From IMG/VR virus record IMGVR_UViG_3300002092_000039: a DNA stretch of 64,000 nt; one strand, given 5' to 3'. Under the pieces are notes generated by a model. It did not search any database, was not told where the DNA came from, and saw nothing but the letters and a program-made list of their open reading frames with translations. This document shows, piece by piece, positions 1 to 64,000 of this stretch (position 1 is its first letter; each line of letters opens with the position of its first letter). The stretch is from an uncultured virus (IMG/VR IMGVR_UViG_3300002092_000039). Lineage: Duplodnaviria > Heunggongvirae > Uroviricota > Caudoviricetes. The position numbers were made by a program, and so were the translations under genes.

Positions 1-390
1 ATGAGAGCTAACGAATTCATAATTGAAGCAGATGTTGGGGCTAATGCTAATGATCTTCCTGGTGATCAAGTAGCAGCTATTAAAGGTGCTATTAGTATGC
101 CTGATGTTAGTATAAACAAAAGCAATGGCAATCCATATACAAATTATCGTTTTGGTATTGCAGTAGCAGGGGCTCCCGATTTTCCAACTAAAGCTGCTGG
201 TGCATTTGCTGGCGACCCATTATTGGCTACATATACTGACGAAGAAATAGAAATGATTAATGCTGCTGCTGATATGGTTGGCGCCGGCAAAGTTAAAAAA
301 TTGAGCAGCAACCGCAGTACTGAATTAAGTAATACTAATAAGACTAGCCCAGTTCCGCAAAACAGTGGCAAGACTATCAAACGCAGATAA
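1..390 (+). CDS. Putative head-internal/virion protein
   Basis: N-terminus MRANEFIIE resembles the T4 internal-protein capsid-targeting leader (MKTYQEFIAE). Confidence 0.45.
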   Translation: MRANEFIIEADVGANANDLPGDQVAAIKGAISMPDVSINKSNGNPYTNYRFGIAVAGAPDFPTKAAGAFAGDPLLATYTDEEIEMINAAADMVGAGKVKKLSSNRSTELSNTNKTSPVPQNSGKTIKRR

Positions 391-422
391 CTAATACATA
401 TCTAGCCTGTTAGGAAATCTAT

Positions 423-1736
423 ATGTTTAGTAATAAGACTTTCTGTACACTTCCATTTTCTTCAATTCAAATAAATTCTTCTGGCAACTATAAAGTTTGT
501 TGTTTTACAGGCGAAATTACTGAAAATGCCAAAGTAAGAGGTGGGTTTCAAAATAATTATGGAATTGCACTTGATAANGATGGCAAAGTTATGCATGTTT
601 TGACGCACAGNATAGAAGAAGCTATAAACAGTGAAACACATAAATCTTTACGACTAGCACAAAGTAAAGACGAAAGACATCCAGCTTGNCATGTATGTTG
701 GGTTAAGGATGATGGGCATGATTCGAGTTATAGACAAATAAGAAATAGACATTTTAATACTCGAGACGGTGCAATTAATTTAGAAGACGCAAGTGAAGTA
801 ATGTCAGCTGATGGTTCCATTTCTAATCTTCCTATTGCACTAGATTTGCGTTTTGGAAATCTGTGTAATGCAAAATGTATCATGTGTGGTCCTACATACA
901 GTAATGCATGGTATGAGGACTATGGTAAAGTGGAAAGAAAATCCACGTTTCATATTGGAGCGGCACAATATAAAATTACAGAAGAAAATGGCATATATAA
1001 ATCCAACATGAATGCGGAAGGTAAGTGGTGGGAGAGTCAAATCTGGTGGGATCAATTTGAGCGTATAAAGAATAGAATTAGGTACGTATACATAACAGGC
1101 GGCGAGCCATTTATTGTTCCTGCGCATGATGAATTTTTGGATAGGTTAATATCTTCAGGACTGGCAGATAAAGTTGATCTTGCATACGATACAAATTTAA
1201 GTGTTATAAATCCAAAAATAATTAATAGACTAAAAAAATTCAAAAGCGTTAATATAAGTGCAAGTATGGATGATATAGAAGATCGGTACGAGTTAATTAG
1301 ATTCCCATTAAAATGGGAACGCTTTATTGAAAATTGTAAAATAATCAATAAGGAAATGAAAATTAAAGAATTTAAACTATCATCTGTTATAGGTATTTTT
1401 ACTGCGTATGCGCCTTTAAGGTTTGTACCTTATTTTGAAAATTTAGGGTTCAATAGTATGGTTATTAGAACTGTTCATTACCCGTTTAATTCAGATTTGG
1501 TGCATTTAACAAATAATCAGAAACAAAAAGTTATAGATGCCTATAAAAATACGAATATTGGAAGTTATTATACTGATTTTTTTACAAACTATCTAACAAG
1601 TACTAAAGATAAGGAAAATTCAAAACAGTTAGAAGATTTTGTTCGCAGAATGAATACATTAGACAGATTACGAGGTACTGAATGGAAAGCAACAATGCCA
1701 GATGTCGCAGATCTCATGAAAGATTATATCAAATAA
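423..1736 (+). CDS. Radical SAM protein with N-terminal Cys-rich (twitch/SPASM-like) region
   Basis: CNAKCIMC (CxxxCxxC), TGGEP, N-terminal FCTLPF..VCC..VCW; three ambiguous N bases. Confidence 0.9.
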   Translation: MFSNKTFCTLPFSSIQINSSGNYKVCCFTGEITENAKVRGGFQNNYGIALDXDGKVMHVLTHXIEEAINSETHKSLRLAQSKDERHPAXHVCWVKDDGHDSSYRQIRNRHFNTRDGAINLEDASEVMSADGSISNLPIALDLRFGNLCNAKCIMCGPTYSNAWYEDYGKVERKSTFHIGAAQYKITEENGIYKSNMNAEGKWWESQIWWDQFERIKNRIRYVYITGGEPFIVPAHDEFLDRLISSGLADKVDLAYDTNLSVINPKIINRLKKFKSVNISASMDDIEDRYELIRFPLKWERFIENCKIINKEMKIKEFKLSSVIGIFTAYAPLRFVPYFENLGFNSMVIRTVHYPFNSDLVHLTNNQKQKVIDAYKNTNIGSYYTDFFTNYLTSTKDKENSKQLEDFVRRMNTLDRLRGTEWKATMPDVADLMKDYIK

Positions 1737-1743
1737 ATATCAA

Positions 1744-1947
1744 ATGGATCTCAAAGAACTTAAAAAACTTGCTGGAATTAAAACCGAAAGTTACGGGCAA
1801 GTAACTAGCGAACGTGCTACCAGTTTTAGACAAATTGAACGTGAGAAGAATATACAACCTGGGACAGATGAGTGGTTCCAACTTTGGTTTAGTAAGCCAT
1901 TGTTGACAGGTGAAATGCCTGTTGGCTTTAGAGGTCGTAAGAAATGA
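1744..1947 (+). CDS. Small late protein with KLAGI motif
   Basis: TAAATA 4 nt upstream; LKKLAGI motif shared with 6355 and 8448 ORFs. Confidence 0.7.
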   Translation: MDLKELKKLAGIKTESYGQVTSERATSFRQIEREKNIQPGTDEWFQLWFSKPLLTGEMPVGFRGRKK

Positions 1948-2969
1948 AAATGTTTGATATCGTTGAAGGCGGATGGGATACTACAGTAACACAAGGTACT
2001 GTAATTAAGCCTGCGGTTGTTAAGCATGTACTTGGTATTATACAACAGTTTGTGCAGGACTTTAACAAGTGGTTAGCACAAAAGGGATTGGACCCTGTGC
2101 AGATGGGTAGGCCAACTGGTTCTGGTGCTTATCACGAAAAGGATCAAGAAGAAGATCCTGACAAAGTTTATGGTGATATTGACTTACAAATGATCGGCGC
2201 ACCACTAGAAGGAGCAACGCAGGGACAGTTTACAAATTATTGGAATGGACTTGCTGATAAATTTGTTAAGGAAGCACAACCCAGTTATTTTCATCCAGTT
2301 GAAAGTAAAATTGGGCACCCCATTGTTAAAATTGGTCAGGATGCTTATGTACAAGTTGACTTTATGTGGCATAGCCCTGAATTATCACAGTGGGGTGCTT
2401 CAAGAGTAACCCCTGAACGTGGGGTCAAAGGACTACTCACTGGTAATATGTACAGTGTGTTGGGCGAGCTAATGGGTATGAGTATCCAACACGCCGGAGT
2501 ACAAATTAAAACACAAAATGGACAACAAGTACCATTTAGTAAGCAAAAAGACGTTGAAGTACACACGTTAGCCAAGAACCCAAGAACATTTATATACGAC
2601 ATCTTTCAATTTGAAGCAAATCGTATACTTGGTAAGTCTGCCAACATAGATCCCATGCTTAGAGATAATCCAGGTGCTGATATTAATAACATGAAGATCG
2701 CAACATTAGTTAATGGTGTTAAAGGATTAGCTAATAGCTTTGAACAAAATGATATGTTTGGTAAGGGCAGTTTAAGTGGATTTAGTGGTGCTCAAGATTT
2801 CTTATCTAAATTCCTACAGCGTTATACTGAAAAAGCAATGGAAGATATAAATGATGCTAAACGTAATAAAGCAGAAACTCCAGAAGCTATTGCTCGTGCC
2901 AATGCTGATAGAGAAAAAGTTCGAAGTGGCCTGAGTATGGTTCAGGGACTATTTGCCACTTCAAACTAA
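1944..2969 (+). CDS. Putative Pol-beta-superfamily nucleotidyltransferase
   Basis: TGSG...GDIDL and downstream QVDF third acidic residue; MKMFDIVE leader. Confidence 0.6.
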   Translation: MKMFDIVEGGWDTTVTQGTVIKPAVVKHVLGIIQQFVQDFNKWLAQKGLDPVQMGRPTGSGAYHEKDQEEDPDKVYGDIDLQMIGAPLEGATQGQFTNYWNGLADKFVKEAQPSYFHPVESKIGHPIVKIGQDAYVQVDFMWHSPELSQWGASRVTPERGVKGLLTGNMYSVLGELMGMSIQHAGVQIKTQNGQQVPFSKQKDVEVHTLAKNPRTFIYDIFQFEANRILGKSANIDPMLRDNPGADINNMKIATLVNGVKGLANSFEQNDMFGKGSLSGFSGAQDFLSKFLQRYTEKAMEDINDAKRNKAETPEAIARANADREKVRSGLSMVQGLFATSN

Positions 2970-3475
2970 GTTAGGAAAGGTACCCAACTTGGGTGTCTAA
3001 TGTCGTAAGTATGATTCTTACGTCTTGCGCTCAAATGCCAATAATCAGGCTTATATGGTTCCTTAATTGGCTTCTGATAGTTGTCCTTTTTCTTTTGATT
3101 GCAGGGCACACAAGCAGCAACACAATTCTCCCAATTAGTACGACCACCTTTGGCCCGCGGGATAACGTGATCAATAGTCAGCTCGCCGTGATCTAGTGTT
3201 TCAGCACAATATTGACACTGAAACAGATCTCTGAGATAGAGATTACTACGGCTAAACCGAACACCACGTTTAAAGGCATGGAAGTCTTTGGTAACAGCCA
3301 AGGCGGGTACCTTAAGTGTCATACTTGGACTATGCACTACCCAATCATCGTAATATTCAATGATCTCAATTTTGTTCATGAACTGTAGCTTGATAGCCTG
3401 TTGCCAGTCTATCACAGACAGGGGCAACCAACTAAGAGGCTGCCAGTTCGCATTGAGTACTAATGTTGCTGACAT
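2966..3475 (-). CDS. HNH endonuclease (McrA-like, Zn-binding)
   Basis: RDLFQCQYC...TIDHVIPRAKGG..NWENCVAACVPCNQKK. Confidence 0.92.
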   Translation of the reverse strand: MSATLVLNANWQPLSWLPLSVIDWQQAIKLQFMNKIEIIEYYDDWVVHSPSMTLKVPALAVTKDFHAFKRGVRFSRSNLYLRDLFQCQYCAETLDHGELTIDHVIPRAKGGRTNWENCVAACVPCNQKKKDNYQKPIKEPYKPDYWHLSARRKNHTYDIRHPSWVPFLT

Positions 3476-3567
3476 TATATATATTTACACTTTTGAATTT
3501 CACTATTTTAACAATAGTGGCTTTTGAACTTTTTGTCAACTGAATATTTCAATGAATAAGTATCCCA

Positions 3568-4494
3568 ATGCCTAAGTATTTCACTGTGAAATTTACCTGT
3601 TTGAATAGCGAGTTCTGGCTCAAAGTAGAATGTTTGGATACTCCTGTTATTAACCGTTGGTATCAAAGTGCAAAACAAATTTATCAAAATCCACCTGATA
3701 TTAAGTTATTGCATTATCCGGTTTATTACACTGAGATCACACCTAAATCACGTGAAATAGTTAATGGAGCCTACAACAATATATTAATGGCAATAGACTC
3801 ATTACAAGCAATTGGTATTGAATGGCCAGTTGTTGAGCCAATGGAATTTAACTATGATCAGAAATGGTGTAATCGTGTACACAGATATTTCACCACATTA
3901 ATGCAATATAGAAAATTTAATTTGACTTCAAATACTGTGATTGATGAGGACAGCACCAACCTTACTGTGTTTTATAAATTAGGCCATATAATAAACGAAG
4001 CAGTTCATAAGATTGAGCATTATTGTATAAACAACACAAGACAAAAGTATTCTAAATTTAACAAGCTATTGCATATTAATTTGCCTGGATTCAATTATCA
4101 CCTTAATGCTACTCATTCATGGCATGAGTTTAATAAAGAAGACTACCAATATCATACATGGGATTCAGAATATGATGTTATTTTTAATGCTGAAATACTA
4201 GGTAAAACTATATTGTGTAGTTTTCTAGATGAGGACGACCCAAACTACTTTGATACGTGTGGGCATAATGGATGGTGGGGTAGCTTTTTAATATTAGCAA
4301 ATGATGCCAGAAAGAACATTTATAATAGTAATGATTTTAATGATTGGTTAGCAAGTAATGGGGTAAGCAAAGAGACAGAACATATACGTGGTGATTACCC
4401 CATTGGTAAAGTTATTGCAACCAGTGAGGTTGATATAAGAAAACTTGATAATGTTAATAATATATCAAATTGCTCAATTGAGTTCCATGACTAA
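3568..4494 (+). CDS. Hypothetical protein, paralog of 33705-34592
   Basis: Long ORF; NRVHRYF, NEAVHKIE and LGKT motifs shared with paralog. Confidence 0.7.
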   Translation: MPKYFTVKFTCLNSEFWLKVECLDTPVINRWYQSAKQIYQNPPDIKLLHYPVYYTEITPKSREIVNGAYNNILMAIDSLQAIGIEWPVVEPMEFNYDQKWCNRVHRYFTTLMQYRKFNLTSNTVIDEDSTNLTVFYKLGHIINEAVHKIEHYCINNTRQKYSKFNKLLHINLPGFNYHLNATHSWHEFNKEDYQYHTWDSEYDVIFNAEILGKTILCSFLDEDDPNYFDTCGHNGWWGSFLILANDARKNIYNSNDFNDWLASNGVSKETEHIRGDYPIGKVIATSEVDIRKLDNVNNISNCSIEFHD

Positions 4495-4502
4495 ATATTT
4501 TT

Positions 4503-4751
4503 ATGATTAATTGGCACGCTAGACGTGTAGCCACTATACAGATATACTATTATATGCCTGACCATAACTCCATTATACAGGAGTTTTTATGGCAGACCGA
4601 AGATCTAGTTCCTGAATTTCCCAGAATACATAAGTTTCTTTGGCATTGGAAACGTGAGATTGATGCGAGGATCCAAGAGATTCAATTGTCTTATATGGAT
4701 CCATATCAAAAAACAAGATATATAAACTGCAACCAAATGTTTGATATATGA
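4503..4751 (+). CDS. usg: Usg-family protein
   Basis: IYYYMPDH-SIIQEFLWQTEDLVPEFPRIHKFLWHWKREID matches the recalled alphaproteobacterial Usg pattern. Confidence 0.75.
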   Translation: MINWHARRVATIQIYYYMPDHNSIIQEFLWQTEDLVPEFPRIHKFLWHWKREIDARIQEIQLSYMDPYQKTRYINCNQMFDI

Positions 4752-6313
4752 GCAATCTCGGCGACGACTTAGTTAAAAAACCATATTTGAAGATGTCATA
4801 CACAATGGAAGAAATTGTGCATCTTCAAAAATGCGCGGACCCTGTGACTGGGCCGATGTATTTTATGGAAAACTTCTTCTTTATTCAGCATCCTTTACGC
4901 GGTCGTATAAAATTTATACCGTTCGATTATCAAATTGAACTAATTGGAAACTATCACGGTAATCGTTTTAGTATTAACATGCTTGGGCGTCAGATGGGCA
5001 AGACCACTTGTGCTGCTGGATACTTGCTTTGGTTTGCAATGTTCGTTCCTGATAGTACTATTCTAATTGCTGCTCACAAGTATACAGGCGCCCAGGAAAT
5101 CATGCAGCGCATTCGTTATGCTTATGAAAGTGTGCCTAATTTTATACGTTGTGGTGTTACCAGCTATAACAAAGGCTCAATTGAATTTGACAACGGCAGT
5201 CGTATTGTAAGTGCTACAACAACTGAAACAACGGGACGTGGTATGTCTATCTCACTGCTGTACTGCGACGAGTTTGCCTTCGTTAGACCAACCATTGCTC
5301 GTGAATTCTGGACATCTATCAGTCCTACACTGTCAACTGGTGGTAAAGCAATTGTTACAAGTACCCCAAACAGTGACGAAGATCAATTTGCTACTATTTG
5401 GAAAGTTGCTAATCAAAAGTTCGATGAGTATGGCAATGAAACGAAGTTGGGGAAGAACGGATTTGCCCCAATCATGTTCCCATGGGATAGGCATCCTGAA
5501 CGACAGCAAGCATGGGCAGATCAGGAACGTGCGAGCATTGGTGATGATAGATTCAGTCGAGAACATGAATGCAAGTTCATTATCTTTGATGAGACTTTAA
5601 TTTCGCCAAGTACATTGGCACTTATGGAGGGTATTAACCCCGTAGAAAAGCAAGGGCAGGTGCGTTGGTATGAGAAACCTATTCCTGGGAATGTTTATAG
5701 TGTGGCCCTTGACCCTAGTTTGGGTACTGGCGGCGACCCAGCTGCTATACAAGTATGGGATCTTACCACAATGAGACAAGTGGCTGAGTGGCAGCATAAT
5801 TTGACTGTCATTCAACGGCAAGTTGCCATCATGAGTGAGATATGTCGCTATATTGCTGAAGAAACGGATGAACCAAGCAACTTATATTATAGTGTGGAAA
5901 ATAATACAATTGGTGAAGCAGCCCTTAATGCAATACAGGATATTGGTGAAGATAAAATTGCTGGCACATTCTTAAGTGAGCCTGGAGTATCTAGTAGTAA
6001 TCGTCGTTATCGTAAGGGATTTTCTACTAATCACAAGAGTAAATTGGCAGCTTGTGCTAAAATGAAACTTTGGGTTGAGACCGATCGTATGACAGTTCGC
6101 AGCAAGAGCTTGATTAGTGAATTAAAGAACTTCGTTGCAACAGGCAACACTTATAAAGCAAAAATTGGCGAAACTGACGATTTAGTTATGTCCACTATAC
6201 TAATTGTACGTATGGCAATGTTATTAAGGCAGTATGACTCTGATTTGAGTGAGAATTTAACGGATACGTTTGATGACGTCTTTATTGAGCCCATGCCTTT
6301 TATGATTGCTTAA
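4748..6313 (+). CDS. terL: Terminase large subunit (T4 gp17-like)
   Basis: GRQMGKT Walker A, LLYCDEFAF Walker B, TSTPN, DPSLG nuclease Asp, DDLVMS. Confidence 0.96.
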   Translation: MSNLGDDLVKKPYLKMSYTMEEIVHLQKCADPVTGPMYFMENFFFIQHPLRGRIKFIPFDYQIELIGNYHGNRFSINMLGRQMGKTTCAAGYLLWFAMFVPDSTILIAAHKYTGAQEIMQRIRYAYESVPNFIRCGVTSYNKGSIEFDNGSRIVSATTTETTGRGMSISLLYCDEFAFVRPTIAREFWTSISPTLSTGGKAIVTSTPNSDEDQFATIWKVANQKFDEYGNETKLGKNGFAPIMFPWDRHPERQQAWADQERASIGDDRFSREHECKFIIFDETLISPSTLALMEGINPVEKQGQVRWYEKPIPGNVYSVALDPSLGTGGDPAAIQVWDLTTMRQVAEWQHNLTVIQRQVAIMSEICRYIAEETDEPSNLYYSVENNTIGEAALNAIQDIGEDKIAGTFLSEPGVSSSNRRYRKGFSTNHKSKLAACAKMKLWVETDRMTVRSKSLISELKNFVATGNTYKAKIGETDDLVMSTILIVRMAMLLRQYDSDLSENLTDTFDDVFIEPMPFMIA

Positions 6314-6354
6314 TAAATCCTTTATAATATTGTGTCATCAAACTAAATAGTTAC

Positions 6355-8436
6355 ATGGCCGGTGTAGATCAAGCAGCAGACGACTTATTTTTTAAATTGC
6401 GTAATCGCTTCCCCAGAGTAACAATGGGTGACGCAGATAGCAATGCCACAACCAATCCCAAGGATTCACGTTTCTTTAATTTTGATTATGAGGAAAACGA
6501 GATTAAATTTGGTAATGTCACAGCGAGTCTAATTGACAAGCAAAACCTAAAGATATACTTTAGCCAAGATATTACCAAGTATATGGATGCTGAGGAAAAA
6601 AGAAGTTGGTATAACTTCCTTAAAGAAATAAGAAAATTTGCTAAAAGTCATTTACTGGGATTGGATGTCAGAGACATCACTAAAGATATTCTAACTCATG
6701 AGGATTTGAAATTCGTGTCAAACCAAAATAAAGAAAAGTCCCAAATTGGCGAAAGTCGTGTGCTTTGGGCACGTCGTGGCAAGGTTAGCGAGGGCGACCT
6801 TAACAACGTAAAAATTCATGTCGTACACAGTGAGCGTATGATTGAAAATACAAACAATAGACTATTGCGTGTTGACCGCATTTTCCTTGTAAATGAATCA
6901 GGTGAGAAGTTCCTATTGCCATTTCGAAGTGTAATGGGTGCTAAGGCTATGGCCAATCACGTGGGACGAGGTGGTAATCCATATGATACAAGTGGTCAGT
7001 TGATTAGCGGTGCTGTGAATGAAATGATGAATCTTCGTCGTTTTGCCAGTGCTACTCGTCGTAAGACATTTGAGAGCGAAGATGCTGTTCAGGTAATTGA
7101 AGCAGCTAGTGCTATTAAAGAAAGCATCAAGCGTAGTTTGTTCCGTATGGCTAACAATACTCGCTTTGATGAGAACATGGAAGATTTAGGCAAGTTATTG
7201 GCTGAACAGGACGCTATAGAAGATATTAAGCCAATGTTCGTACAGCAGGTGTATAATGAGAATTTAGACAATTGGATTAACAGCGCCGCAAAGGCATATA
7301 AGCAATACAAAGGCAATATTATGGAAGCACTAAAGGAATCAGCCGGCGCTGTTGCACAGAAGTTAAAAGATCCAAATTGGAAAATGGTACTTAAGGATGA
7401 TCCAGCAGAAGATCGTTTAATTGCCAGCAGCAAGTATACAGATGGTAGAGCATTACTTCGTCGTGTACTTGGTACTGTTGCAGATCGTGTTAGCATGGAA
7501 GACAGTGAGATTGCAAACTGGGCAAGTCAAATTGGACAGGATATTGAAGATGGCAAGGCTTCAGGCGAAGACATGCAAATTGCTCTTCAGTTGGCAAAGC
7601 GTTATCAAGATGATTTAAAGACAATTAAAAATGATCCCGAAGCAGGCAAAGAATTACGTGTCGCCGCATTTGGGCAGCGTAAGACAATGGGCAAAAAAGA
7701 CAAAGTTGAATCTGATCAGCTGGAAGATTGGGTACAGGGTATCGGCGAAGGCGACGAAGCAGATATGATGGACGAAATTGACGCTGACGAGGAAGGATTG
7801 GGTCAAATGAAAGTAAATGAAATCGAAGTTGAAGAAACTCCAATGGATAGAATTAGAGAAAGAGCAGCTTCGAGAGAAGTTACTTCTACTCCAGCAGAGC
7901 GTGTAGCTGAAAGAGTCGCTACTCGTACCGGTGGAACTACCGCAGCAGAGCGTGTAGCTGAAAGAGTAACTGCTAGACATCCAATGACTAAGGTTGCTGA
8001 AAGAGTAGCAGCAAGAGCAAATCAAGGACAGGAAGTTGTAGCTGAAATTGAAGATGACATGGAAGAAGCAACTGATCCCCGTGATTCGAGACCAGAAACA
8101 TGGAGACCAAATAACACTGGATATGCTTGGGATAGATTATCGACAAGATCACCATCCGACGACGAAGATAGTAAAGCAACACGTCGTGGAAAACAAATGG
8201 GCTTAAAACATTCTATAAGAGATGCTTTGGGCAAGCATGGTCCAAAAGGTAAGCTACCTGAAGATGCAGATATGGAAGAAGGCAACGAGTTTTCGGGTGA
8301 ATTAGCAAAAGCCAAAGCATCGCACCGAGATGAGTTTGAAGTTGACGGCAAGAAATATCCTGTTGAGGAAGGCATTGAGGTAAACCCAATCAATGACAGT
8401 TTGGCTCTTATGCGTAAACTAGCTGGTTTAAGATAA
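6355..8436 (+). CDS. Large acidic head/scaffold-like protein
   Basis: Follows terL, late promoter, many (I/L/M)xE potential protease sites, ends LMRKLAGLR. Confidence 0.6.
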   Translation: MAGVDQAADDLFFKLRNRFPRVTMGDADSNATTNPKDSRFFNFDYEENEIKFGNVTASLIDKQNLKIYFSQDITKYMDAEEKRSWYNFLKEIRKFAKSHLLGLDVRDITKDILTHEDLKFVSNQNKEKSQIGESRVLWARRGKVSEGDLNNVKIHVVHSERMIENTNNRLLRVDRIFLVNESGEKFLLPFRSVMGAKAMANHVGRGGNPYDTSGQLISGAVNEMMNLRRFASATRRKTFESEDAVQVIEAASAIKESIKRSLFRMANNTRFDENMEDLGKLLAEQDAIEDIKPMFVQQVYNENLDNWINSAAKAYKQYKGNIMEALKESAGAVAQKLKDPNWKMVLKDDPAEDRLIASSKYTDGRALLRRVLGTVADRVSMEDSEIANWASQIGQDIEDGKASGEDMQIALQLAKRYQDDLKTIKNDPEAGKELRVAAFGQRKTMGKKDKVESDQLEDWVQGIGEGDEADMMDEIDADEEGLGQMKVNEIEVEETPMDRIRERAASREVTSTPAERVAERVATRTGGTTAAERVAERVTARHPMTKVAERVAARANQGQEVVAEIEDDMEEATDPRDSRPETWRPNNTGYAWDRLSTRSPSDDEDSKATRRGKQMGLKHSIRDALGKHGPKGKLPEDADMEEGNEFSGELAKAKASHRDEFEVDGKKYPVEEGIEVNPINDSLALMRKLAGLR
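7890..8010 (+). repeat. Three intragenic AERVAERV-type repeats
   Basis: gcagagcgtgtagctgaaagagt occurs twice, plus a degenerate third copy. Confidence 0.85.
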
Positions 8437-8447
8437 GGAAATATATT

Positions 8448-8663
8448 ATGAATGACACATTAAACTTAATGAGAAAATTAGCAGGATTAGAAGCAACTCA
8501 GATCAATGAAGAGGGCCTGAGTGCAGGTATGCTGATACAACGTATGGAAACAAATCTTCAAGATTTGCGAGACATTGCCAATGGTGGTGGTGGCAGCGGG
8601 CAAGGCGTACTTTCTGCTCTTCAAAATCTATTGGACATGCTGAAACCTATGTTTCCAAAATAA
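8448..8663 (+). CDS. Small protein with N-terminal LMRKLAGL motif
   Basis: AAGGA RBS; motif identical to the C-terminus of the upstream ORF. Confidence 0.75.
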   Translation: MNDTLNLMRKLAGLEATQINEEGLSAGMLIQRMETNLQDLRDIANGGGGSGQGVLSALQNLLDMLKPMFPK

Positions 8664-8696
8664 TAATAGACTTTACCTATTATAAAATATAAATTA

Positions 8697-8727
8697 GCAA
8701 CATGCCTGATGAACATGTTGCTTTTTT
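8697..8727 (+). terminator. Intrinsic terminator
   Basis: agcaacatg/catgttgct stem followed by T-run. Confidence 0.7.
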
Positions 8728-8816
8728 ATTGACTCTAGGTTGGCAATCATGTATAAATAGTTATGACGTTGAGAGTAGTTGCTCACAACGATCAGGCAAC
8801 ATAAAGGAAAATTAAA

Positions 8817-9815
8817 ATGGCTTCATTGGCAGAAATTAGAGCAAAGCTTACAGCAATGGAAAACCGCAGCGGCGGCAATTCCTCAAACACCGGACGAGAC
8901 AACAGCGTTTACGCTCACTGGAATATTCCAGAAGGCTCCACAGCAAGGGTTCGCTTGCTACCAGACGGTGATACAAAAAACGACTTTTTCTGGGTTGAAC
9001 GTGCGATGATTCGCTTGCCCTTTAGTGGCATTAAGGGTGAGCCAGGCAGCAAGCCAGTTATTGTACAGGTTCCATGTATGGAAATGTACAACGAGACATG
9101 CCCAATCCTTACTGAAGTTCGTGCATGGTTCAAGGACAAGAGCCTTGAAGAGATGGGACGTAAGTATTGGAAGAAGCGTGGCTATCTATTCCAGGGCTTT
9201 GTACGTGAGTCACCTATGAGTGAAGACAATGTCCCTGAAAATCCAATTCGCAGGTTTATGGTGTCCCCCAGCATCTTCCCTGTGATTACCGCAGTATTGA
9301 AGGATACTGAGGTCGAGGAAATGCCTACTGATTATGATCGTGGTTTGGATTTCTCCATTACCAAGACTACGAAGGGTCAGTATGCAGATTACTCAACTAG
9401 CAAGTGGGCTCGTAAGGAATCAGCACTTACCGCAACGGAACGTGCTGCAATTGATACTTACGGGCTGTTTAACTTGTCTGATTACCTCCCCAAGAAGCCC
9501 GGAGAGACTGAGCTAAAGGCAATCGTTGAGATGTTTGAAGCTTCAGTTGATGGGCAGACTTACGATAAGGATCGTTGGAGTCAGTTTTATAAGCCACCTA
9601 GCATGGGTGGTGCAACTGATGATGGTGATGCACCCGTACGTTCTGCTCCCGCTGCTCGTCCGGCACCAGTGGCAGCTGCTCCTAAGGCAGAGACAGCACC
9701 CTGGGAAGATAATGAGCCAGTCGCCAGCGCACCAGTTGTAACTGAGGCTGCTAAGTTCCCCAATCAGCGAGCAGAAGACATCCTCGCAATGATTCGCAAC
9801 CGTAAGACTCAATAA
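8817..9815 (+). CDS. Single-stranded DNA-binding protein (gp32-like)
   Basis: MASLAEIRAKL, VRLLPDGD, CPIL, YWKKR, ADYSTS, acidic/Ala-rich tail; upstream of uvsX. Confidence 0.85.
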   Translation: MASLAEIRAKLTAMENRSGGNSSNTGRDNSVYAHWNIPEGSTARVRLLPDGDTKNDFFWVERAMIRLPFSGIKGEPGSKPVIVQVPCMEMYNETCPILTEVRAWFKDKSLEEMGRKYWKKRGYLFQGFVRESPMSEDNVPENPIRRFMVSPSIFPVITAVLKDTEVEEMPTDYDRGLDFSITKTTKGQYADYSTSKWARKESALTATERAAIDTYGLFNLSDYLPKKPGETELKAIVEMFEASVDGQTYDKDRWSQFYKPPSMGGATDDGDAPVRSAPAARPAPVAAAPKAETAPWEDNEPVASAPVVTEAAKFPNQRAEDILAMIRNRKTQ

Positions 9816-9826
9816 TACCTAACTAA

Positions 9827-9854
9827 GGCAGAGTGGAAACACTCTGCCATTTTG
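9827..9854 (+). terminator. Intrinsic terminator
   Basis: ggcagagtg-gaaa-cactctgcc plus attttt. Confidence 0.85.
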
Positions 9855-9861
9855 GATTACC

Positions 9862-10866
9862 ATGACATTTTCCTGTGCAAGAATACAACACTGTATCCGT
9901 ATCAACAATACCAATGATGAACAGGTAGGGTTTTGTTGCGCCTTGAAAGGAAAGATTCCTAACTTTTTTAGCGTGGATGAGATGTATGCCAGTAATTGGT
10001 ATGCAGGGTTTGTTCAGAAACAAGAGCAGGGAATTTGGCCAGATGAGTGTGAACAATGTTCAGATCAGGAAAAATACAATCAATTAAGCTTTAGACAAAC
10101 TTCCAATAAAAAACATCAAGTATATAAAAAACTTAATCCCAATTACAAAGTTTTTGATATCAGTACTGACAATATATGTAATGCTGCTTGTCAGACCTGT
10201 GGCCCAGGATCCAGTAGCCTTTATGCTAAAATAATGAACTATAGTCCCATGTTGCAGAACAAGGGAATACAGTATATTGAACGGTACTTGGATGATAATG
10301 TTATTCAAGTTGACCTAGCAGGCGGTGAACCGTTTTATAGCAAATCATATAGGAAGATTCTAGCCAATCTGCCAGACAGTGTAAAGTGGCTTAGGATTAA
10401 TACAAATGGAAGTATGCCATATGATCTCAGTGAATTACTCAATAGAGGAATTGTTATTGAGTTAACTGTGAGCATAGATGCAATTGGCAACTTGTTTGAA
10501 TATATTCGATGGCCTTTGAAATGGGATGTTGTTGAAGAAAATTTGTTGTTTTGGATTAAGCAACGTGATGAGAACTCAAAATTAAAACTGGCACTGAACC
10601 CTACTATTAGTGCGTTAAACATTGAACATATAGAAAAAATTAGAGATTATGCTAAAAAGTTAAATTTGGCAATCAGTTATAATCATCTGAATCGAGTCGA
10701 TGTGCTTGATATTAGATATAGGAATAAGCTTACTGAACGTGCTATAAATGTACAGTATGACTTTCCAATAGCTGTTGATAGAGATAACAGCATTGAACTT
10801 GAAGAATGGCTAAAACATAATGATCAGGCAAGAGGCATTGATCATAGAACATATTATGGAGAATAA
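9862..10866 (+). CDS. Radical SAM protein
   Basis: CNAACQTC, AGGEP, NTNG, VSIDA, YIRWP. Confidence 0.9.
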   Translation: MTFSCARIQHCIRINNTNDEQVGFCCALKGKIPNFFSVDEMYASNWYAGFVQKQEQGIWPDECEQCSDQEKYNQLSFRQTSNKKHQVYKKLNPNYKVFDISTDNICNAACQTCGPGSSSLYAKIMNYSPMLQNKGIQYIERYLDDNVIQVDLAGGEPFYSKSYRKILANLPDSVKWLRINTNGSMPYDLSELLNRGIVIELTVSIDAIGNLFEYIRWPLKWDVVEENLLFWIKQRDENSKLKLALNPTISALNIEHIEKIRDYAKKLNLAISYNHLNRVDVLDIRYRNKLTERAINVQYDFPIAVDRDNSIELEEWLKHNDQARGIDHRTYYGE

Positions 10867-10868
10867 AG

Positions 10869-11936
10869 ATGGCTAAACCTTTTGATATTTCAAAGTTTCG
10901 TAAGGACCTAACAAAGAGCATTGATGGACTAAGCTTTGGATTTAATGATCCAACAGATTGGATCTCAACAGGCAACTATACACTCAATTATCTAATCAGT
11001 GGTGACTTTCATAGAGGTATCCCACTTGGTAAGGTTACGGTGTTTGCCGGTGAGTCTGGTGCTGGTAAGAGCTATATCTGCTCTGGTAACATCATTAAGA
11101 ACGCACAAGAGCAGGGCATTTTTTGCATTCTAATTGATAGTGAGAACGCACTTGATGAAGCGTGGCTACACGCATTGGGCGTTGATACTCATGAAGACAA
11201 ACTACTAAAAATGAACATGGCAATGATTGATGACGTTGCTCGCACTATCAGCGAGTTTATGAAGTCATATAAGACAATCCCAGATGGTGAACTAAAGCCA
11301 AAGGTACTATTCGTTATTGACTCACTGGGCATGTTGCTTACTCCAACTGACGTTAATCAGTTCGAAGCAGGTGAGATGAAGGGCGACATGGGTCGCAAGC
11401 CCAAGGCATTGACTGCACTTGTTCGTAACTGTGTTAATATGTTTGGTGCAGCAAACGTGGGAATGGTATGTACTAATCACACTTATGCTAGTCAAGACAT
11501 GTTTGATCCAGATGACAAGATCAGTGGTGGGCAAGGATTTATCTACGCAAGTTCTATTGTTGTGGCAATGCGTAAGCTTAAGCTAAAGACCGATGCTGAT
11601 GGTAACAAGACCAGTCAAGTACATGGTATTAGATCAGCTTGTAAGGTTATGAAGACACGCTATAGCAAGCCATTTGAGTCAGTACAGGTTGAGATCCCAT
11701 ATGAAACTGGTATGAGTCCCACTAGTGGATTGCTTGATATGTTTGAAGCAAAGGGTATTCTAGTTAAGGAAGGCAATAGACTTGCTTATACCAGCACAAC
11801 CACTGGTGAAGTTATCAAGGAATTCCGCAAGGGTTGGACAGATGATAAATTAATGATTATCATTGATGAATGGAAAGAAACTACAACTAAGTCTGTTGTC
11901 AATGTTGAGACTGAGGAGTTAGTAGAAGATGAGTGA
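10869..11936 (+). CDS. uvsX: RecA/UvsX recombinase
   Basis: GESGAGKS Walker A, DSENA, VIDSLG, ISGG. Confidence 0.95.
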   Translation: MAKPFDISKFRKDLTKSIDGLSFGFNDPTDWISTGNYTLNYLISGDFHRGIPLGKVTVFAGESGAGKSYICSGNIIKNAQEQGIFCILIDSENALDEAWLHALGVDTHEDKLLKMNMAMIDDVARTISEFMKSYKTIPDGELKPKVLFVIDSLGMLLTPTDVNQFEAGEMKGDMGRKPKALTALVRNCVNMFGAANVGMVCTNHTYASQDMFDPDDKISGGQGFIYASSIVVAMRKLKLKTDADGNKTSQVHGIRSACKVMKTRYSKPFESVQVEIPYETGMSPTSGLLDMFEAKGILVKEGNRLAYTSTTTGEVIKEFRKGWTDDKLMIIIDEWKETTTKSVVNVETEELVEDE

Positions 11937-12138
11937 TACCGAATATCTTGTAACGATGTGGCAGACTGTTAAGGAATATATCCCTGCAAAGGATCGTCAA
12001 TCAGCAGCAGATCACATTGTGAATGAGCTCGTAGATTTGGGTATTGATGACCGAGATCTTGAAGAATTGGCTGTTGATAAAGCCATGCTTACAGCAATTA
12101 AAGAACATATCGAAGTCACAGAGGAAGACGAAGATTAA
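11929..12138 (+). CDS. Small acidic hypothetical protein
   Basis: Translationally coupled between uvsX and uvsY. Confidence 0.75.
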   Translation: MSDTEYLVTMWQTVKEYIPAKDRQSAADHIVNELVDLGIDDRDLEELAVDKAMLTAIKEHIEVTEEDED

Positions 12139-12140
12139 AA

Positions 12141-12593
12141 ATGTGGTATTCCAAGGTAACATCCAATTTGGGTTCTATACCGGACTTTATTGCCTATTAT
12201 GAAGATGAACTATTAAAGGCAAAACAGGACATCGGTATTAAGGGCAATGTTGAGAAATCAATTAGCTCGTTACCTGGAATTACAGAACAGCGGTTTAATC
12301 AGCTTCAGGAAATTGAGGCTGTATTAAACTTCCTCAACATTCAAATACGTGTAATACGTCGGAAGCATTTTCAAAAATATCTGGAACATTACGCCCGCGC
12401 TTTGAGTTCTCGCGATGCTGAAAAGTACGTTGAAGGTGAACAGGAAGTAGTAGACTATGAGACCATCATTAATGAGGTGGCGCTACTACGCAATAAGTGG
12501 CTGGGCGTAATGAAAGGCATTGACAGCAAGCAATGGCAGTTGAGCAACCTCGTAAAGCTTAAGGTTGCTGGTATGGAAGATTTCAGTATCTAA
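12141..12593 (+). CDS. uvsY: Recombination mediator UvsY-like
   Basis: Helical 150 aa near uvsX; YVEGE..V..INEVALLRNKWLGVMKGIDSKQWQL..L.KLKVAGMED. Confidence 0.75.
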   Translation: MWYSKVTSNLGSIPDFIAYYEDELLKAKQDIGIKGNVEKSISSLPGITEQRFNQLQEIEAVLNFLNIQIRVIRRKHFQKYLEHYARALSSRDAEKYVEGEQEVVDYETIINEVALLRNKWLGVMKGIDSKQWQLSNLVKLKVAGMEDFSI

Positions 12594-13398
12594 GAAACCC
12601 CAGTGGTAATCCCATTTTTGGGGTATTATAACTGTAGAACTTACTGGAATCACCTGTATAATTCTTACCATCGGGATCATCAATGATGATTTTTGTATCG
12701 CTCATTGTAATGGCATTAAACATATTAGCCATTTCACTTAGCTTAAACTTTTCCCTATATACAACATTGATATCCTGGTGTTTGCAATCACCATTCAATA
12801 TAATATCAACCATGGGCGTCAGGTCTTCAAGGTTAATAAAATCAAATAATCTGTCTTGATAAATGTGATACTCTTGTCTGCTGTATAGCTGTATCTTCTT
12901 AAAAAATCTCTTGTTGCTTTCAGTATAATGAAATACTCCAAACAGTCTCAAGTTAAAGAAATTCTCATACTGTGGCATGTCACGACTAATAAAGTTCTTT
13001 ACATATCCATAAGTGTATTGTGGCTCACGATCAAAGATCAAACGCTCATCAGCCATAATAATATCTTGATCTGTATCAAATTCGTTCCCACTGCCGAAGT
13101 TTATTAAACGCTTGAAACGATGACGATTCTGCACTAGGTTATCCCACATACGCAGGTTATCCACAATGATCTTGTCACTCATGGATCCTTTAAGCTCGTA
13201 TAGATTTTCTCTACCCACGAGCGCAGTATGTATTACACAATCAAAATAATTGCTGTTAAAGAAAACTCTTACAGCTTCCTTATCCAATAGGTCCAACTTA
13301 TCTCTGCCACACTCAAATACCTGATGTCCATATTCACGAAGGTAAGAGCTTAGGTAGCTGCCAATAAATCCTTTTGCACCGGTTATCATAATACGCAT
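12583..13398 (-). CDS. NAD-dependent epimerase/dehydratase
   Basis: ITGAKGFIG Rossmann motif, YGYVK (YxxxK), RLFGVF. Confidence 0.9.
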   Translation of the reverse strand: MRIMITGAKGFIGSYLSSYLREYGHQVFECGRDKLDLLDKEAVRVFFNSNYFDCVIHTALVGRENLYELKGSMSDKIIVDNLRMWDNLVQNRHRFKRLINFGSGNEFDTDQDIIMADERLIFDREPQYTYGYVKNFISRDMPQYENFFNLRLFGVFHYTESNKRFFKKIQLYSRQEYHIYQDRLFDFINLEDLTPMVDIILNGDCKHQDINVVYREKFKLSEMANMFNAITMSDTKIIIDDPDGKNYTGDSSKFYSYNTPKMGLPLGFLRY

Positions 13399-14204
13399 GT
13401 GTTAGCCCAATCCTTGCCCCAGTTGTATCCTTTTGTTTCCCCTCTTGAATTAACATACTGATGAAGAAACTCTCTGCTTTTATTCTCAATGCCCTGCTCT
13501 TTAAATTCCAATAACATCTGCATTTCATTTGATATTCTATAATGGTAAAATTCTACCAATGGGCGTATTAACAATTTGTTTTGGTTTAAAACAAGGTACG
13601 TACTAATCATACGCTCGCAGAGAAATCCGCGGTAATCTAATTTTAAATTTGGTTCGTAGCCTGCTGATTCATTCAACAGGTTCATATATTCTTCCGGTAA
13701 ATTGTTACAGGCATCTGCAAATCTTTTAAGGAATTCCAATAAACCATCCCAGAATTTCTTATTTCCAACAAAATAATTAACGCACATATATGTTTGATGC
13801 CCCATAGGAGCTTGTATTATACGTGGATCTTCACCCATATCAGCTAATATACGTTCTCCCAGCTTTATCATATTGGGATGGCACCACTGTCCCTGTTCCC
13901 AAACATTCCAATTTGAAACAGTTTCCCAAGGGTATGGGAAGAATGTATATACATCTGCATTTGGATTCTTTTCAATTATCTCTAATATTTGAGAAGCAGG
14001 AACACCTTCTAATTTTCGCTTCCATTGCCAGCTAAAGTGACCCCATAGATCTTCATTAGTTTTCTGTGCTTCCTCATAAATCTTGGTATAGATATAATAC
14101 TCATAGAGATTTGTTACTGGGTTAGCAGTGTTATCAAAAGGAGTAAACTCGGGATCAAGTTGAGATTTTTGTTCTTCTTTATAATATGCTTGGAATATTT
14201 TCAT
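13386..14204 (-). CDS. Putative glycosyltransferase-related protein
   Basis: Located in sugar-nucleotide cluster; NYFVG and GFLCERMIS motifs reminiscent of DUF4422-type proteins. Confidence 0.45.
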   Translation of the reverse strand: MKIFQAYYKEEQKSQLDPEFTPFDNTANPVTNLYEYYIYTKIYEEAQKTNEDLWGHFSWQWKRKLEGVPASQILEIIEKNPNADVYTFFPYPWETVSNWNVWEQGQWCHPNMIKLGERILADMGEDPRIIQAPMGHQTYMCVNYFVGNKKFWDGLLEFLKRFADACNNLPEEYMNLLNESAGYEPNLKLDYRGFLCERMISTYLVLNQNKLLIRPLVEFYHYRISNEMQMLLEFKEQGIENKSREFLHQYVNSRGETKGYNWGKDWANTCVL

Positions 14205-14246
14205 TGTTTGTACTTATTGATGCTATAATTACTATAGAGGTTTTAG

Positions 14247-15395
14247 ATGCAAGAATCAATCAATAATTGTGATGTGGTAGTTGTAGGATCGGGTATATTT
14301 GGTAGTGTTATAGCAGAGCAGTGTAGCAGAGCTGGTCTTAAAGTTGTAGTAATTGAATCCAGAAGCCATATAGGGGGTAACTGTTATACTGAAGACGATG
14401 CCAATACAGGCATTAATATACACAGATATGGCCCACACATTTTTCATACAAGTAACGAAAGAGTATGGAAATATATCAATCAGTTCACTGAGTTTAACAG
14501 TTATAGGCACCAGTGTATGAGTAGGGTAGGTAAAAAGACTTACTCAATGCCCATTAACCTTGCCACAGTTAATCAAAGACTGCATACAAATTGGACACCA
14601 AAGCAAGCCAAAGAGTTCTTTGACAGCTATGCAATGGTTTACAATGATCCTCAAAATTTTGAAGAACAAGCCATGGCATTAATGGGCAATGACTTATATC
14701 GAGCCTTCTTCAGAGAGTATACAATTAAACAATGGGATAAGGATCCCAGAGAACTCCCTGCCAGTGTAGCACGACGGTTGCCAGTTAGGTTCAATTATAA
14801 CACCAGATACTATAATGATTTATGGGAAGGCATTCCAGTTATGGGATACACTCCAATTTTTGAAAAAATGCTGAACCATATCAACATTGAAGTATTTTTA
14901 AACACTGATTTCTTTAAAGTCAAACACATGATACCTGCGGACAAGACTGTGGTATACAGTGGACCAATTGATAGGTATTTTGATTACAAGCATGGTGTAT
15001 TAAACTGGCGTACTTGTGATTTTGAATTTAAAACATTTAATATTGAGGATTATCAAGGGGTAACACAGATAAATTATCCCAGTCTTTCCACGCCATACAC
15101 CAGAACAATTGAGTTCAAGCATTTTCATCCTGAGCGCAACTACACAAGAGATCATACTGTTGTGAGCTTTGAATACAGCAGAGCAGCGGGTGTAGAAGAT
15201 ACTCCATACTATCCTGTAAATACTCAAGAAGACAAGTTGAAATACTCAATGTATCATATTGAAGCAAAGCAACTGCAAAACACCATTATTGGTGGTAGAC
15301 TTGGTGAATATATGTATTATGACATGCATCAGGTAATTGGCGCCGCATTAACAACTTATGAAAAGAGGATTAAAAATGGCTGCTGTAACTTTTGA
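14247..15395 (+). CDS. glf: UDP-galactopyranose mutase
   Basis: VVGSGIFG, HIGGNCY, HRYGPHIFHT, PYYP, GRLGEYMYYDM. Confidence 0.95.
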   Translation: MQESINNCDVVVVGSGIFGSVIAEQCSRAGLKVVVIESRSHIGGNCYTEDDANTGINIHRYGPHIFHTSNERVWKYINQFTEFNSYRHQCMSRVGKKTYSMPINLATVNQRLHTNWTPKQAKEFFDSYAMVYNDPQNFEEQAMALMGNDLYRAFFREYTIKQWDKDPRELPASVARRLPVRFNYNTRYYNDLWEGIPVMGYTPIFEKMLNHINIEVFLNTDFFKVKHMIPADKTVVYSGPIDRYFDYKHGVLNWRTCDFEFKTFNIEDYQGVTQINYPSLSTPYTRTIEFKHFHPERNYTRDHTVVSFEYSRAAGVEDTPYYPVNTQEDKLKYSMYHIEAKQLQNTIIGGRLGEYMYYDMHQVIGAALTTYEKRIKNGCCNF

Positions 15396-16125
15396 ACAGA
15401 GTATAGATCACAGTGCTGATACACTGAATACCTTAAATCAGTTTACTAATTTTATGGACTGTATCAAAACTGTTGCTGACATGGGGTGTGGGTCAGGTGA
15501 TGATGCTTATTGGTGGGCTCAGTTGGTGAATGAAAATGGTGATCCAAGAAATATTAATGTATTTGGTATTGATAAACAATTTGAACCTGCAAAAACTAAA
15601 TTTCATGACAACATAACCTACATACAAGCAGATTTTACATCCAGTGGGCTTGCCAAGGACAGTGTGGATTTTGTTTGGGCACATAATAGTTTGCAATATA
15701 GTCTGAGCCCATTACAAACATTATTGCATTGGTGGGATATAATGAAGCCCGAAGCAATGCTGTTAGTAAGCATTCCATATAACTTTGAAATAAGAACAAC
15801 TCATGACAGATCTTCTGTTGACGTGTTTTATGGGCACAATTCTTATTATAATTTTGGTATGGGCAACTTAATCATGAGTTTAGCATTAACTGGATTTGAT
15901 TGTAGGAACAGCCATTTTAAGATGGATAAAGAAAACAACTGGATACAGGCAGCGGTGTATAAGTTACCAAAGCAACCAAATCCACATAGAAGTTGGTATG
16001 ATTTAGTAGAAGAAAACCTATTACCAATGGATATTCATGATGCAATCAATCAAAATGGTAATTTTAGGGACAGTGACATTAGTTGTGAGTGGATTGACAG
16101 GAGTCAGTACTTTTTGGGACTATAA
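15376..16125 (+). CDS. Class I SAM-dependent methyltransferase
   Basis: VADMGCGSG motif I, GID, VDFVWAHNSLQY. Confidence 0.85.
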   Translation: MAAVTFEQSIDHSADTLNTLNQFTNFMDCIKTVADMGCGSGDDAYWWAQLVNENGDPRNINVFGIDKQFEPAKTKFHDNITYIQADFTSSGLAKDSVDFVWAHNSLQYSLSPLQTLLHWWDIMKPEAMLLVSIPYNFEIRTTHDRSSVDVFYGHNSYYNFGMGNLIMSLALTGFDCRNSHFKMDKENNWIQAAVYKLPKQPNPHRSWYDLVEENLLPMDIHDAINQNGNFRDSDISCEWIDRSQYFLGL

Positions 16126-16169
16126 ATTCAGTTGACTTTTGCAATATGATGTCGTAAACTAGATAAATA

Positions 16170-16266
16170 ATAGACGGTTGTTAACGTGAATCAATTAATC
16201 GCATTCACAATTAACATTGTCTATTTTTAACAACCCAGCTGAAACAGGGATAATCCTGTTATTCAG
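16170..16266 (+). promoter_or_regulatory. Structured 5' leader of OMP gene after late promoter
   Basis: TAAATA at about 16164, then two hairpins (atagac..gtctat and ctgaa/acagg..cctgt/ttcag). Confidence 0.55.
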
Positions 16267-16288
16267 TGCAGAACAAAAGGAAAGAAAA

Positions 16289-16867
16289 ATGAAGAAACTT
16301 TTTACAGCAATGTTTGCCCTCGTGGCAGGCGTATCAGTGGCCTGTGCTGCTGATCTTCCATCCAAGAGTGCAGCCGCTGCTCCAGCAGTTTCAACAAGTG
16401 CTTTTGGTCTAAGCGGATGGTACGCAGGTGGTTTTGTCGGTGGCAACTTCGACGATACCAACAAGTTCAAGTATGATACTACTCCTAAGGTATTCGGCGG
16501 TCTCGTTGGATATGAGTGGGGTAAGTATGTCCGTACAGAAGCAACTTTCGATTATACTACCAAGATCGTCCCCATTACTCCTCCTAAGTCTGGACAGACT
16601 GCATTCGCTAATGCAATCGCTCAGTACCCAGTTGGATTTGGCGTAACTCCTTACCTCTTGGCAGGTGTTGGTTACGGTTGGGGTGCATGGGATAAGGTTG
16701 TCGGCAAGAATGATGATCGTACCCTTTACAACATTGGTGCTGGTCTTCGTTATGACTTGACTAAGTCATTCGAAGTTGATGGTCGTTATCGTTATGTTGA
16801 CGGTTTGACTGCCCAGAAGTTCGACAACAACCATGTTGTTACTCTTGGTGTAAACTACAAGTTCTAA
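16289..16867 (+). CDS. Outer-membrane beta-barrel protein (Omp25/RopB-like)
   Basis: Signal peptide ending ACA|ADLPSK, GWYAGGFVG, PYLLAGVG, C-terminal GVNYKF beta-signal. Confidence 0.9.
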   Translation: MKKLFTAMFALVAGVSVACAADLPSKSAAAAPAVSTSAFGLSGWYAGGFVGGNFDDTNKFKYDTTPKVFGGLVGYEWGKYVRTEATFDYTTKIVPITPPKSGQTAFANAIAQYPVGFGVTPYLLAGVGYGWGAWDKVVGKNDDRTLYNIGAGLRYDLTKSFEVDGRYRYVDGLTAQKFDNNHVVTLGVNYKF

Positions 16868-16880
16868 TTTGAACTGGGTG

Positions 16881-16912
16881 AAAAGGTGCTGCTTATCTGT
16901 AGCACCTTTTTT
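16881..16912 (+). terminator. Intrinsic terminator
   Basis: aaaaggtgct..agcacctttttt. Confidence 0.8.
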
Positions 16913-16971
16913 CACGACTTTTATTTGACAATGTGATAAATCATGTTATATTACTAAGTGAGGTAACAAAC

Positions 16972-17199
16972 ATGGATCATTTTGATAAGTTTCTGGAAGC
17001 ACTTGAAGAATTTGTTGATGCCCGCGACGATGCGTGGATGGAAGAAGAAAATCACAATTATAAGCAGTCCATTGAGATAATTGATTCAAGAGCGGAGCCT
17101 GCTAAAGAGCGTATGAGAGTGGCGTTTAATATGGCTGTTCGTGCTGCCATTGATGAGTATCCAGCTGTTAGGAAGACCTACTTTACCATGGAGCATTAA
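16972..17199 (+). CDS. Hypothetical protein
   Basis: TTGACA-N16-TATATT promoter (16925-16952) and GAGG RBS. Confidence 0.7.
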   Translation: MDHFDKFLEALEEFVDARDDAWMEEENHNYKQSIEIIDSRAEPAKERMRVAFNMAVRAAIDEYPAVRKTYFTMEH

Positions 17200-17505
17200 A
17201 TGAAATTTGTCACCGTAATGGATATGTGGCTGCTGATCTGTAACATCGGCTTGCTGGGTTGTCTAATTTATGTCGTGCGTCAAATGATAGCGTTAATGAA
17301 AGAGTTCCAAGCATGGAAACATGCTGAAGTTATTGATAAAGAAATGAAGTATGTGATACAGTTAATCAAAGATGAAAGAGATAATCTCACCGGTAGTATG
17401 ACAACTGCTGACATTGATATTAAAACTGAATTCTGCGATGATATCATTAGTCAGATTGAACGTCGTCGTACTAAGAATATTATTGCAGCGGCGCAGGTAA
17501 AGTAA
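17200..17505 (+). CDS. Hypothetical membrane protein
   Basis: N-terminal hydrophobic helix, GGAG RBS. Confidence 0.7.
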   Translation: MKFVTVMDMWLLICNIGLLGCLIYVVRQMIALMKEFQAWKHAEVIDKEMKYVIQLIKDERDNLTGSMTTADIDIKTEFCDDIISQIERRRTKNIIAAAQVK

Positions 17506-18378
17506 ATGGATTTTGAGTATGATGAAAGTAGTAAATTACTTTCTGAAACCAAAGATAACCTAACTAAACTACGAGAAAATGTAACAACGAACATTTGGGG
17601 AAGTGGCTTATATACTGACTTTGAGCAGGCATATGGCAAATACCTATATGTTCCTTTTGATATCCCTGTCATTATACCTGATGACAGGGATAAGTTCCTA
17701 CATTTTTTCTTTGAAAATGCTAACTCATCTAAAAAATTGAAAACGGATCTGATATCAACAGATCAAGATACTATCATGCCATATAAGCAGATAACTTCTG
17801 TCTCAGAAGGGCAACATGCTGATGTATGGTCATCTAATAAGGTGCCGGAAATTTATACTGAATTTCCCAAGCTATTTGAGCAAATACATGATTATATGCC
17901 CTTTATTGATAGGAAAGATTTTAAATGGGCAATGTGGTCCAGCACCAAGCACGTTCCTGCTCACAGAGACTATGGAAGTCAAATTGATGCCCCAGTTGGT
18001 ATTAGGATCATGCTGCATGATGATAATCCAATTCCAACACTTAGTTTAAAGCTTGATCCAATTGGTGGTACAGAAACAATTAATACAGTTATCAAATTAC
18101 CAAAAACTACTAATTCGTTTTCATGGAATAACCTAAGACAGAAGCATAAGAGTATATTTGTGCCCAAACATAAGAAGATTCTTATGATCCTTTCAGCGAA
18201 GGAAAGTTCCAGAATTTTAACTTCAAAGAAAAGATTAAATCAATATATTGACTTACTGGATAGAAGTATAGTAAAGTATAAGGAATTGGTAGCAGTAGAT
18301 ACGGTTACCAATTATACAGATTATCTAACATTTACTGAATCAGATCCGATCAATAATATCATTGAAAAGGATATATAA
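17506..18378 (+). CDS. Putative 2OG-Fe(II)/cupin-type oxygenase
   Basis: PAHRD (HxD) with distal NNLRQKH. Confidence 0.45.
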   Translation: MDFEYDESSKLLSETKDNLTKLRENVTTNIWGSGLYTDFEQAYGKYLYVPFDIPVIIPDDRDKFLHFFFENANSSKKLKTDLISTDQDTIMPYKQITSVSEGQHADVWSSNKVPEIYTEFPKLFEQIHDYMPFIDRKDFKWAMWSSTKHVPAHRDYGSQIDAPVGIRIMLHDDNPIPTLSLKLDPIGGTETINTVIKLPKTTNSFSWNNLRQKHKSIFVPKHKKILMILSAKESSRILTSKKRLNQYIDLLDRSIVKYKELVAVDTVTNYTDYLTFTESDPINNIIEKDI

Positions 18379-18389
18379 TATTAAGTTTC

Positions 18390-18462
18390 GGGGGATTAGC
18401 TCATTTGGGAGAGCGTCTGATTTGCATTCAGAAGGTAAACGGTTCGATCCCGTTATCCTCCA
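18390..18462 (+). tRNA. tRNA-Ala(UGC)
   Basis: Acceptor GGGGGAT/ATCCTCC with G3:U70, D-arm GCTC/GAGC, anticodon stem TCTGA/TCAGA with TGC, T-loop TTCGATC; CCA not encoded. Confidence 0.95.
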
Positions 18463-18471
18463 CATAAGCGG

Positions 18472-18518
18472 CTCCGTTGTATAAATAGTAATGTCAATAA
18501 AACTATTATACAACGGAG
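18472..18518 (+). promoter_or_regulatory. Late promoter inside an RBS-sequestering hairpin
   Basis: ctccgttgtataaatagt pairs with actattatacaacggag; TATAAATA in the left arm, GGAG in the right arm. Confidence 0.8.
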
Positions 18519-18527
18519 TGCAGCGTT

Positions 18528-19169
18528 TTGTTTTACACTATCTATAAAATAACAAATTTGATAAACAATAAATTTTATATAGGAAAACATCAAACCACTA
18601 ATGTTAATGATGGATATATGGGATCTGGTAAGTTAATTATAGCAGCTATCAAAAAATATGGGGTAGGTAATTTCAAGAAAGATATACTTCATATATTTGA
18701 TAACGAGCAAGACATGAATGAAGCGGAAAAGAATTTAGTTATTTTATCTGAGGATAGTTATAACCTATGTCCCGGTGGCCAAGGCGGTTTTGGATACATT
18801 AATAAAAATATTGATTTGCAACAAAGAAATAGAGACATAAACTCTCGTAAAAATTATAATGATTTGATTTTACGAAAACGACTTTCAGAAGGACAACAAA
18901 GAGCACTTCCTTTTAGAAAACCCGCAATGATATCTAATGAATCAAGATCTAAAATACTTGCACCTTTAAAAAGAGGCAATACGCCTGAAGCAATTATAAA
19001 GAAAAAAGAAACATGGCAAAAGAATAATAGAGGCATTGGTAAGAATAATTCTCAATTTGGTACTTGCTGGGTTACGAATGGAATAGAAAATAAGAAAATT
19101 AAAAAAGAAGAAATTGATTTCTATTTAGAAAACGGATATAATAAAGGTAGAAAGATTAAACATCAATGA
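18528..19169 (+). CDS. GIY-YIG homing endonuclease (Seg-like)
   Basis: TIYKITNLINNKFYIGKH, YMGSG, YNLCPGG, C-terminal WVTNG..GR. Confidence 0.9.
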   Translation: MFYTIYKITNLINNKFYIGKHQTTNVNDGYMGSGKLIIAAIKKYGVGNFKKDILHIFDNEQDMNEAEKNLVILSEDSYNLCPGGQGGFGYINKNIDLQQRNRDINSRKNYNDLILRKRLSEGQQRALPFRKPAMISNESRSKILAPLKRGNTPEAIIKKKETWQKNNRGIGKNNSQFGTCWVTNGIENKKIKKEEIDFYLENGYNKGRKIKHQ

Positions 19170-19861
19170 AAAAGATAAAAGTATTTTGGAATATCAACGA
19201 ACTAGCCAATTGGAAAACTGTATTTGATCAACAGTTTGAATGCATGGTAAAAAGCGGTTTAATTGATGCCGCATCTGAAATAATCCTTATGGGAAATGGT
19301 AGACAGCGAGCATTTACTACTATTTTGTCTGAACATTCACAGTATAAGAATATCTCATTGGTAAGTGTTGCTGGCAATGCCTCACTGTTTGAATATCCTG
19401 GATTGATGTTTATGCAGAAGCAAGCGCAGGAAGCAGAAGAGCCATTCCATATTTGTTATATTCACCTTAAAGGTCTTACACGTTGGGGTAATCCAAATGT
19501 TGAAGACTGGAAGCTTTGGCTCAACTGGTGTGTGATTGAACGCTGGAAAGATAATGTTGAAGCACTGCAAACACATGATACATCAGGACCAAATTGGGAA
19601 CAGGAACCATGGCCACACCACAGTAGTAATTTTTGGTGGGCTAATAGTGAGTATGTTGCCAAGTTAACTCCGCTGGTTCATCCTCATAAATTGGTATCAG
19701 TTGGGGCAACGCAGTTCAAGGGCCATGGACATTGGCGATTTGATCATGAAGCTTGGCTGGGTAGTGGCAACCCAAATGCTCACGAGATTGCCCGTAGCTT
19801 TGCAGTAGGTGGAGACCATTATGAAAAGCCTTATCCACCTGAACTTTATCGTACTGATTGA
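19166..19861 (+). CDS. Putative glycosyltransferase-like protein
   Basis: YIHLKG, NFWWANSEY, E.W motifs recalled from phage glycan-related ORFs. Confidence 0.4.
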   Translation: MKKIKVFWNINELANWKTVFDQQFECMVKSGLIDAASEIILMGNGRQRAFTTILSEHSQYKNISLVSVAGNASLFEYPGLMFMQKQAQEAEEPFHICYIHLKGLTRWGNPNVEDWKLWLNWCVIERWKDNVEALQTHDTSGPNWEQEPWPHHSSNFWWANSEYVAKLTPLVHPHKLVSVGATQFKGHGHWRFDHEAWLGSGNPNAHEIARSFAVGGDHYEKPYPPELYRTD

Positions 19862-20274
19862 TTTTTAACGTAAAGTTTGTAGAGTAATCGTTCTAAACGC
19901 CTAGCTTCTATTTCCCATGGCATATCCCTATAGCTCATGTCAGCGTCATATAGATGCCCCTCATAACGACAAACAGGGGCATCGTAATTTTTAAGCTTGC
20001 CTGTTGCATATTGCCAAACATGTACCATTTCGTGAGCAATGGTTTGGATGATGTCCTTCCCTTCAAGTTTCCTATCTATTAGGATAGTAAATTCTCTGGG
20101 TCTGGTATTGACATCAAGGGGATCACATATGCCCCATGCATCTCTCAAATCTTTAAATCTCAAATTGATTGTTAGGTTGCTTGCTAGGCGCTTGTTACGT
20201 TTGAACAGGTGCTCAGTAAAGAATTTAATAGCTTCAAGTGAGTGCTTGCGTCTTTGATAACTGGTTTTATACAT
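19846..20274 (-). CDS. Zincin-type metallopeptidase
   Basis: IAHEMVHVWQ (HExxH) and PWEIEA; GGAG RBS and minus-strand TAAATA. Confidence 0.8.
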   Translation of the reverse strand: MYKTSYQRRKHSLEAIKFFTEHLFKRNKRLASNLTINLRFKDLRDAWGICDPLDVNTRPREFTILIDRKLEGKDIIQTIAHEMVHVWQYATGKLKNYDAPVCRYEGHLYDADMSYRDMPWEIEARRLERLLYKLYVKNQSVR

Positions 20275-20353
20275 TTTTGATCTCCAGCTGTTCAAATATT
20301 TAGTGGTTGACAAATCAGCGGGATATGCTACCATTTGAATATAGGAGAGCTAA

Positions 20354-20548
20354 ATGGTTGAATTGTTGACTGAAGAACGTGTAATGGAACTTGTTACAAT
20401 CTCAACGGAATATGCTAAATCACGCAATTTGGATGTGGATTGCTATTTGGCTTCCATGCTTAACCCTGACAATATGGGCAATCATGACGCTGGGCAAATC
20501 ATTGAATTGCTTATTAAATATCACAGGGATTGGCTCAATCGTAACTGA
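20354..20548 (+). CDS. Small early hypothetical protein
   Basis: AGGAG RBS downstream of promoter. Confidence 0.75.
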   Translation: MVELLTEERVMELVTISTEYAKSRNLDVDCYLASMLNPDNMGNHDAGQIIELLIKYHRDWLNRN

Positions 20549-20623
20549 ATTTGTTACAAAAATACCGGTTGACGCCTACCCAATACATGCTATTATGTAT
20601 TATGGGAAATGAGGAGAGCGCAC

Positions 20624-20911
20624 ATGGCTTACGTCGTTTACAATGTTGGCACTACCCAAACTGTTAATGAGAAGCGTTGGGGTCGTGAGACCTACAAGAC
20701 CGAAGCTGCTGCTAAAGCTGCTCGTACTCGCATGATCAAGCGTATCAAGTATGATCCCACCCAGCTTGCCATTGCTGAAGTTGCTTTTTATACGCAAAAC
20801 ATTGCTGCTACTGTTACACGCACCAATTTGATGACGGGCAAGACCTACCAGGAAAGCGTTAATACGCCCATGTGTTGCAGTCCCTCCAGTGAAACTTACT
20901 GGAGCATGTGA
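20624..20911 (+). CDS. Small early hypothetical protein
   Basis: GAGGAG RBS; ends TPMCCSPSSETYWSM. Confidence 0.8.
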   Translation: MAYVVYNVGTTQTVNEKRWGRETYKTEAAAKAARTRMIKRIKYDPTQLAIAEVAFYTQNIAATVTRTNLMTGKTYQESVNTPMCCSPSSETYWSM

Positions 20912-21077
20912 TGGATTTTTGGGAAGAAGCTTTCAAGAGTTATGCTATCTTCTCATTCTCACTTGCGTTGATTGTAATACAACCTGTTACAACACAAGAG
21001 TTGGCGTCTGTAAAAATGGTTGACAAGAGACCATTTGGGTGTATACTAGAAACAGTAGAGCTAATAGGAGCAAGCGA

Positions 21078-21281
21078 ATGGGTGAAGTCATTCAAGTTAA
21101 CTTCCGTAAGGGTGAGTTGAGCGAGCGTGAAGAGTTCCTAAACCTGCTTGCAGTTGAGCTGGACGAGCTGGATTTCCAGGACTTTGTCGAAGCTGTCAAC
21201 GATCCCGAGGGTGCTGTTTACCGGGAGTTGGACAAGGATATGCAGGCTTTTGTCATCGAGTTCTTCAACAAAACCGCTTGA
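21078..21281 (+). CDS. Small acidic early protein
   Basis: AGGAG RBS downstream of promoter. Confidence 0.75.
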   Translation: MGEVIQVNFRKGELSEREEFLNLLAVELDELDFQDFVEAVNDPEGAVYRELDKDMQAFVIEFFNKTA

Positions 21282-21335
21282 CAACTTCGCTATCTATGCT
21301 AATATAATGATATGCTGCTAAACAAGAGGTGTCCT

Positions 21336-22349
21336 ATGCAGGTGCTTATTAAACAAGGTTCCTACCGTAATGCCCCCATTGAGAACATGGTGTTCCCACT
21401 TGTCAAAGGTTTGACCGAGGGTAACAAGGGTTCGTTCCTTACAGTTGATGCCAAGGATGTAATGCCCGGCAGGGACCGTATCCGTGTTGTTGTTAACAGC
21501 CCTGCGGACTACGAAATTATTGGAGAGGAAAATACTATGAGCGTTGCTACTGCTCCCACTGTTGAATCCGTAGAAACTGATGAAGAGATTATGTCTCGTA
21601 TCGGCGAGCGTTTTGAAATTATGGATGCCATGACACAGGCAGTAGTTGAGGGTGTTGTGCGCTCAATGATTGTTGTGGGTCCTCCCGGCGTAGGCAAGAG
21701 CTATGGTGTCGTCCGCAAGCTTGAAGAAGCTAACCTCTTTAACATGATTGGCGGTGACATCCGTTACGAGGTTGTTAAGGGCTCCACTACTGCTTTGGGG
21801 TTGTATGCAAAGCTTTATGAGTTTAGTCGTGAGGGTGACGTGCTCGTGTTCGACGATTGCGACAGCATTCTTATGGATGAGGTGTCACTTAATATTCTTA
21901 AGGCTGCTTTGGACACCAACAAAAAGAGGACCCTGCACTGGAACAGTGACAGCCGGTTGCTTCGTAACGAAGGCATTCCCAACAAGTTTGACTTCAAGGG
22001 TGCTTGCATCTTTATTACCAACATCAAGTTTGATAATGTTCGTAGTAAGAAGTTGCGTGATCATTTGGAAGCTCTAGAGTCCCGCTCTCATTACATTGAT
22101 CTTACAATGGACTCTATGCGTGACAAGTATCTGCGTATTAAACAAATTGCTGTTACGGGCGAACTCTTTAAGGAGTTCCGCTTTGAGAATAACGAGGAAC
22201 AGGAAATCCTGGACTATATGGTCGAGCATAAGACACGTTGGCGCGAAATGTCAATGCGTTGCGCTGTTAAGCTCGCTGCTCTGCGTAAGACTATGCCAAT
22301 GAACTGGCAGCGCACCGCGCAAGTTACCCTAATGAAGAACGCTTTTTAA
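21336..22349 (+). CDS. P-loop/AAA-like ATPase
   Basis: GPPGVGKS Walker A, LVFDDCD Walker B, FITN sensor, ALESR. Confidence 0.85.
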   Translation: MQVLIKQGSYRNAPIENMVFPLVKGLTEGNKGSFLTVDAKDVMPGRDRIRVVVNSPADYEIIGEENTMSVATAPTVESVETDEEIMSRIGERFEIMDAMTQAVVEGVVRSMIVVGPPGVGKSYGVVRKLEEANLFNMIGGDIRYEVVKGSTTALGLYAKLYEFSREGDVLVFDDCDSILMDEVSLNILKAALDTNKKRTLHWNSDSRLLRNEGIPNKFDFKGACIFITNIKFDNVRSKKLRDHLEALESRSHYIDLTMDSMRDKYLRIKQIAVTGELFKEFRFENNEEQEILDYMVEHKTRWREMSMRCAVKLAALRKTMPMNWQRTAQVTLMKNAF

Positions 22350-22361
22350 GGAGGACTAAAA

Positions 22362-22490
22362 ATGGTACGTCGGTATAACACTGAACTTCGTGTATGGGAA
22401 GTAGGCTACTGGGTCAATGATACTCGTTTTAAAGTTGTTGATCTTGTGCAAGACTACGACGAGCTTGTGATCTACAGGGAGGCAGCATGA
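22362..22490 (+). CDS. 42-aa small protein (not in ORF track)
   Basis: AAGGAGG RBS; MVRRYNTELRVWEVGYW...REAA; stop overlaps next start (ATGA). Confidence 0.75.
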   Translation: MVRRYNTELRVWEVGYWVNDTRFKVVDLVQDYDELVIYREAA

Positions 22491-22717
22491 AAGAGTTTGA
22501 ATTCTGTGAACGTGTAGGTAAATGGTATCGTCCATGTAATTGGACTACCTGCTATGACTACAAAGGTCCTAGTAAGGCTCTTAAGCGACACGTTGATGGG
22601 GCATGGGAGGTATCTTTGTCTTTTGCAAAGCTTCTCGTCGAGACTGAAACTTACGTTGGCGCACTTTGCCAGACATGCGGTAAGTTTATCAAGAAGGATC
22701 AAACAGATGAACAGTGA
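22487..22717 (+). CDS. Small Cys-containing protein
   Basis: GGAGG RBS; CQTCG. Confidence 0.65.
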   Translation: MKEFEFCERVGKWYRPCNWTTCYDYKGPSKALKRHVDGAWEVSLSFAKLLVETETYVGALCQTCGKFIKKDQTDEQ

Positions 22718-22904
22718 AGATGACTTCCGTAAGTGGCAGTATAGCTTTAAACTGCAAATGAAGCAGCCTTTCTATCATACCTTTGATAAAAAGCCAGATG
22801 CAGTCAAGCAGGAACTGGAACGTATGGATAGGTTGGAACATGTCGTGAATATGCGTGACACCACATGGGTCGAAGAGTATTGCGCTGACCTGCAACGTAA
22901 ATAA
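22707..22904 (+). CDS. Hypothetical protein
   Basis: AAGGA RBS before ATG 22707. Confidence 0.6.
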   Translation: MNSEDDFRKWQYSFKLQMKQPFYHTFDKKPDAVKQELERMDRLEHVVNMRDTTWVEEYCADLQRK

Positions 22905-22918
22905 TATAGGAGTGTAAT

Positions 22919-23227
22919 ATGTTTTTTGACTATTGGGTAATTGGAGTACTGTTTGGTCTATTTGTTGCCAATACTATTTTCCAATTTAGGCTGGGTTTCT
23001 CTCAGGGATCCAAAGGCGGATACGCTGTGGGAATGTATCATGCTGTGAGTTGGCTTATGAAAAATCACGCATTGGAATGTGAGAATAGTAAAACAGGTGA
23101 ACCTGCATCCGCTGGTGATGTTGTTGCCGTTATTATTCGAAGTAATACATATGACCTATTTAGGTTAACTGATAAAAGTGAACTGGCTAAGATTGCAGAA
23201 GCAACTAGTGCGGTTGAAGACAATTAA
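22919..23227 (+). CDS. Membrane-anchored hypothetical protein
   Basis: AGGAG RBS, N-terminal TM helix. Confidence 0.7.
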   Translation: MFFDYWVIGVLFGLFVANTIFQFRLGFSQGSKGGYAVGMYHAVSWLMKNHALECENSKTGEPASAGDVVAVIIRSNTYDLFRLTDKSELAKIAEATSAVEDN

Positions 23228-23251
23228 TTATACCACTACCTATTAATAATA

Positions 23252-23284
23252 TAACAGGCAACATGTAATGTGTTGCCTGTTTTT
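23252..23284 (+). terminator. Intrinsic terminator
   Basis: aacaggcaaca/tgttgcctgtt plus T-run. Confidence 0.8.
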
Positions 23285-23321
23285 ATTTGATTTAAACGTC
23301 ATAAGGATGTATATTAATAAA

Positions 23322-24773
23322 ATGGCAAGTTGTAAGATAGTAATTCATGATGAAGTGAACTGCAAAGTTGAAGGACTTGATGTCGATATGCGTCGACGTC
23401 TTGTTGCAAAGTTCAAATACGAAGTACCTTATGCTAGATACCTGCCTGCTGTTAGGCTGGGACGTTGGGACGGTAAGGTTGCTTACTTTCAATTGAGCGG
23501 CACAACCTATGTTAACTTGCTGCCAGAAATTATTGAATGGTTGACTGAACGCAATGTAAACATCGAGCTGGATGATCAACGAGAAGCTGCACCACAATTT
23601 GACTTTGTTGAAGTTGATGAGAGTGCTTTTGGTAATGTCAAGTGGCCCAAAGGACATCCTGCTGCTGGACAACCTATTATGCTGCGTGACTATCAAGTTG
23701 AAATTATCAATAACTTCCTTTCTAACCCACAGTGCCTTCAAGAGGTGGCAACGGGTGCTGGCAAGACAATTATGACTGCTGCCCTTAGCTACAAGTGTCA
23801 AGATTATGGACGCACATTGGTTATTGTCCCCAACAAGAGTCTAGTAACACAAACAGAAGAAGATTATATCAACATGGGACTTGATGTTGGTGTTTACTTT
23901 GGTGATCGCAAAGACTTTGGTAAGACACACACTATCTGCACATGGCAAAGCTTAAACAACATTGTCAAGAATCAAAAGGAAACAGACTTTACCATTGCTG
24001 AATTTATTGAAGGTGTGGTTGCTGTTATCGTAGACGAAGTACATATGGCCAAAGCTGAGGTATTGAAAGCTTTGCTAACGGAGCATATGGGAAATGTTCC
24101 AATACGTTGGGGGCTAACAGGGACTATTCCCAAGGAACAATTTGAGTTTATTAGTCTCAAGATTGCCATTGGTGATGTCATCAATAGACTCAGCGCCAGT
24201 GAACTACAAGACAAGGGAGTACTTGCACAGTGTCATGTGAATATTGTTCAAACAGAAGAGCATAGCGAGTTCACTGACTATCAAAAGGAACTCAAGTACC
24301 TTACCACAAGTCCTGAACGACTGGATTACATTGCCAAGTTGGCCAGTGAGATTATTAAAACCGGCAATACACTTATATTGATTGATCGCATTGCAGCGGG
24401 TGAGGAACTTGCTGCAAGAATACCCAACAGCATATTTGTATCAGGAGATATGAAGACAGATGCTCGTAAAGGACACTATGATGAAATTGCAGAAACTATG
24501 GACAGAACTATTATTGCCACCTACGGCGTGGCTGCTGTGGGGATCAATATTCCTCGTATCTTCAATCTTGTACTCATTGAGCCTGGTAAGTCTTTTGTTC
24601 GCGTCATTCAGTCTATCGGGCGTGGAATTCGTAAGGCACAAGATAAGGACTCTGTTCAGATTTGGGACATAACAGGCAACTGTAAATTTGCCAAAAGACA
24701 TTTGACAAAAAGAAAACAGTTCTATAAGGAAGCTAAATATAATTATACAATTGAAAAGGTTAATTATAAATGA
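23322..24773 (+). CDS. uvsW: SF2 DNA helicase (UvsW-like)
   Basis: LRDYQ, ATGAGKT, VDEVH, GLTGT, QSIGRGIR. Confidence 0.92.
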   Translation: MASCKIVIHDEVNCKVEGLDVDMRRRLVAKFKYEVPYARYLPAVRLGRWDGKVAYFQLSGTTYVNLLPEIIEWLTERNVNIELDDQREAAPQFDFVEVDESAFGNVKWPKGHPAAGQPIMLRDYQVEIINNFLSNPQCLQEVATGAGKTIMTAALSYKCQDYGRTLVIVPNKSLVTQTEEDYINMGLDVGVYFGDRKDFGKTHTICTWQSLNNIVKNQKETDFTIAEFIEGVVAVIVDEVHMAKAEVLKALLTEHMGNVPIRWGLTGTIPKEQFEFISLKIAIGDVINRLSASELQDKGVLAQCHVNIVQTEEHSEFTDYQKELKYLTTSPERLDYIAKLASEIIKTGNTLILIDRIAAGEELAARIPNSIFVSGDMKTDARKGHYDEIAETMDRTIIATYGVAAVGINIPRIFNLVLIEPGKSFVRVIQSIGRGIRKAQDKDSVQIWDITGNCKFAKRHLTKRKQFYKEAKYNYTIEKVNYK

Positions 24774-25381
24774 GTTTCACTGATAACAAATATTATAGAT
24801 GCTATATCAGAATAATCAATGCTGCAAAAAATAGAAATCTAGACAAAGAAATATATGTTGAAAAACATCATATCTTGCCTAAAAGTATGGGCGGATCAAA
24901 TAAAAAAGAAAACTTAGTTGCTTTAACAGCAAAAGAACATTATATATGTCATGTGCTTTTAACCAAATGCACAGAAGGATTTTATCTAAAATTGATGCAA
25001 TATGCATTAGGGAAATTTATACAATCGAGCAAATATCAAAAAAGAAATTTCACTGCTAGACAATATCAGCGTATTAGAGAATCTATTTCTTTAGCTCGAA
25101 CTGGTACTATTTTTTCTGAGGAATCTAGAAAAAAGATGTCCGATTCAAGTAAAGGAAGAGTTGCTTGGAATAAAGGACTTAAAGGTGTTGTAATACATTC
25201 TGTGGAATCTAATAAAAAAAGATCTGATACACTTAAGGGTAAAGTTTTTTCTGAAGAAAGAAATAAAAAAATATCTGAGAACAAAAAAGGAAAACCTAGT
25301 GGCATGATTGGTAAGAAACATTCAGAAGAAACTAAACAAAAAATGCGAGAAGCATTTTTAAAAAGAACAAATAAGAAATGA
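24770..25381 (+). CDS. HNH homing endonuclease with NUMOD3 repeats
   Basis: EKHHILPKSMGGSN..NLV.LT..EH..CH; SEESRKKMS and HSEETKQKM repeats. Confidence 0.9.
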   Translation: MSFTDNKYYRCYIRIINAAKNRNLDKEIYVEKHHILPKSMGGSNKKENLVALTAKEHYICHVLLTKCTEGFYLKLMQYALGKFIQSSKYQKRNFTARQYQRIRESISLARTGTIFSEESRKKMSDSSKGRVAWNKGLKGVVIHSVESNKKRSDTLKGKVFSEERNKKISENKKGKPSGMIGKKHSEETKQKMREAFLKRTNKK

Positions 25382-26163
25382 AACTTGCAGTATGTGGATG
25401 TAGCTTTAGTGCCACAGTAGAAGGTGAATATGCCAACACACATTGGAGTGAACTACTAGCCAATACCATGGACTATGAGCTAATTAATTTTGCACGACAA
25501 GGTATTAGTAATGCTGCGATACGTGTACAAATAGATGAAGCAATAGCCCAACATGCTGACTATGTTTGTATTGGATTCACAACTGAGGATCGTATTGAAC
25601 TTCCATTGGGCAAGTTCCAAAAGGTAAAGGATGGCAGTCCCAATCATACCGCATATATGGATAAGCGCAATGGTTGGCGGCATGAGCGTGGTTTGCAAAA
25701 CTTCAATTACGGTAATCGCCACCCATACACAATGATATCCGAGACAATTTTTAGTATAATTGACAAGCTTCCTCACAATTACAGAGTTGCGGAAGTGCCA
25801 GAAAACATTAGATTGGCAGTGGAAGGATACGCTGCTTTTATGTATGATGCTCATTGGAAAAAGCAACTGGACCGCTGGGTTATTAACAGTGGGCTATGGA
25901 AGTTGCATGACCTGAGCATTCCATTCCTATATAATCCCTGGACAAATGTTACTCCAGTAGATATGAATTTTGATATGCCTGAATGGTTTCAAAAGCGATA
26001 CTTTGTGTCAGGTGACATGGGCTTTGGCGTTATGTGTGACCGCTACCCACATACTCCTGACATTGGTTATCATACTAGCCCTCAAGGGCAAAAAGCAATA
26101 GCAAACGGCTATTGGAATTTTATACAGAATCAAAGGAATAATAATGAGAATTTTAACAGTTGA
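25378..26163 (+). CDS. SGNH/GDSL-like hydrolase
   Basis: GCSFS, GISN, distal YHTSPQGQ. Confidence 0.6.
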   Translation: MKLAVCGCSFSATVEGEYANTHWSELLANTMDYELINFARQGISNAAIRVQIDEAIAQHADYVCIGFTTEDRIELPLGKFQKVKDGSPNHTAYMDKRNGWRHERGLQNFNYGNRHPYTMISETIFSIIDKLPHNYRVAEVPENIRLAVEGYAAFMYDAHWKKQLDRWVINSGLWKLHDLSIPFLYNPWTNVTPVDMNFDMPEWFQKRYFVSGDMGFGVMCDRYPHTPDIGYHTSPQGQKAIANGYWNFIQNQRNNNENFNS

Positions 26164-26644
26164 AAATACCGTATTTGAAATGACACAGTTGCCTGATGAG
26201 GTAACTGATCTACGATTCTGTGTACTTGATAACAGCAATCCAGTTGATCCAGACTACTTCTTCCTACCACTTGTATTTCTTGAATCATTTAATGACCCAG
26301 CACTGGTATTGAGGATTGGTCCACATACTATTAAGATGCCATACAACTGGCGTATCCTTATTGGAGAAGCTGAAATTGGAGATCTAGAAGCATTACCACT
26401 CACCAAGCTAAATGACCGAGGATTCGAAGCATTTACATTTAATCCACTCAAGAGTTTTAGGGCACAGTTCTACCCAATTGAAATTGTGGATGTCTACCAG
26501 GATGTGCGTTGGTTCTTCCCCAAGCTAAGGAATGGACAGTTGTTATGTGTACCAATCAGCAGTGGTCCCAATCCAGTGTGCGCTTATTTTGTTAAAGACA
26601 TTAGCAGAGCCAGCGAATTCATTGACATTCAGAAGATTGTCTAG
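26144..26644 (+). CDS. Hypothetical protein
   Basis: AAGGA RBS, full ORF in replication cluster. Confidence 0.75.
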   Translation: MRILTVENTVFEMTQLPDEVTDLRFCVLDNSNPVDPDYFFLPLVFLESFNDPALVLRIGPHTIKMPYNWRILIGEAEIGDLEALPLTKLNDRGFEAFTFNPLKSFRAQFYPIEIVDVYQDVRWFFPKLRNGQLLCVPISSGPNPVCAYFVKDISRASEFIDIQKIV

Positions 26645-26655
26645 TATAATAAGGC

Positions 26656-27138
26656 ATGGCTCAGGAATCAAATCTCAGTGTAATGCTAAAGGCAATTGAT
26701 CACAAGAAGCGTGATTACTTTGATCAATTGCCCGATGACTTAAAGAAGAAGCACAGTAGCTTTTTAGCTCTGCGTTGGGCAAGTACTATTCATGGCACAG
26801 GTGACTTGCCCAAGTATTATGTATTAAGCACCAACCAGCAGGTTAACAAACACTTTTGGAGTTTAAACAAACATCCCAAGCTACAGTGGTTGTTAACCAG
26901 TTGTATCAGTCCCAACATGGGTAGTTATAGGCATGAGTACATTCCCTTTAAGAGCAAGCAGGCAAAGAACAAGCGAGCTCAATTAATTGCAGAGTTGTAT
27001 CCCACAATGAAAATGGCTGAGGCTGAGATGTTGGATGCTATGACAACAGATGCGGAGCTTGAACAAATTCTTGTCGATAGGGGTTGGCAGGATAAAGAGA
27101 TCAAAAAGACAATGAAGGAAGTTGGTAATGACAATTAA
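26656..27138 (+). CDS. Clamp-loader small subunit (gp62-like)
   Basis: FLALRWAS..N..HPKLQW pattern, size and context. Confidence 0.55.
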   Translation: MAQESNLSVMLKAIDHKKRDYFDQLPDDLKKKHSSFLALRWASTIHGTGDLPKYYVLSTNQQVNKHFWSLNKHPKLQWLLTSCISPNMGSYRHEYIPFKSKQAKNKRAQLIAELYPTMKMAEAEMLDAMTTDAELEQILVDRGWQDKEIKKTMKEVGNDN

Positions 27139-27388
27139 GGCTGTTAGAATAGATCCAACAATTGGTTATGGTAATACTAATGACACATTTGGTGGCCAGG
27201 AAATACACATCATGGCTACTCCAGAATTAACAAAGTTGATACAATGGTGGAAAAAGTGGGGACCTGTCTTTGACGATAACAGTGCAACAGTTCAGGATGC
27301 ACTAGTTCAAGCTAGGGTATTGCATGAACTAGCAAAGGAACAGAGTGATCAACCAAACACTTATAGTTGGACTGAAACAACTCTATGA
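27128..27388 (+). CDS. Hypothetical protein
   Basis: Fills the gap, coupled to both neighbours. Confidence 0.6.
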   Translation: MTIKAVRIDPTIGYGNTNDTFGGQEIHIMATPELTKLIQWWKKWGPVFDDNSATVQDALVQARVLHELAKEQSDQPNTYSWTETTL

Positions 27389-28113
27389 AGGTAGACATGT
27401 CAAGCTTAATTGCAGAAGCAGTAGCTAACGCAAAAGAGGGTGATCACAAGTGTATGTATTGTGGTAAGGGATTTATTCGTGAGAGTACCCTTACAGCACA
27501 TCAATGTGAACCCAAGCGTAGAGCACAGCAAAAGACTGAAGTGGGAGTTAACCTTGCTTATCAAGCATGGTTGCGTTTCTTTGAATTAAGTCAGGGCAGT
27601 GCCAAGCTAAAGACATATGATGACTTTTGTAAGAGTCAATTCTATGCGGGCTTTGTCAAGTTTGGAAGATATTGCCATAGTATCCGTGCTATTAATGCAA
27701 CACGCTTTATTGACTATGTAATCAAGAACAATATCAAGCTGGATCATTGGTGCAAGGAAAAAGTTTATGATATATATTTGTTGCAGTTGCTAACATCAGA
27801 AGCAGCTGAAGATGCTCTTGCTCGTGGCATTGAACATATGCAGGAGTGGTCTGAATCAACAGGAGCAAATTATAATGATTACTTCAAAAGCATTTCATCC
27901 AACAGACTCGTCGGTGATATTAGAAACGGTCGCATCAGTGCTTGGTGTTTGTATTGCTGCGACACTGGTGTTATGGCTCTGGCTGGGCTAAACCCAGAAC
28001 AGATCACTTTAATTTGGCCATATATAGACTCTGATGTATGGCAAAAGAAGCTCAAAGACTATCCTGCTGATGCGGAGATGGCAAAGTATATTCTAAAAGA
28101 GGCAGGACTATGA
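27385..28113 (+). CDS. Zinc-finger protein (CxxC..HxC)
   Basis: CMYCGKGFIRESTLTAHQC. Confidence 0.7.
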   Translation: MKVDMSSLIAEAVANAKEGDHKCMYCGKGFIRESTLTAHQCEPKRRAQQKTEVGVNLAYQAWLRFFELSQGSAKLKTYDDFCKSQFYAGFVKFGRYCHSIRAINATRFIDYVIKNNIKLDHWCKEKVYDIYLLQLLTSEAAEDALARGIEHMQEWSESTGANYNDYFKSISSNRLVGDIRNGRISAWCLYCCDTGVMALAGLNPEQITLIWPYIDSDVWQKKLKDYPADAEMAKYILKEAGL

Positions 28114-28337
28114 ATTACGGTGGAATTGACGCTTATCCCAAACCAGAAAAACCCTGGCATCCCTGGAAGAAGAAGTTTTTATGGATGCCTAAGGTTATTG
28201 ATGGGCGTGTATATTGGATGCGTAATGTTTATCAACGATTTCGAACAAATCATTGGATCCCTGGCAGCATTGAGATAGCATTTGAATACCAATATGCTGT
28301 TAATATATTTGATCTAATGCAGAAAGACTCACAGTGA
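28110..28337 (+). CDS. Small Trp-rich hypothetical protein
   Basis: ATGA/GTGA overlaps with neighbours. Confidence 0.65.
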   Translation: MNYGGIDAYPKPEKPWHPWKKKFLWMPKVIDGRVYWMRNVYQRFRTNHWIPGSIEIAFEYQYAVNIFDLMQKDSQ

Positions 28338-28915
28338 AAAAGTTTAGTGCTGATATTGATATTGACTTTGCTGATAGAGAAGCAGTACTCAATGTCATTA
28401 AACATGTCCCAGCTGCTATACATCGTAATGGTAGTTGGGGTAAGCACAATACTGGAGTTTATGTTAATCCCATTCCAGCTGATCCTTTTACTCATATTGT
28501 CAATATTGATTATGAAACAGCAGAGGACATGGGATACATTAAGCTGGACTTATTAAATGTTCATGTCTATAGTCAGGTAAAGAGCGAAGATCATTTAAAT
28601 GAACTCATTGCTCAAGAGCCACTGTGGGATATGCTGGAACATCGTGAGTTTGTTGAGCATGTGATCCATATAGGAAAACATTATGATCTAATTCACAAGA
28701 TGCCTGAGCCCATTAACTCCGTTGTTCGTATGGCAATGTTTATTGCATTGATTAGACCGGGTAAGCGACACTTGGTTGGTCTACCATGGCGTAACGTTGC
28801 CAAGACGATATGGGAGAAAACCGAGGACGGATATGCATTCAAGCAATCACATAGTGTTGCCTACGCACAATTAGTCGCAGTTCATATGAACTTGTTAACC
28901 CAAGCGGCGAACTAG
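28334..28915 (+). CDS. Miniature DnaE (Pol III alpha core)-like protein
   Basis: ADIDIDF, KHNTGVY, GYIKLDLL, ALIRPG, YAFKQSHSVAYA in DnaE order. Confidence 0.8.
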   Translation: MKKFSADIDIDFADREAVLNVIKHVPAAIHRNGSWGKHNTGVYVNPIPADPFTHIVNIDYETAEDMGYIKLDLLNVHVYSQVKSEDHLNELIAQEPLWDMLEHREFVEHVIHIGKHYDLIHKMPEPINSVVRMAMFIALIRPGKRHLVGLPWRNVAKTIWEKTEDGYAFKQSHSVAYAQLVAVHMNLLTQAAN

Positions 28916-29269
28916 CTGTACCACACGACGCTTCGTGCGTTTATTAGCTAGATTAGCAAGACAAACAACATGACCCTGTTGCTCTTTAATGTCCTTAACA
29001 TTGAGAGTAACTAAACTGTACCTAAATTCACTCCAAGTATGCTTTAAAAAAATATTGATGGGAATGGATCTATTGCTTTCCCACCACCAAACATCTGCTT
29101 GTTCTAAAAATCTACGTTTATGTTCCTCTGTCTTTAACTTGTTAAAGGCATATATGCTAATGATGTCGCCATCAAAATTCTGTATTACGCCCACATAGTC
29201 GCTATGGGTGTACTTTATGAAACTTAAAAATGGGTAATTTTCCAACAGTTCTTCTAAACTTAATGACAT
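28895..29269 (-). CDS. Hypothetical protein
   Basis: WWWESNRSIPINIFLK; minus-strand TAAATA near 29312. Confidence 0.7.
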   Translation of the reverse strand: MSLSLEELLENYPFLSFIKYTHSDYVGVIQNFDGDIISIYAFNKLKTEEHKRRFLEQADVWWWESNRSIPINIFLKHTWSEFRYSLVTLNVKDIKEQQGHVVCLANLANKRTKRRVVQLVRRLG

Positions 29270-29293
29270 AAATATTCTAAGACGGGGTTCAAA

Positions 29294-30085
29294 GTGCAAA
29301 TCATCTCAGGATATTTATATAACCAAAACATGGACGCGGTAATATTTCTTGACTCAGTCATCAATAGGGAGAACACCTTAGTGTATGCTAAACCTCTACA
29401 GATCTATAAAGGGATAGATAACAAGATCAAACTATTGATCAAGAATCAAGATCAGAAATTGCAGAACCTAACAGATGGTTATATCATTTTTAATCTAATG
29501 GACAGCGATACACGTGAGCTAATTCTTTCAAGACGAGCAATGATTACAACAGACAAGCGCGGTACAGCTTATGTTAATCTTGCCAATATGGATCTAATGG
29601 ACCTAACAGCAGGCATTTACAATTATAGTCTACAGTATACTACTGGTGAGAATGAACAGCGTGTAATTTATAGTGATGACCAATTCAATGCTCAGGGGCA
29701 AGCTCGTATAGTTGATGGTGTATATCCAAATTTTGTACCCAGTTTGGAACCACGCCTTGGTCCATTTAACAATAATAATCCAAATACAGGTGGATTTTAC
29801 GCTGACCCATCAACTGTAATTTCAGATGTTATGGAAGTTAAAGCACGATCAATTGCTCAAACTGTACAATATAATGTAACAGATTTTTTTGGAAGTGTTG
29901 TAATTGAAGGTAGTTTAAGTCCCACACTTACGGCGTATCCAGATGATTGGTTCTATATCACTGAAATAGATTTTATCTATAACAGTGGTTGTTATTCTCA
30001 GAATTTTGAAGGTAAGTTCAGTTTGATACGTTTTAAGATACACACTGAGAGTGGCACACTCGATAAAATTCTTTACCGTCCATAA
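29294..30085 (+). CDS. Putative virion structural protein
   Basis: TAAATA at 29269; beta-rich composition. Confidence 0.5.
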   Translation: MQIISGYLYNQNMDAVIFLDSVINRENTLVYAKPLQIYKGIDNKIKLLIKNQDQKLQNLTDGYIIFNLMDSDTRELILSRRAMITTDKRGTAYVNLANMDLMDLTAGIYNYSLQYTTGENEQRVIYSDDQFNAQGQARIVDGVYPNFVPSLEPRLGPFNNNNPNTGGFYADPSTVISDVMEVKARSIAQTVQYNVTDFFGSVVIEGSLSPTLTAYPDDWFYITEIDFIYNSGCYSQNFEGKFSLIRFKIHTESGTLDKILYRP

Positions 30086-30105
30086 TAATCATGCTATAAT
30101 AAAGT

Positions 30106-31128
30106 ATGTTTGATATCCAACATGAAATTGTTTCGGCGTGGACTCTTAGGCGCAAAGCCAAGAGCAATGCATCTGGTTGGATTAGTGCTAATGCAGTTTG
30201 TTGTCATCACAATGGACAGACAGCTGACACGAGAGGCCGCGGCGGGCTATTCCCCAGCAGAGCTGGCGCCGCCAGTTATCATTGTTTTAACTGTGGGTTT
30301 ACTGCAAATTGGCAACCTGGTAGGCGTATTAATCTCAAGATGCGAAAGCTATTGGGATGGATGGGTGTCAGTGAAGATGATATTCGTCGTATCAGTCTAT
30401 TTGCCCTGGGACAAATTGATACCAGTCAAGAAATTAAAAAGGAAGCAATTAAAGAACTTCCAAAATTTGAATGTAAAGAGGTGTGTCCTGGCCAAGAGCT
30501 ACTTGATTGGTTTGTTAATGCGGATGCAACTGCCAAAGACCTAGCGCAAGCAGAGGCAATGGTAAGCTACTTGGATAGTCGTGGACTTGGTGATAAACTA
30601 GAGTATTTTAGATGGCATAATGACACAACTACTCATATGTACAATCGTGTACTAATACCATTTACATGGTTGGGTCAACCAATGGGATATAGTGGGCGTA
30701 GCATTGTGCAGACCAAACGCAAATATTATACTGAGCACCCACCACATTTTGTTTACAACTATGACAAGCAGCAGCAGGATGCCAAGTTTTGTTTGGTAGT
30801 TGAAGGCGCATTTGATGCCATTGCTGTTGATGGGTTGGCTATTCTAACTAATGAGTGCAATGAATCACAGGCTATGATCGTCGACAGTCTTAATAGAGAA
30901 GTCATTGTTATACCCGACAGAGATAAAGCAGGTATGACATTGGTTAATGATGCTATGGAATATGGATGGAATGTGGCATTTCCAGACTGGGAAAAGGATA
31001 TCAAGGACTGCTCTGATGCCGTACAAAGATATGGGCAGTTGTTTACAATGAAAACAATATTGAACAGTGTAGAAAACAGTAACTTAAAGATTCAATTAAT
31101 GAGTCGAAGGTGGTTTAATGGAAATTAA
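30106..31128 (+). CDS. DNA primase (gp61/DnaG-like)
   Basis: Zn ligands CC..H/CFNC, TOPRIM VEGAFDA and PDRDKAG. Confidence 0.9.
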   Translation: MFDIQHEIVSAWTLRRKAKSNASGWISANAVCCHHNGQTADTRGRGGLFPSRAGAASYHCFNCGFTANWQPGRRINLKMRKLLGWMGVSEDDIRRISLFALGQIDTSQEIKKEAIKELPKFECKEVCPGQELLDWFVNADATAKDLAQAEAMVSYLDSRGLGDKLEYFRWHNDTTTHMYNRVLIPFTWLGQPMGYSGRSIVQTKRKYYTEHPPHFVYNYDKQQQDAKFCLVVEGAFDAIAVDGLAILTNECNESQAMIVDSLNREVIVIPDRDKAGMTLVNDAMEYGWNVAFPDWEKDIKDCSDAVQRYGQLFTMKTILNSVENSNLKIQLMSRRWFNGN

Positions 31129-32305
31129 TTCAATCGATCCTGCTCCATCGTCAATTACTCGCCCAACCTTTCTAGTAGATTGGATGGTTACAAAATATTG
31201 TAACTTGAACTGTAGTTACTGCGGGCCATATGATCACGACAACCATAGCCCTCATCCAGAATTTGAGAAAACCAAGAAAACTATTGACTTCATCTACGAG
31301 TATGTTGACCTATATATGACATATAAACGCGGCTGGCAAAAAGGGTTAGTGCTTAATGTATACGGTGGTGAAAGTTTAATTCATCCTGACATCGTTAATA
31401 TATTGCGGGAAATAAAACACCGTCATAAGGTGTATGAAGACAAGTGGCCTTTAACCGTACAGATTACTACTAATGCTGTAATTGGGTCAAACACATTGGA
31501 TAAAGTATTAGCGTATGTAGATGACTGGACTGTTAGCTTTCACAGTGAGTCATTACCTAAGCAACGAGAACTTGCGTTAAAGAACGTAAAAACTATTCAT
31601 GACAGTGGCAAAGCTGTCAGATGCATCATTATGATGAACCCAATGGCTTGGGATATATGTATGGCGGCAGTTGAATACTGTAAACTACACGGTATACGGT
31701 ATACTGCTAAGGCATTGGATACAGATGGCCCTTACAGTACGAACCCCAATAAGGATCTGTACTCGTATAATGATGAACAAATGAGTTTCATTAAAAATCA
31801 ATGGGTTGACAGCAAGAGTACTACAACTGCCGGCAAGCAACTATTAGTTGATAAGGTTGAAGCAACTGGACAAACAATTGCTAGGGATCAAGGTCGAGCC
31901 TGCTGTGGTGGAAGAAGCATGTGTGTTAACCAGGACTTTAAAAATAGAGTCAGTGCAGTCCCACTTTCCACCTTTACTGATTGGTATTGCAGCGTAAATT
32001 GGTATTTCCTACATATAAATCAACAAACTGGTGAGATTTACAATAATAAGGATTGTAGAACCAGCTTGTTTAATAAGGTAGAGCCGGTTGGTAATCTAAA
32101 TGATACAGCATCAATAGTTGTCCAGCATAGGGAATGGTTGGAGCAGGGTACTATGCCCGTAATCAAATGCATTAAGCCTACATGCAATTGTGGAATTTGC
32201 GCACCCAAGGCACGAGACATAACTACATTTAAATCAGTCATGCGGAACCATTGGACAGAAGATCGCTGTATAGATGGTTCTATTCTTGATTTCCCCAAAC
32301 AATGA
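31118..32305 (+). CDS. Radical SAM protein with Cys-rich C-terminus
   Basis: CNLNCSYC, YGGE, TTN, SFHSE, CxxxxCxCxxC tail. Confidence 0.9.
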   Translation: MEINSIDPAPSSITRPTFLVDWMVTKYCNLNCSYCGPYDHDNHSPHPEFEKTKKTIDFIYEYVDLYMTYKRGWQKGLVLNVYGGESLIHPDIVNILREIKHRHKVYEDKWPLTVQITTNAVIGSNTLDKVLAYVDDWTVSFHSESLPKQRELALKNVKTIHDSGKAVRCIIMMNPMAWDICMAAVEYCKLHGIRYTAKALDTDGPYSTNPNKDLYSYNDEQMSFIKNQWVDSKSTTTAGKQLLVDKVEATGQTIARDQGRACCGGRSMCVNQDFKNRVSAVPLSTFTDWYCSVNWYFLHINQQTGEIYNNKDCRTSLFNKVEPVGNLNDTASIVVQHREWLEQGTMPVIKCIKPTCNCGICAPKARDITTFKSVMRNHWTEDRCIDGSILDFPKQ

Positions 32306-32320
32306 GTGTATATTAAATAG

Positions 32321-33712
32321 ATGTCAACATCGTATGATACGGGTATTCAAAAGCTATTTCTTGAAATGATGATGCAGGATCCACAGAGTTTTGTGCGTGT
32401 GCAGAACATCTACAATGTTGAAAACTTTGATCGTAGTTTAAAGACTGCCGCTGAGTTCATTAAGACACATTGTGCCAATCACAATACTATGCCAACATTT
32501 GAACAAATCAATGCCGTGTGTAAGACTGATTTACAGCCAGCACCTGGATTGAACGAGGATCATTATAATTGGTTCCTTGATGAGTTTGAGGGCTTTACAA
32601 AACAAAAGGAACTTGAGAGAGCTATCCTAAAAGCAGCTGACTTGCTGGAAAAGGGCGACTATTCTCCTGTTGAAAAGTTGATTAAAGATGCAGTACAGAT
32701 CAGTCTAACTAAAGACATGGGCACTGACTATTTTGCAGATCCAAGGGCAAGACTCATGCGTATTAAAGACAACAATGGACAAGTATCAACTGGTTGGCTA
32801 ACCTTAGATAAGCTGCTGTATGGTGGATTCAATAGAGGCGAGCTAAACATCTTTGCAGGCGGCTCCGGCAGTGGTAAGTCATTGTTTATGCAGAACATCG
32901 CAGTTAATTGGATGCTGTTGGGACTTAATGGAGTTTACATTACACTGGAACTCAGTGAAGAGTTAACCAGTATGCGTATTGACAGTATGCTTGCCAATAT
33001 TAGCAGCAAAGATATCTTTAAGGAGATTGATGCTGTTGATATGAAGATTCGTATGGTTGGTAAAAGGGCAGGCAACTTGCAAATCAAGTATATGCCAGCT
33101 CAGAGTACAGTAAACGACATCCGTGCTTATCTTAAAGAACTACAGATCAAGACAGGGCAAAAGCTGGACTTTGTAATGTTGGATTACATGGATCTATTGA
33201 TGCCAGTTAGTGCAAAGGTAAGTCCCAGTGATTTGTTCGTCAAGGACAAGTATGTGGCAGAAGAAGTGCGTAACTTGGCTAAAGAGCTACAGATGTTGCT
33301 GGTAACAGCAAGTCAGTTAAATCGAAGTGCAGTTGAAGAGATTGAATTTGATCACAGTCACATTAGTGGTGGTATCAGTAAGATCAATACTGCGGATAAC
33401 TTGTTTGGTATCTTTACCAGCAGAGCAATGCGTGAGCATGGCAGGTATCAATTGCAGTGTATGAAGACTAGAAGTTCAAGTGGTGTTGGTCAAAAGATTG
33501 AACTTGAGTTTGATATCGATACATTGCGTATTCGTGATGCTCCTGAATCAGATAATGGTATTAATAAGAAGCCCAGCAATATTATGAGTCAAATTAAGCA
33601 AAAGACAACAGTGACACCCGCCACTACAGAAGCTCCTGCTGGTAAAATTACTGCTGAAGTCAATAGTAGTAAGCTGAAGCAGATGTTAAACAATATCAAA
33701 TCCACTAACTAA
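32321..33712 (+). CDS. Replicative DnaB-like helicase (gp41-like)
   Basis: GGSGSGKS, TLELSE, LDYMDL, TASQLNR, KTR. Confidence 0.93.
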   Translation: MSTSYDTGIQKLFLEMMMQDPQSFVRVQNIYNVENFDRSLKTAAEFIKTHCANHNTMPTFEQINAVCKTDLQPAPGLNEDHYNWFLDEFEGFTKQKELERAILKAADLLEKGDYSPVEKLIKDAVQISLTKDMGTDYFADPRARLMRIKDNNGQVSTGWLTLDKLLYGGFNRGELNIFAGGSGSGKSLFMQNIAVNWMLLGLNGVYITLELSEELTSMRIDSMLANISSKDIFKEIDAVDMKIRMVGKRAGNLQIKYMPAQSTVNDIRAYLKELQIKTGQKLDFVMLDYMDLLMPVSAKVSPSDLFVKDKYVAEEVRNLAKELQMLLVTASQLNRSAVEEIEFDHSHISGGISKINTADNLFGIFTSRAMREHGRYQLQCMKTRSSSGVGQKIELEFDIDTLRIRDAPESDNGINKKPSNIMSQIKQKTTVTPATTEAPAGKITAEVNSSKLKQMLNNIKSTN

Positions 33713-34592
33713 AATCAACTGCACTAACATACTGTCTCTTTTTAATTTCAGACAGTATGGATTCTTTATTGTTATAGATCATTTTACCAATATAGATATA
33801 TCCTGGACGTAATCGTGGGTCATACTCTTTAAACCCGCGTGATTCAAAGAACGGTCTGTGTTTCCTAAAATAACTCAGACAGTTTTCTCTATTAATCCTA
33901 CTTTCAATTGTGTCATTATCACTGAGTGTTACTCTAAAGTCAGCTGAGAAATATTCCCATGGTTTAAAGGCATCATCATGTATATACTGGTCATTGTCCT
34001 TCATTAATTCTTCAAGTGTTTTACCAATCTCAACATAGTTTAGGTATAAGCCACCAAATTCATAGCAGTCAGTTAGATAATCGTAGTCTTTGATGTTTAA
34101 CTTTTCTGTTTTGGGTAATTGGAAATATGTAACAACAAAGCGTGGTTGATTACTTCTTTGTAAGCTTTCAATACGATGCACACATACATTTAAATCAGCC
34201 AAAGCCTTCCTAACTTCAACACTTGCGTTATTCCAATATACAGTATCTTGTTGATCCAATAGTCCATGATATTCTTCAAAGATGTGATGTAGATAATTGA
34301 GTGTGTCCTGATCCATAATGGAATCTAGATGTCTATCAATCATATGAATGTAGCTGTTTATTGTGTTTATATTGTTGTTAATTTTATCAAGTGCTGCGGT
34401 AATTTCATTTGGTTTATCATTGAGACCATAAAACCGTTTTGGGTCGTCAATTTGGTAATTTTTACGTTGTGCTATAGTGACTAGCTGTTGCCATCTGGCA
34501 GCTATATCCGTTGGGAATATATTGAAATCTAATACTAACTTATTGTCTTGATTAAGTTGGTCAGATAAAGTAATATGACATTGTGTTGACAT
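33705..34592 (-). CDS. Hypothetical protein, paralog of 3568-4494
   Basis: LNYLHHIFE, LNVCVHRIE, IGKT. Confidence 0.7.
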   Translation of the reverse strand: MSTQCHITLSDQLNQDNKLVLDFNIFPTDIAARWQQLVTIAQRKNYQIDDPKRFYGLNDKPNEITAALDKINNNINTINSYIHMIDRHLDSIMDQDTLNYLHHIFEEYHGLLDQQDTVYWNNASVEVRKALADLNVCVHRIESLQRSNQPRFVVTYFQLPKTEKLNIKDYDYLTDCYEFGGLYLNYVEIGKTLEELMKDNDQYIHDDAFKPWEYFSADFRVTLSDNDTIESRINRENCLSYFRKHRPFFESRGFKEYDPRLRPGYIYIGKMIYNNKESILSEIKKRQYVSAVDFS

Positions 34593-34644
34593 ATTCATAT
34601 CTATCATTGACGCTGATATACAATAAATAAAATGGGGATACTTT

Positions 34645-34896
34645 TTGCGTAAGACGACTCGTAGTTTATTAGATGAGATTAGTACTATGGTTCCATCTCG
34701 CGATCGCAACCTTGTGATCGAGAGTCGTGCCAATCATATCATTAGTAGTGCTATAAATTTAATGCAGATGATTAGAGAAACCTACGAAGGTGACGACGCT
34801 GAAGAACTGGAAAGAAGACTAATTAATAGTATCAGAGGAAAAGATCCCAACAAGTTTATTAGAGGGCTCAGGAGAATTAGAGATGAAGAGCAGTGA
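34645..34896 (+). CDS. Small late hypothetical protein
   Basis: TAAATA at about 34624, TTG start, coupled to next ORF. Confidence 0.7.
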   Translation: MRKTTRSLLDEISTMVPSRDRNLVIESRANHIISSAINLMQMIRETYEGDDAEELERRLINSIRGKDPNKFIRGLRRIRDEEQ

Positions 34897-35467
34897 TATA
34901 GTCAATGAAGGCATTTGGGATGATATGAAAGCTGGCTATAAAGCCGGCAAGGATGACTATATCAAGCGTCAATATGCTCAAATGCAAGCCGATAAGAAAG
35001 CACAGCGAGCAGCAGGAAAAGCAGCCCCTGCTGCACCAGTAAAAGCACCTAGAACTAGAAAGTCAGCAGCAACTACGGCTGCACCAGCCCCTGCGGCAGC
35101 AGCACCGGCAGGAACACCTGCTGCGCCAGTAAAAGCACCTAGAACTAGAAAGTCAGCAGCAACTACGGCTGCACCAACAGTAACTCCACCAACTAAAGCT
35201 GCTCCTGCTACAACAGCAGCGCCTGCCGTGACTCCTCCAGCACCAGCAGGATCACCTTCGGCAGCCACAACAGTCCCTCCCGCTACCAAAGTAAAAAGAT
35301 CTAAGGCAGTGCCTGCACCTAAAGCAGCACCTGTTGCGGCAGCAGATACCCCAATGACATTTGCTCAAATACAAAAATCATTGGATACTTTGAGTAAATC
35401 TGAGCTAAACAAGATACTGACTACAGTAATTGGTAAGACTAATACTAGAGTTTCAGCTGGGAAATAA
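34883..35467 (+). CDS. Ala/Pro/Lys-rich putative head-internal protein
   Basis: MKSSDIVNE leader; low-complexity basic repeats. Confidence 0.6.
   Translation: MKSSDIVNEGIWDDMKAGYKAGKDDYIKRQYAQMQADKKAQRAAGKAAPAAPVKAPRTRKSAATTAAPAPAAAAPAGTPAAPVKAPRTRKSAATTAAPTVTPPTKAAPATTAAPAVTPPAPAGSPSAATTVPPATKVKRSKAVPAPKAAPVAAADTPMTFAQIQKSLDTLSKSELNKILTTVIGKTNTRVSAGK
35027..35176 (+). repeat. 60-bp direct repeat, 90-bp period
   Basis: 35027-35086 vs 35117-35176, one mismatch; encodes PAAPVKAPRTRKSAATTAAP. Confidence 0.95.
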
Positions 35468-35496
35468 ACACAGTAGTAACACAAATAATGTGTTTG

Positions 35497-35524
35497 AGAA
35501 GGGGTAGCAATACCCCTTCTTCTT
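35497..35524 (+). terminator. Intrinsic terminator (GCAA tetraloop)
   Basis: agaaggggta-gcaa-taccccttct. Confidence 0.8.
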
Positions 35525-35579
35525 GGCATCAGGCATAAATAATTACAGCGTTATACACGCAATTTTTTGGAGAAATAAA

Positions 35580-35972
35580 ATGGCAGAGATTGGTAGAATT
35601 AATGGTAGTCCAGCAGCTGGACAGTTTTATGGTTATAACTTCGTTGTAATTAAGGTTGCAAACAGCAACAACGTATTCACTGCTGATACAGTAGATGGTA
35701 CAACTAAGATCATCACACCAGGTGGTTACAGTGGTGCAGTTAAGGCTCTTGCACAGATTGGTTCATTGATTGTTCTAGGTACTCAGGCAGCTGGTACTTT
35801 CACTGCAATCGTTGACGCAGCAACAGTTAACAACGGTGCTGGTGGTACAACTACTGGTGCTTATGGCGCATTGAAGGATGCTCTTGTATCACAGATCGGT
35901 GGTTCAGCAGGTGACTATACAGTAACAACAAGTACAGCTCTAAACGGCGCTGGTACATTCACTTACGCTTAA
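35580..35972 (+). CDS. Putative abundant virion/decoration protein
   Basis: Own TAAATA, GGAG RBS, Gly/Ala/Thr-rich, bracketed by terminators. Confidence 0.55.
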   Translation: MAEIGRINGSPAAGQFYGYNFVVIKVANSNNVFTADTVDGTTKIITPGGYSGAVKALAQIGSLIVLGTQAAGTFTAIVDAATVNNGAGGTTTGAYGALKDALVSQIGGSAGDYTVTTSTALNGAGTFTYA

Positions 35973-35993
35973 TTTAATTAAGTATAGTAAACT

Positions 35994-36021
35994 AGAAGGG
36001 GCAGCAATGCCCTTTCTTTTT
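35994..36021 (+). terminator. Intrinsic terminator (GCAA tetraloop)
   Basis: agaaggggca-gcaa-tgccctttct plus T-run. Confidence 0.85.
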
Positions 36022-36049
36022 GTCTGAATTTCACAGCACTAAGTAAACC

Positions 36050-36445
36050 GTGTCAGAAGAACTCCCCACATACACCTGTTATACCTTATTCAATATTCCT
36101 GATAAAGGTGACCGTAACATCATAAGAAACTGGAATACTGTTGTACAAGTTGCAAGCTTACGCTGTCAGCCTTACATAACTAAATTCCCACAATTTGTAG
36201 AAACCGATTTGGAAAGATTTAACTTTGGATCCTCATATACAGGAATAGCCAAAGTTTGGAGTTTTGAATTCAGTGTTGACCACTCAGAAATATTTGCAGT
36301 AGACGAAGATCCAATTGCAAATCTAAAGAGTGATAGCAATTTAGTTCCAATGAAAGATTATAACAACATTATAATTGGCCCACGATGCTTGATATCTTAC
36401 GGGGAGCAATGCAATATCTATTATGTTTTTAATAACAAAAATTAA
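36050..36445 (+). CDS. Hypothetical late protein
   Basis: TAAGTA 4 nt before GTG. Confidence 0.65.
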   Translation: MSEELPTYTCYTLFNIPDKGDRNIIRNWNTVVQVASLRCQPYITKFPQFVETDLERFNFGSSYTGIAKVWSFEFSVDHSEIFAVDEDPIANLKSDSNLVPMKDYNNIIIGPRCLISYGEQCNIYYVFNNKN

Positions 36446-36469
36446 TAAATAATTTATAGGAATATTAGC

Positions 36470-36757
36470 ATGAGCAACACTACTACATTCACTAGCCCCA
36501 CGGATATAGAGAAAGAGAGTTTAGAAGCTCATGTTGAGTTGTGTGCTCAAAGATACGACTCGATGAAGGGCAATATGGAACGCATGGAAGAACGCCTAAC
36601 CAATTTGGAAACAATGGTCAAACAGATAAAAGACATGTTGGTTGAGAAAGAAAATTCAGCGTATAAAAAATTATTGGGAATTGGCTTCACAATCATAGGC
36701 TCATTGTTAACTACTATGTTGGGGTTGGGAATTTACTTACTAAAGCTTCCTCATTAA
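36470..36757 (+). CDS. Coiled-coil protein with C-terminal TM helix
   Basis: LEAHVELCAQRY, heptads, hydrophobic tail; late promoter and AGGA RBS. Confidence 0.7.
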   Translation: MSNTTTFTSPTDIEKESLEAHVELCAQRYDSMKGNMERMEERLTNLETMVKQIKDMLVEKENSAYKKLLGIGFTIIGSLLTTMLGLGIYLLKLPH

Positions 36758-36792
36758 TTGACTTTTTGTCACAGTACTGTTATACTGTATAA

Positions 36793-37221
36793 ATGACATC
36801 AAGCAAAGCTCTAAACAAAATTGAAACGTTCGTAAAAGAACAAGTGCAAAGTCCAAGCTCGGTCGTTATTACTGAGACTGGTAAAGGCTATAAGGTGAAT
36901 AATTATCGTATTCACTTGATCAATGATTATTGGGTTCTATTAGATATCAAAGGTATAGAGATACAACGCTTTTTAAGCCAGCGACTAGCAGTCTTATCAG
37001 CAGCATTAACCGTTAAAAAGAAGCATAATTTGACAATGGTGGTTGCAAATTTGGATAAGCAACTCAATGGTCTTAATCATGACAAGCGATTGTTTGAATA
37101 TAAGGTAGTGAAAAGTATTAAGAGTCATTTGTTTGAGGATAGACTCAGTAGAACAATGGGAGAGCTCTCAACCGTATATTATCAGATTTCAGAATTAGAA
37201 AAATCTGTTGGTCTGCAATAA
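36793..37221 (+). CDS. Hypothetical protein
   Basis: TTGACT-N17-TATACT promoter 6 nt upstream. Confidence 0.7.
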   Translation: MTSSKALNKIETFVKEQVQSPSSVVITETGKGYKVNNYRIHLINDYWVLLDIKGIEIQRFLSQRLAVLSAALTVKKKHNLTMVVANLDKQLNGLNHDKRLFEYKVVKSIKSHLFEDRLSRTMGELSTVYYQISELEKSVGLQ

Positions 37222-37244
37222 ATACATTAAACGAGGAATTGATC

Positions 37245-38180
37245 ATGTTCGTTACAGAGTTTGGCAAAAATTTATCAAGCCATGAATTAAACAAGCAATT
37301 AGAAGGCGTTTATAAGTGGCGTCTTAACCTGTCAGAAATGACAGTAAATGATGCTCGAGATGCATTGCACAGAGTAACAACTAAGATTCATAGAATCAAA
37401 TCAAGCACAATGGCTCATCAAGCTGAACGTAATCCACAGTTCACTGAAGCTTTGTTGGTGAGCAAAGTTCTCGAGTCATGGTTGGGTGAATACAATGAGA
37501 TGCTCATTGAGCGTACTCTAAAGAAGAACGAACTTGACAAGCGTGAAAAGTATGTTAAGGGCATGAAGAAAGTCAAGGGCGACTTTAAGAAGCGTTATGG
37601 TAAAGATGGCGATTCTGTCATGTATGCTACAGCTACTAAGATGGCCAAGAAGGAATCTGTTGAAGAAGCAATGGATGTTCTTAGAGGCATTCTTTCTGGT
37701 TCATCATATTTGATGGAAGGTGAAGTTGATCAGGCATCAGCAATTGTTGCTGCTCGCGGCATGGTTGACGAAATCCAGAAGATGGTTGAAAAGATCAGTG
37801 CTATGGTTAACGAAGAGCTTCCTCCTCTTATGGATACCATTCGTGATCGTGTTGGTGATGAGCAGGCACAGGCTTTCGGTGCTGCTGCTACACAAACACT
37901 AACTCCTCTACTTGATGCTGTCAAGGCTGCTCGTGAAGGAATGGATGGTGCTGCTCGTACGGTTGCTGGTGAGGCTCCTGCCCCAATGGCTACTGGTGGT
38001 GAGTTAGGTGCTGGTGCTGCGCCCGGCGCTGATTTAGGTGCTGAACCTGCTGCTCCTGAAATCGGTGCTGAGCCTGCTGCTCCTGAAGCTGGTGCTGAAA
38101 TTCCACGTGCCAATGACATGGCAACAAGTGATGCTGCCGCTGGTGGTAGTGCTGAATTAGGCCGAGGCATGAGAGCATAA
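37245..38180 (+). CDS. Putative prohead core/scaffold-like protein
   Basis: Late promoter, GAGG RBS, helical, KKRYG..VMYATATKMAK insert, acidic Ala/Pro tail. Confidence 0.55.
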   Translation: MFVTEFGKNLSSHELNKQLEGVYKWRLNLSEMTVNDARDALHRVTTKIHRIKSSTMAHQAERNPQFTEALLVSKVLESWLGEYNEMLIERTLKKNELDKREKYVKGMKKVKGDFKKRYGKDGDSVMYATATKMAKKESVEEAMDVLRGILSGSSYLMEGEVDQASAIVAARGMVDEIQKMVEKISAMVNEELPPLMDTIRDRVGDEQAQAFGAAATQTLTPLLDAVKAAREGMDGAARTVAGEAPAPMATGGELGAGAAPGADLGAEPAAPEIGAEPAAPEAGAEIPRANDMATSDAAAGGSAELGRGMRA

Positions 38181-38181
38181 T

Positions 38182-38532
38182 ATGAAACTGTTGGAGGTTG
38201 AGCCCAATTTCATTATGGGGCAAAGTGGAACTTTAATGACAATCCTCCAACATCTTGAATCAAAGATGGGGAAGGGCACAAAAGTTCCAATTGCTGCCAT
38301 TTCCAATCTTATGCGTAATGTAGGGTATAACTTAACTTACGATGAATTCAAAGCAATGTTTGACTCAGATCCAAATATTCAAAAACTTGTAAGTAATTTT
38401 AATCAAGATGAAATTACAATTGGTCCCAGTGCCGAAGATGAACTAGCTGACCAAGGGGCTGATCAGGAAGGTGGTGCGGCAACTGTGGATCAAATGGCAC
38501 AGACTGCTGCACAAAACAATATAGCAAAATAA
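38182..38532 (+). CDS. Hypothetical head-associated protein
   Basis: MKLLEVE start; follows scaffold-like gene. Confidence 0.6.
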   Translation: MKLLEVEPNFIMGQSGTLMTILQHLESKMGKGTKVPIAAISNLMRNVGYNLTYDEFKAMFDSDPNIQKLVSNFNQDEITIGPSAEDELADQGADQEGGAATVDQMAQTAAQNNIAK

Positions 38533-38546
38533 CTTGGAATAAAATT

Positions 38547-38885
38547 ATGATCTCAGCCGTAGATGCAAGAACAGAAAGTATAGCAAATATTAATGTTGAA
38601 ACTGAGATTTTCATCATCAACATTAATATACTTAATGCTATTACCAGTGGGCAACTAAATGCTATTGTTGCTGGCGCTACTGAGACATATATTATGGAAA
38701 CTATGATTACTGGGTCACCAATGACCACTAGTCAAGTATATTATGATTCTTGGCAATCAGTGATAATCAATCCACCTAAGACAAGTGAAATGAATAAAGT
38801 TATTGACTATTTCACTAAATTAGGCTATGCTGTAAGTCGTCAGAGCAACGATGGAATGCATATATTTTGGAACATCAGCTGGTAA
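38547..38885 (+). CDS. Hypothetical protein
   Basis: Full ORF ending FWNISW. Confidence 0.65.
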   Translation: MISAVDARTESIANINVETEIFIININILNAITSGQLNAIVAGATETYIMETMITGSPMTTSQVYYDSWQSVIINPPKTSEMNKVIDYFTKLGYAVSRQSNDGMHIFWNISW

Positions 38886-39556
38886 ACACACGGTATCAAG
38901 AACGATACAACTATACTCCAATTAGACGAAAACAAACATCAGAAGGTAGGAAATATCAAACTCCTGATGGCAGCGCAGTCGCAAGCGTAACAACTATTCT
39001 TGAGAAGACAAAGTCTGAAGAAAAGAAGCAAGCTCTTCATGAATGGTGCAAGCGTGTTGGTACAGTCAAAGCGCAAGAGATAACTACAGAAGCTGCCAAT
39101 CGCGGCACAAGTATGCACAGTCATTTAGAACATTGGTTAGTTCATAATGAATTGCAGAATAAAAGTAATCTTGTGCATCAACACAGTGCTAAAATGGCTT
39201 CGAGAATAATTGAGGAATACTTAGATCCTCATTTAACAGAATGGTGGGGAAGTGAAGTTGGGCTCTATTATCCTGGATTATATGCGGGCACAACTGATCT
39301 TGTTGGCATCTATGATGGCGTACCCAGTATTATTGATTTTAAGCAAACTAATAAGCCTAAAAAGACCGAGTGGATTGAAGACTATTTCCTCCAAGCTGCT
39401 GCGTATTCTCAAGCGCATAATGCTGTACATGGCACTGATATTAAGCAAGGGGTTATATTGATGTGCAGTAAAGATGTAGAACCACAACATTGGATAGTTG
39501 ATCTAACCGAATATAATGATAAATGGTGGGATAGAGTATCGTTGTATTATAAATAA
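38867..39556 (+). CDS. PD-(D/E)xK exonuclease
   Basis: SVTTIL, RGTSMH, E..L....YAGTTDL, IIDFKQ, YFLQAAAY; start uncertain. Confidence 0.88.
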   Translation: MEHQLVNTRYQERYNYTPIRRKQTSEGRKYQTPDGSAVASVTTILEKTKSEEKKQALHEWCKRVGTVKAQEITTEAANRGTSMHSHLEHWLVHNELQNKSNLVHQHSAKMASRIIEEYLDPHLTEWWGSEVGLYYPGLYAGTTDLVGIYDGVPSIIDFKQTNKPKKTEWIEDYFLQAAAYSQAHNAVHGTDIKQGVILMCSKDVEPQHWIVDLTEYNDKWWDRVSLYYK

Positions 39557-39615
39557 TAATGCAAATCGCGGGACGGCAATCCCCATTTGCTCTATTGTTA
39601 TAAGGCAACAACAGC
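39548..39615 (+). ncRNA. Late-promoter-linked structured leader motif, copy 1
   Basis: TAAATA-N5-GCAAAT CGC GGGA cggcaa TCCC C ATTTGC TCTA; covaries with copies at 57902 and 61272. Confidence 0.7.
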
Positions 39616-40113
39616 ATGAATATTTACTATGTCTATGCATATCTAAGAGAAAAAACTTCTGACACTGCTCGAGAGAATACTCCGTACTATATAGGAAAAG
39701 GCAAAACTGACCGAGCATTTGAATATCACAAGTATATAAAAGTTCCTAAAGATAAAACTAAAATAATAATACTTGAAGCAAATCTCACTGAGATAGGAGC
39801 ATTTGCTTTAGAACGACGATATATAGAATGGTATGGTCGTAAAGATTTAGGAACAGGAATTCTATTAAATCGAACAGATGGCGGAGATGGCGCCGCAGGT
39901 CAAATACCTTGGAATAAAGGTAAAAAAGGTTCACAAGTACCTTGGAATAAAAATAAAACAGGCTTACAAAGTGCTTGGAATAAAGGGAAGCAAACTGGTA
40001 AAAAAGGGCTAACCTATGAAGAGATATATGGTTTAGAAAAAGCCTTACTGCTAAAAGAAAAGCGTAAACAAACAAAAATTAAGTATTGGGAAGATAACAA
40101 GACAACTACATAA
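39616..40113 (+). CDS. GIY-YIG-family homing endonuclease
   Basis: [30 protein letters not shown], three (P/A)WNK repeats. Confidence 0.85.
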
Positions 40114-40141
40114 TCTCACTAAATATATGAAAGTGAGATTA
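40111..40141 (+). promoter_or_regulatory. Hairpin containing late promoter upstream of tail gene
   Basis: taatctcact/agtgagatta inverted repeat; TAAATA at the left-arm/loop junction. Confidence 0.65.
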
Positions 40142-40145
40142 TTAA

Positions 40146-43100
40146 ATGGCAATCGTTTCCATCTCAAGGGTTCAACATCGTAGAGGTTTACAGCAGGATT
40201 TACCACAGCTGGCAAGTGCAGAACTAGGCTGGAGTCTAGACGAGCAACGCTTGTATATAGGTAATGGTAACCTAGGAGAAGGAGCGCCTCGCCTAGGTAA
40301 TACAGAAATATTAACTGAACACAGTGATATTTTAAGACTGGCTCAGACCTATACTTTTAGAAATGAAGCAGCAGGCTACACACCAACAACTGGTGGTAGA
40401 ACAAATAAATTTAACTCAATTGCATATAATAATGGACTTTATATCGCAGTTGGTATTGATGGAACATTGCTTACTAGTACTGATACTGCTACTTGGTCTC
40501 CCGTATATCCAGGTACCAAAAGTACATTGAATTGTATAGCATATGGCAACGGATATTTTGTTGCTGTTGGTGCAAGTGGCACTGTAGTTTATAGTACTGA
40601 TGGTAGTGTTTGGAATAAAGCCGCGTTCAGTGTTAACTATACTTTTACCTGTGTAGTATATGCTGGTTCACCCATTAACAACTTTATTGCCACTACTAAT
40701 GCATCAAATGGTACCATTGTAAAATTTAATACTGCACAGTTATCAACAGTTCCTGATAATGGCATCTTTATTTCTCAAGCAGTAAAAACAAACTTATATG
40801 CTGGCAGTCTTAACTCAGTTGACTATGATCTAGATGGTGAACTATTGGCTGCTGTTGGTGATGGTGGTGGAATTATTACTAGTACGAATGGTTCAACTTG
40901 GACCGTACAAGATACTCCCACTTCTTATCGTTTAAACTCTGTTAAATTTGCCACTGATCAATGGATCGCAGCAGGTGATTACAGCACAGTACTAATAAGT
41001 TTAGATGGCATAAGCTGGGGATATGGGTATACTGATTCCTTTAGAGCTGCTGCTAATAATAATACATATTTCATTTTTGTTGGTGATGATGGCATAGCAT
41101 ATTCCGTAGACGGTACGGCAAATGATAACAGTAATTTGGTAATTTTGAATACCGGTACTACCAATACATTAAATGATATTTTGTATACATCGTATAATAC
41201 CTTGTTTGTTGCTGTTGGCATTAACGGTACTATCGTAACCAGTGGCAACAATGGTGCTACTTGGACTACTCGTACAAGTGGAACAACTGAAGATCTACAA
41301 AAAGTATTTTACGATGGCACATTGTTTATTGCTGTTGGTACCACTGGCAAAATATTAACCAGTAGTGATGCAATAACTTGGACTAGTCGTACCAGTGGCA
41401 CAACTGAAAATCTGTATGGTGTTTCTAAGTTTAATACCAGCTACATTGCTGTTGGTACAAATGGTAAGATCCTAACCAGTAGTAATGGAACTACTTGGGC
41501 AACAGGAACATCTGGTATCAGTGAAGATTTAGAATCTATAGCAGTTGCTGATCTGGGAGGCGGATCATATGTTAGTGTTATAGTTGGTACTGCTGGTTCT
41601 ATATTACGCAGTACAAATGGAACAAGTTGGACAATTTCCACTAGTGGAGTTACTGATGATTTACATGGAGTGCAATACATAACATATACTGCAAATTCCA
41701 TTGCTAAAAATTACTTCTTTGCTGTTGGAAACAATGGAGCAATTGTTTATAGTACAGATGGAACAACTTGGAGTATTCAAGATCAATTGCAGGCATTTGG
41801 ATTAACAAGCCATTTGTTTAATGTATATTATGGTATTGGTAGCTTTTGGATTGTTGGTAGTGTGGGATATACATCAGTTTATGGATCAGACTTGACCGAG
41901 TCTGAAACAATGACCCAGCAAAGTCTTTCAATTTTGTATAGCAACACAACTGCATTTAGTGGTCCTGCATTACATGGAATTACATATGGAAATTCCAAAT
42001 ACGTCATTGTTGGGCAATTTGATACAATCCTTGCCAGTACAGACGGGCAGAATTTTACAAGTCAAACAGGCCGTTCATTTACATCTGAACGTTTGAATAC
42101 TGCTACAATTTATGACGTGATTTATGTAAACAGTAAATTTATTGCTGTTGGCAACCTAGGATTAATACTTCAGAGTACCAATGGAATTTATTGGACTGGA
42201 GTAAGTTATAGTTTTGGTAATACAATAACTATCAGAACACTACAGCAGAAACTAGATGACTTTGTAAGTGTCAAGGATTTTGGTGCTGTTGGTGATGGTA
42301 TTACTGACGACACTGAATCCATTAATAGAGCACTTTATGAAGTTTATTGCAGAAGCAATAGCACAACTGCAAGAAAAGTACTTTGGTTTCCGGCTGGTAG
42401 ATATATCATTAGTGATGGTGTTAATGTGCCTAGTAATGCCATCATAAGAGGCGAGGGTGCAACCAATACAGTTATAGTGCAGACAGCAGATCCCACTTAT
42501 GTAAGTTATGTTTTTATTACAGCTGATAGCTTACAGCAAATTGGTGGTCAGGTTGGATACAATGGTGCTTCACTGCCCAGCGATATTACTATCTCTGACA
42601 TTGGTGCAGAAGCACAATCAGATGGTATTTGGTTAACTAATGCCAGTAAAGTACAAATTACCAGAGTAAATTTTATTGGCGCATTGACTCGTCCAACTGG
42701 TATTGGTAATGAAACAACTGGACTTTATATCAATGGTTCATATATGAATCAACCAACTGATATTAATGTATTGGATTGTTATTTTTCAGGATTCAATTAT
42801 GCTGTTTATCAACAGGATACTGAGTATAGTCGCAACATATTATTCAACAGTACTACGTTCTTTAATAACTATCAGGGCATTGTAGTAACAACTGGTGGTG
42901 GTATGGTTAATACAATGACTGTAAGCAATTGCGTTTTTGATTCAATTGGTGATACTGCTATTAAAACTAATTACGCAACTAATGTTACAAGCACATTCAA
43001 TAGTTTTAGAGATGTTGGTAACAACTACTTGGGTATTGGCAACGCAATTGCATACTGTGTGGATTTTGGTACTGCTAGTATTGGTTGTGCAAGTATCAAT

Positions 43101-43547
43101 GACCAATTTGACAGAACAGAAACTGAATCCTATACAACTTATGAATGGGTAAATGGTAACGCAAATACCATTATGATGTCTTCTGGCCATGAACTGCGTA
43201 TTGGGCTTTGGGAACAAGCTGGTGGTGAAAAATATACACTATTGGTCAACAAGACAAATGAACCAACAGGATATACAGCAAAACTTTCAGATAATTCGTT
43301 CAATAAGAAAATTCAGTATGCTATTAGACGAGATTCTGCTACTAGAACAGGTATTATTCACATAGTTTATAATGGCAGTGGTACATATTTCATGGATGAT
43401 GAAAGCAAAGAAATAGCAGATGTTGGTGTAATCTTTAGCTTGAGCAGTAACGGCACACGACTTAGCTTGAACTATACTAGCACCGCAACTGCTGCGGTAA
43501 CATTTGAATTTGTAATGGCTGAATCTTATTTGGACTTTGTGTGGTAA
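40146..43547 (+). CDS. Tail fibre/spike with BNR-like propeller repeats and pectate-lyase-type beta-helix
   Basis: Repeated FIAVG..G.I.TS.DG.TW units; VSVKDFGAVGDGITDDT; N-terminal ELGW..D..RLYIGNG. Confidence 0.8.
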   Translation: MAIVSISRVQHRRGLQQDLPQLASAELGWSLDEQRLYIGNGNLGEGAPRLGNTEILTEHSDILRLAQTYTFRNEAAGYTPTTGGRTNKFNSIAYNNGLYIAVGIDGTLLTSTDTATWSPVYPGTKSTLNCIAYGNGYFVAVGASGTVVYSTDGSVWNKAAFSVNYTFTCVVYAGSPINNFIATTNASNGTIVKFNTAQLSTVPDNGIFISQAVKTNLYAGSLNSVDYDLDGELLAAVGDGGGIITSTNGSTWTVQDTPTSYRLNSVKFATDQWIAAGDYSTVLISLDGISWGYGYTDSFRAAANNNTYFIFVGDDGIAYSVDGTANDNSNLVILNTGTTNTLNDILYTSYNTLFVAVGINGTIVTSGNNGATWTTRTSGTTEDLQKVFYDGTLFIAVGTTGKILTSSDAITWTSRTSGTTENLYGVSKFNTSYIAVGTNGKILTSSNGTTWATGTSGISEDLESIAVADLGGGSYVSVIVGTAGSILRSTNGTSWTISTSGVTDDLHGVQYITYTANSIAKNYFFAVGNNGAIVYSTDGTTWSIQDQLQAFGLTSHLFNVYYGIGSFWIVGSVGYTSVYGSDLTESETMTQQSLSILYSNTTAFSGPALHGITYGNSKYVIVGQFDTILASTDGQNFTSQTGRSFTSERLNTATIYDVIYVNSKFIAVGNLGLILQSTNGIYWTGVSYSFGNTITIRTLQQKLDDFVSVKDFGAVGDGITDDTESINRALYEVYCRSNSTTARKVLWFPAGRYIISDGVNVPSNAIIRGEGATNTVIVQTADPTYVSYVFITADSLQQIGGQVGYNGASLPSDITISDIGAEAQSDGIWLTNASKVQITRVNFIGALTRPTGIGNETTGLYINGSYMNQPTDINVLDCYFSGFNYAVYQQDTEYSRNILFNSTTFFNNYQGIVVTTGGGMVNTMTVSNCVFDSIGDTAIKTNYATNVTSTFNSFRDVGNNYLGIGNAIAYCVDFGTASIGCASINDQFDRTETESYTTYEWVNGNANTIMMSSGHELRIGLWEQAGGEKYTLLVNKTNEPTGYTAKLSDNSFNKKIQYAIRRDSATRTGIIHIVYNGSGTYFMDDESKEIADVGVIFSLSSNGTRLSLNYTSTATAAVTFEFVMAESYLDFVW

Positions 43548-43993
43548 TGTCGTCAGTAATCAGTGATCTTATTACATTCATTGGAAAAACAAAATCAGTA
43601 ATCATGAGCGTTGGTTCAATTACTGGTTCTGTTTGGAATGGTATTAAATGGATAGCCTCCAAATTTAAATTTTGGAGGAAGACGGTAAAACAAGTAGAAA
43701 TTCCCATTACAGAAATAAAAAGTAAACCAAAAAGAAAACATGGAATTATTTCACATGTCAATTATAAACTTTTCCCCAAGGCAAAATTAACATATTGGCT
43801 TGCAGACGAGGAAGTTATAGTATATGTTAAGGCATTCAGTCAAAAGGATAAGTTTAAAATAACTTATACTGAAATTTTAACAGGTAGAGTAACAATGGTA
43901 AACAGCGCAGTCCCCATTAATTATAGGCTTGAAGAACTTAAACCAGGGGATATTATAGAACAAACAGTGGTGCAACAAGATCAGCATTATTGA
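43547..43993 (+). CDS. Hypothetical protein
   Basis: TAATG coupling to tail gene. Confidence 0.6.
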   Translation: MSSVISDLITFIGKTKSVIMSVGSITGSVWNGIKWIASKFKFWRKTVKQVEIPITEIKSKPKRKHGIISHVNYKLFPKAKLTYWLADEEVIVYVKAFSQKDKFKITYTEILTGRVTMVNSAVPINYRLEELKPGDIIEQTVVQQDQHY

Positions 43994-44433
43994 TGTTTTA
44001 TTATAACAAGCACACTAATATTCTTGACTGGCGAGAATTTAGAAGTAAGTTAACAACTTGGCCAGAAGACATCGAGACTGTAGCTCAAATCTGGGCTAAA
44101 GCACCAATCATTAATAACTATCTTGCATATGATGATACTCATAAATGGCCGGACGCTTGGACGCTCATTAATGAAGCCATTTATTGTGATATTTCTGTTG
44201 CATTAGGTATGTTTTATACGCTATACTACTCTAACTATTCAGAAAAAGATAATATGCGTATTGAACATTATAATATTCAAAGTGAACACACAACACTTAA
44301 TTTAGTCAATCTGGAGGACGGGAAATATATGCTTAATTACCATACCGGTCGCTCAGTAAATAACAACACGCTCGAGGGGTTGCCCTCGCCAACGTACATA
44401 ATCACAGCAAAAGAATTACCCATTAAGAACTGA
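43990..44433 (+). CDS. Hypothetical protein
   Basis: W.KAP...WPDAWTLI...YC pattern. Confidence 0.7.
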   Translation: MMFYYNKHTNILDWREFRSKLTTWPEDIETVAQIWAKAPIINNYLAYDDTHKWPDAWTLINEAIYCDISVALGMFYTLYYSNYSEKDNMRIEHYNIQSEHTTLNLVNLEDGKYMLNYHTGRSVNNNTLEGLPSPTYIITAKELPIKN

Positions 44434-44445
44434 GAGGCACGGTCA

Positions 44446-46761
44446 ATGAACTTTAATCGCACAATGGTCATCAAGAGAGATGGCCACAAGGAACTATTAG
44501 ATATTGAGAAGTTACATAAAGTCGTATATTGGGCTACTGAAGGCCTAAAGAATGTAAGTGTTAGTGAATTGGAATTACGCAGTCAGATTCAGTTTTATGA
44601 TAATATCAAAACTACTGACATTCAAGAAACAATGATTAAAGCTGCTGCCGACCTAATCAGTGAGGATTCTCCCAACTATCAGTATGTTGCTGGTCGCCTA
44701 GTAAATTACCATATCCGTAAGCAGGTGTACGGTGATTATCAACCATGGCATATCTATGACTTGATCAAGAAGAATGTTGCTGCTGGCTTTTATGATGCGG
44801 ACCTGTTGACTGATTATACCGAGGAAGAGTGGAATAAGATTAATGGATTTATGGATCACGAACGTGACATGTCATTAACGTATGTTGCCATGGAGCAACT
44901 TCGTGGAAAATACCTAGTACAGAATCGTGTCACTGGACAGATCATGGAAACGCCACAGGTGCTATATGCTTTAGTGGCAGCAGTGCTATTTGCCAAGTAT
45001 GAAAAATCAACACGCCTTAATTGGGTCAAGGATTATTATGAGTGTATTAGTAAGCATGACATTAGCCTCCCTACTCCTATCATGGCTGGGCTACGCACGC
45101 CGCAGCGTCAGTTTAGCTCCTGTGTGCTTATTGAAACAGACGATAGTCTAGACTCAATCAACGCTACAACTGCCGCCATTGTGAAGTATGTTAGCCAGAA
45201 AGCAGGTATTGGTATTGGTGCAGGCCGTATCCGTGCTATTGGTTCACCAGTACGTAACGGTGACACCAGCCATACCGGAGTTGTTCCATTCTATAAGTTG
45301 TTTCAGGCTGCTGTTCGTAGCTGTAGTCAAGGTGGTGTCCGCAATGGTGCGGCTACACTGTACTATCCTCTTTGGCATCTTGAAGTAGAAGACTTACTTG
45401 TGTTGAAGAACAACAAGGGAACTGAGGACACTCGTGTCCGCCATATGGACTATGGTGTTCAGTTTAATAAGGTGATGTATGAAAGGCTTCTTACGGGATC
45501 AAATATTACTCTTTTTAGCCCTAATGATGTTCCTGATCTTTATGACGCTTTTTATAGTGATACCGATACATTTAGGGACCTCTATGAAAAGTACGAGCGT
45601 AATACAAAGCTCAGAAAGAAGTCAATCCCGGCAATAGATCTGTTCTCAGCATTTATGACTGAGCGTAAGGATACTGGGCGTGTTTATCTTATGAATGTTG
45701 ATAACACAAACAGTCATGGTGCATTTATTGAAAGCATTGCTCCAATCAAGCAGAGCAACCTATGCTGTGAGATTGCATTGCCCACTAAGCCACTCACACA
45801 TTTGCATGATGAGAATGGTGAGATCAGTCTTTGTACGCTGTCTGCTATTAACTGGGGTAACATTAATAAGCCCAGTGACTTTGAGCGACCATGCAAGCTG
45901 GCTGTTCGCGCACTGGATGAACTATTGGACTATCAGGATTATCCAGTTCCAGCTGCCAAGATTAGCACAATGAATCGTCGTCCACTGGGTGTTGGCATCA
46001 TTAACCTTGCTTATTGGATTGCAAAGAACGATTTCAAGTATAGCGATGATAGCTCATTAACTAAACTTGACGAGTATATGGAAGCAATGAGCTATTATCT
46101 CATTAAGGCCAGTGTTGATCTTGCAATGGAAAAAGGTGCTTGCCCCAAGTCAGATGAAACCAAGTACTCATTGGGAATTATGCCCATTGATAGTCGTAAG
46201 CAGGATATTGATGAACTTGTACCATACAGCGAGCGTATGGATTGGGATAGTCTCCGTGCCGCAGCAAAAGCATATGGCATTCGTAATAGCACTTTGATGG
46301 CCTTAATGCCCGCAGAAACCAGTGCTCAGATTGCCAATGCTACCAACGGCATTGAACCACCACGCAGTTATATTTCAATTAAGCAGAGTAAAGATGGCGT
46401 ACTAAAGCAAGTTGTGCCTGAATTCCGTAAGCTTAAGAACAAGTATGAATTGCTATGGGATCAGAAGTCACCAGAAGGTTATATTAAAATCTGTGCGGTA
46501 TTACAGAAGTACATTGATCAAGCAATCAGTGTTAATACTTCTTATAATCCACAGTACTATCCTGACGAGAAGCTGCCAATGAGTGACATGTTGAAGCTTC
46601 TTCTCCTACATTATAAGTTGGGTGGAAAAAATTTATATTATTTTAACACCAAGGACAATCAAGGCGAGATCAATGTTGCTAAATTTGTTGACAACGCTAA
46701 TAGTGTAGCTTTGATGGATGATCTTCCATCTCAAGCAGAATGTGACAGTTGTACTATCTAA
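44446..46761 (+). CDS. nrdA: Ribonucleotide reductase class Ia alpha subunit
   Basis: ATP cone VIKRDG, PTPIMAG, FSSC, SQGGVRNG, SNLCCE, YY and C-terminal CDSC. Confidence 0.97.
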   Translation: MNFNRTMVIKRDGHKELLDIEKLHKVVYWATEGLKNVSVSELELRSQIQFYDNIKTTDIQETMIKAAADLISEDSPNYQYVAGRLVNYHIRKQVYGDYQPWHIYDLIKKNVAAGFYDADLLTDYTEEEWNKINGFMDHERDMSLTYVAMEQLRGKYLVQNRVTGQIMETPQVLYALVAAVLFAKYEKSTRLNWVKDYYECISKHDISLPTPIMAGLRTPQRQFSSCVLIETDDSLDSINATTAAIVKYVSQKAGIGIGAGRIRAIGSPVRNGDTSHTGVVPFYKLFQAAVRSCSQGGVRNGAATLYYPLWHLEVEDLLVLKNNKGTEDTRVRHMDYGVQFNKVMYERLLTGSNITLFSPNDVPDLYDAFYSDTDTFRDLYEKYERNTKLRKKSIPAIDLFSAFMTERKDTGRVYLMNVDNTNSHGAFIESIAPIKQSNLCCEIALPTKPLTHLHDENGEISLCTLSAINWGNINKPSDFERPCKLAVRALDELLDYQDYPVPAAKISTMNRRPLGVGIINLAYWIAKNDFKYSDDSSLTKLDEYMEAMSYYLIKASVDLAMEKGACPKSDETKYSLGIMPIDSRKQDIDELVPYSERMDWDSLRAAAKAYGIRNSTLMALMPAETSAQIANATNGIEPPRSYISIKQSKDGVLKQVVPEFRKLKNKYELLWDQKSPEGYIKICAVLQKYIDQAISVNTSYNPQYYPDEKLPMSDMLKLLLLHYKLGGKNLYYFNTKDNQGEINVAKFVDNANSVALMDDLPSQAECDSCTI

Positions 46762-46762
46762 A

Positions 46763-46811
46763 TTATTATCTTTCGAATGTATTATATAAATACATTCGAC
46801 GGAGAAATAAT
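46763..46811 (+). promoter_or_regulatory. Late promoter inside an RBS-sequestering hairpin
   Basis: tcgaatgtatt/aatacattcga with TATAAATA at the apex; stem extends over GGAG. Confidence 0.75.
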
Positions 46812-47523
46812 GGATTATTTAAAAATTTACGAAAATCTTATGGAGAGATCAAGAAATCGTACTCTCCATGAGTATAAAGAAAAGCATCATATAATTCCAA
46901 AATGTTTAGGTGGAAATGATAATATAGATAATTTAGTAAGTTTGACCCCAGAAGAACATTATATTGCTCATTTATTATTAGTTAAAATTTATCCTAAAAA
47001 TTCAAAATTAATATTTGCCGCTAATATGATGGCCAATAGAAACAACAAATCATATGGATGGATTAAACGACTTTTCTCCATTGAGCAATCGAATTCAATG
47101 ACAGGGTACAAACATAGCGAAGAATCTAGAAAAAAAATGAGTCTTTCAAGAAAAGATGTACCTAAAACTGAGCATTTCAAAAATATTATGAAAATTAAAA
47201 AGACAAAAGATATTGAATATCTAGAAAATGTGTATAAAGGATGGGATGAATTAAAATTAGCAACCAATGTTTCTAGACATTTATATTTAAAATTTTATAA
47301 AAATGGCATAGATCCAGTACCATACATCAATAACAATTCTTATGGTATAGTTGAAAAGGCAAAAACGACTCCACCGAAAGCAGCATTAGGCAAAAAATGG
47401 TTTAATAATGGTTCAGCTGAAACATACTGCAACATAAATCAACAACCAAATGGGTGGATTAGAGGGAGGTTGCCTAGATTAAAAGATGAAAAAGGTAGAT
47501 TTCAAAAAGAGAAATCTATATAA
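46810..47523 (+). CDS. Free-standing HNH homing endonuclease (MobE-like position)
   Basis: EKHHIIPKCLGG....NLV.LTPEEH..AH; HSEESRKKMS; WFNNG..GR; between nrdA and nrdB. Confidence 0.9.
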   Translation: MDYLKIYENLMERSRNRTLHEYKEKHHIIPKCLGGNDNIDNLVSLTPEEHYIAHLLLVKIYPKNSKLIFAANMMANRNNKSYGWIKRLFSIEQSNSMTGYKHSEESRKKMSLSRKDVPKTEHFKNIMKIKKTKDIEYLENVYKGWDELKLATNVSRHLYLKFYKNGIDPVPYINNNSYGIVEKAKTTPPKAALGKKWFNNGSAETYCNINQQPNGWIRGRLPRLKDEKGRFQKEKSI

Positions 47524-47544
47524 TTAAATTACAGGAGAATTTAA

Positions 47545-48657
47545 ATGAGTGTATTTGATACGAAGAATCGTCAGGACCATACTAAGGTGCGAGCCTTCTT
47601 TGATGAGCCAGTGACGATTCAACGGTATGATTCGATGAAGTATCGCCAGTTTGAAAAACTGACTGAGCGTCAATTAGGATTTTTCTGGCAACCGCAAGAG
47701 ATCGATACTCTTCGCGATGCCAAGGACTTCAAAGATCTCACTACACATGAACAGCACATCTTCACAAGCAACCTCAAGCGACAGATCCTATTAGACAGCG
47801 TTCAAGGTCGTGCTCCGAGTGCTGCGTTTGGCCCAATCTGCTCATTGCCCGAACTAGAGACTTGGATCACAACGTGGACTTTCTCTGAGACCATCCATAG
47901 TCGCAGCTATACACACATCATCCGAAACATCTATAGCAATCCATCCAAGATCTTCGATGAACTTATGGACATCAAAGAAATCGTGGATTGCGCAGATGAC
48001 ATCAGCAAGTATTATGACAAGCTGATCTATATGAATAATCAATCAGCTGCCTTCGGTGGATATTATGATATTGTACCTCCAAATGATTTTGCTTATGAAC
48101 ATAAGAAAGCATTGTGGATGGCATTGATGTCAGTTAACATACTCGAAGGTATTCGTTTCTATGTCAGCTTTGCTTGTAGCTGGGCATTTGCTGAAGTTAA
48201 GAAGATGGAAGGTAATGCCAAGATAATCAAGTTCATTGCTCGTGATGAGAACCTACATCTAGCCGGCACTCAAACACTACTAAAGTTACTTCCAAAAGAT
48301 GATGAGTATTTTGCTCAAGTAGCAGAAGAAACTAAGGATGAGTGTATCAAGTTGTTTATTGATGCAGTTGACCAAGAGAAGAAGTGGGCTGATTATCTAT
48401 TCAAGGATGGCAGTATGATTGGGCTTAACAAGCAACTGCTCAGTGAGTATATTGAATGGATCGCCCACAAGCGTATGACAGCAGTTGGGCTTGCCTGCCC
48501 CTATAAGACAACCAGTAATCCGTTGCCCTGGACTCAAAAGTGGATTGCAGGTGGAGATGTTCAAGTTGCACCACAGGAAGTAGAACTCAGTAGCTATATC
48601 AGTGGTGGCACAAAACAAGATGTTGATCAAAATTCTTTTGCTGGGTTCAAACTATAA
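47545..48657 (+). CDS. nrdB: Ribonucleotide reductase class Ia beta subunit
   Basis: FFWQPQE, LDSVQ, ETIHSRSY, EGIRFY, RDENLH, APQE. Confidence 0.97.
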   Translation: MSVFDTKNRQDHTKVRAFFDEPVTIQRYDSMKYRQFEKLTERQLGFFWQPQEIDTLRDAKDFKDLTTHEQHIFTSNLKRQILLDSVQGRAPSAAFGPICSLPELETWITTWTFSETIHSRSYTHIIRNIYSNPSKIFDELMDIKEIVDCADDISKYYDKLIYMNNQSAAFGGYYDIVPPNDFAYEHKKALWMALMSVNILEGIRFYVSFACSWAFAEVKKMEGNAKIIKFIARDENLHLAGTQTLLKLLPKDDEYFAQVAEETKDECIKLFIDAVDQEKKWADYLFKDGSMIGLNKQLLSEYIEWIAHKRMTAVGLACPYKTTSNPLPWTQKWIAGGDVQVAPQEVELSSYISGGTKQDVDQNSFAGFKL

Positions 48658-48678
48658 TAACTATATTAAGGAACAGCA

Positions 48679-48957
48679 ATGATTACACTTTACAGCAAGC
48701 CAGCCTGCCCCTACTGTGATAGAGCAGCGGACTACCTAAAGAGAAACAACTTTGCGTTTACAAAAGTTGATGTAACTGAAGATGCGAAGGCATTGGCGTT
48801 CATTAAGAGCAAGGGGCATAAAACAGTGCCCCAAATATATTACGAAAATAGAATACTAGTAGAAGGCGGCTATGACGGTCTAAAAGCACTTCAACCAAAT
48901 GACTTAACCTTACGGATTCAACAATATGCTAATGGGAAAAACAACTTTCAATTATAG
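48679..48957 (+). CDS. Glutaredoxin
   Basis: CPYC, TVPQI, GG. Confidence 0.93.
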   Translation: MITLYSKPACPYCDRAADYLKRNNFAFTKVDVTEDAKALAFIKSKGHKTVPQIYYENRILVEGGYDGLKALQPNDLTLRIQQYANGKNNFQL

Positions 48958-49243
48958 TCCTGGTGACGTGGTAGATTTTAAATTAAACAGTGGCGAAGAA
49001 CTTATTTCTCGTATCATTGAAGATAGAACTGACACTTATGTTCTTAATAAACCCATGGCTTTATTGAATACTCCAAATGGTGGACTTGGCATGATGCCAG
49101 TGCCCATTGCTTCAAATCACTCAGATCCTGTAGTGTTAAATAAACATGCAGTAGCCTTTCATGCTAAATGCGAGTCAGAGTTGGCAAGCCAGTATATGGA
49201 AAAGACAACTGGGCTAGTAACTATGAGCAAAGGTATAATTTAA
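48926..49243 (+). CDS. Hypothetical protein (Sm-like pattern)
   Basis: KLNSGEELI..Y...TTG. Confidence 0.65.
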   Translation: MLMGKTTFNYSPGDVVDFKLNSGEELISRIIEDRTDTYVLNKPMALLNTPNGGLGMMPVPIASNHSDPVVLNKHAVAFHAKCESELASQYMEKTTGLVTMSKGII

Positions 49244-49252
49244 GGAATAAGA

Positions 49253-49549
49253 GTGTTTCCCACAGCAGCAGTTGGCGATTTTAATATGATGATGGGGGTT
49301 ATTATGACAGGTAACCCCACAGTATTGGTAAGTGGAAGACCAATCGCAGTAATGGGTATGAGCTTGGTTAGTCCCCACCCATGGGGCGGTATCCCTCCTA
49401 AACCTATTCATCCTCCCAGCCCATTAATGATTAATTGTAGTACAACAGTATTAGCAGGTGGGTTGTGTGTTGGTCATATGGGATCTATTAGCACCTGTTT
49501 ACATGCCATCATTCCGCCATGTAATCCCACAGTATTGGTAGGTATATAA
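49253..49549 (+). CDS. PAAR-like spike-tip protein
   Basis: AAVGD, TVLVSGRP, PH..H, CLH metal ligands. Confidence 0.75.
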   Translation: MFPTAAVGDFNMMMGVIMTGNPTVLVSGRPIAVMGMSLVSPHPWGGIPPKPIHPPSPLMINCSTTVLAGGLCVGHMGSISTCLHAIIPPCNPTVLVGI

Positions 49550-49550
49550 C

Positions 49551-51059
49551 ATGCCAAGTTATGCAATTATTAATGTGGCAAATGTGGCAACACCAGTAAG
49601 TTATACTTACAGTGGCAATACAGTGGGCACTGGTACAATTACAACTTTTACAGGTAATACTACTGTTATTGGAGTGGGAACTACCTTTTTAACACAATTG
49701 GGAACATATTATGCTGTTCGTAATTCTGCAAATACCTTTGTAGGTAAAATAGCTAATATCACCAGTAATACCAGTGCAACTCTTTCAAAAAATGCTGTCA
49801 CTGCGATTGCAAATGCTGCTTATACTTTTCAAACTTTTAATTACTCTGTACTTCAAACAGACCCACATGTTGGTAATGGCAATATCAGTACATTTAGTAC
49901 CAATAGCACTGTAATAGGCACAAACACTACCTTCATTAATGATTTAAACATTGGTTATCATTTGTTTGATAGTACTGATGGTAACCTAATAGGTATGGTG
50001 AAAAGCATAACCAGTAATACTGTTGCAACCTTGACCACTGTATCTGGGTATCCCGGCTCCAATTTGGCATACCGTGTATATGATCCCATTACAAAAAATA
50101 CTCAGGCTGCAAATTTATTCAATGTTAATGCACATCATGTAAATGCAGCGTTGCTCAATTGGAGTAAGAGTGGATTAATACAGGGTGTTAGACAAATTAA
50201 AAGCTATCACCCACCAATGCCAGATCCAGTAACTGGTGTTCTTGTTAATTTTCCTGCTACAACTCATGAGATTGAGCAACTTGGTAATATTGTGTTACAC
50301 AATTATGCCAATAACAGCGTATATAACCTAAGTAATTTCTCATCTGTTAATACATCCGGTGTTGTTAAAGATTTTAATGAAGACAATGGGATTGTAGGCA
50401 GTAGCACAAGTAAAGCAGTTAAAAGTATTCCCATTAATGGAGTAGTTGGCCGCTTAATTAAAAGTGGTGCGCAAAATATAAATGTATCGGCCGTTGTTAA
50501 TAGCATTTATGGTACTCCTGTACCTCCTAATGGGCCAGGATCTGGATATACTTTTATATTTGATACACCACCTTCTGGGTTTACTAAATTAAAAAGTTAT
50601 TCTGCTATAAATGCATTATATGATGCTTGGCAGGGACCAGGTGCTAACGTAGTATATGTTATGAATGCTAACGTAACAAGTACCTCATTGAATACTGCTA
50701 GTGATATGTTTGCTTTTCAAGCAGGTGCTCCGCCGCCTGAACGTGTAATTGATACTTTTACAGATGCTCAACAATATTTCTCAACAGCAGATAGCAAACA
50801 AACTTTGAGTGATGCTGAAAAAGCAGATCTTGCAGCTAGAGCAAGTAATAGATTTACACCAAATGGTCCCAAAGGCATGGTCAGTACTGGAGTTCCTGCT
50901 GCTATACCCGGATCATTGAATATTATATTAACGGATCAAGATCCCGCTAATAGACCATATATTACTCCAAAATATAGAAGAACATTGCCTTCTACGGTGA
51001 CAACATACAATACCGATATACCATTTAGTGTACTCAATCCCCCGCCGCCTGAGTTATGA
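49551..51059 (+). CDS. Tail/baseplate-associated protein
   Basis: Two GxI-T--S-TVIG-GT-F repeats, Thr/Asn-rich, follows PAAR. Confidence 0.6.
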   Translation: MPSYAIINVANVATPVSYTYSGNTVGTGTITTFTGNTTVIGVGTTFLTQLGTYYAVRNSANTFVGKIANITSNTSATLSKNAVTAIANAAYTFQTFNYSVLQTDPHVGNGNISTFSTNSTVIGTNTTFINDLNIGYHLFDSTDGNLIGMVKSITSNTVATLTTVSGYPGSNLAYRVYDPITKNTQAANLFNVNAHHVNAALLNWSKSGLIQGVRQIKSYHPPMPDPVTGVLVNFPATTHEIEQLGNIVLHNYANNSVYNLSNFSSVNTSGVVKDFNEDNGIVGSSTSKAVKSIPINGVVGRLIKSGAQNINVSAVVNSIYGTPVPPNGPGSGYTFIFDTPPSGFTKLKSYSAINALYDAWQGPGANVVYVMNANVTSTSLNTASDMFAFQAGAPPPERVIDTFTDAQQYFSTADSKQTLSDAEKADLAARASNRFTPNGPKGMVSTGVPAAIPGSLNIILTDQDPANRPYITPKYRRTLPSTVTTYNTDIPFSVLNPPPPEL

Positions 51060-51073
51060 TTATAGGATTTTAG

Positions 51074-54000
51074 ATGCCATCTCCATTTAACACAATCACT
51101 TCCCCGTACGGCCCAAGATCAGCCCCAACAGCAGGTGCAAGTACTTTCCATCAAGGTACTGATATTGCCATGCCTGTAGGAACAGTTCTAACAAATAATA
51201 CTGGACAACCGTTATATCTTGTGTATAAAGGTGTTGAGGGTGGGTACGGAAATTATGCTGAATATTCTACTACTCCAGATGGTACTGGTAAAACTTATGC
51301 ATTTGGACATCTTTCAGAATTACCAGCTGGCGATGTTGGAACTATGGCCAATCCAGGAGATGGATTGGCACTATCAGGCAACTCAGGAACTTCTACAGGT
51401 GCGCATGTACACGTTGAAGTGTTTCAACCCGGACAAGATGATGCATCTGCTCCACAGTCAGGCGATTTAGCAGGGATCGGTGCCAATGGCGTCGCACTTG
51501 GTTCAGGTGGGACAGACCCAGGAACGGGTAATATTACTGTAGCGGGTGCAGGAACTGCTGCGCCAAGTTCGAACAGCGGCGGCGGTTCTGGTGGCGCAGG
51601 TGCAGGCGCAGCAGCAGCGGCAGGCGCTTCAGTGCCAGCGGCAGGGTGTCTTGGTGCATCAACTAGTATAGCAAGTTTACTTGGCGGCGGCGCCCTTGCT
51701 AGTGCAATAGGTGGTGTTGCTGCAAATGCAGTAATGGCCGGTGGTCTAGCATTGCTTAGTGGTGGCGGATTACAGGGAGCATTAGGTGCTGTACTTGGAT
51801 CAGCAGGCGGCGCATTAGGTAATGCATTAGGAGCAAGTTTAGGCGGCGCAGCAGGCGCCATTGTTGGACAGACTTTAGGCGGCGCATTAGGATCAATTGC
51901 TGCTGGTGCAAACCCATTACAAGCATTGAGTGGAGCAGCATTTGGTGCCCTTGGTCAAATGGGCGGATCATTAATACCAGCTTTAAGTGGAGTTATGCCT
52001 GCTGCTTTAGCAAGTGCCGCAGTTGGCGGATTGACGGGAATATTAGGGCAAGTTGCTGCTGGTGTTCCTAAGGGCGCAGCAGCACAGTTTATTTTGGCAG
52101 GTGGGCTAGGTGGAGCTATTGGGGGCGCCGTTGGTAATATGACTGGTGACTTTAGTTACGGTGCAGTATCAGGTGCAGTAGCCTCGGGTTTATTGAATGG
52201 TTCAATTAATTTAAATGGGGGCAGCAGCAGTCTGTACAGTAGACCAAATGGTACATTTAACCCTGCACAGTTTGCCAATAACATAGCAATGGTTGCTGCC
52301 ACAGCCGCAAACAACAGGAATATGGTTGGAGCAATCAGTGAGGCAGTAAGTCAAGGATTTGGGGCAACACAATCTGCAGGGTATGGTGCCAGAACTAGGA
52401 ATATGCAGGATGCTTTGACGTTCAGTGTTAGTACATTGGGACAAAACTTAAATGCTGTCTCATCTGACATGCTATCACTTGGTAAATGGGATGCAACTAA
52501 TTTAATGAGATTAATGCAACCAGGTAATATTGCCACTCAAATTCTAATGAAGGGGTTAGGTGATTATACTGGATTAAATGAAGCATTGGTGGCTGCGGGC
52601 GTTCCACTTGCTGGGCTCGATAATCCATTGTTTGATAGAGTAACACAAACTGTATTAAATGGTATAACTGAGCCAGAGGTTATATACACAGTTAAAGCAG
52701 CATTTGCCATGAAAACTAATTTTGCTAACTTGGGTGAATTAACGAATCTGTCAAAAATGATGCCCAATAGTTTTCAATACTTACCAGTTAAAAGTTTTAG
52801 AGAGCTGGGTGTACAATTGGCAATTATTGGAGTAAGTGCGTCAGCTACAATTTATGATATTGGGTTTGCATTTAGTAAAATTGAAACAGCTACTGATCTA
52901 AACAATGTTGCCCAGATGAATCAACCATTGCCACCTTCTATTGCACAGCCATTAATGGAAATTTATGGTTATGGTGGTGGAACATTTGGCGAACAGACAA
53001 TGGCAGACTTTATTGGATCTGCTGCTGGATATGTACATAATGATACAATTCCTGTTATTATTGATACAACAAAATATATTGAAAATCATCCTGATGCAGC
53101 CTTATTAACAACGCTAATATATTTGTTCAAAGACACGATGGATGGAAAATATACGACACTTGGTACCCCAGGTGATACTGCCAGTGGCATTCCAGGCGAA
53201 GATGGGTATATCACGGTGCCATTCCCTGCAGGATTAGGTGGATCACAAACCTTTACGACATTGGATGCAGCAGTACTTGCATTTATTCCATTAATTGAAG
53301 CACAACAGCAAGCTTTGTTAAATTCAACTGATCCATTGCTACAGGACAACATCACAAAGTTAAGCCTAGCATACGAAGCAAGTTGTGCTCAATTGGTTAG
53401 AGAAAACAACAACTTACTCAATCATAATATTAATTTGTTTGATGCTATTCCCCCAAGTCCCTCATCTTGTATGATGTTTACACAAATGTTAGATCAGTGG
53501 GGCTTACAAACAGGGTATGGGCAACCCGGTGAATATATTGAGCGTGTGGCAACAAATGATATCTTTGGTGATGCTATGAAGTACTGTATGCGACAAGCTA
53601 GAAATGCTTCGGCATTAAGTGGACTTGGTATTGACGTTGAGCAATATAAGATACCACGTAGTCAATACTATAGAGAGCCTGAAGGATTCTATAACAACCT
53701 ATACACAGGGCAAATGCCACCCATGAGTCATAACAGACGTGCGCCAGTGTACCCAAGAACTCCAACTGATGTATATTTGAATAATCGTAATACAGTGCTG
53801 AGAAACACTGGATACGGTGATCTACCATTGCAAGCAAATCAAATGGATGAAATCTATTATGATAGTATTTGGATGGATACAAGCTCAGATGTTCTTGAAG
53901 GCATTGGAAGATCTGTAGTAAAGCAAGCTATTGACAACAGCATTTACATTAACAATGATGATTTATTGATAGTTGATCTAACGGGTGCAACTACTGCCAT

Positions 54001-54349
54001 TGGTAAAATTGCCAATAATGGATTGCTATTGACTAATAACGAGTTTATGGTCACAACATTAATGCAGATTGTTAATAAGCTTCTGTATGGTGATTTAAGT
54101 ACCACAAAGTATACGAATCCATTCAATACGGACCAAATGATTTATGGTGTGCTTGAGATGTTAGCTCAGTTAACCAATCAAAACATTGATGCATTAATGA
54201 AAACTGTAACAGGTGGATTAATTGCCAATGGATTGCTTGCAAGACTCATGCAACAGTTTGGTACTTCGCGCAGTATATACGATACTAGAATGAGTCGTAA
54301 CGATCCCGAGGCATGGGGTGGTACTGGTGGCGATGCAAAGTTACTTTAA
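51074..54349 (+). CDS. Virion protein with N-terminal M23 peptidase and long Gly/Ala zipper
   Basis: ITSPYGPR, HQGTD (HxxxD), GYGN, GNSGTSTGAHVH (HxH); GxxxG-rich stretch. Confidence 0.85.
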   Translation: MPSPFNTITSPYGPRSAPTAGASTFHQGTDIAMPVGTVLTNNTGQPLYLVYKGVEGGYGNYAEYSTTPDGTGKTYAFGHLSELPAGDVGTMANPGDGLALSGNSGTSTGAHVHVEVFQPGQDDASAPQSGDLAGIGANGVALGSGGTDPGTGNITVAGAGTAAPSSNSGGGSGGAGAGAAAAAGASVPAAGCLGASTSIASLLGGGALASAIGGVAANAVMAGGLALLSGGGLQGALGAVLGSAGGALGNALGASLGGAAGAIVGQTLGGALGSIAAGANPLQALSGAAFGALGQMGGSLIPALSGVMPAALASAAVGGLTGILGQVAAGVPKGAAAQFILAGGLGGAIGGAVGNMTGDFSYGAVSGAVASGLLNGSINLNGGSSSLYSRPNGTFNPAQFANNIAMVAATAANNRNMVGAISEAVSQGFGATQSAGYGARTRNMQDALTFSVSTLGQNLNAVSSDMLSLGKWDATNLMRLMQPGNIATQILMKGLGDYTGLNEALVAAGVPLAGLDNPLFDRVTQTVLNGITEPEVIYTVKAAFAMKTNFANLGELTNLSKMMPNSFQYLPVKSFRELGVQLAIIGVSASATIYDIGFAFSKIETATDLNNVAQMNQPLPPSIAQPLMEIYGYGGGTFGEQTMADFIGSAAGYVHNDTIPVIIDTTKYIENHPDAALLTTLIYLFKDTMDGKYTTLGTPGDTASGIPGEDGYITVPFPAGLGGSQTFTTLDAAVLAFIPLIEAQQQALLNSTDPLLQDNITKLSLAYEASCAQLVRENNNLLNHNINLFDAIPPSPSSCMMFTQMLDQWGLQTGYGQPGEYIERVATNDIFGDAMKYCMRQARNASALSGLGIDVEQYKIPRSQYYREPEGFYNNLYTGQMPPMSHNRRAPVYPRTPTDVYLNNRNTVLRNTGYGDLPLQANQMDEIYYDSIWMDTSSDVLEGIGRSVVKQAIDNSIYINNDDLLIVDLTGATTAIGKIANNGLLLTNNEFMVTTLMQIVNKLLYGDLSTTKYTNPFNTDQMIYGVLEMLAQLTNQNIDALMKTVTGGLIANGLLARLMQQFGTSRSIYDTRMSRNDPEAWGGTGGDAKLL

Positions 54350-54351
54350 AT

Positions 54352-54382
54352 TTGACATTCTTGGGCAAAAGTAGTATAAATA
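54352..54382 (+). promoter_or_regulatory. Overlapping sigma70-type and late promoter for tmRNA
   Basis: TTGACA (54352)-N17-TATAAATA (54375). Confidence 0.8.
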
Positions 54383-54387
54383 TATTA

Positions 54388-54683
54388 CTGTTGTTGATAG
54401 CAATGGAATAAGGCGGCAAGACGGGAGTGCGAATCTCCCCGCCTCCACCATAGATACATTGGACAGACATATCCCCTGTCAAACGGGGAAGATTGGTGGT
54501 GATGACAGTGTATCTTTGATGGGGGCGAAATAGGTTTCGATTGGTGCTGTAAAGATTGAAGTAGATAGTGGCGTGGAAACTGCCTTAACGTAACAAAACT
54601 ATAGTTGCAAACAATAACTTTGCCACTTCTTATGCACTAGCTGCGTAAATGAGCAAGGGGGAGCTTGGAAACAGAATCCCCCA
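54388..54683 (+). ncRNA. ssrA: Circularly permuted two-piece tmRNA
   Basis: Acceptor piece ends GAC-GGGAG-TGCGAAT-CTCCC-CGCCTCC-ACCA at 54450; coding piece starts GGGGGCG at 54521 (G3:U70); tag ANNNFATSYALAA* at 54607-54648; outer ends approximate. Confidence 0.93.
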
Positions 54684-54738
54684 ACTAATTTAAGGAGATC
54701 ACTAGGGCTTGGCAACCCTAGTCAAAACGGAGAGTGTA

Positions 54739-55236
54739 TTGAATATTATAACAACGATGGCAGTCGCATCAACTTTTGCTTTGGCAGGGTGTGTGACAGC
54801 AGAAGGAAGAATAGTAGTAGATGCAACTACTCAAGATCACAAGTGTTTAGCAGAGGCTATATACTTTGAATCAGGCTCGGAGCCACGAGCCGGTAAAATT
54901 GCTGTGGGACATGTTATTATAAATCGTACTCGCAGTGGAATATATCCATCAACAATATGTGAAGTAATAAATCATGTTGATTCCAACAAATGTCAATTTG
55001 GTTGGACTTGCCGTGTACGCAAAGAGCCACATGGCAAGCGATGGACTACAAGTAAGGAAATAGCTTCTCTCATACTGTCGGGAGAAACTCAAGATCTAAG
55101 TCGTGGCGCACTTAGCTTTCGTAATCGTAAACCTAAAAAATCAATGACAGTACAACATACTGCCACTATAGGTCATCATTATTTTTGGAGACCGCGGCAG
55201 GTAAAAGCGGACAACCGCCAAGGAGAAATAAAATGA
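54739..55236 (+). CDS. Cell-wall hydrolase (SleB/Hydrolase_2), probable lipoprotein
   Basis: CLAEAIYFE..SE, AVGHVIINR, YP.TICEV, CQF.W, IGHHYF; LAGC lipobox; start uncertain. Confidence 0.88.
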   Translation: MNIITTMAVASTFALAGCVTAEGRIVVDATTQDHKCLAEAIYFESGSEPRAGKIAVGHVIINRTRSGIYPSTICEVINHVDSNKCQFGWTCRVRKEPHGKRWTTSKEIASLILSGETQDLSRGALSFRNRKPKKSMTVQHTATIGHHYFWRPRQVKADNRQGEIK

Positions 55237-56024
55237 GAACATCTTTAATCGCACTTGCAGCAGTATTAGCTGGCACATTTGTCGCTACTGCACCAGCAAC
55301 TGCAAAACCAACAGATGATAAGATTACTATTAAAAAGTATGGCAAGACATGGAAGGTTACTAAGGCAACAGCAATTGCTCGCTGTGAAGCCAGTGCAACA
55401 GATCCCAAGCGTAAGAAATGGGACATTTACTGTGAATACGTTCCGGAGGTCATGGCTGACAAGAATAAATGCCAGTTTCTTTTCTGGCAAACAGAGTGTG
55501 CAAACCGTAATGAAGGTCCTAAAACTGTGCAGGATGATGGTGGTATTCCAGGCGCTTTGCCAGGTGTAGGGGCAAAGTCCACAGGCATGTTTCAATCCAA
55601 AACAACAGGGTATCTAGCCAAAGCTGAAAGCATGATTGGCTTAGATGCTCGCAAGGATCGTAAGGTTCTCAAAGAGAAGCTAAGTGAGGCAAATGGTCAA
55701 ACTGTGGACCCTGCATATATTCCCTGGTGTGCTGCTTGGGCAAATATGGTGTTGTCACAATCAGGCATGGAAACAACCGGCAGTCTAATGGCTCGCAGTT
55801 TCTTAGCATGGGGTAAGGCTGTTAAGGGAGAGCCCAATATTGGTGACGTTGTTGTAATGCGTCGTGGTAGAAACAGGTCATCAGGACACGTTGGATTCTT
55901 TTATAGTTTCGTTGAACACAATGGCCAGAAGATGGTTGCTGTATTAGGCGGAAATCAAGGAAAAGAAGTTCGCATTAGTTATTACCCAATTAGTAAGGTA
56001 ATTGCCTACCGTACCGCTGCTTAA
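55233..56024 (+). CDS. Secreted TIGR02594/NlpC-P60-like peptidoglycan hydrolase
   Basis: Signal peptide; PWCAAW, ARSFL.WG, GDVVV..R, GHVGFF, LGGNQ. Confidence 0.88.
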   Translation: MRTSLIALAAVLAGTFVATAPATAKPTDDKITIKKYGKTWKVTKATAIARCEASATDPKRKKWDIYCEYVPEVMADKNKCQFLFWQTECANRNEGPKTVQDDGGIPGALPGVGAKSTGMFQSKTTGYLAKAESMIGLDARKDRKVLKEKLSEANGQTVDPAYIPWCAAWANMVLSQSGMETTGSLMARSFLAWGKAVKGEPNIGDVVVMRRGRNRSSGHVGFFYSFVEHNGQKMVAVLGGNQGKEVRISYYPISKVIAYRTAA

Positions 56025-56042
56025 AGAGTCCATAAATATCAC

Positions 56043-57524
56043 ATGTTTTTAAATGCATTTGCCTTAGTCACTGCAATCAGTATTAGCGGCGTTGCTGCAT
56101 ATTACTCAATAGTTGGCCTCACTGCAATATTCAGTGGGGTCTTAATCCCTATTATTATAATGGGCACAGTATTAGAAGTTGGCAAGATCGTTACTACGGT
56201 TTGGCTGCATGTGAATTGGAACAGGATAAGTTGGGCCATCAAATACTATCTTAGCATTGCTGTGGTTGTGCTGATGTTTGTTACCAGCATGGGAATCTTT
56301 GGTTTCCTTAGTCGTGCTCATATTGATGCGACGAGTGGAGTAGGTGATAATCAACTTATCATTGAACAGCTGGATCAACAGATAGCAGTTGAGCGGCAGC
56401 GTATTGCTGATAGCCAACGTGTAATAGCACAAATGGATGCTGCTATTAATAATATCCTTAACCAAAGCAGCAATGCTAGAACTATTGAAAATCAGCGCGG
56501 CGGTCAAATTGCCAACCAAGCTAATACATTACGCAATACTCAAAAGAAAGAGCGCGATGCATTAAACAAGACAATTGACGATACCAACAAGCGTATAGCT
56601 GAAATTAATCAACAAAAGCTAAAGTTACAGCAAGAACAGGCAAAGACGGAAGCAGAAGTTGGTCCCATTAAATACATTGCACAGTTGATATATGGTGACA
56701 CTGTTAATAAAGATTTACTGGAACGTGCTGTAAGATGGGTTATCATTATTATAGTAGCAGTTTTTGATCCATTGGCAGTAAGTTTAGTTCTTGGTGTAAC
56801 TATGAGCTTAACCTATATTAAAAGGAAAAAAGATGAAGAAAGAAACACGAGTAGTATTGAGAGCCAACCAGCAAGCACAGCAGGCACGCCAGGAGAAGAA
56901 AGCTCAACAGTCGAGGGAAGAGATCAGCCAGTTACAAGCCAAGAACCAGAAATTAGATACATCGACAGGCCAGTAATTGAATATAAAACCATTGAAGTTG
57001 AAAAGATAGTTGAAGTTGAGGTGCCTGTTGAAGTCTTTACTAGAGTAGAGGTCGAGGTTCCCGTAGAAGTAATTAAAGAAGTTGAAGTAATTAAAGAAGT
57101 GCGAGTTGAAGATCATGCTCGTATGGGTGAACTTGCCAGAGAAATAGATAACCTATTAGGTGAGCTTAAGAATAAAGATCATGCCATTGGTAAATTACGA
57201 GCTCAAATTGAAATACTTGAACATCCAGATGACTTTGTCGTTAATGACAGCTTCTATGGTAAAACATTGCCCGCACAAGGCACAACTGGACAACTATTTG
57301 TTCAATATAGTGCAAATGGATTAAGTGTTTACAAATGGAATGGGGACAACTGGCTTGCCGTAGACAAAGAGCAGAACAGTTCTTATCTATTGGATGATCC
57401 AGTGACAGATGGAATAATAACTACGTTGGCAACCAGTGAACTTGATTGGGAAGTACTTACTCCCAGAGAACAAGAAGCACTGGAACCATTGCTAAAAGAT
57501 GATTTCAAGATTGGCCGTAGATGA
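56043..57524 (+). CDS. Multi-TM membrane protein with coiled coil and VEVPVE repeats
   Basis: N-terminal TM helices, EVGPIKYIA, VFDPLAV. Confidence 0.75.
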   Translation: MFLNAFALVTAISISGVAAYYSIVGLTAIFSGVLIPIIIMGTVLEVGKIVTTVWLHVNWNRISWAIKYYLSIAVVVLMFVTSMGIFGFLSRAHIDATSGVGDNQLIIEQLDQQIAVERQRIADSQRVIAQMDAAINNILNQSSNARTIENQRGGQIANQANTLRNTQKKERDALNKTIDDTNKRIAEINQQKLKLQQEQAKTEAEVGPIKYIAQLIYGDTVNKDLLERAVRWVIIIIVAVFDPLAVSLVLGVTMSLTYIKRKKDEERNTSSIESQPASTAGTPGEESSTVEGRDQPVTSQEPEIRYIDRPVIEYKTIEVEKIVEVEVPVEVFTRVEVEVPVEVIKEVEVIKEVRVEDHARMGELAREIDNLLGELKNKDHAIGKLRAQIEILEHPDDFVVNDSFYGKTLPAQGTTGQLFVQYSANGLSVYKWNGDNWLAVDKEQNSSYLLDDPVTDGIITTLATSELDWEVLTPREQEALEPLLKDDFKIGRR

Positions 57525-57904
57525 CAAGTGATGAAAAGAAAATAATTACTCCACCGGATTATGATTATTCGCGTGGTTTTAAAATTCTACTTGTTGATTT
57601 TGAGTGGCCAGAAATAACAAACGTAGTCGAAGCAATGAAAACATTTCCTGGACCAATGACATTATTTCTTTATGGAAGCAATGACTCTGATCCAAAATGG
57701 TGTATTGCTCAAGCCAAACAATGTAATAGTGTTTTGCTTAATATGAATCATATTGGTAATTGTGAAACACTTAAAGGCTATCTAATGGGAGAACCAAATG
57801 TATTTTCCTTTGGATCACATCATTTAAAAGATGTTTTTCAAAGGAATGTTCTTGATTCACTTAGCTGGCTTGCTAATTCTTATCAGAATTTTCATAAGCA
57901 GTAG
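57521..57904 (+). CDS. Hypothetical protein
   Basis: ATGA coupling; IITPPD. Confidence 0.7.
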   Translation: MTSDEKKIITPPDYDYSRGFKILLVDFEWPEITNVVEAMKTFPGPMTLFLYGSNDSDPKWCIAQAKQCNSVLLNMNHIGNCETLKGYLMGEPNVFSFGSHHLKDVFQRNVLDSLSWLANSYQNFHKQ

Positions 57905-57947
57905 AGTAGTTGGATGTTTCTAGCATCGCGAACTACAATTATATTTA
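57896..57947 (-). ncRNA. Late-promoter-linked structured motif, copy 3 (orphan)
   Basis: Minus strand TAAATA-N5-GTAGTT CGC GATG ctagaaa CATC C AACTAC TCTA. Confidence 0.7.
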
Positions 57948-58014
57948 TCATATTGACAATTAAAAATAAATTAGTTACAATATGAACAGTGGCATAGAAT
58001 CAATGAGGTGAAGA

Positions 58015-58755
58015 ATGTCAACGTGGAAGCTTAGTACACAATTTAAGAAATCATGCACACAAATTGAATATTTTAAAAAAGGTGAATTAGTTGCTCAGAA
58101 AGAAATCGGCTGGCGCTGGTGTTGGGCGAGGTATAATGAAAAGCCTGATCTAAGTGATTATGATCCAGAGAAGGACCAGATTGAACTTTATTCAATTGGT
58201 GACGTTATTGATATGGAACAAGACGACGGTTGTTGGGAAGAATGGACATGGCCTGAGGACTTGGATGAAGAAGAAGTTGAGCGTCTTGAAGAGATCTATG
58301 AAGAAGATGGCGATGATGGTCTCGAGGATGAAGAGTGGGTGCTTGACGATACTGAGTATTGGATAAGTGGTCCACTGGAACTAGTACAGGAAATCCAATG
58401 GTATCTAAATGGCGATCAGCCCATGGTACTTGTTGAGCGTTGGACTAAGGATGATCTTGTTGTTGAACAGCGCAAGACAATGGAAACAACGCATATTGTA
58501 TTTGACGAAGAACCAGATCTTGCGGGATATGATCCAGAAGATCAATTTGATGTTAAGTCATTGAATATTTCTACCAGATATGAAACTGAAAAGATTTCTG
58601 AAGAATGGGAATTTCCTGAGGATATGCCCAAGAAGGAACAGAATTGGTTTAAGAAATACGATTGGGATAAGTGGTCTAAGGCTGGGTGGACCAATGCAAA
58701 CAAGCAGCTATGGGTCACTGGCGAAATAACTTTAACAAAGGATGAGGAAGAATAA
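58015..58755 (+). CDS. Very acidic protein with internal domain duplication
   Basis: TTGACA-N17-TACAAT promoter, GAGGTG RBS; two PDL..YDPE / EEW..PED repeats. Confidence 0.75.
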   Translation: MSTWKLSTQFKKSCTQIEYFKKGELVAQKEIGWRWCWARYNEKPDLSDYDPEKDQIELYSIGDVIDMEQDDGCWEEWTWPEDLDEEEVERLEEIYEEDGDDGLEDEEWVLDDTEYWISGPLELVQEIQWYLNGDQPMVLVERWTKDDLVVEQRKTMETTHIVFDEEPDLAGYDPEDQFDVKSLNISTRYETEKISEEWEFPEDMPKKEQNWFKKYDWDKWSKAGWTNANKQLWVTGEITLTKDEEE

Positions 58756-59006
58756 TGAGTTTTGAATATGAAGACCTTCGTCAGAAGGGTACATTGGTTG
58801 AAGTACATAATAACGACGTTACTAAGGCGCTACGCAAGCTTAAGAAGGTTGTGCAGGCAGAGGGTATCTTCCAGACACTGCGTGAGCGTGAGCGGTTTGA
58901 GAAGCCCAGTGTAAAGCGTAAGAAGGAACAGGCTCGTGCCAGCAAGCGTTGGCAGAAGAAGCTTAAGGACTACCGTGAGCAGGGTAAGACTACCCAAGTT
59001 AGATAA
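58755..59006 (+). CDS. rpsU: Ribosomal protein bS21
   Basis: VHNNDVTKALRKLKK....EGIF..LRERERFEKPS.KR. Confidence 0.9.
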   Translation: MSFEYEDLRQKGTLVEVHNNDVTKALRKLKKVVQAEGIFQTLRERERFEKPSVKRKKEQARASKRWQKKLKDYREQGKTTQVR

Positions 59007-59064
59007 AAATTAAGTTTTTTTGTATAAAACACTTGATTTTTTAATCTGAAATGCTATATAGTAT

Positions 59065-59123
59065 TGTAGCAGTGCTAAATGAATAGGCTGCTACATATAT
59101 CTTGCTTTAAAAGGAGATACACT
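59065..59123 (+). promoter_or_regulatory. ROSE-like RNA thermometer
   Basis: Hairpin tgtagcag/ctgctaca, then TATC-TTGCT-ttaaa-AGGA-GATA with bulged G opposite the SD. Confidence 0.7.
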
Positions 59124-59558
59124 ATGAACGCAAGAACTTTTGACCTAACCCCTTTTCACCGTGGAACTATAGGGTTTGAAAATCTAATTAATGTATTAAC
59201 CCATCATCATGCAACTGCATCGAATACTGGGTATCCTCCATACAATATCATACGTGTTGACGAAGACGCTTATCAAATCGAATTAGCAGTTGCTGGATTC
59301 AGTATGATGGAGCTTTCAATTACACAGGAACGCAATGATTTGATCATTGAAGGTACTCCAAACGAACATGAGGATGATATTCCTCTATTTCTACACAAGG
59401 GAATTGCCAATCGTAATTTCATTCGCACATTCAAGATTGCCGAACATGTGGAAGTCAAGGACGCAAGTCTTGAGCTTGGCATTCTAAAGATTACTTTGGA
59501 ACGTAATGTTCCTGAGGAACTACAGCCTAAGAAAATTGCTATTAACTATAAAGCCTAA
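59124..59558 (+). CDS. Small heat-shock protein (Hsp20/IbpA-like)
   Basis: IGF, YPPYNI, IELAVAGF, HKGIA.R.F.R.F, GIL.I.L, PEE..PKKI.I. Confidence 0.95.
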   Translation: MNARTFDLTPFHRGTIGFENLINVLTHHHATASNTGYPPYNIIRVDEDAYQIELAVAGFSMMELSITQERNDLIIEGTPNEHEDDIPLFLHKGIANRNFIRTFKIAEHVEVKDASLELGILKITLERNVPEELQPKKIAINYKA

Positions 59559-59568
59559 TATAACCACT

Positions 59569-59597
59569 ATCATGGCGGGTATACTGCCCGCCATGAT
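59569..59597 (+). terminator. GC-rich hairpin after hsp20
   Basis: atcatggcggg/cccgccatgat; no clear T-run. Confidence 0.55.
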
Positions 59598-59618
59598 TAA
59601 ATAATAGTGATGGGAAAA

Positions 59619-59930
59619 ATGACAACAGAAACCGAAACAACTACACGCATTGCAATTAAACATGATCTGGTTGCGCCGCCTCAATACAAAGTTATATTTG
59701 TCAATGACAGTGTAACTACTGTGGATTTTGTTATGGAAATCTTAGTTACCATATTTGCATATGATGCAGATGGAGCAAAGGATCTTACATTGAAGATTCA
59801 CGAAGAGGGGCAAGCAGTTGTTGCTATTATGCCATATGAATTGGCTGAACAAAAAGCGTTGGAAACAACTGCTATTGCTCGTAGTAACGGTTTTCCACTC
59901 AATGTAAAAATTGAGCCAGTGGTCGTTTAA
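59619..59930 (+). CDS. clpS: ClpAP adaptor ClpS
   Basis: PPQYKVIFVND..TT.DFV, IHEEG.AVV, ELAEQK, GFPL; start could be 59607 or 59610. Confidence 0.92.
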   Translation: MTTETETTTRIAIKHDLVAPPQYKVIFVNDSVTTVDFVMEILVTIFAYDADGAKDLTLKIHEEGQAVVAIMPYELAEQKALETTAIARSNGFPLNVKIEPVVV

Positions 59931-60709
59931 GTTAAAATCATTTTGGGATAATAGAATAAGTTCTGGGGGCTGTCATCTTTACGACCTCTTGGGTGACAAA
60001 CGTATCTTACCCCATCAATTATTTCATCATACTCTTGATGTACATGCCCAAAGCACCAATTTTTAATTTTGCTATTGATATCAAAGTCTAAAATTTTAGG
60101 TAAAAAGCTACTACCACATCTTGAAAAATGTGCGGGATGTTGTGGTTGTTTAACATCATTAAATTTATTGAATGGTGCAGTATGTGTTAGTACAATAATT
60201 TCTGCCACACCTGGATCAGTAGTTAGTTTAGCAACTATCTCACACATATAATGAGCATCTTCTCTGGCAGTATGAAAAATTTCATACAATAATGGATCAC
60301 TATAATGTCCATTATTTAAAAAATAAAAGTACGCTTCTTCCCTGGATATTTCAGGTTCCATAAAATCAAAAGTCCACCAGCCATTTGCTCCAACAAATGC
60401 AGTGCCATCAATGACAATTGCGTTGCGATTTAGGAATGTGATATTTTGATATTTGCTTAATTCATTTTTTAATTGTTGATTATGTTCCTGAAATCCACAT
60501 TGGTTATTATGCTCGTGGTTGCCATCAACAAAAATTACATACTTGTAATGTTTACTAATATCCACAACCGTTCGATAAGTGTCCTCAACATCAAAGTTAA
60601 TGTCACCTAATACTACTGCTATCAAACTGGTACCAATACCTTCCCATTTTATTTTTGCATCATCGGGCCAGAAATTGTTATGCAGATCCGAGACAAGATC
60701 AAACTTCAC
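59927..60709 (-). CDS. Calcineurin-like metallophosphoesterase
   Basis: SDLH, GD, GNHE, THTAP, FGHVH. Confidence 0.9.
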   Translation of the reverse strand: MKFDLVSDLHNNFWPDDAKIKWEGIGTSLIAVVLGDINFDVEDTYRTVVDISKHYKYVIFVDGNHEHNNQCGFQEHNQQLKNELSKYQNITFLNRNAIVIDGTAFVGANGWWTFDFMEPEISREEAYFYFLNNGHYSDPLLYEIFHTAREDAHYMCEIVAKLTTDPGVAEIIVLTHTAPFNKFNDVKQPQHPAHFSRCGSSFLPKILDFDINSKIKNWCFGHVHQEYDEIIDGVRYVCHPRGRKDDSPQNLFYYPKMILT

Positions 60710-61271
60710 GTTGTAATCTCCTATTCAGTTGAGCAAGTATTCTTGCTTCTGACCAAGGTTTACCTTTCATCGAAGATCTGGCAGATCCTTTATCGACCCT
60801 TGTTTTATAAGTTTTTCCTAAATTAACAGGAATACCTTTTTTTGCTTTTGAGATATTGCTATTAACATCTACATCTCTAACTCTTGCTGCCTGACTTAAA
60901 CTCATTTTTAATTTAGTTTTCTCTGAATGAGTTTTACCTTTCCAAGGACCTTCTCTTCCAATACTGGATTTGCTTATTTTAACTTTGGCTTCATTGGTGT
61001 GCCTATATCCAGATATTCCCTCGCCTCCGTTAGTTATGTTACGCAAAATTCCTGATCCTAAATCTTTTCGTCCAAATAATTTTATGTATGCTATTTCTAA
61101 TCTGAAAGCATCGTACTCTAATAGATTTTGTTGTAAAAAAATTATTCTGAGAGGATCTTTAGGAACTTTTACATTGTGCTTTTCAAATGCTCTGTTCTTA
61201 CTACCTTTACCAATATAATATGGGGTGAGATCTTTTTCACGCAGGTAGGCGTAGATGTAGTAAATATTCAT
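60699..61271 (-). CDS. GIY-YIG-family homing endonuclease with NUMOD3 repeats
   Basis: YYIYAYLRE..PYYIGKG..R, LRNITNGGEG, HSEKTKLKMS; paralog of 39616 ORF. Confidence 0.88.
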   Translation of the reverse strand: MNIYYIYAYLREKDLTPYYIGKGSKNRAFEKHNVKVPKDPLRIIFLQQNLLEYDAFRLEIAYIKLFGRKDLGSGILRNITNGGEGISGYRHTNEAKVKISKSSIGREGPWKGKTHSEKTKLKMSLSQAARVRDVDVNSNISKAKKGIPVNLGKTYKTRVDKGSARSSMKGKPWSEARILAQLNRRLQREV

Positions 61272-61335
61272 GCTGTTGCTCCTTTAAAGCGATAGAGTAG
61301 TTGGGACTGCAATCCGCGAACTACGCTTTTATTTA
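61272..61335 (-). ncRNA. Late-promoter-linked structured leader motif, copy 2
   Basis: Minus strand TAAATA-N5-GTAGTT CGC GGAT tgca GTCC C AACTAC TCTA TC GCTTT aaa GGAGC AACAGC ATG. Confidence 0.7.
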
Positions 61336-61391
61336 TTAAATCAAATTTCATTTCTGTTGACACGTTCCAAATAATACTATATAGTTATATC

Positions 61392-61754
61392 ATGCAGATT
61401 ATATTTGACGAAAAAATGGTACCAGAATTGCGTTCCAGATATGTTGTTCTGGAACTGGACACAATCATGCAGCCAGGGATGGAGAAGCCTCTAACTCTGT
61501 ATGCCCTCATTGAAACTATGAATTTGGAAATATTAACCAAGTTACCGGAAATTGTTCAGCAGCACGAAGATATGATTCGTGCATATAAGTCAAATGACTG
61601 GGATACTGCTGAAAGAGAAGCAAAAGCATTGCGTGGTTCTTGGCGTGGTGAGATTGATGAATTCTATGACATACTAATTGAATCTGTCAAGGAAATGCGT
61701 ACATCAAATACTATCTGGACCGGTGTTAAGTTCGTTACTCCAGCCGAGGAATAA
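61392..61754 (+). CDS. Hypothetical protein resembling the C-terminal tail of class III nucleotide cyclases
   Basis: LELDTI..G..KP..LY, Y...DW..A, W.GV. Confidence 0.5.
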   Translation: MQIIFDEKMVPELRSRYVVLELDTIMQPGMEKPLTLYALIETMNLEILTKLPEIVQQHEDMIRAYKSNDWDTAEREAKALRGSWRGEIDEFYDILIESVKEMRTSNTIWTGVKFVTPAEE

Positions 61755-61756
61755 TA

Positions 61757-62527
61757 ATGAGAACATACGCACACGAATGGAAGATTTTTGAATACATACG
61801 CAAGAAGTATGAGCTCAATAAGCCATATGCTCTTGAATGGGGCGGTTGGAAGAAGTGGAATGCACAGGCCAAAGCTGAAAAGCCCATAGTTTATTTCATT
61901 TGTGAGACCATTCCTGATTGGATTGATGACATCACACATTATATTCCAACGCCTATCTCTGATATTCGTTACTATTGTCGTAATCGTTTCAATCGTAAGA
62001 CTCATGTACTGCCCACTGGTTTTAAGCCCGGTGATTATCATGATTTGGATGAGCGTATCCTATATGGTGTAATGAATGGTCTAGTTGACTATGTGGAAGT
62101 TGAGCTTGCCTATAAGAGTCGTTGGTGTAATACTGAGGAAAGCAAAACTGCCAAGTGGCGTAATGGGCGTTGTCCGGAACTTGGACTTGCTCACCTTGCT
62201 TGGGAAATGACTCTTGATGATGAGGAGCTGAATGTAAATGAGCGTAGTGATACACAAGCGCAAACTGCCCGGGAAGTAAAGGCAATTTATGATTGGTGGA
62301 AGGCTCGTCCCAATCGTCCTGATCCGTATGATGTCAGTGGTTGGACTGCTATTTGCGAAGAGGGTAGAGATGCCGGTCTTGATTTCTTAGAAAATGGCGA
62401 CGATGATTATGAGTCACGTAAAAGTGAAGCTCATAAGGTTCTACATCAGATGGAACGAGACTATGAAGCTGAGGATGAGGAAATGCTTATCCGTGTAATC
62501 AAGCGCCGCAAGTCACTGTGGTCTTGA
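61757..62527 (+). CDS. Hypothetical Trp-rich protein
   Basis: GAGGA RBS, full ORF. Confidence 0.75.
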   Translation: MRTYAHEWKIFEYIRKKYELNKPYALEWGGWKKWNAQAKAEKPIVYFICETIPDWIDDITHYIPTPISDIRYYCRNRFNRKTHVLPTGFKPGDYHDLDERILYGVMNGLVDYVEVELAYKSRWCNTEESKTAKWRNGRCPELGLAHLAWEMTLDDEELNVNERSDTQAQTAREVKAIYDWWKARPNRPDPYDVSGWTAICEEGRDAGLDFLENGDDDYESRKSEAHKVLHQMERDYEAEDEEMLIRVIKRRKSLWS

Positions 62528-63266
62528 TAAATTCATTGAAGTAGGCTTCATGTGCAGGTTCCAATGGATGACTGCCAAAGCCCACTTCATAATTATTTTG
62601 TCTGGACCACTCCAATAAACTAGGAGCATGACTCCAGTTTGCGCCCAATGCTATATTTTTAAAAGTTTCAATATAATCATCTGAACTATTCATATTGCTT
62701 GGTTTTGCTGCATCACATGCTGTAAAAAATAGGTAGGGGATATTATTTGACTCAAGATATAGTTTAGTCATTACCATACTTTTTAATGTTTCATAATAGA
62801 ACCAATTATCGTGAGCATATTTTACCAGGTTCCTACTGATTTCTGCAACCCCAATTTTCTCATACCCAACATGTTCTCGTTTAAAATGTACACGTTGTCC
62901 CTCACTCATTGCACCCCAGTGCTGAACTTTCTCATCAAAATCCATACCATGCCAGCCACTTACTGTTAGGAAGTTGTCATACTTTTCTATGTTTTGATTC
63001 TTTTGTTTAGGATATGTTTCAGTTCTATATGGATATGTCCACATAACCATAACAAATAAGTCATCTTTAATGGTTTCACAGTAATGAATACAGCGTCGTG
63101 AAATAGTGCTGTTGCTGCATCCAGGCGCCGCAGCGCAAACATATTCATAATTCAAATGCTTTGCTGCTAATGCTGAGTATGTGGAATTACTATACTTCCT
63201 GCCATTGCTGTCACTTAGATCACTTCCCCAGGTAAAACTGTCACCCACTGCTATTAATTTTGTCAT
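62499..63266 (-). CDS. SGNH/GDSL-like hydrolase
   Basis: GDSFTWG, GCSN, distal HPLEPAH. Confidence 0.65.
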   Translation of the reverse strand: MTKLIAVGDSFTWGSDLSDSNGRKYSNSTYSALAAKHLNYEYVCAAAPGCSNSTISRRCIHYCETIKDDLFVMVMWTYPYRTETYPKQKNQNIEKYDNFLTVSGWHGMDFDEKVQHWGAMSEGQRVHFKREHVGYEKIGVAEISRNLVKYAHDNWFYYETLKSMVMTKLYLESNNIPYLFFTACDAAKPSNMNSSDDYIETFKNIALGANWSHAPSLLEWSRQNNYEVGFGSHPLEPAHEAYFNEFIKTTVTCGA

Positions 63267-63339
63267 ACTTTATTTAAAAAATATAGTACTAGACATCATT
63301 GAAATAGACTGTATAATATACATACATTAAGAGGCATCA

Positions 63340-64000
63340 ATGAAACTCATTATTGTATTAATGGCATTAACATTGGCAGGGTGTACTGCTAATACATTTA
63401 CTGTTGACTCAAGGCGAGGTAATGCACCACAGACGCAAAGCCTTATACAGGCAAGTGAGAGTGTTGGAACAAAATCAAATAGTCCAACATTAATACGTAT
63501 TTTTAAGGAATCACATGAGCTTGAGCTTTGGCGAAAGACTACTAGTGGTGAGTATGCTCTAGTTAGGTCCTACGACATTTGCACATTCAGTGGCGATCTT
63601 GGTCCTAAAAATAAGCAGGGTGACAGGCAAGCACCTGAAGGCTTTTACTCCATTACGTCACATCAGATGAATTACAACAGTATTAGATTCCTAAGTATGA
63701 ATACAGGCTTCCCCAATGACTACGATAGGTTTCATAAGGCAACTGGATCTGCACTTATGATTCATGGTGGATGTGACAGTGCCGGGTGTTATGCAATCCA
63801 AGATGGGCCCATGCAGGAAGTATTTACAGCAGTTCGTGATTCATTAAAAGCAGGGCAAAAGTCAGTACAGTTGCAAATCTATCCATATCGTATGAGTAAA
63901 TGGGCAATGATAACTCATAAGTCAAAGCATGAGGATTTTTGGCATCAGCTTAAATTTGGATACGATAAGTTTGAATCTACTAGACGAGAACTGGATGTCA
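63340..64000 (+). CDS. L,D-transpeptidase family lipoprotein (YafK/DpaA-like), runs off window end
   Basis: Not in ORF track; MKLIIVLMALTLAGC lipobox, IRIFKESHELELW, GPK.KQGD.QAPEGFY, TGSALMIHGGCDSAGCY. Confidence 0.9.
   Translation, partial: MKLIIVLMALTLAGCTANTFTVDSRRGNAPQTQSLIQASESVGTKSNSPTLIRIFKESHELELWRKTTSGEYALVRSYDICTFSGDLGPKNKQGDRQAPEGFYSITSHQMNYNSIRFLSMNTGFPNDYDRFHKATGSALMIHGGCDSAGCYAIQDGPMQEVFTAVRDSLKAGQKSVQLQIYPYRMSKWAMITHKSKHEDFWHQLKFGYDKFESTRRELDV

Follow-up and report, generated by a model that had tools for sequence, protein, structure and literature searches.

Three cassette copies and the genes behind them

The 64-kb stretch of uncultured phage DNA analyzed here (the window) carries three copies of a short structured element, two of which stand at the start of nuclease genes. 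A covariance model built from relatives, run on both strands with filters off, places copy A at 39545-39632 (+), copy B at 61340-61255 (-) and copy C at 57952-57855 (-), with 91.1, 89.5 and 47.3 bits and E-values of 1e-19, 2.6e-19 and 1.3e-8, respectively. The fourth-ranked match reaches only 18 bits (E 0.3), and no other match in the window is convincing. The three elements were described in a first-pass annotation, and the positions and anatomy given there are borne out except for one internal loop.

The sense box of copy A, TATAAATA (39548..39555, +; core TAAATA 39550-39555), overlaps the stop region of an upstream exonuclease-like ORF (38867-39556) and lies 5 nt ahead of the first hairpin, P1 (39561..39590, +; GCAAAT CGC GGGA cggcaa TCCC C ATTTGC). 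P1 consists of a 6-bp outer stem, a bulged C, a G-C pair, a second bulged C, a 4-bp inner stem and a 6-nt loop. A TCTA linker (39591-39594, +) leads to the P2 region (39595-39611, +), whose loop holds the Shine-Dalgarno AAGG, and then come CAGC (39612-39615, +) and the ATG at 39616. On the - strand, CTA and CAG lengthen P2 to a 9-bp helix that includes G.U pairs. Codons 2-4 of the nuclease gene contain TATTTA (39621..39626, -), a candidate antisense late-type box that on the - strand reads TAAATA and is separated from GCTG by 5 nt. The description of CGC...C as an invariant internal loop was rejected: the 'invariant' C is the partner of the middle G, this G-C pair (model pair 26-57) covaries to A-U (CAC...T) in 7 of 61 relatives, and both flanking C's are single-base bulges. 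The conserved identity of these two bulged bases is left unexplained by the antisense-RNA model set out below.

Copy B is a full cassette (61272..61335, -) with TAAATA at 61335-61330, P1 at 61324-61297, TCTA at 61296-61293, P2 at 61292-61276, CAGC at 61275-61272 and the ATG at 61271 (-). Its gene-strand TATTTA gives a candidate antisense box on the + strand (61261..61266), again 5 nt from GCTG. Copy C is an orphan (57902..57947, -) made up of TAAATA (57947-57942), P1 (57936-57906) and TCTA (57905-57902) only, with no P2, CAGC or ORF downstream and no nuclease remnant found by tblastn. Since the complement of its CTA is the TAG stop of a + strand ORF (57521-57904), P1 and the U-rich tail directly follow that ORF on the + strand. 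Two sigma-70-like promoters, each with 11/12 matches, adjoin these copies: TTGACA-17-TATAGT (61357..61385, +), just past the copy B box and facing the divergent gene 61392-61754, and TTGACA-17-TACAAT (57953..57981, +), right after copy C and ahead of gene 58015-58755. The same window also contains a classical I-TevI-type late-promoter/hairpin layout (18470-18512).

Copy A leads into nuclease gene A (39616..40113, +; 165 aa), which ends 32 nt before the next gene, and copy B into nuclease gene B (60699..61271, -; 190 aa), which shares 11 nt with the metallophosphoesterase gene that comes next on the - strand (59927-60709). The two genes are paralogous, as first annotated, with 52% identity over 130 aa. 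Both have a predicted GIY-YIG-type N-terminal domain, joined in gene B by NUMOD3, and residue pattern, profile and modeled fold together place them in the GIY-YIG nuclease superfamily. Invariant Y5, Y7, Y24-Y25-I26-G27, R33, E66 and N85 are found in 39 homologues, a profile matches a GIY-YIG protein (E 0.004), and the AlphaFold model has a pLDDT of 88-97 across residues 1-90. In a structure comparison against 48,161 chains the best three matches are all GIY-YIG, with middling Z scores below 8: 9u75 (Z 7.3, rmsd 2.6, 72 aligned), the UvrC N-terminal domain (Z 5.9) and I-TevI (Z 5.7). Neither A nor B is matched by Pfam GIY-YIG, and Foldseek returns no match at E up to 0.001.

Covariation and distribution among relatives

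Fetched uncultured phage DNA yields 165 distinct copies of the cassette, a count that comes from related sequences and not from independent events. As many as 153 of them lead to CAGC..ATG and an ORF, a few others start with GTG or TTG, and only two orphans were seen, window copy C and L148. The single commonest stem is present in at least 125 IMG/VR stretches, and tandem cassettes occur in two relatives (L012 and L083). The cassette is absent from the homologues in the cultured cyanophages S-SRM01 and B23. Among 61 model matches in 95 non-redundant sources, all 17 model pairs are changed on both sides in a compensatory manner, and 92.0% of cells are paired, compared with 65.9% in shuffled sequences (0 of 500 shuffles reach the observed value) and 26-43% with slid partners. 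The covariation first noticed in the window is therefore real, far beyond what three copies could show, and reflects a selected nucleic-acid structure rather than chance.

The cassette lies outside the named families of Rfam, in agreement with the first impression of its novelty. At gathering thresholds, the only level applied to copy A, the whole window yields tmRNA and tRNA only; a search of 57700-61500 at E up to 5 gives no match at copy B or copy C, and in seven relatives the only match at E up to 1 is an unrelated ROSE_3 elsewhere.

A gene-blind DNA-pattern scan finds leaders before HNH (PF01844; 9 of 64 ORFs), HNH_3 (PF13392; 4/64) and DUF7487 (2/64) genes, and also before several GIY-YIG-like families. 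The first-pass annotation had tied the structure to a single GIY-YIG family: the association with endonuclease genes stands, as the 153 copies running into an ORF indicate, and the restriction to one family falls with the HNH and HNH_3 genes. Its suggestion that the RNA might be a nuclease cofactor is improbable, given that unrelated nuclease folds have this cassette in common. The cassette is conserved, covarying and shared by unrelated nuclease families, and the three elements of the window are copies of a portable control cassette of ~80 bp at the 5' end of free-standing homing-endonuclease genes of uncultured T4-like (gp55-encoding) phages.

Facing boxes and the pairing on each strand

The layout of the cassette is mirrored, TAAATA-N5-P1 ... 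P2-CAGC-N5-TATTTA, which amounts to two facing T4-late-type boxes. TAAATA stands 3-6 nt ahead of P1 in 156 of 165 relatives, and the spacing is exactly 5 nt in 129; TAAATA-N5-P1 is found in 117 and CAGC-N5-TATTTA in 114 of 139 copies. The position of the ATG floats within N5 (ATGAA, AATGA, AAATG, ACATG, AATG), so that TATTTA follows the ATG by 5, 3 or 4 nt in 108, 16 and 12 copies, and the ~11-nt overlap of cassette and ORF occurs in three reading frames. TATTTA occurs in 50 of 55 leader-bearing homologues versus 2 of 26 leader-less ones with similar N-termini, and so goes with the leader and not with the protein.

By analogy with T4-type phages, the TAAATA boxes are putative promoters. The box fits N-A-TAAATA in 112 of 139 copies, and in T4-like cyanophages NATAAATA has been reported as the late promoter (PMC2984593). 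Of 21 leader-bearing virus records, 11 have a gp55-family sigma gene (phrog_234), as do 4/4 of those at least 90% complete; the 64-kb window itself contains no gp55 gene. Among the 39 TAAATA sites of the window, 14 fall within the 4.1% of intergenic sequence and 20 lie 0-80 nt upstream of a same-strand start, an enrichment ahead of genes; TATAAATA is not over-represented across the window (6 found versus 6.8 expected).

The non-Watson-Crick cells distinguish the two strands. In the 61-sequence alignment the gene strand has 62 A.C cells, which are G.U on the other strand, against 8 G.U cells, all of them at two loop-closing pairs. An anchor-based scan without a pairing rule gives 11 A.C against 0 G.U in P1, and 85 against 1 in P2. 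The strand signal comes mainly from P2 and ~11 scattered P1 A.C cells, and the commonest A.C positions, which border conserved sequence, may just be unpaired bases. When the same columns of 55 distinct sequences are compared, 97.6% of cells are paired antisense versus 90.1% sense (P2, 94.5% versus 77.5%; P1, 99.8% versus 99.3%), and the TCTA/CAGC closing pair of P2 is G.U antisense in 55/55 and A.C sense. The predicted antisense fold is the more stable in 56 of 59 cases, with a mean of -18.2 versus -14.1 kcal/mol. Overall, the helices form better opposite the gene than on the gene strand.

A candidate antisense RNA and its relation to known systems

Because the conserved fold suits the strand opposite the gene, it probably belongs to a small antisense RNA rather than to a folded mRNA leader. 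The reading that we favor, tentatively and by analogy with RNA-OUT of IS10, is a ~65-nt cis-antisense RNA over the ribosome site of the nuclease gene. The sense box would drive the nuclease mRNA, starting at the foot of P1, while the opposite-strand TAAATA box in nuclease codons 2-4 would drive the antisense RNA. The latter would begin with a 5' G and run through an 8-9-bp P2-as, a one-base linker and a bulged P1-as into a U-rich tail, the complement of the sense box, where it would end as at an intrinsic terminator; the P2-as loop would present the anti-Shine-Dalgarno CCUUU. For copy A the candidate RNA is ~68 nt long (39548..39615, -; 5' G, P2-as, A, P1-as and the U-rich tail AUUAUUAUUUAUA), and its predicted fold has -19.9 kcal/mol (z -2.81). 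By pairing with the nuclease ribosome-binding region, the RNA would hold nuclease expression down, as RNA-OUT does for the IS10 transposase. An upstream neighbor on the opposite strand is seen in 77 of 112 contexts, and a downstream one in 41 of the 46 contexts with a neighbor called (52 examined); with neighbors mostly on the opposite strand, the cassette would need a promoter of its own.

The end of the proposed RNA resembles a terminator in part. The 9 nt after P1 hold 4-8 U on the antisense strand (mean 6.0, n=156) versus a mean of 3.4 on the sense strand. The P1-as stem carries two bulges and is weak at the end by the U tract, with an A.A mismatch there and a closing G-C in only 44 of 61 sequences, and a simple terminator scan does not call it. 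Divergent neighbors start at a median of 46 nt from the box and within 19 nt in one quarter of contexts, some of them at 6-19 nt. With a start that near, P1-as would be no efficient terminator unless the neighboring gene is made by read-through.

These neighbors bear on another reading, to which we give a lesser though real chance: the antisense hairpins would act in the transcripts of the carrier phage and not in a dedicated small RNA. They would either terminate or insulate transcription that crosses the nuclease gene backwards, or serve as a 5' leader for the neighbor, with the antisense box as a replacement late promoter, and either way the cost of insertion would fall. The opposite-strand neighbors on both sides indicate that the nuclease gene is usually reversed within a phage gene block, and the nearby neighbor starts often have a clear Shine-Dalgarno sequence. 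Sigma-70-like promoters directly follow the U tract in window copies B and C and in the relatives L179, L203, L104, L111 and L106; they adjoin only some contexts and lie outside the conserved block. Orphan copy C stands exactly behind the stop codon of a + strand ORF, and the seg and mob genes of T4 are reported to embed promoters for neighboring genes (PMC2988022). However, TATTTA is kept equally with a divergent (70/78) and a co-oriented (24/26) upstream neighbor, an antisense promoter at copy A would read only into the 3' end of a convergent gene, and a promoter with a terminator-like hairpin at once behind it is of poor service to a neighbor. Cassettes without a nuclease gene are, moreover, nearly absent, with the two orphans among 165 copies.

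The first-pass annotation saw the structure as retained in the late mRNA of the nuclease. On this reading P1 would be a 5'-terminal stabilizer or a protein operator read through its bulged C's, and P2 would present or mask the ribosome site. P1 does begin 5 nt past the box, where a T4-type late transcript would start, a distance known from the T4 literature. P1 is also 99.3% paired on the sense strand, conservation of both bulged bases and of the flanking GU...UC suggests specific recognition, and the Shine-Dalgarno AAGG lies within the P2 loop. We nevertheless consider this reading improbable, since RNA selection on the gene strand alone should tolerate G.U and lose A.C, and the 62 A.C against 8 G.U cells are the opposite of this. 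The weaker sense pairing of P2 and its TCTA/CAGC closure, which forms on the antisense strand only, point the same way. Since nucleases of unrelated fold have the same cassette, autoregulation by the encoded protein is unlikely, and the frame-independent TATTTA would be left unexplained.

An element acting as DNA appears more doubtful still, be it a recombination hot spot for swapping nuclease ORFs behind a common head or a strand-specific ssDNA hairpin recognized by an enzyme. The joining of one head to unrelated ORFs, with the junction just past TATTTA, and the tandem cassettes are in its favor. Wobble in P1 is nearly absent on either strand, and the strand bias fits one DNA strand too because G.T is the mildest DNA mismatch. 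Swapping of this kind has a precedent in the PeSL cassettes, for which it has been proposed (PMC4122927). Homologous recombination, however, needs sequence identity and not covarying stems, and the stems vary freely among copies. No conserved 3' partner site is seen behind genes A and B, one of which overlaps the next gene while the other ends shortly before it, and no recombinase is linked to the cassette.

Least probable, and already weakly refuted, is an I-TevI-type switch, in which ATAAATA of a read-through RNA would pair with the downstream TATTTAT, enclose P1 and P2 and hide the start, whereas late transcripts would be without that arm: the boxes are exact complements, their helix appears in minimum-energy folds of some read-through forms (L062, L179), and in the short form the start region is a little more open (0.553 versus 0.476 unpaired), but a C before TAAATA is matched by a G after TATTTA in 0/22 cases, AUG accessibility is alike (0.427 versus 0.397, p 0.43), the helix has just 6-7 A-U pairs closing a ~75-nt multiloop, and the usual divergent upstream neighbor leaves no read-through transcript to mask.

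The candidate antisense RNA over the nuclease start can be set beside several described systems. Metagenomic free-standing endonucleases of different families have been reported to share upstream hairpins and TATAAATA in a study of 'fractured genes' (Dassa et al. 2009; PMC2677866). As described there, the MEME motifs (e.g. GATTACACTTCCTATAATG) differ from the cassette, and the hairpins include the promoter (PMC2677866). In the T4-like cyanophage S-PM2, CfrI is an RNA reported as antisense to a homing-endonuclease gene (PMC2984593); it is ~225 nt long and links the endonuclease gene to psbA, and its likeness to the cassette would be that of an RNA antisense to a nuclease gene.

PeSL elements are short composites of a stem-loop/terminator and a promoter, repeated in and between T4-like genomes at points of modular exchange; in those reported, a plain stem-loop is paired with an early promoter of sigma-70 type, and the genes beside them are small and varied (PMC4122927). 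The cassette, by contrast, combines late-type boxes with a pair of covarying hairpins that have fixed bulges, and it extends into the ORF of the homing-endonuclease gene with which it is associated. Membership among the PeSL cassettes was rejected: the boxes are late-type, and the 64-kb window has just three copies, of which two belong to nuclease genes.

The hairpins of I-TevI, I-TevII, I-TevIII, segB and mobE in T-even phages and Aeh1, and that of seg43(25), are reported to combine an own late promoter with an RNA hairpin by the ribosome site (PMC2988022). The cassette likewise joins a late-type box and a hairpin beside the ribosome site of T4-like phage nuclease genes. In the I-TevI/mobE design, as reported, the late promoter lies inside an inhibitory hairpin whose fold acts in gene-strand read-through mRNA (PMC2988022). 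The cassette differs from this design in lying downstream of TAAATA: both of its hairpins follow the box, which is faced by a second one, and its fold suits the strand opposite the gene. The distinction drawn in the first-pass annotation is upheld also by the box-box helix, which shows neither covariation nor AUG masking. Moreover, the T-even and Aeh1 hairpins are gene-specific, whereas the cassette is a shared module.

In IS10/Tn10, the promoters pIN and pOUT face each other, and the 69-nt antisense RNA-OUT is reported to cover the translation initiation region of the transposase (PMC5006887). The cassette is unlike IS10 in its putative T4-late-type promoters, in its two hairpins, of which the conserved, doubly bulged one would serve as terminator, and in being common to unrelated nuclease genes of lytic phages, with an RNA predicted here from sequence. 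It resembles IS10 as part of a selfish element in which a candidate short structured RNA, read from an opposing box within the 5' end of the gene, would cover the gene start.

Cassette copies in the window and beyond

Direct inspection of the window bears out the three elements described in the first-pass annotation, together with their layout. Copy A (+ strand) begins with the box TATAAATA at 39548-39555, followed after 5 nt by the first hairpin, P1 (39561-39590), TCTA, the second hairpin, P2, and CAGC (39612-39615), which leads into the ATG at 39616 of a 165-aa ORF (gene A). Copy B (- strand) has the box TAAATA at 61335-61330, P1 at 61324-61297, TCTA, P2 and CAGC at 61275-61272, with the ATG at 61271 of a 190-aa ORF (gene B). 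Copy C (57947-57902, - strand) consists of the box, P1 and TCTA only. A covariance model (R1, from the 56 copies of alignment A4) recovers just these three copies from the window, with scores of 91.1, 89.5 and 47.3 bits; no other match exceeds 18 bits (E 0.3). The nearest record, G001, is a fragment of 36 kb and is identical to the window across copy A. The orphan copy C is placed directly after a + strand stop codon; when 131 nucleases linked to the cassette were used as tblastn queries, no nuclease remnant came up beside it (best E 0.015). The ORF that ends there (57521-57904, +) encodes 127 aa without a family match, and its TAG is the complement of the conserved CTA of the cassette; it may be a real gene with the orphan P1 as terminator, or else a chance frame.

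IMG/VR relatives of proteins A and B yielded loci L002-L137, most of which carry the same upstream block. A gene-blind search with the DNA pattern of the commonest stem matched at least 125 further stretches, and all fetched DNA holds 165 distinct cassette copies. With R1, 61 copies are detected across 95 non-redundant sources, the reported hairpin counts following stricter or anchor-based rules. The stem covariation claimed from three copies holds at this scale: all 17 pairs are changed on both sides among 61 relatives, and 92.0% of cells are paired, against 65.9% in shuffled alignments (none of 500 shuffles gets that high) and 26-43% when the partners are slid. The supposed fixed internal loop, CGC with a facing C, is instead a G-C pair flanked by two bulged C's, and this pair covaries to A-U. 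In each of three contigs, two cassettes with their own nuclease genes share a strand and lie within about 1.0-1.4 kb of one another (L012 1429-1517 and 2802-2892; L083 1071-1165 and 2056-2156; L099 159-246 and 1429-1517). Variant leaders also occur: contig L108 (around 1400-1500) has TATAAATA and then an unbulged perfect 10-bp hairpin ahead of a homologous GIY-YIG gene, and contig L095 (1441-1517) keeps CGC and has lost the inner stem.

No Rfam family matches the cassette. The literature searched holds no account of it; most subscription journals lie outside that search and absence is not proven. The hairpin motifs of Dassa et al. 2009 (PMC2677866) differ in sequence and are not this cassette. 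Among cultured phages, megablast with the gene A region gave no match, and a typical leader, compared by blastn with 50,697 phage records, gave a single one, in a coding region of Synechococcus phage S-N03. S-SRM01 and B23 have GIY-YIG homologues by tblastn, with upstream DNA lacking the cassette. Bacterial and archaeal genomes returned six pattern matches, all on metagenome-bin contigs of unrelated phyla (L266-L271; bins include Haliscomenobacter, Mucilaginibacter, Paceibacterota and Terrimicrobiaceae), which probably represent phage DNA binned in error and tell nothing of the host.

The window itself is a phage fragment with terminase, gp32-like SSB, UvsX, UvsY, primase, DnaB-like helicase, NrdA/B, baseplate and tail parts and one tRNA. 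A phage-encoded permuted tmRNA of alphaproteobacterial type (54348-54686, +; Rfam 122 and 105 bits) suggests that the host may be an alphaproteobacterium; TATAAATA occurs close to its start, at 54375-54382. Auxiliary host-like genes stand in a row at 58755-59930 (+), encoding ribosomal protein S21 (58755-59006), Hsp20 (59079-59558) and a ClpS-like protease adaptor (59607-59930), and three radical-SAM-domain proteins (423-1736, 9862-10866 and 31118-32305, all +) are dispersed among the replication and recombination genes.

Nuclease genes headed by the cassette

Genes A and B are indeed paralogous, with 52% identity between the two ORFs. A Pfam search matched the GIY-YIG family to neither; Foldseek with the gene A model returned nothing at E up to 0.001, and gene B matched no solved structure by sequence. 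The GIY/YIG tyrosines, Arg, Glu and Asn are kept in a 39-member alignment of their homologues, the profile of which reaches one GIY-YIG protein (E 0.004), and when an AlphaFold model was compared with 48,161 chains, the top three matches were GIY-YIG nucleases, I-TevI among them (Z 7.3, 5.9 and 5.7). Residue conservation, profile match and predicted structure thus support placing both genes in the GIY-YIG type.

That the structure is under selection and travels with endonuclease genes is upheld by the wider set; its supposed specificity to GIY-YIG genes is not, since HNH and HNH_3 ORFs are headed by it as well. Pfam annotation of 64 ORFs behind pattern-scan copies gave NUMOD3 in 24, HNH (PF01844) in nine, HNH_3 (PF13392) in four, weak GIY-YIG or SegE matches in six, DUF7487 in two and the I-TevI DNA-binding domain in one. 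The remaining category, no Pfam match, comprises 26 of the 64, and the cassette is therefore a sensitive marker for free-standing nuclease genes that Pfam misses.

The conserved block extends into the ORF. CAGC and TATTTA are 5 nt apart in 114/139 copies, with the position of the ATG varying inside those 5 nt. Because the distance from ATG to TATTTA varies (5 nt in 108 copies, 3 nt in 16, 4 nt in 12), TATTTA falls in three reading frames. It also tracks the presence of the leader, being found in 50/55 GIY-YIG homologues with a leader versus 2/26 without, and is thus a part of the cassette rather than of the protein.

Three nuclease genes of the window, at 18528, 24770 and 46777, lack the cassette, though their homologues elsewhere are cassette-linked. 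The TTG-start GIY-YIG homing endonuclease gene 18528-19169 is preceded by about 16 nt, and then by a long near-perfect hairpin (18470-18512, +; -23.9 kcal/mol, z -4.96) with TATAAATA (18480-18487) in its 5' arm, directly 3' of the tRNA at 18390-18462. This is the classical promoter-in-hairpin layout of I-TevI and mobE, unlike the cassette; the hairpin could alternatively be the terminator of the tRNA. The genes 46777-47523 and 24770-25381 (both +) are paralogous phrog_655 homing endonucleases with 40-48% identity to HNH genes that bear the cassette on other contigs. The former lies between nrdA (44446-46761) and nrdB (47545-48657), with TATAAATA at 46785-46792, just past its start. An HNH endonuclease gene on the minority strand (2966-3475, -) has TAAATA 7 nt upstream of its start (3482, - strand).

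The strand that folds

The first-pass annotation took the gene-strand mRNA to be the folded molecule, which is probably wrong in view of an excess of A.C mismatches and better pairing on the antisense strand. Each A.C of the gene strand reads as G.U on the opposite strand. Non-Watson-Crick cells in the 61-sequence alignment comprise 62 A.C versus 8 G.U, all eight of the latter at two loop-closing pairs, in counts drawn from related sequences whose cells are not independent events. A scan anchored on conserved sequence, free of any pairing rule, gives 11 A.C versus no G.U in P1 (about ten different stems) and 85 versus 1 in P2. When identical columns (61 columns of 56 sequences) were scored with mirrored structures plus three TCTA/CAGC pairs, 97.6% of all cells were paired on the antisense strand (P2 94.5%, P1 99.8%) versus 90.1% on the sense strand (P2 77.5%, P1 99.3%); P1 by itself does not distinguish the strands. 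The TCTA/CAGC pair is G.U on the antisense strand in 55/55 sequences and A.C on the sense strand. The fold is more stable on the antisense strand in 56/59 cases, and the antisense folds of the window copies form two clean neighbouring hairpins with a U-rich tail (A -19.9, B -16.5 kcal/mol).

Judged by these comparative data, the conserved fold probably belongs to the strand opposite the gene. An identical bias would be expected if one DNA strand were selected. The fixed identity of the bulged bases is accounted for by no model considered; bulges in CopA, the antisense RNA of plasmid R1, allow faster pairing and protect against RNase III.

Boxes, putative promoters and a candidate antisense RNA

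Both ends of the cassette have the same arrangement: TAAATA-N5-P1 on the sense side in 117/139 copies, and TAAATA-N5-GCTG-P2as on the antisense side in 114/139, with A favoured before TAAATA at both boxes. For T4-like cyanophages, NATAAATA has been reported as the late promoter (PMC2984593). The gp55 family is present in 11/21 carrier records and in 4/4 near-complete ones, and 14 of the 39 TAAATA sites of the window fall within the 4.1% that is intergenic. The neighbours mostly run in the opposite orientation to the cassette (upstream in 77/112 contexts, downstream in 41/46 called, by crude longest-ORF calls), and because of this reversal the nuclease gene needs its own promoter. Taken together, cyanophage precedent, gp55 in carriers, intergenic TAAATA and cassette orientation lead us to read the boxes as putative late promoters. 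Two observations speak against this reading: the window shows no enrichment of the complete TATAAATA, and its 64 kb contain no gp55 gene. A box-to-box helix acting as an I-TevI-like mask was unsupported by folding and covariation comparisons.

A small antisense gene is the simplest unit in which every conserved piece would have a use. Its promoter box would lie within codons 2-4 of the nuclease gene, and transcription would start at the G opposite CAGC. The RNA would then form P2-as, with CCUUU (anti-Shine-Dalgarno) in the loop, and P1-as, and would end in a U-rich tail (4-8 U per 9 nt), the complement of the sense box. Its complementarity to the ribosome site of the nuclease gene would be complete, as is that of RNA-OUT to RNA-IN in IS10 (PMC5006887).

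The main rival holds that the antisense hairpins work for the carrier phage, as a leader, insulator or terminator in its transcripts. It draws on sigma-70-like promoters that directly follow the U tract, in copies B and C of the window as well as in several relatives, on the position of orphan copy C behind a stop codon, and on neighbour genes that in some cases begin 6-19 nt from the box and would be silenced by an efficient terminator. TATTTA is retained whichever way the neighbour faces; this speaks for a function of the cassette itself. We tentatively propose, at somewhat less than even confidence, that the cassette represents the first family of small cis-antisense RNAs restraining homing endonucleases: a self-contained gene of promoter, two hairpins and terminator in the first ~80 bp, exchanged among GIY-YIG, HNH and HNH_3 genes in hundreds of uncultured T4-like and jumbo phages, where one stretch of DNA would at once provide the late promoter, the 5' hairpin of the mRNA, the terminator of the antisense RNA and the first codons of the protein.

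Homing endonucleases are the commonest selfish genes in large phages, and to our knowledge control of their toxicity is known just for a few T4 genes, each with a bespoke hairpin. One portable module common to unrelated nuclease families would suggest a shared, transferable solution to this control. The module would also be a structured-RNA family absent from Rfam, well supported by hundreds of members and strong covariation. If the antisense RNA is real, it would be a compact example of overlapping signals on both strands of one 80-bp stretch, and the logic of self-restraint by antisense RNA seen in IS10 and hok/sok would reach the selfish elements of lytic phages. The cassette is akin to known kinds of element: the regulatory hairpins of homing endonucleases, cis-antisense control and PeSL-like cassettes.
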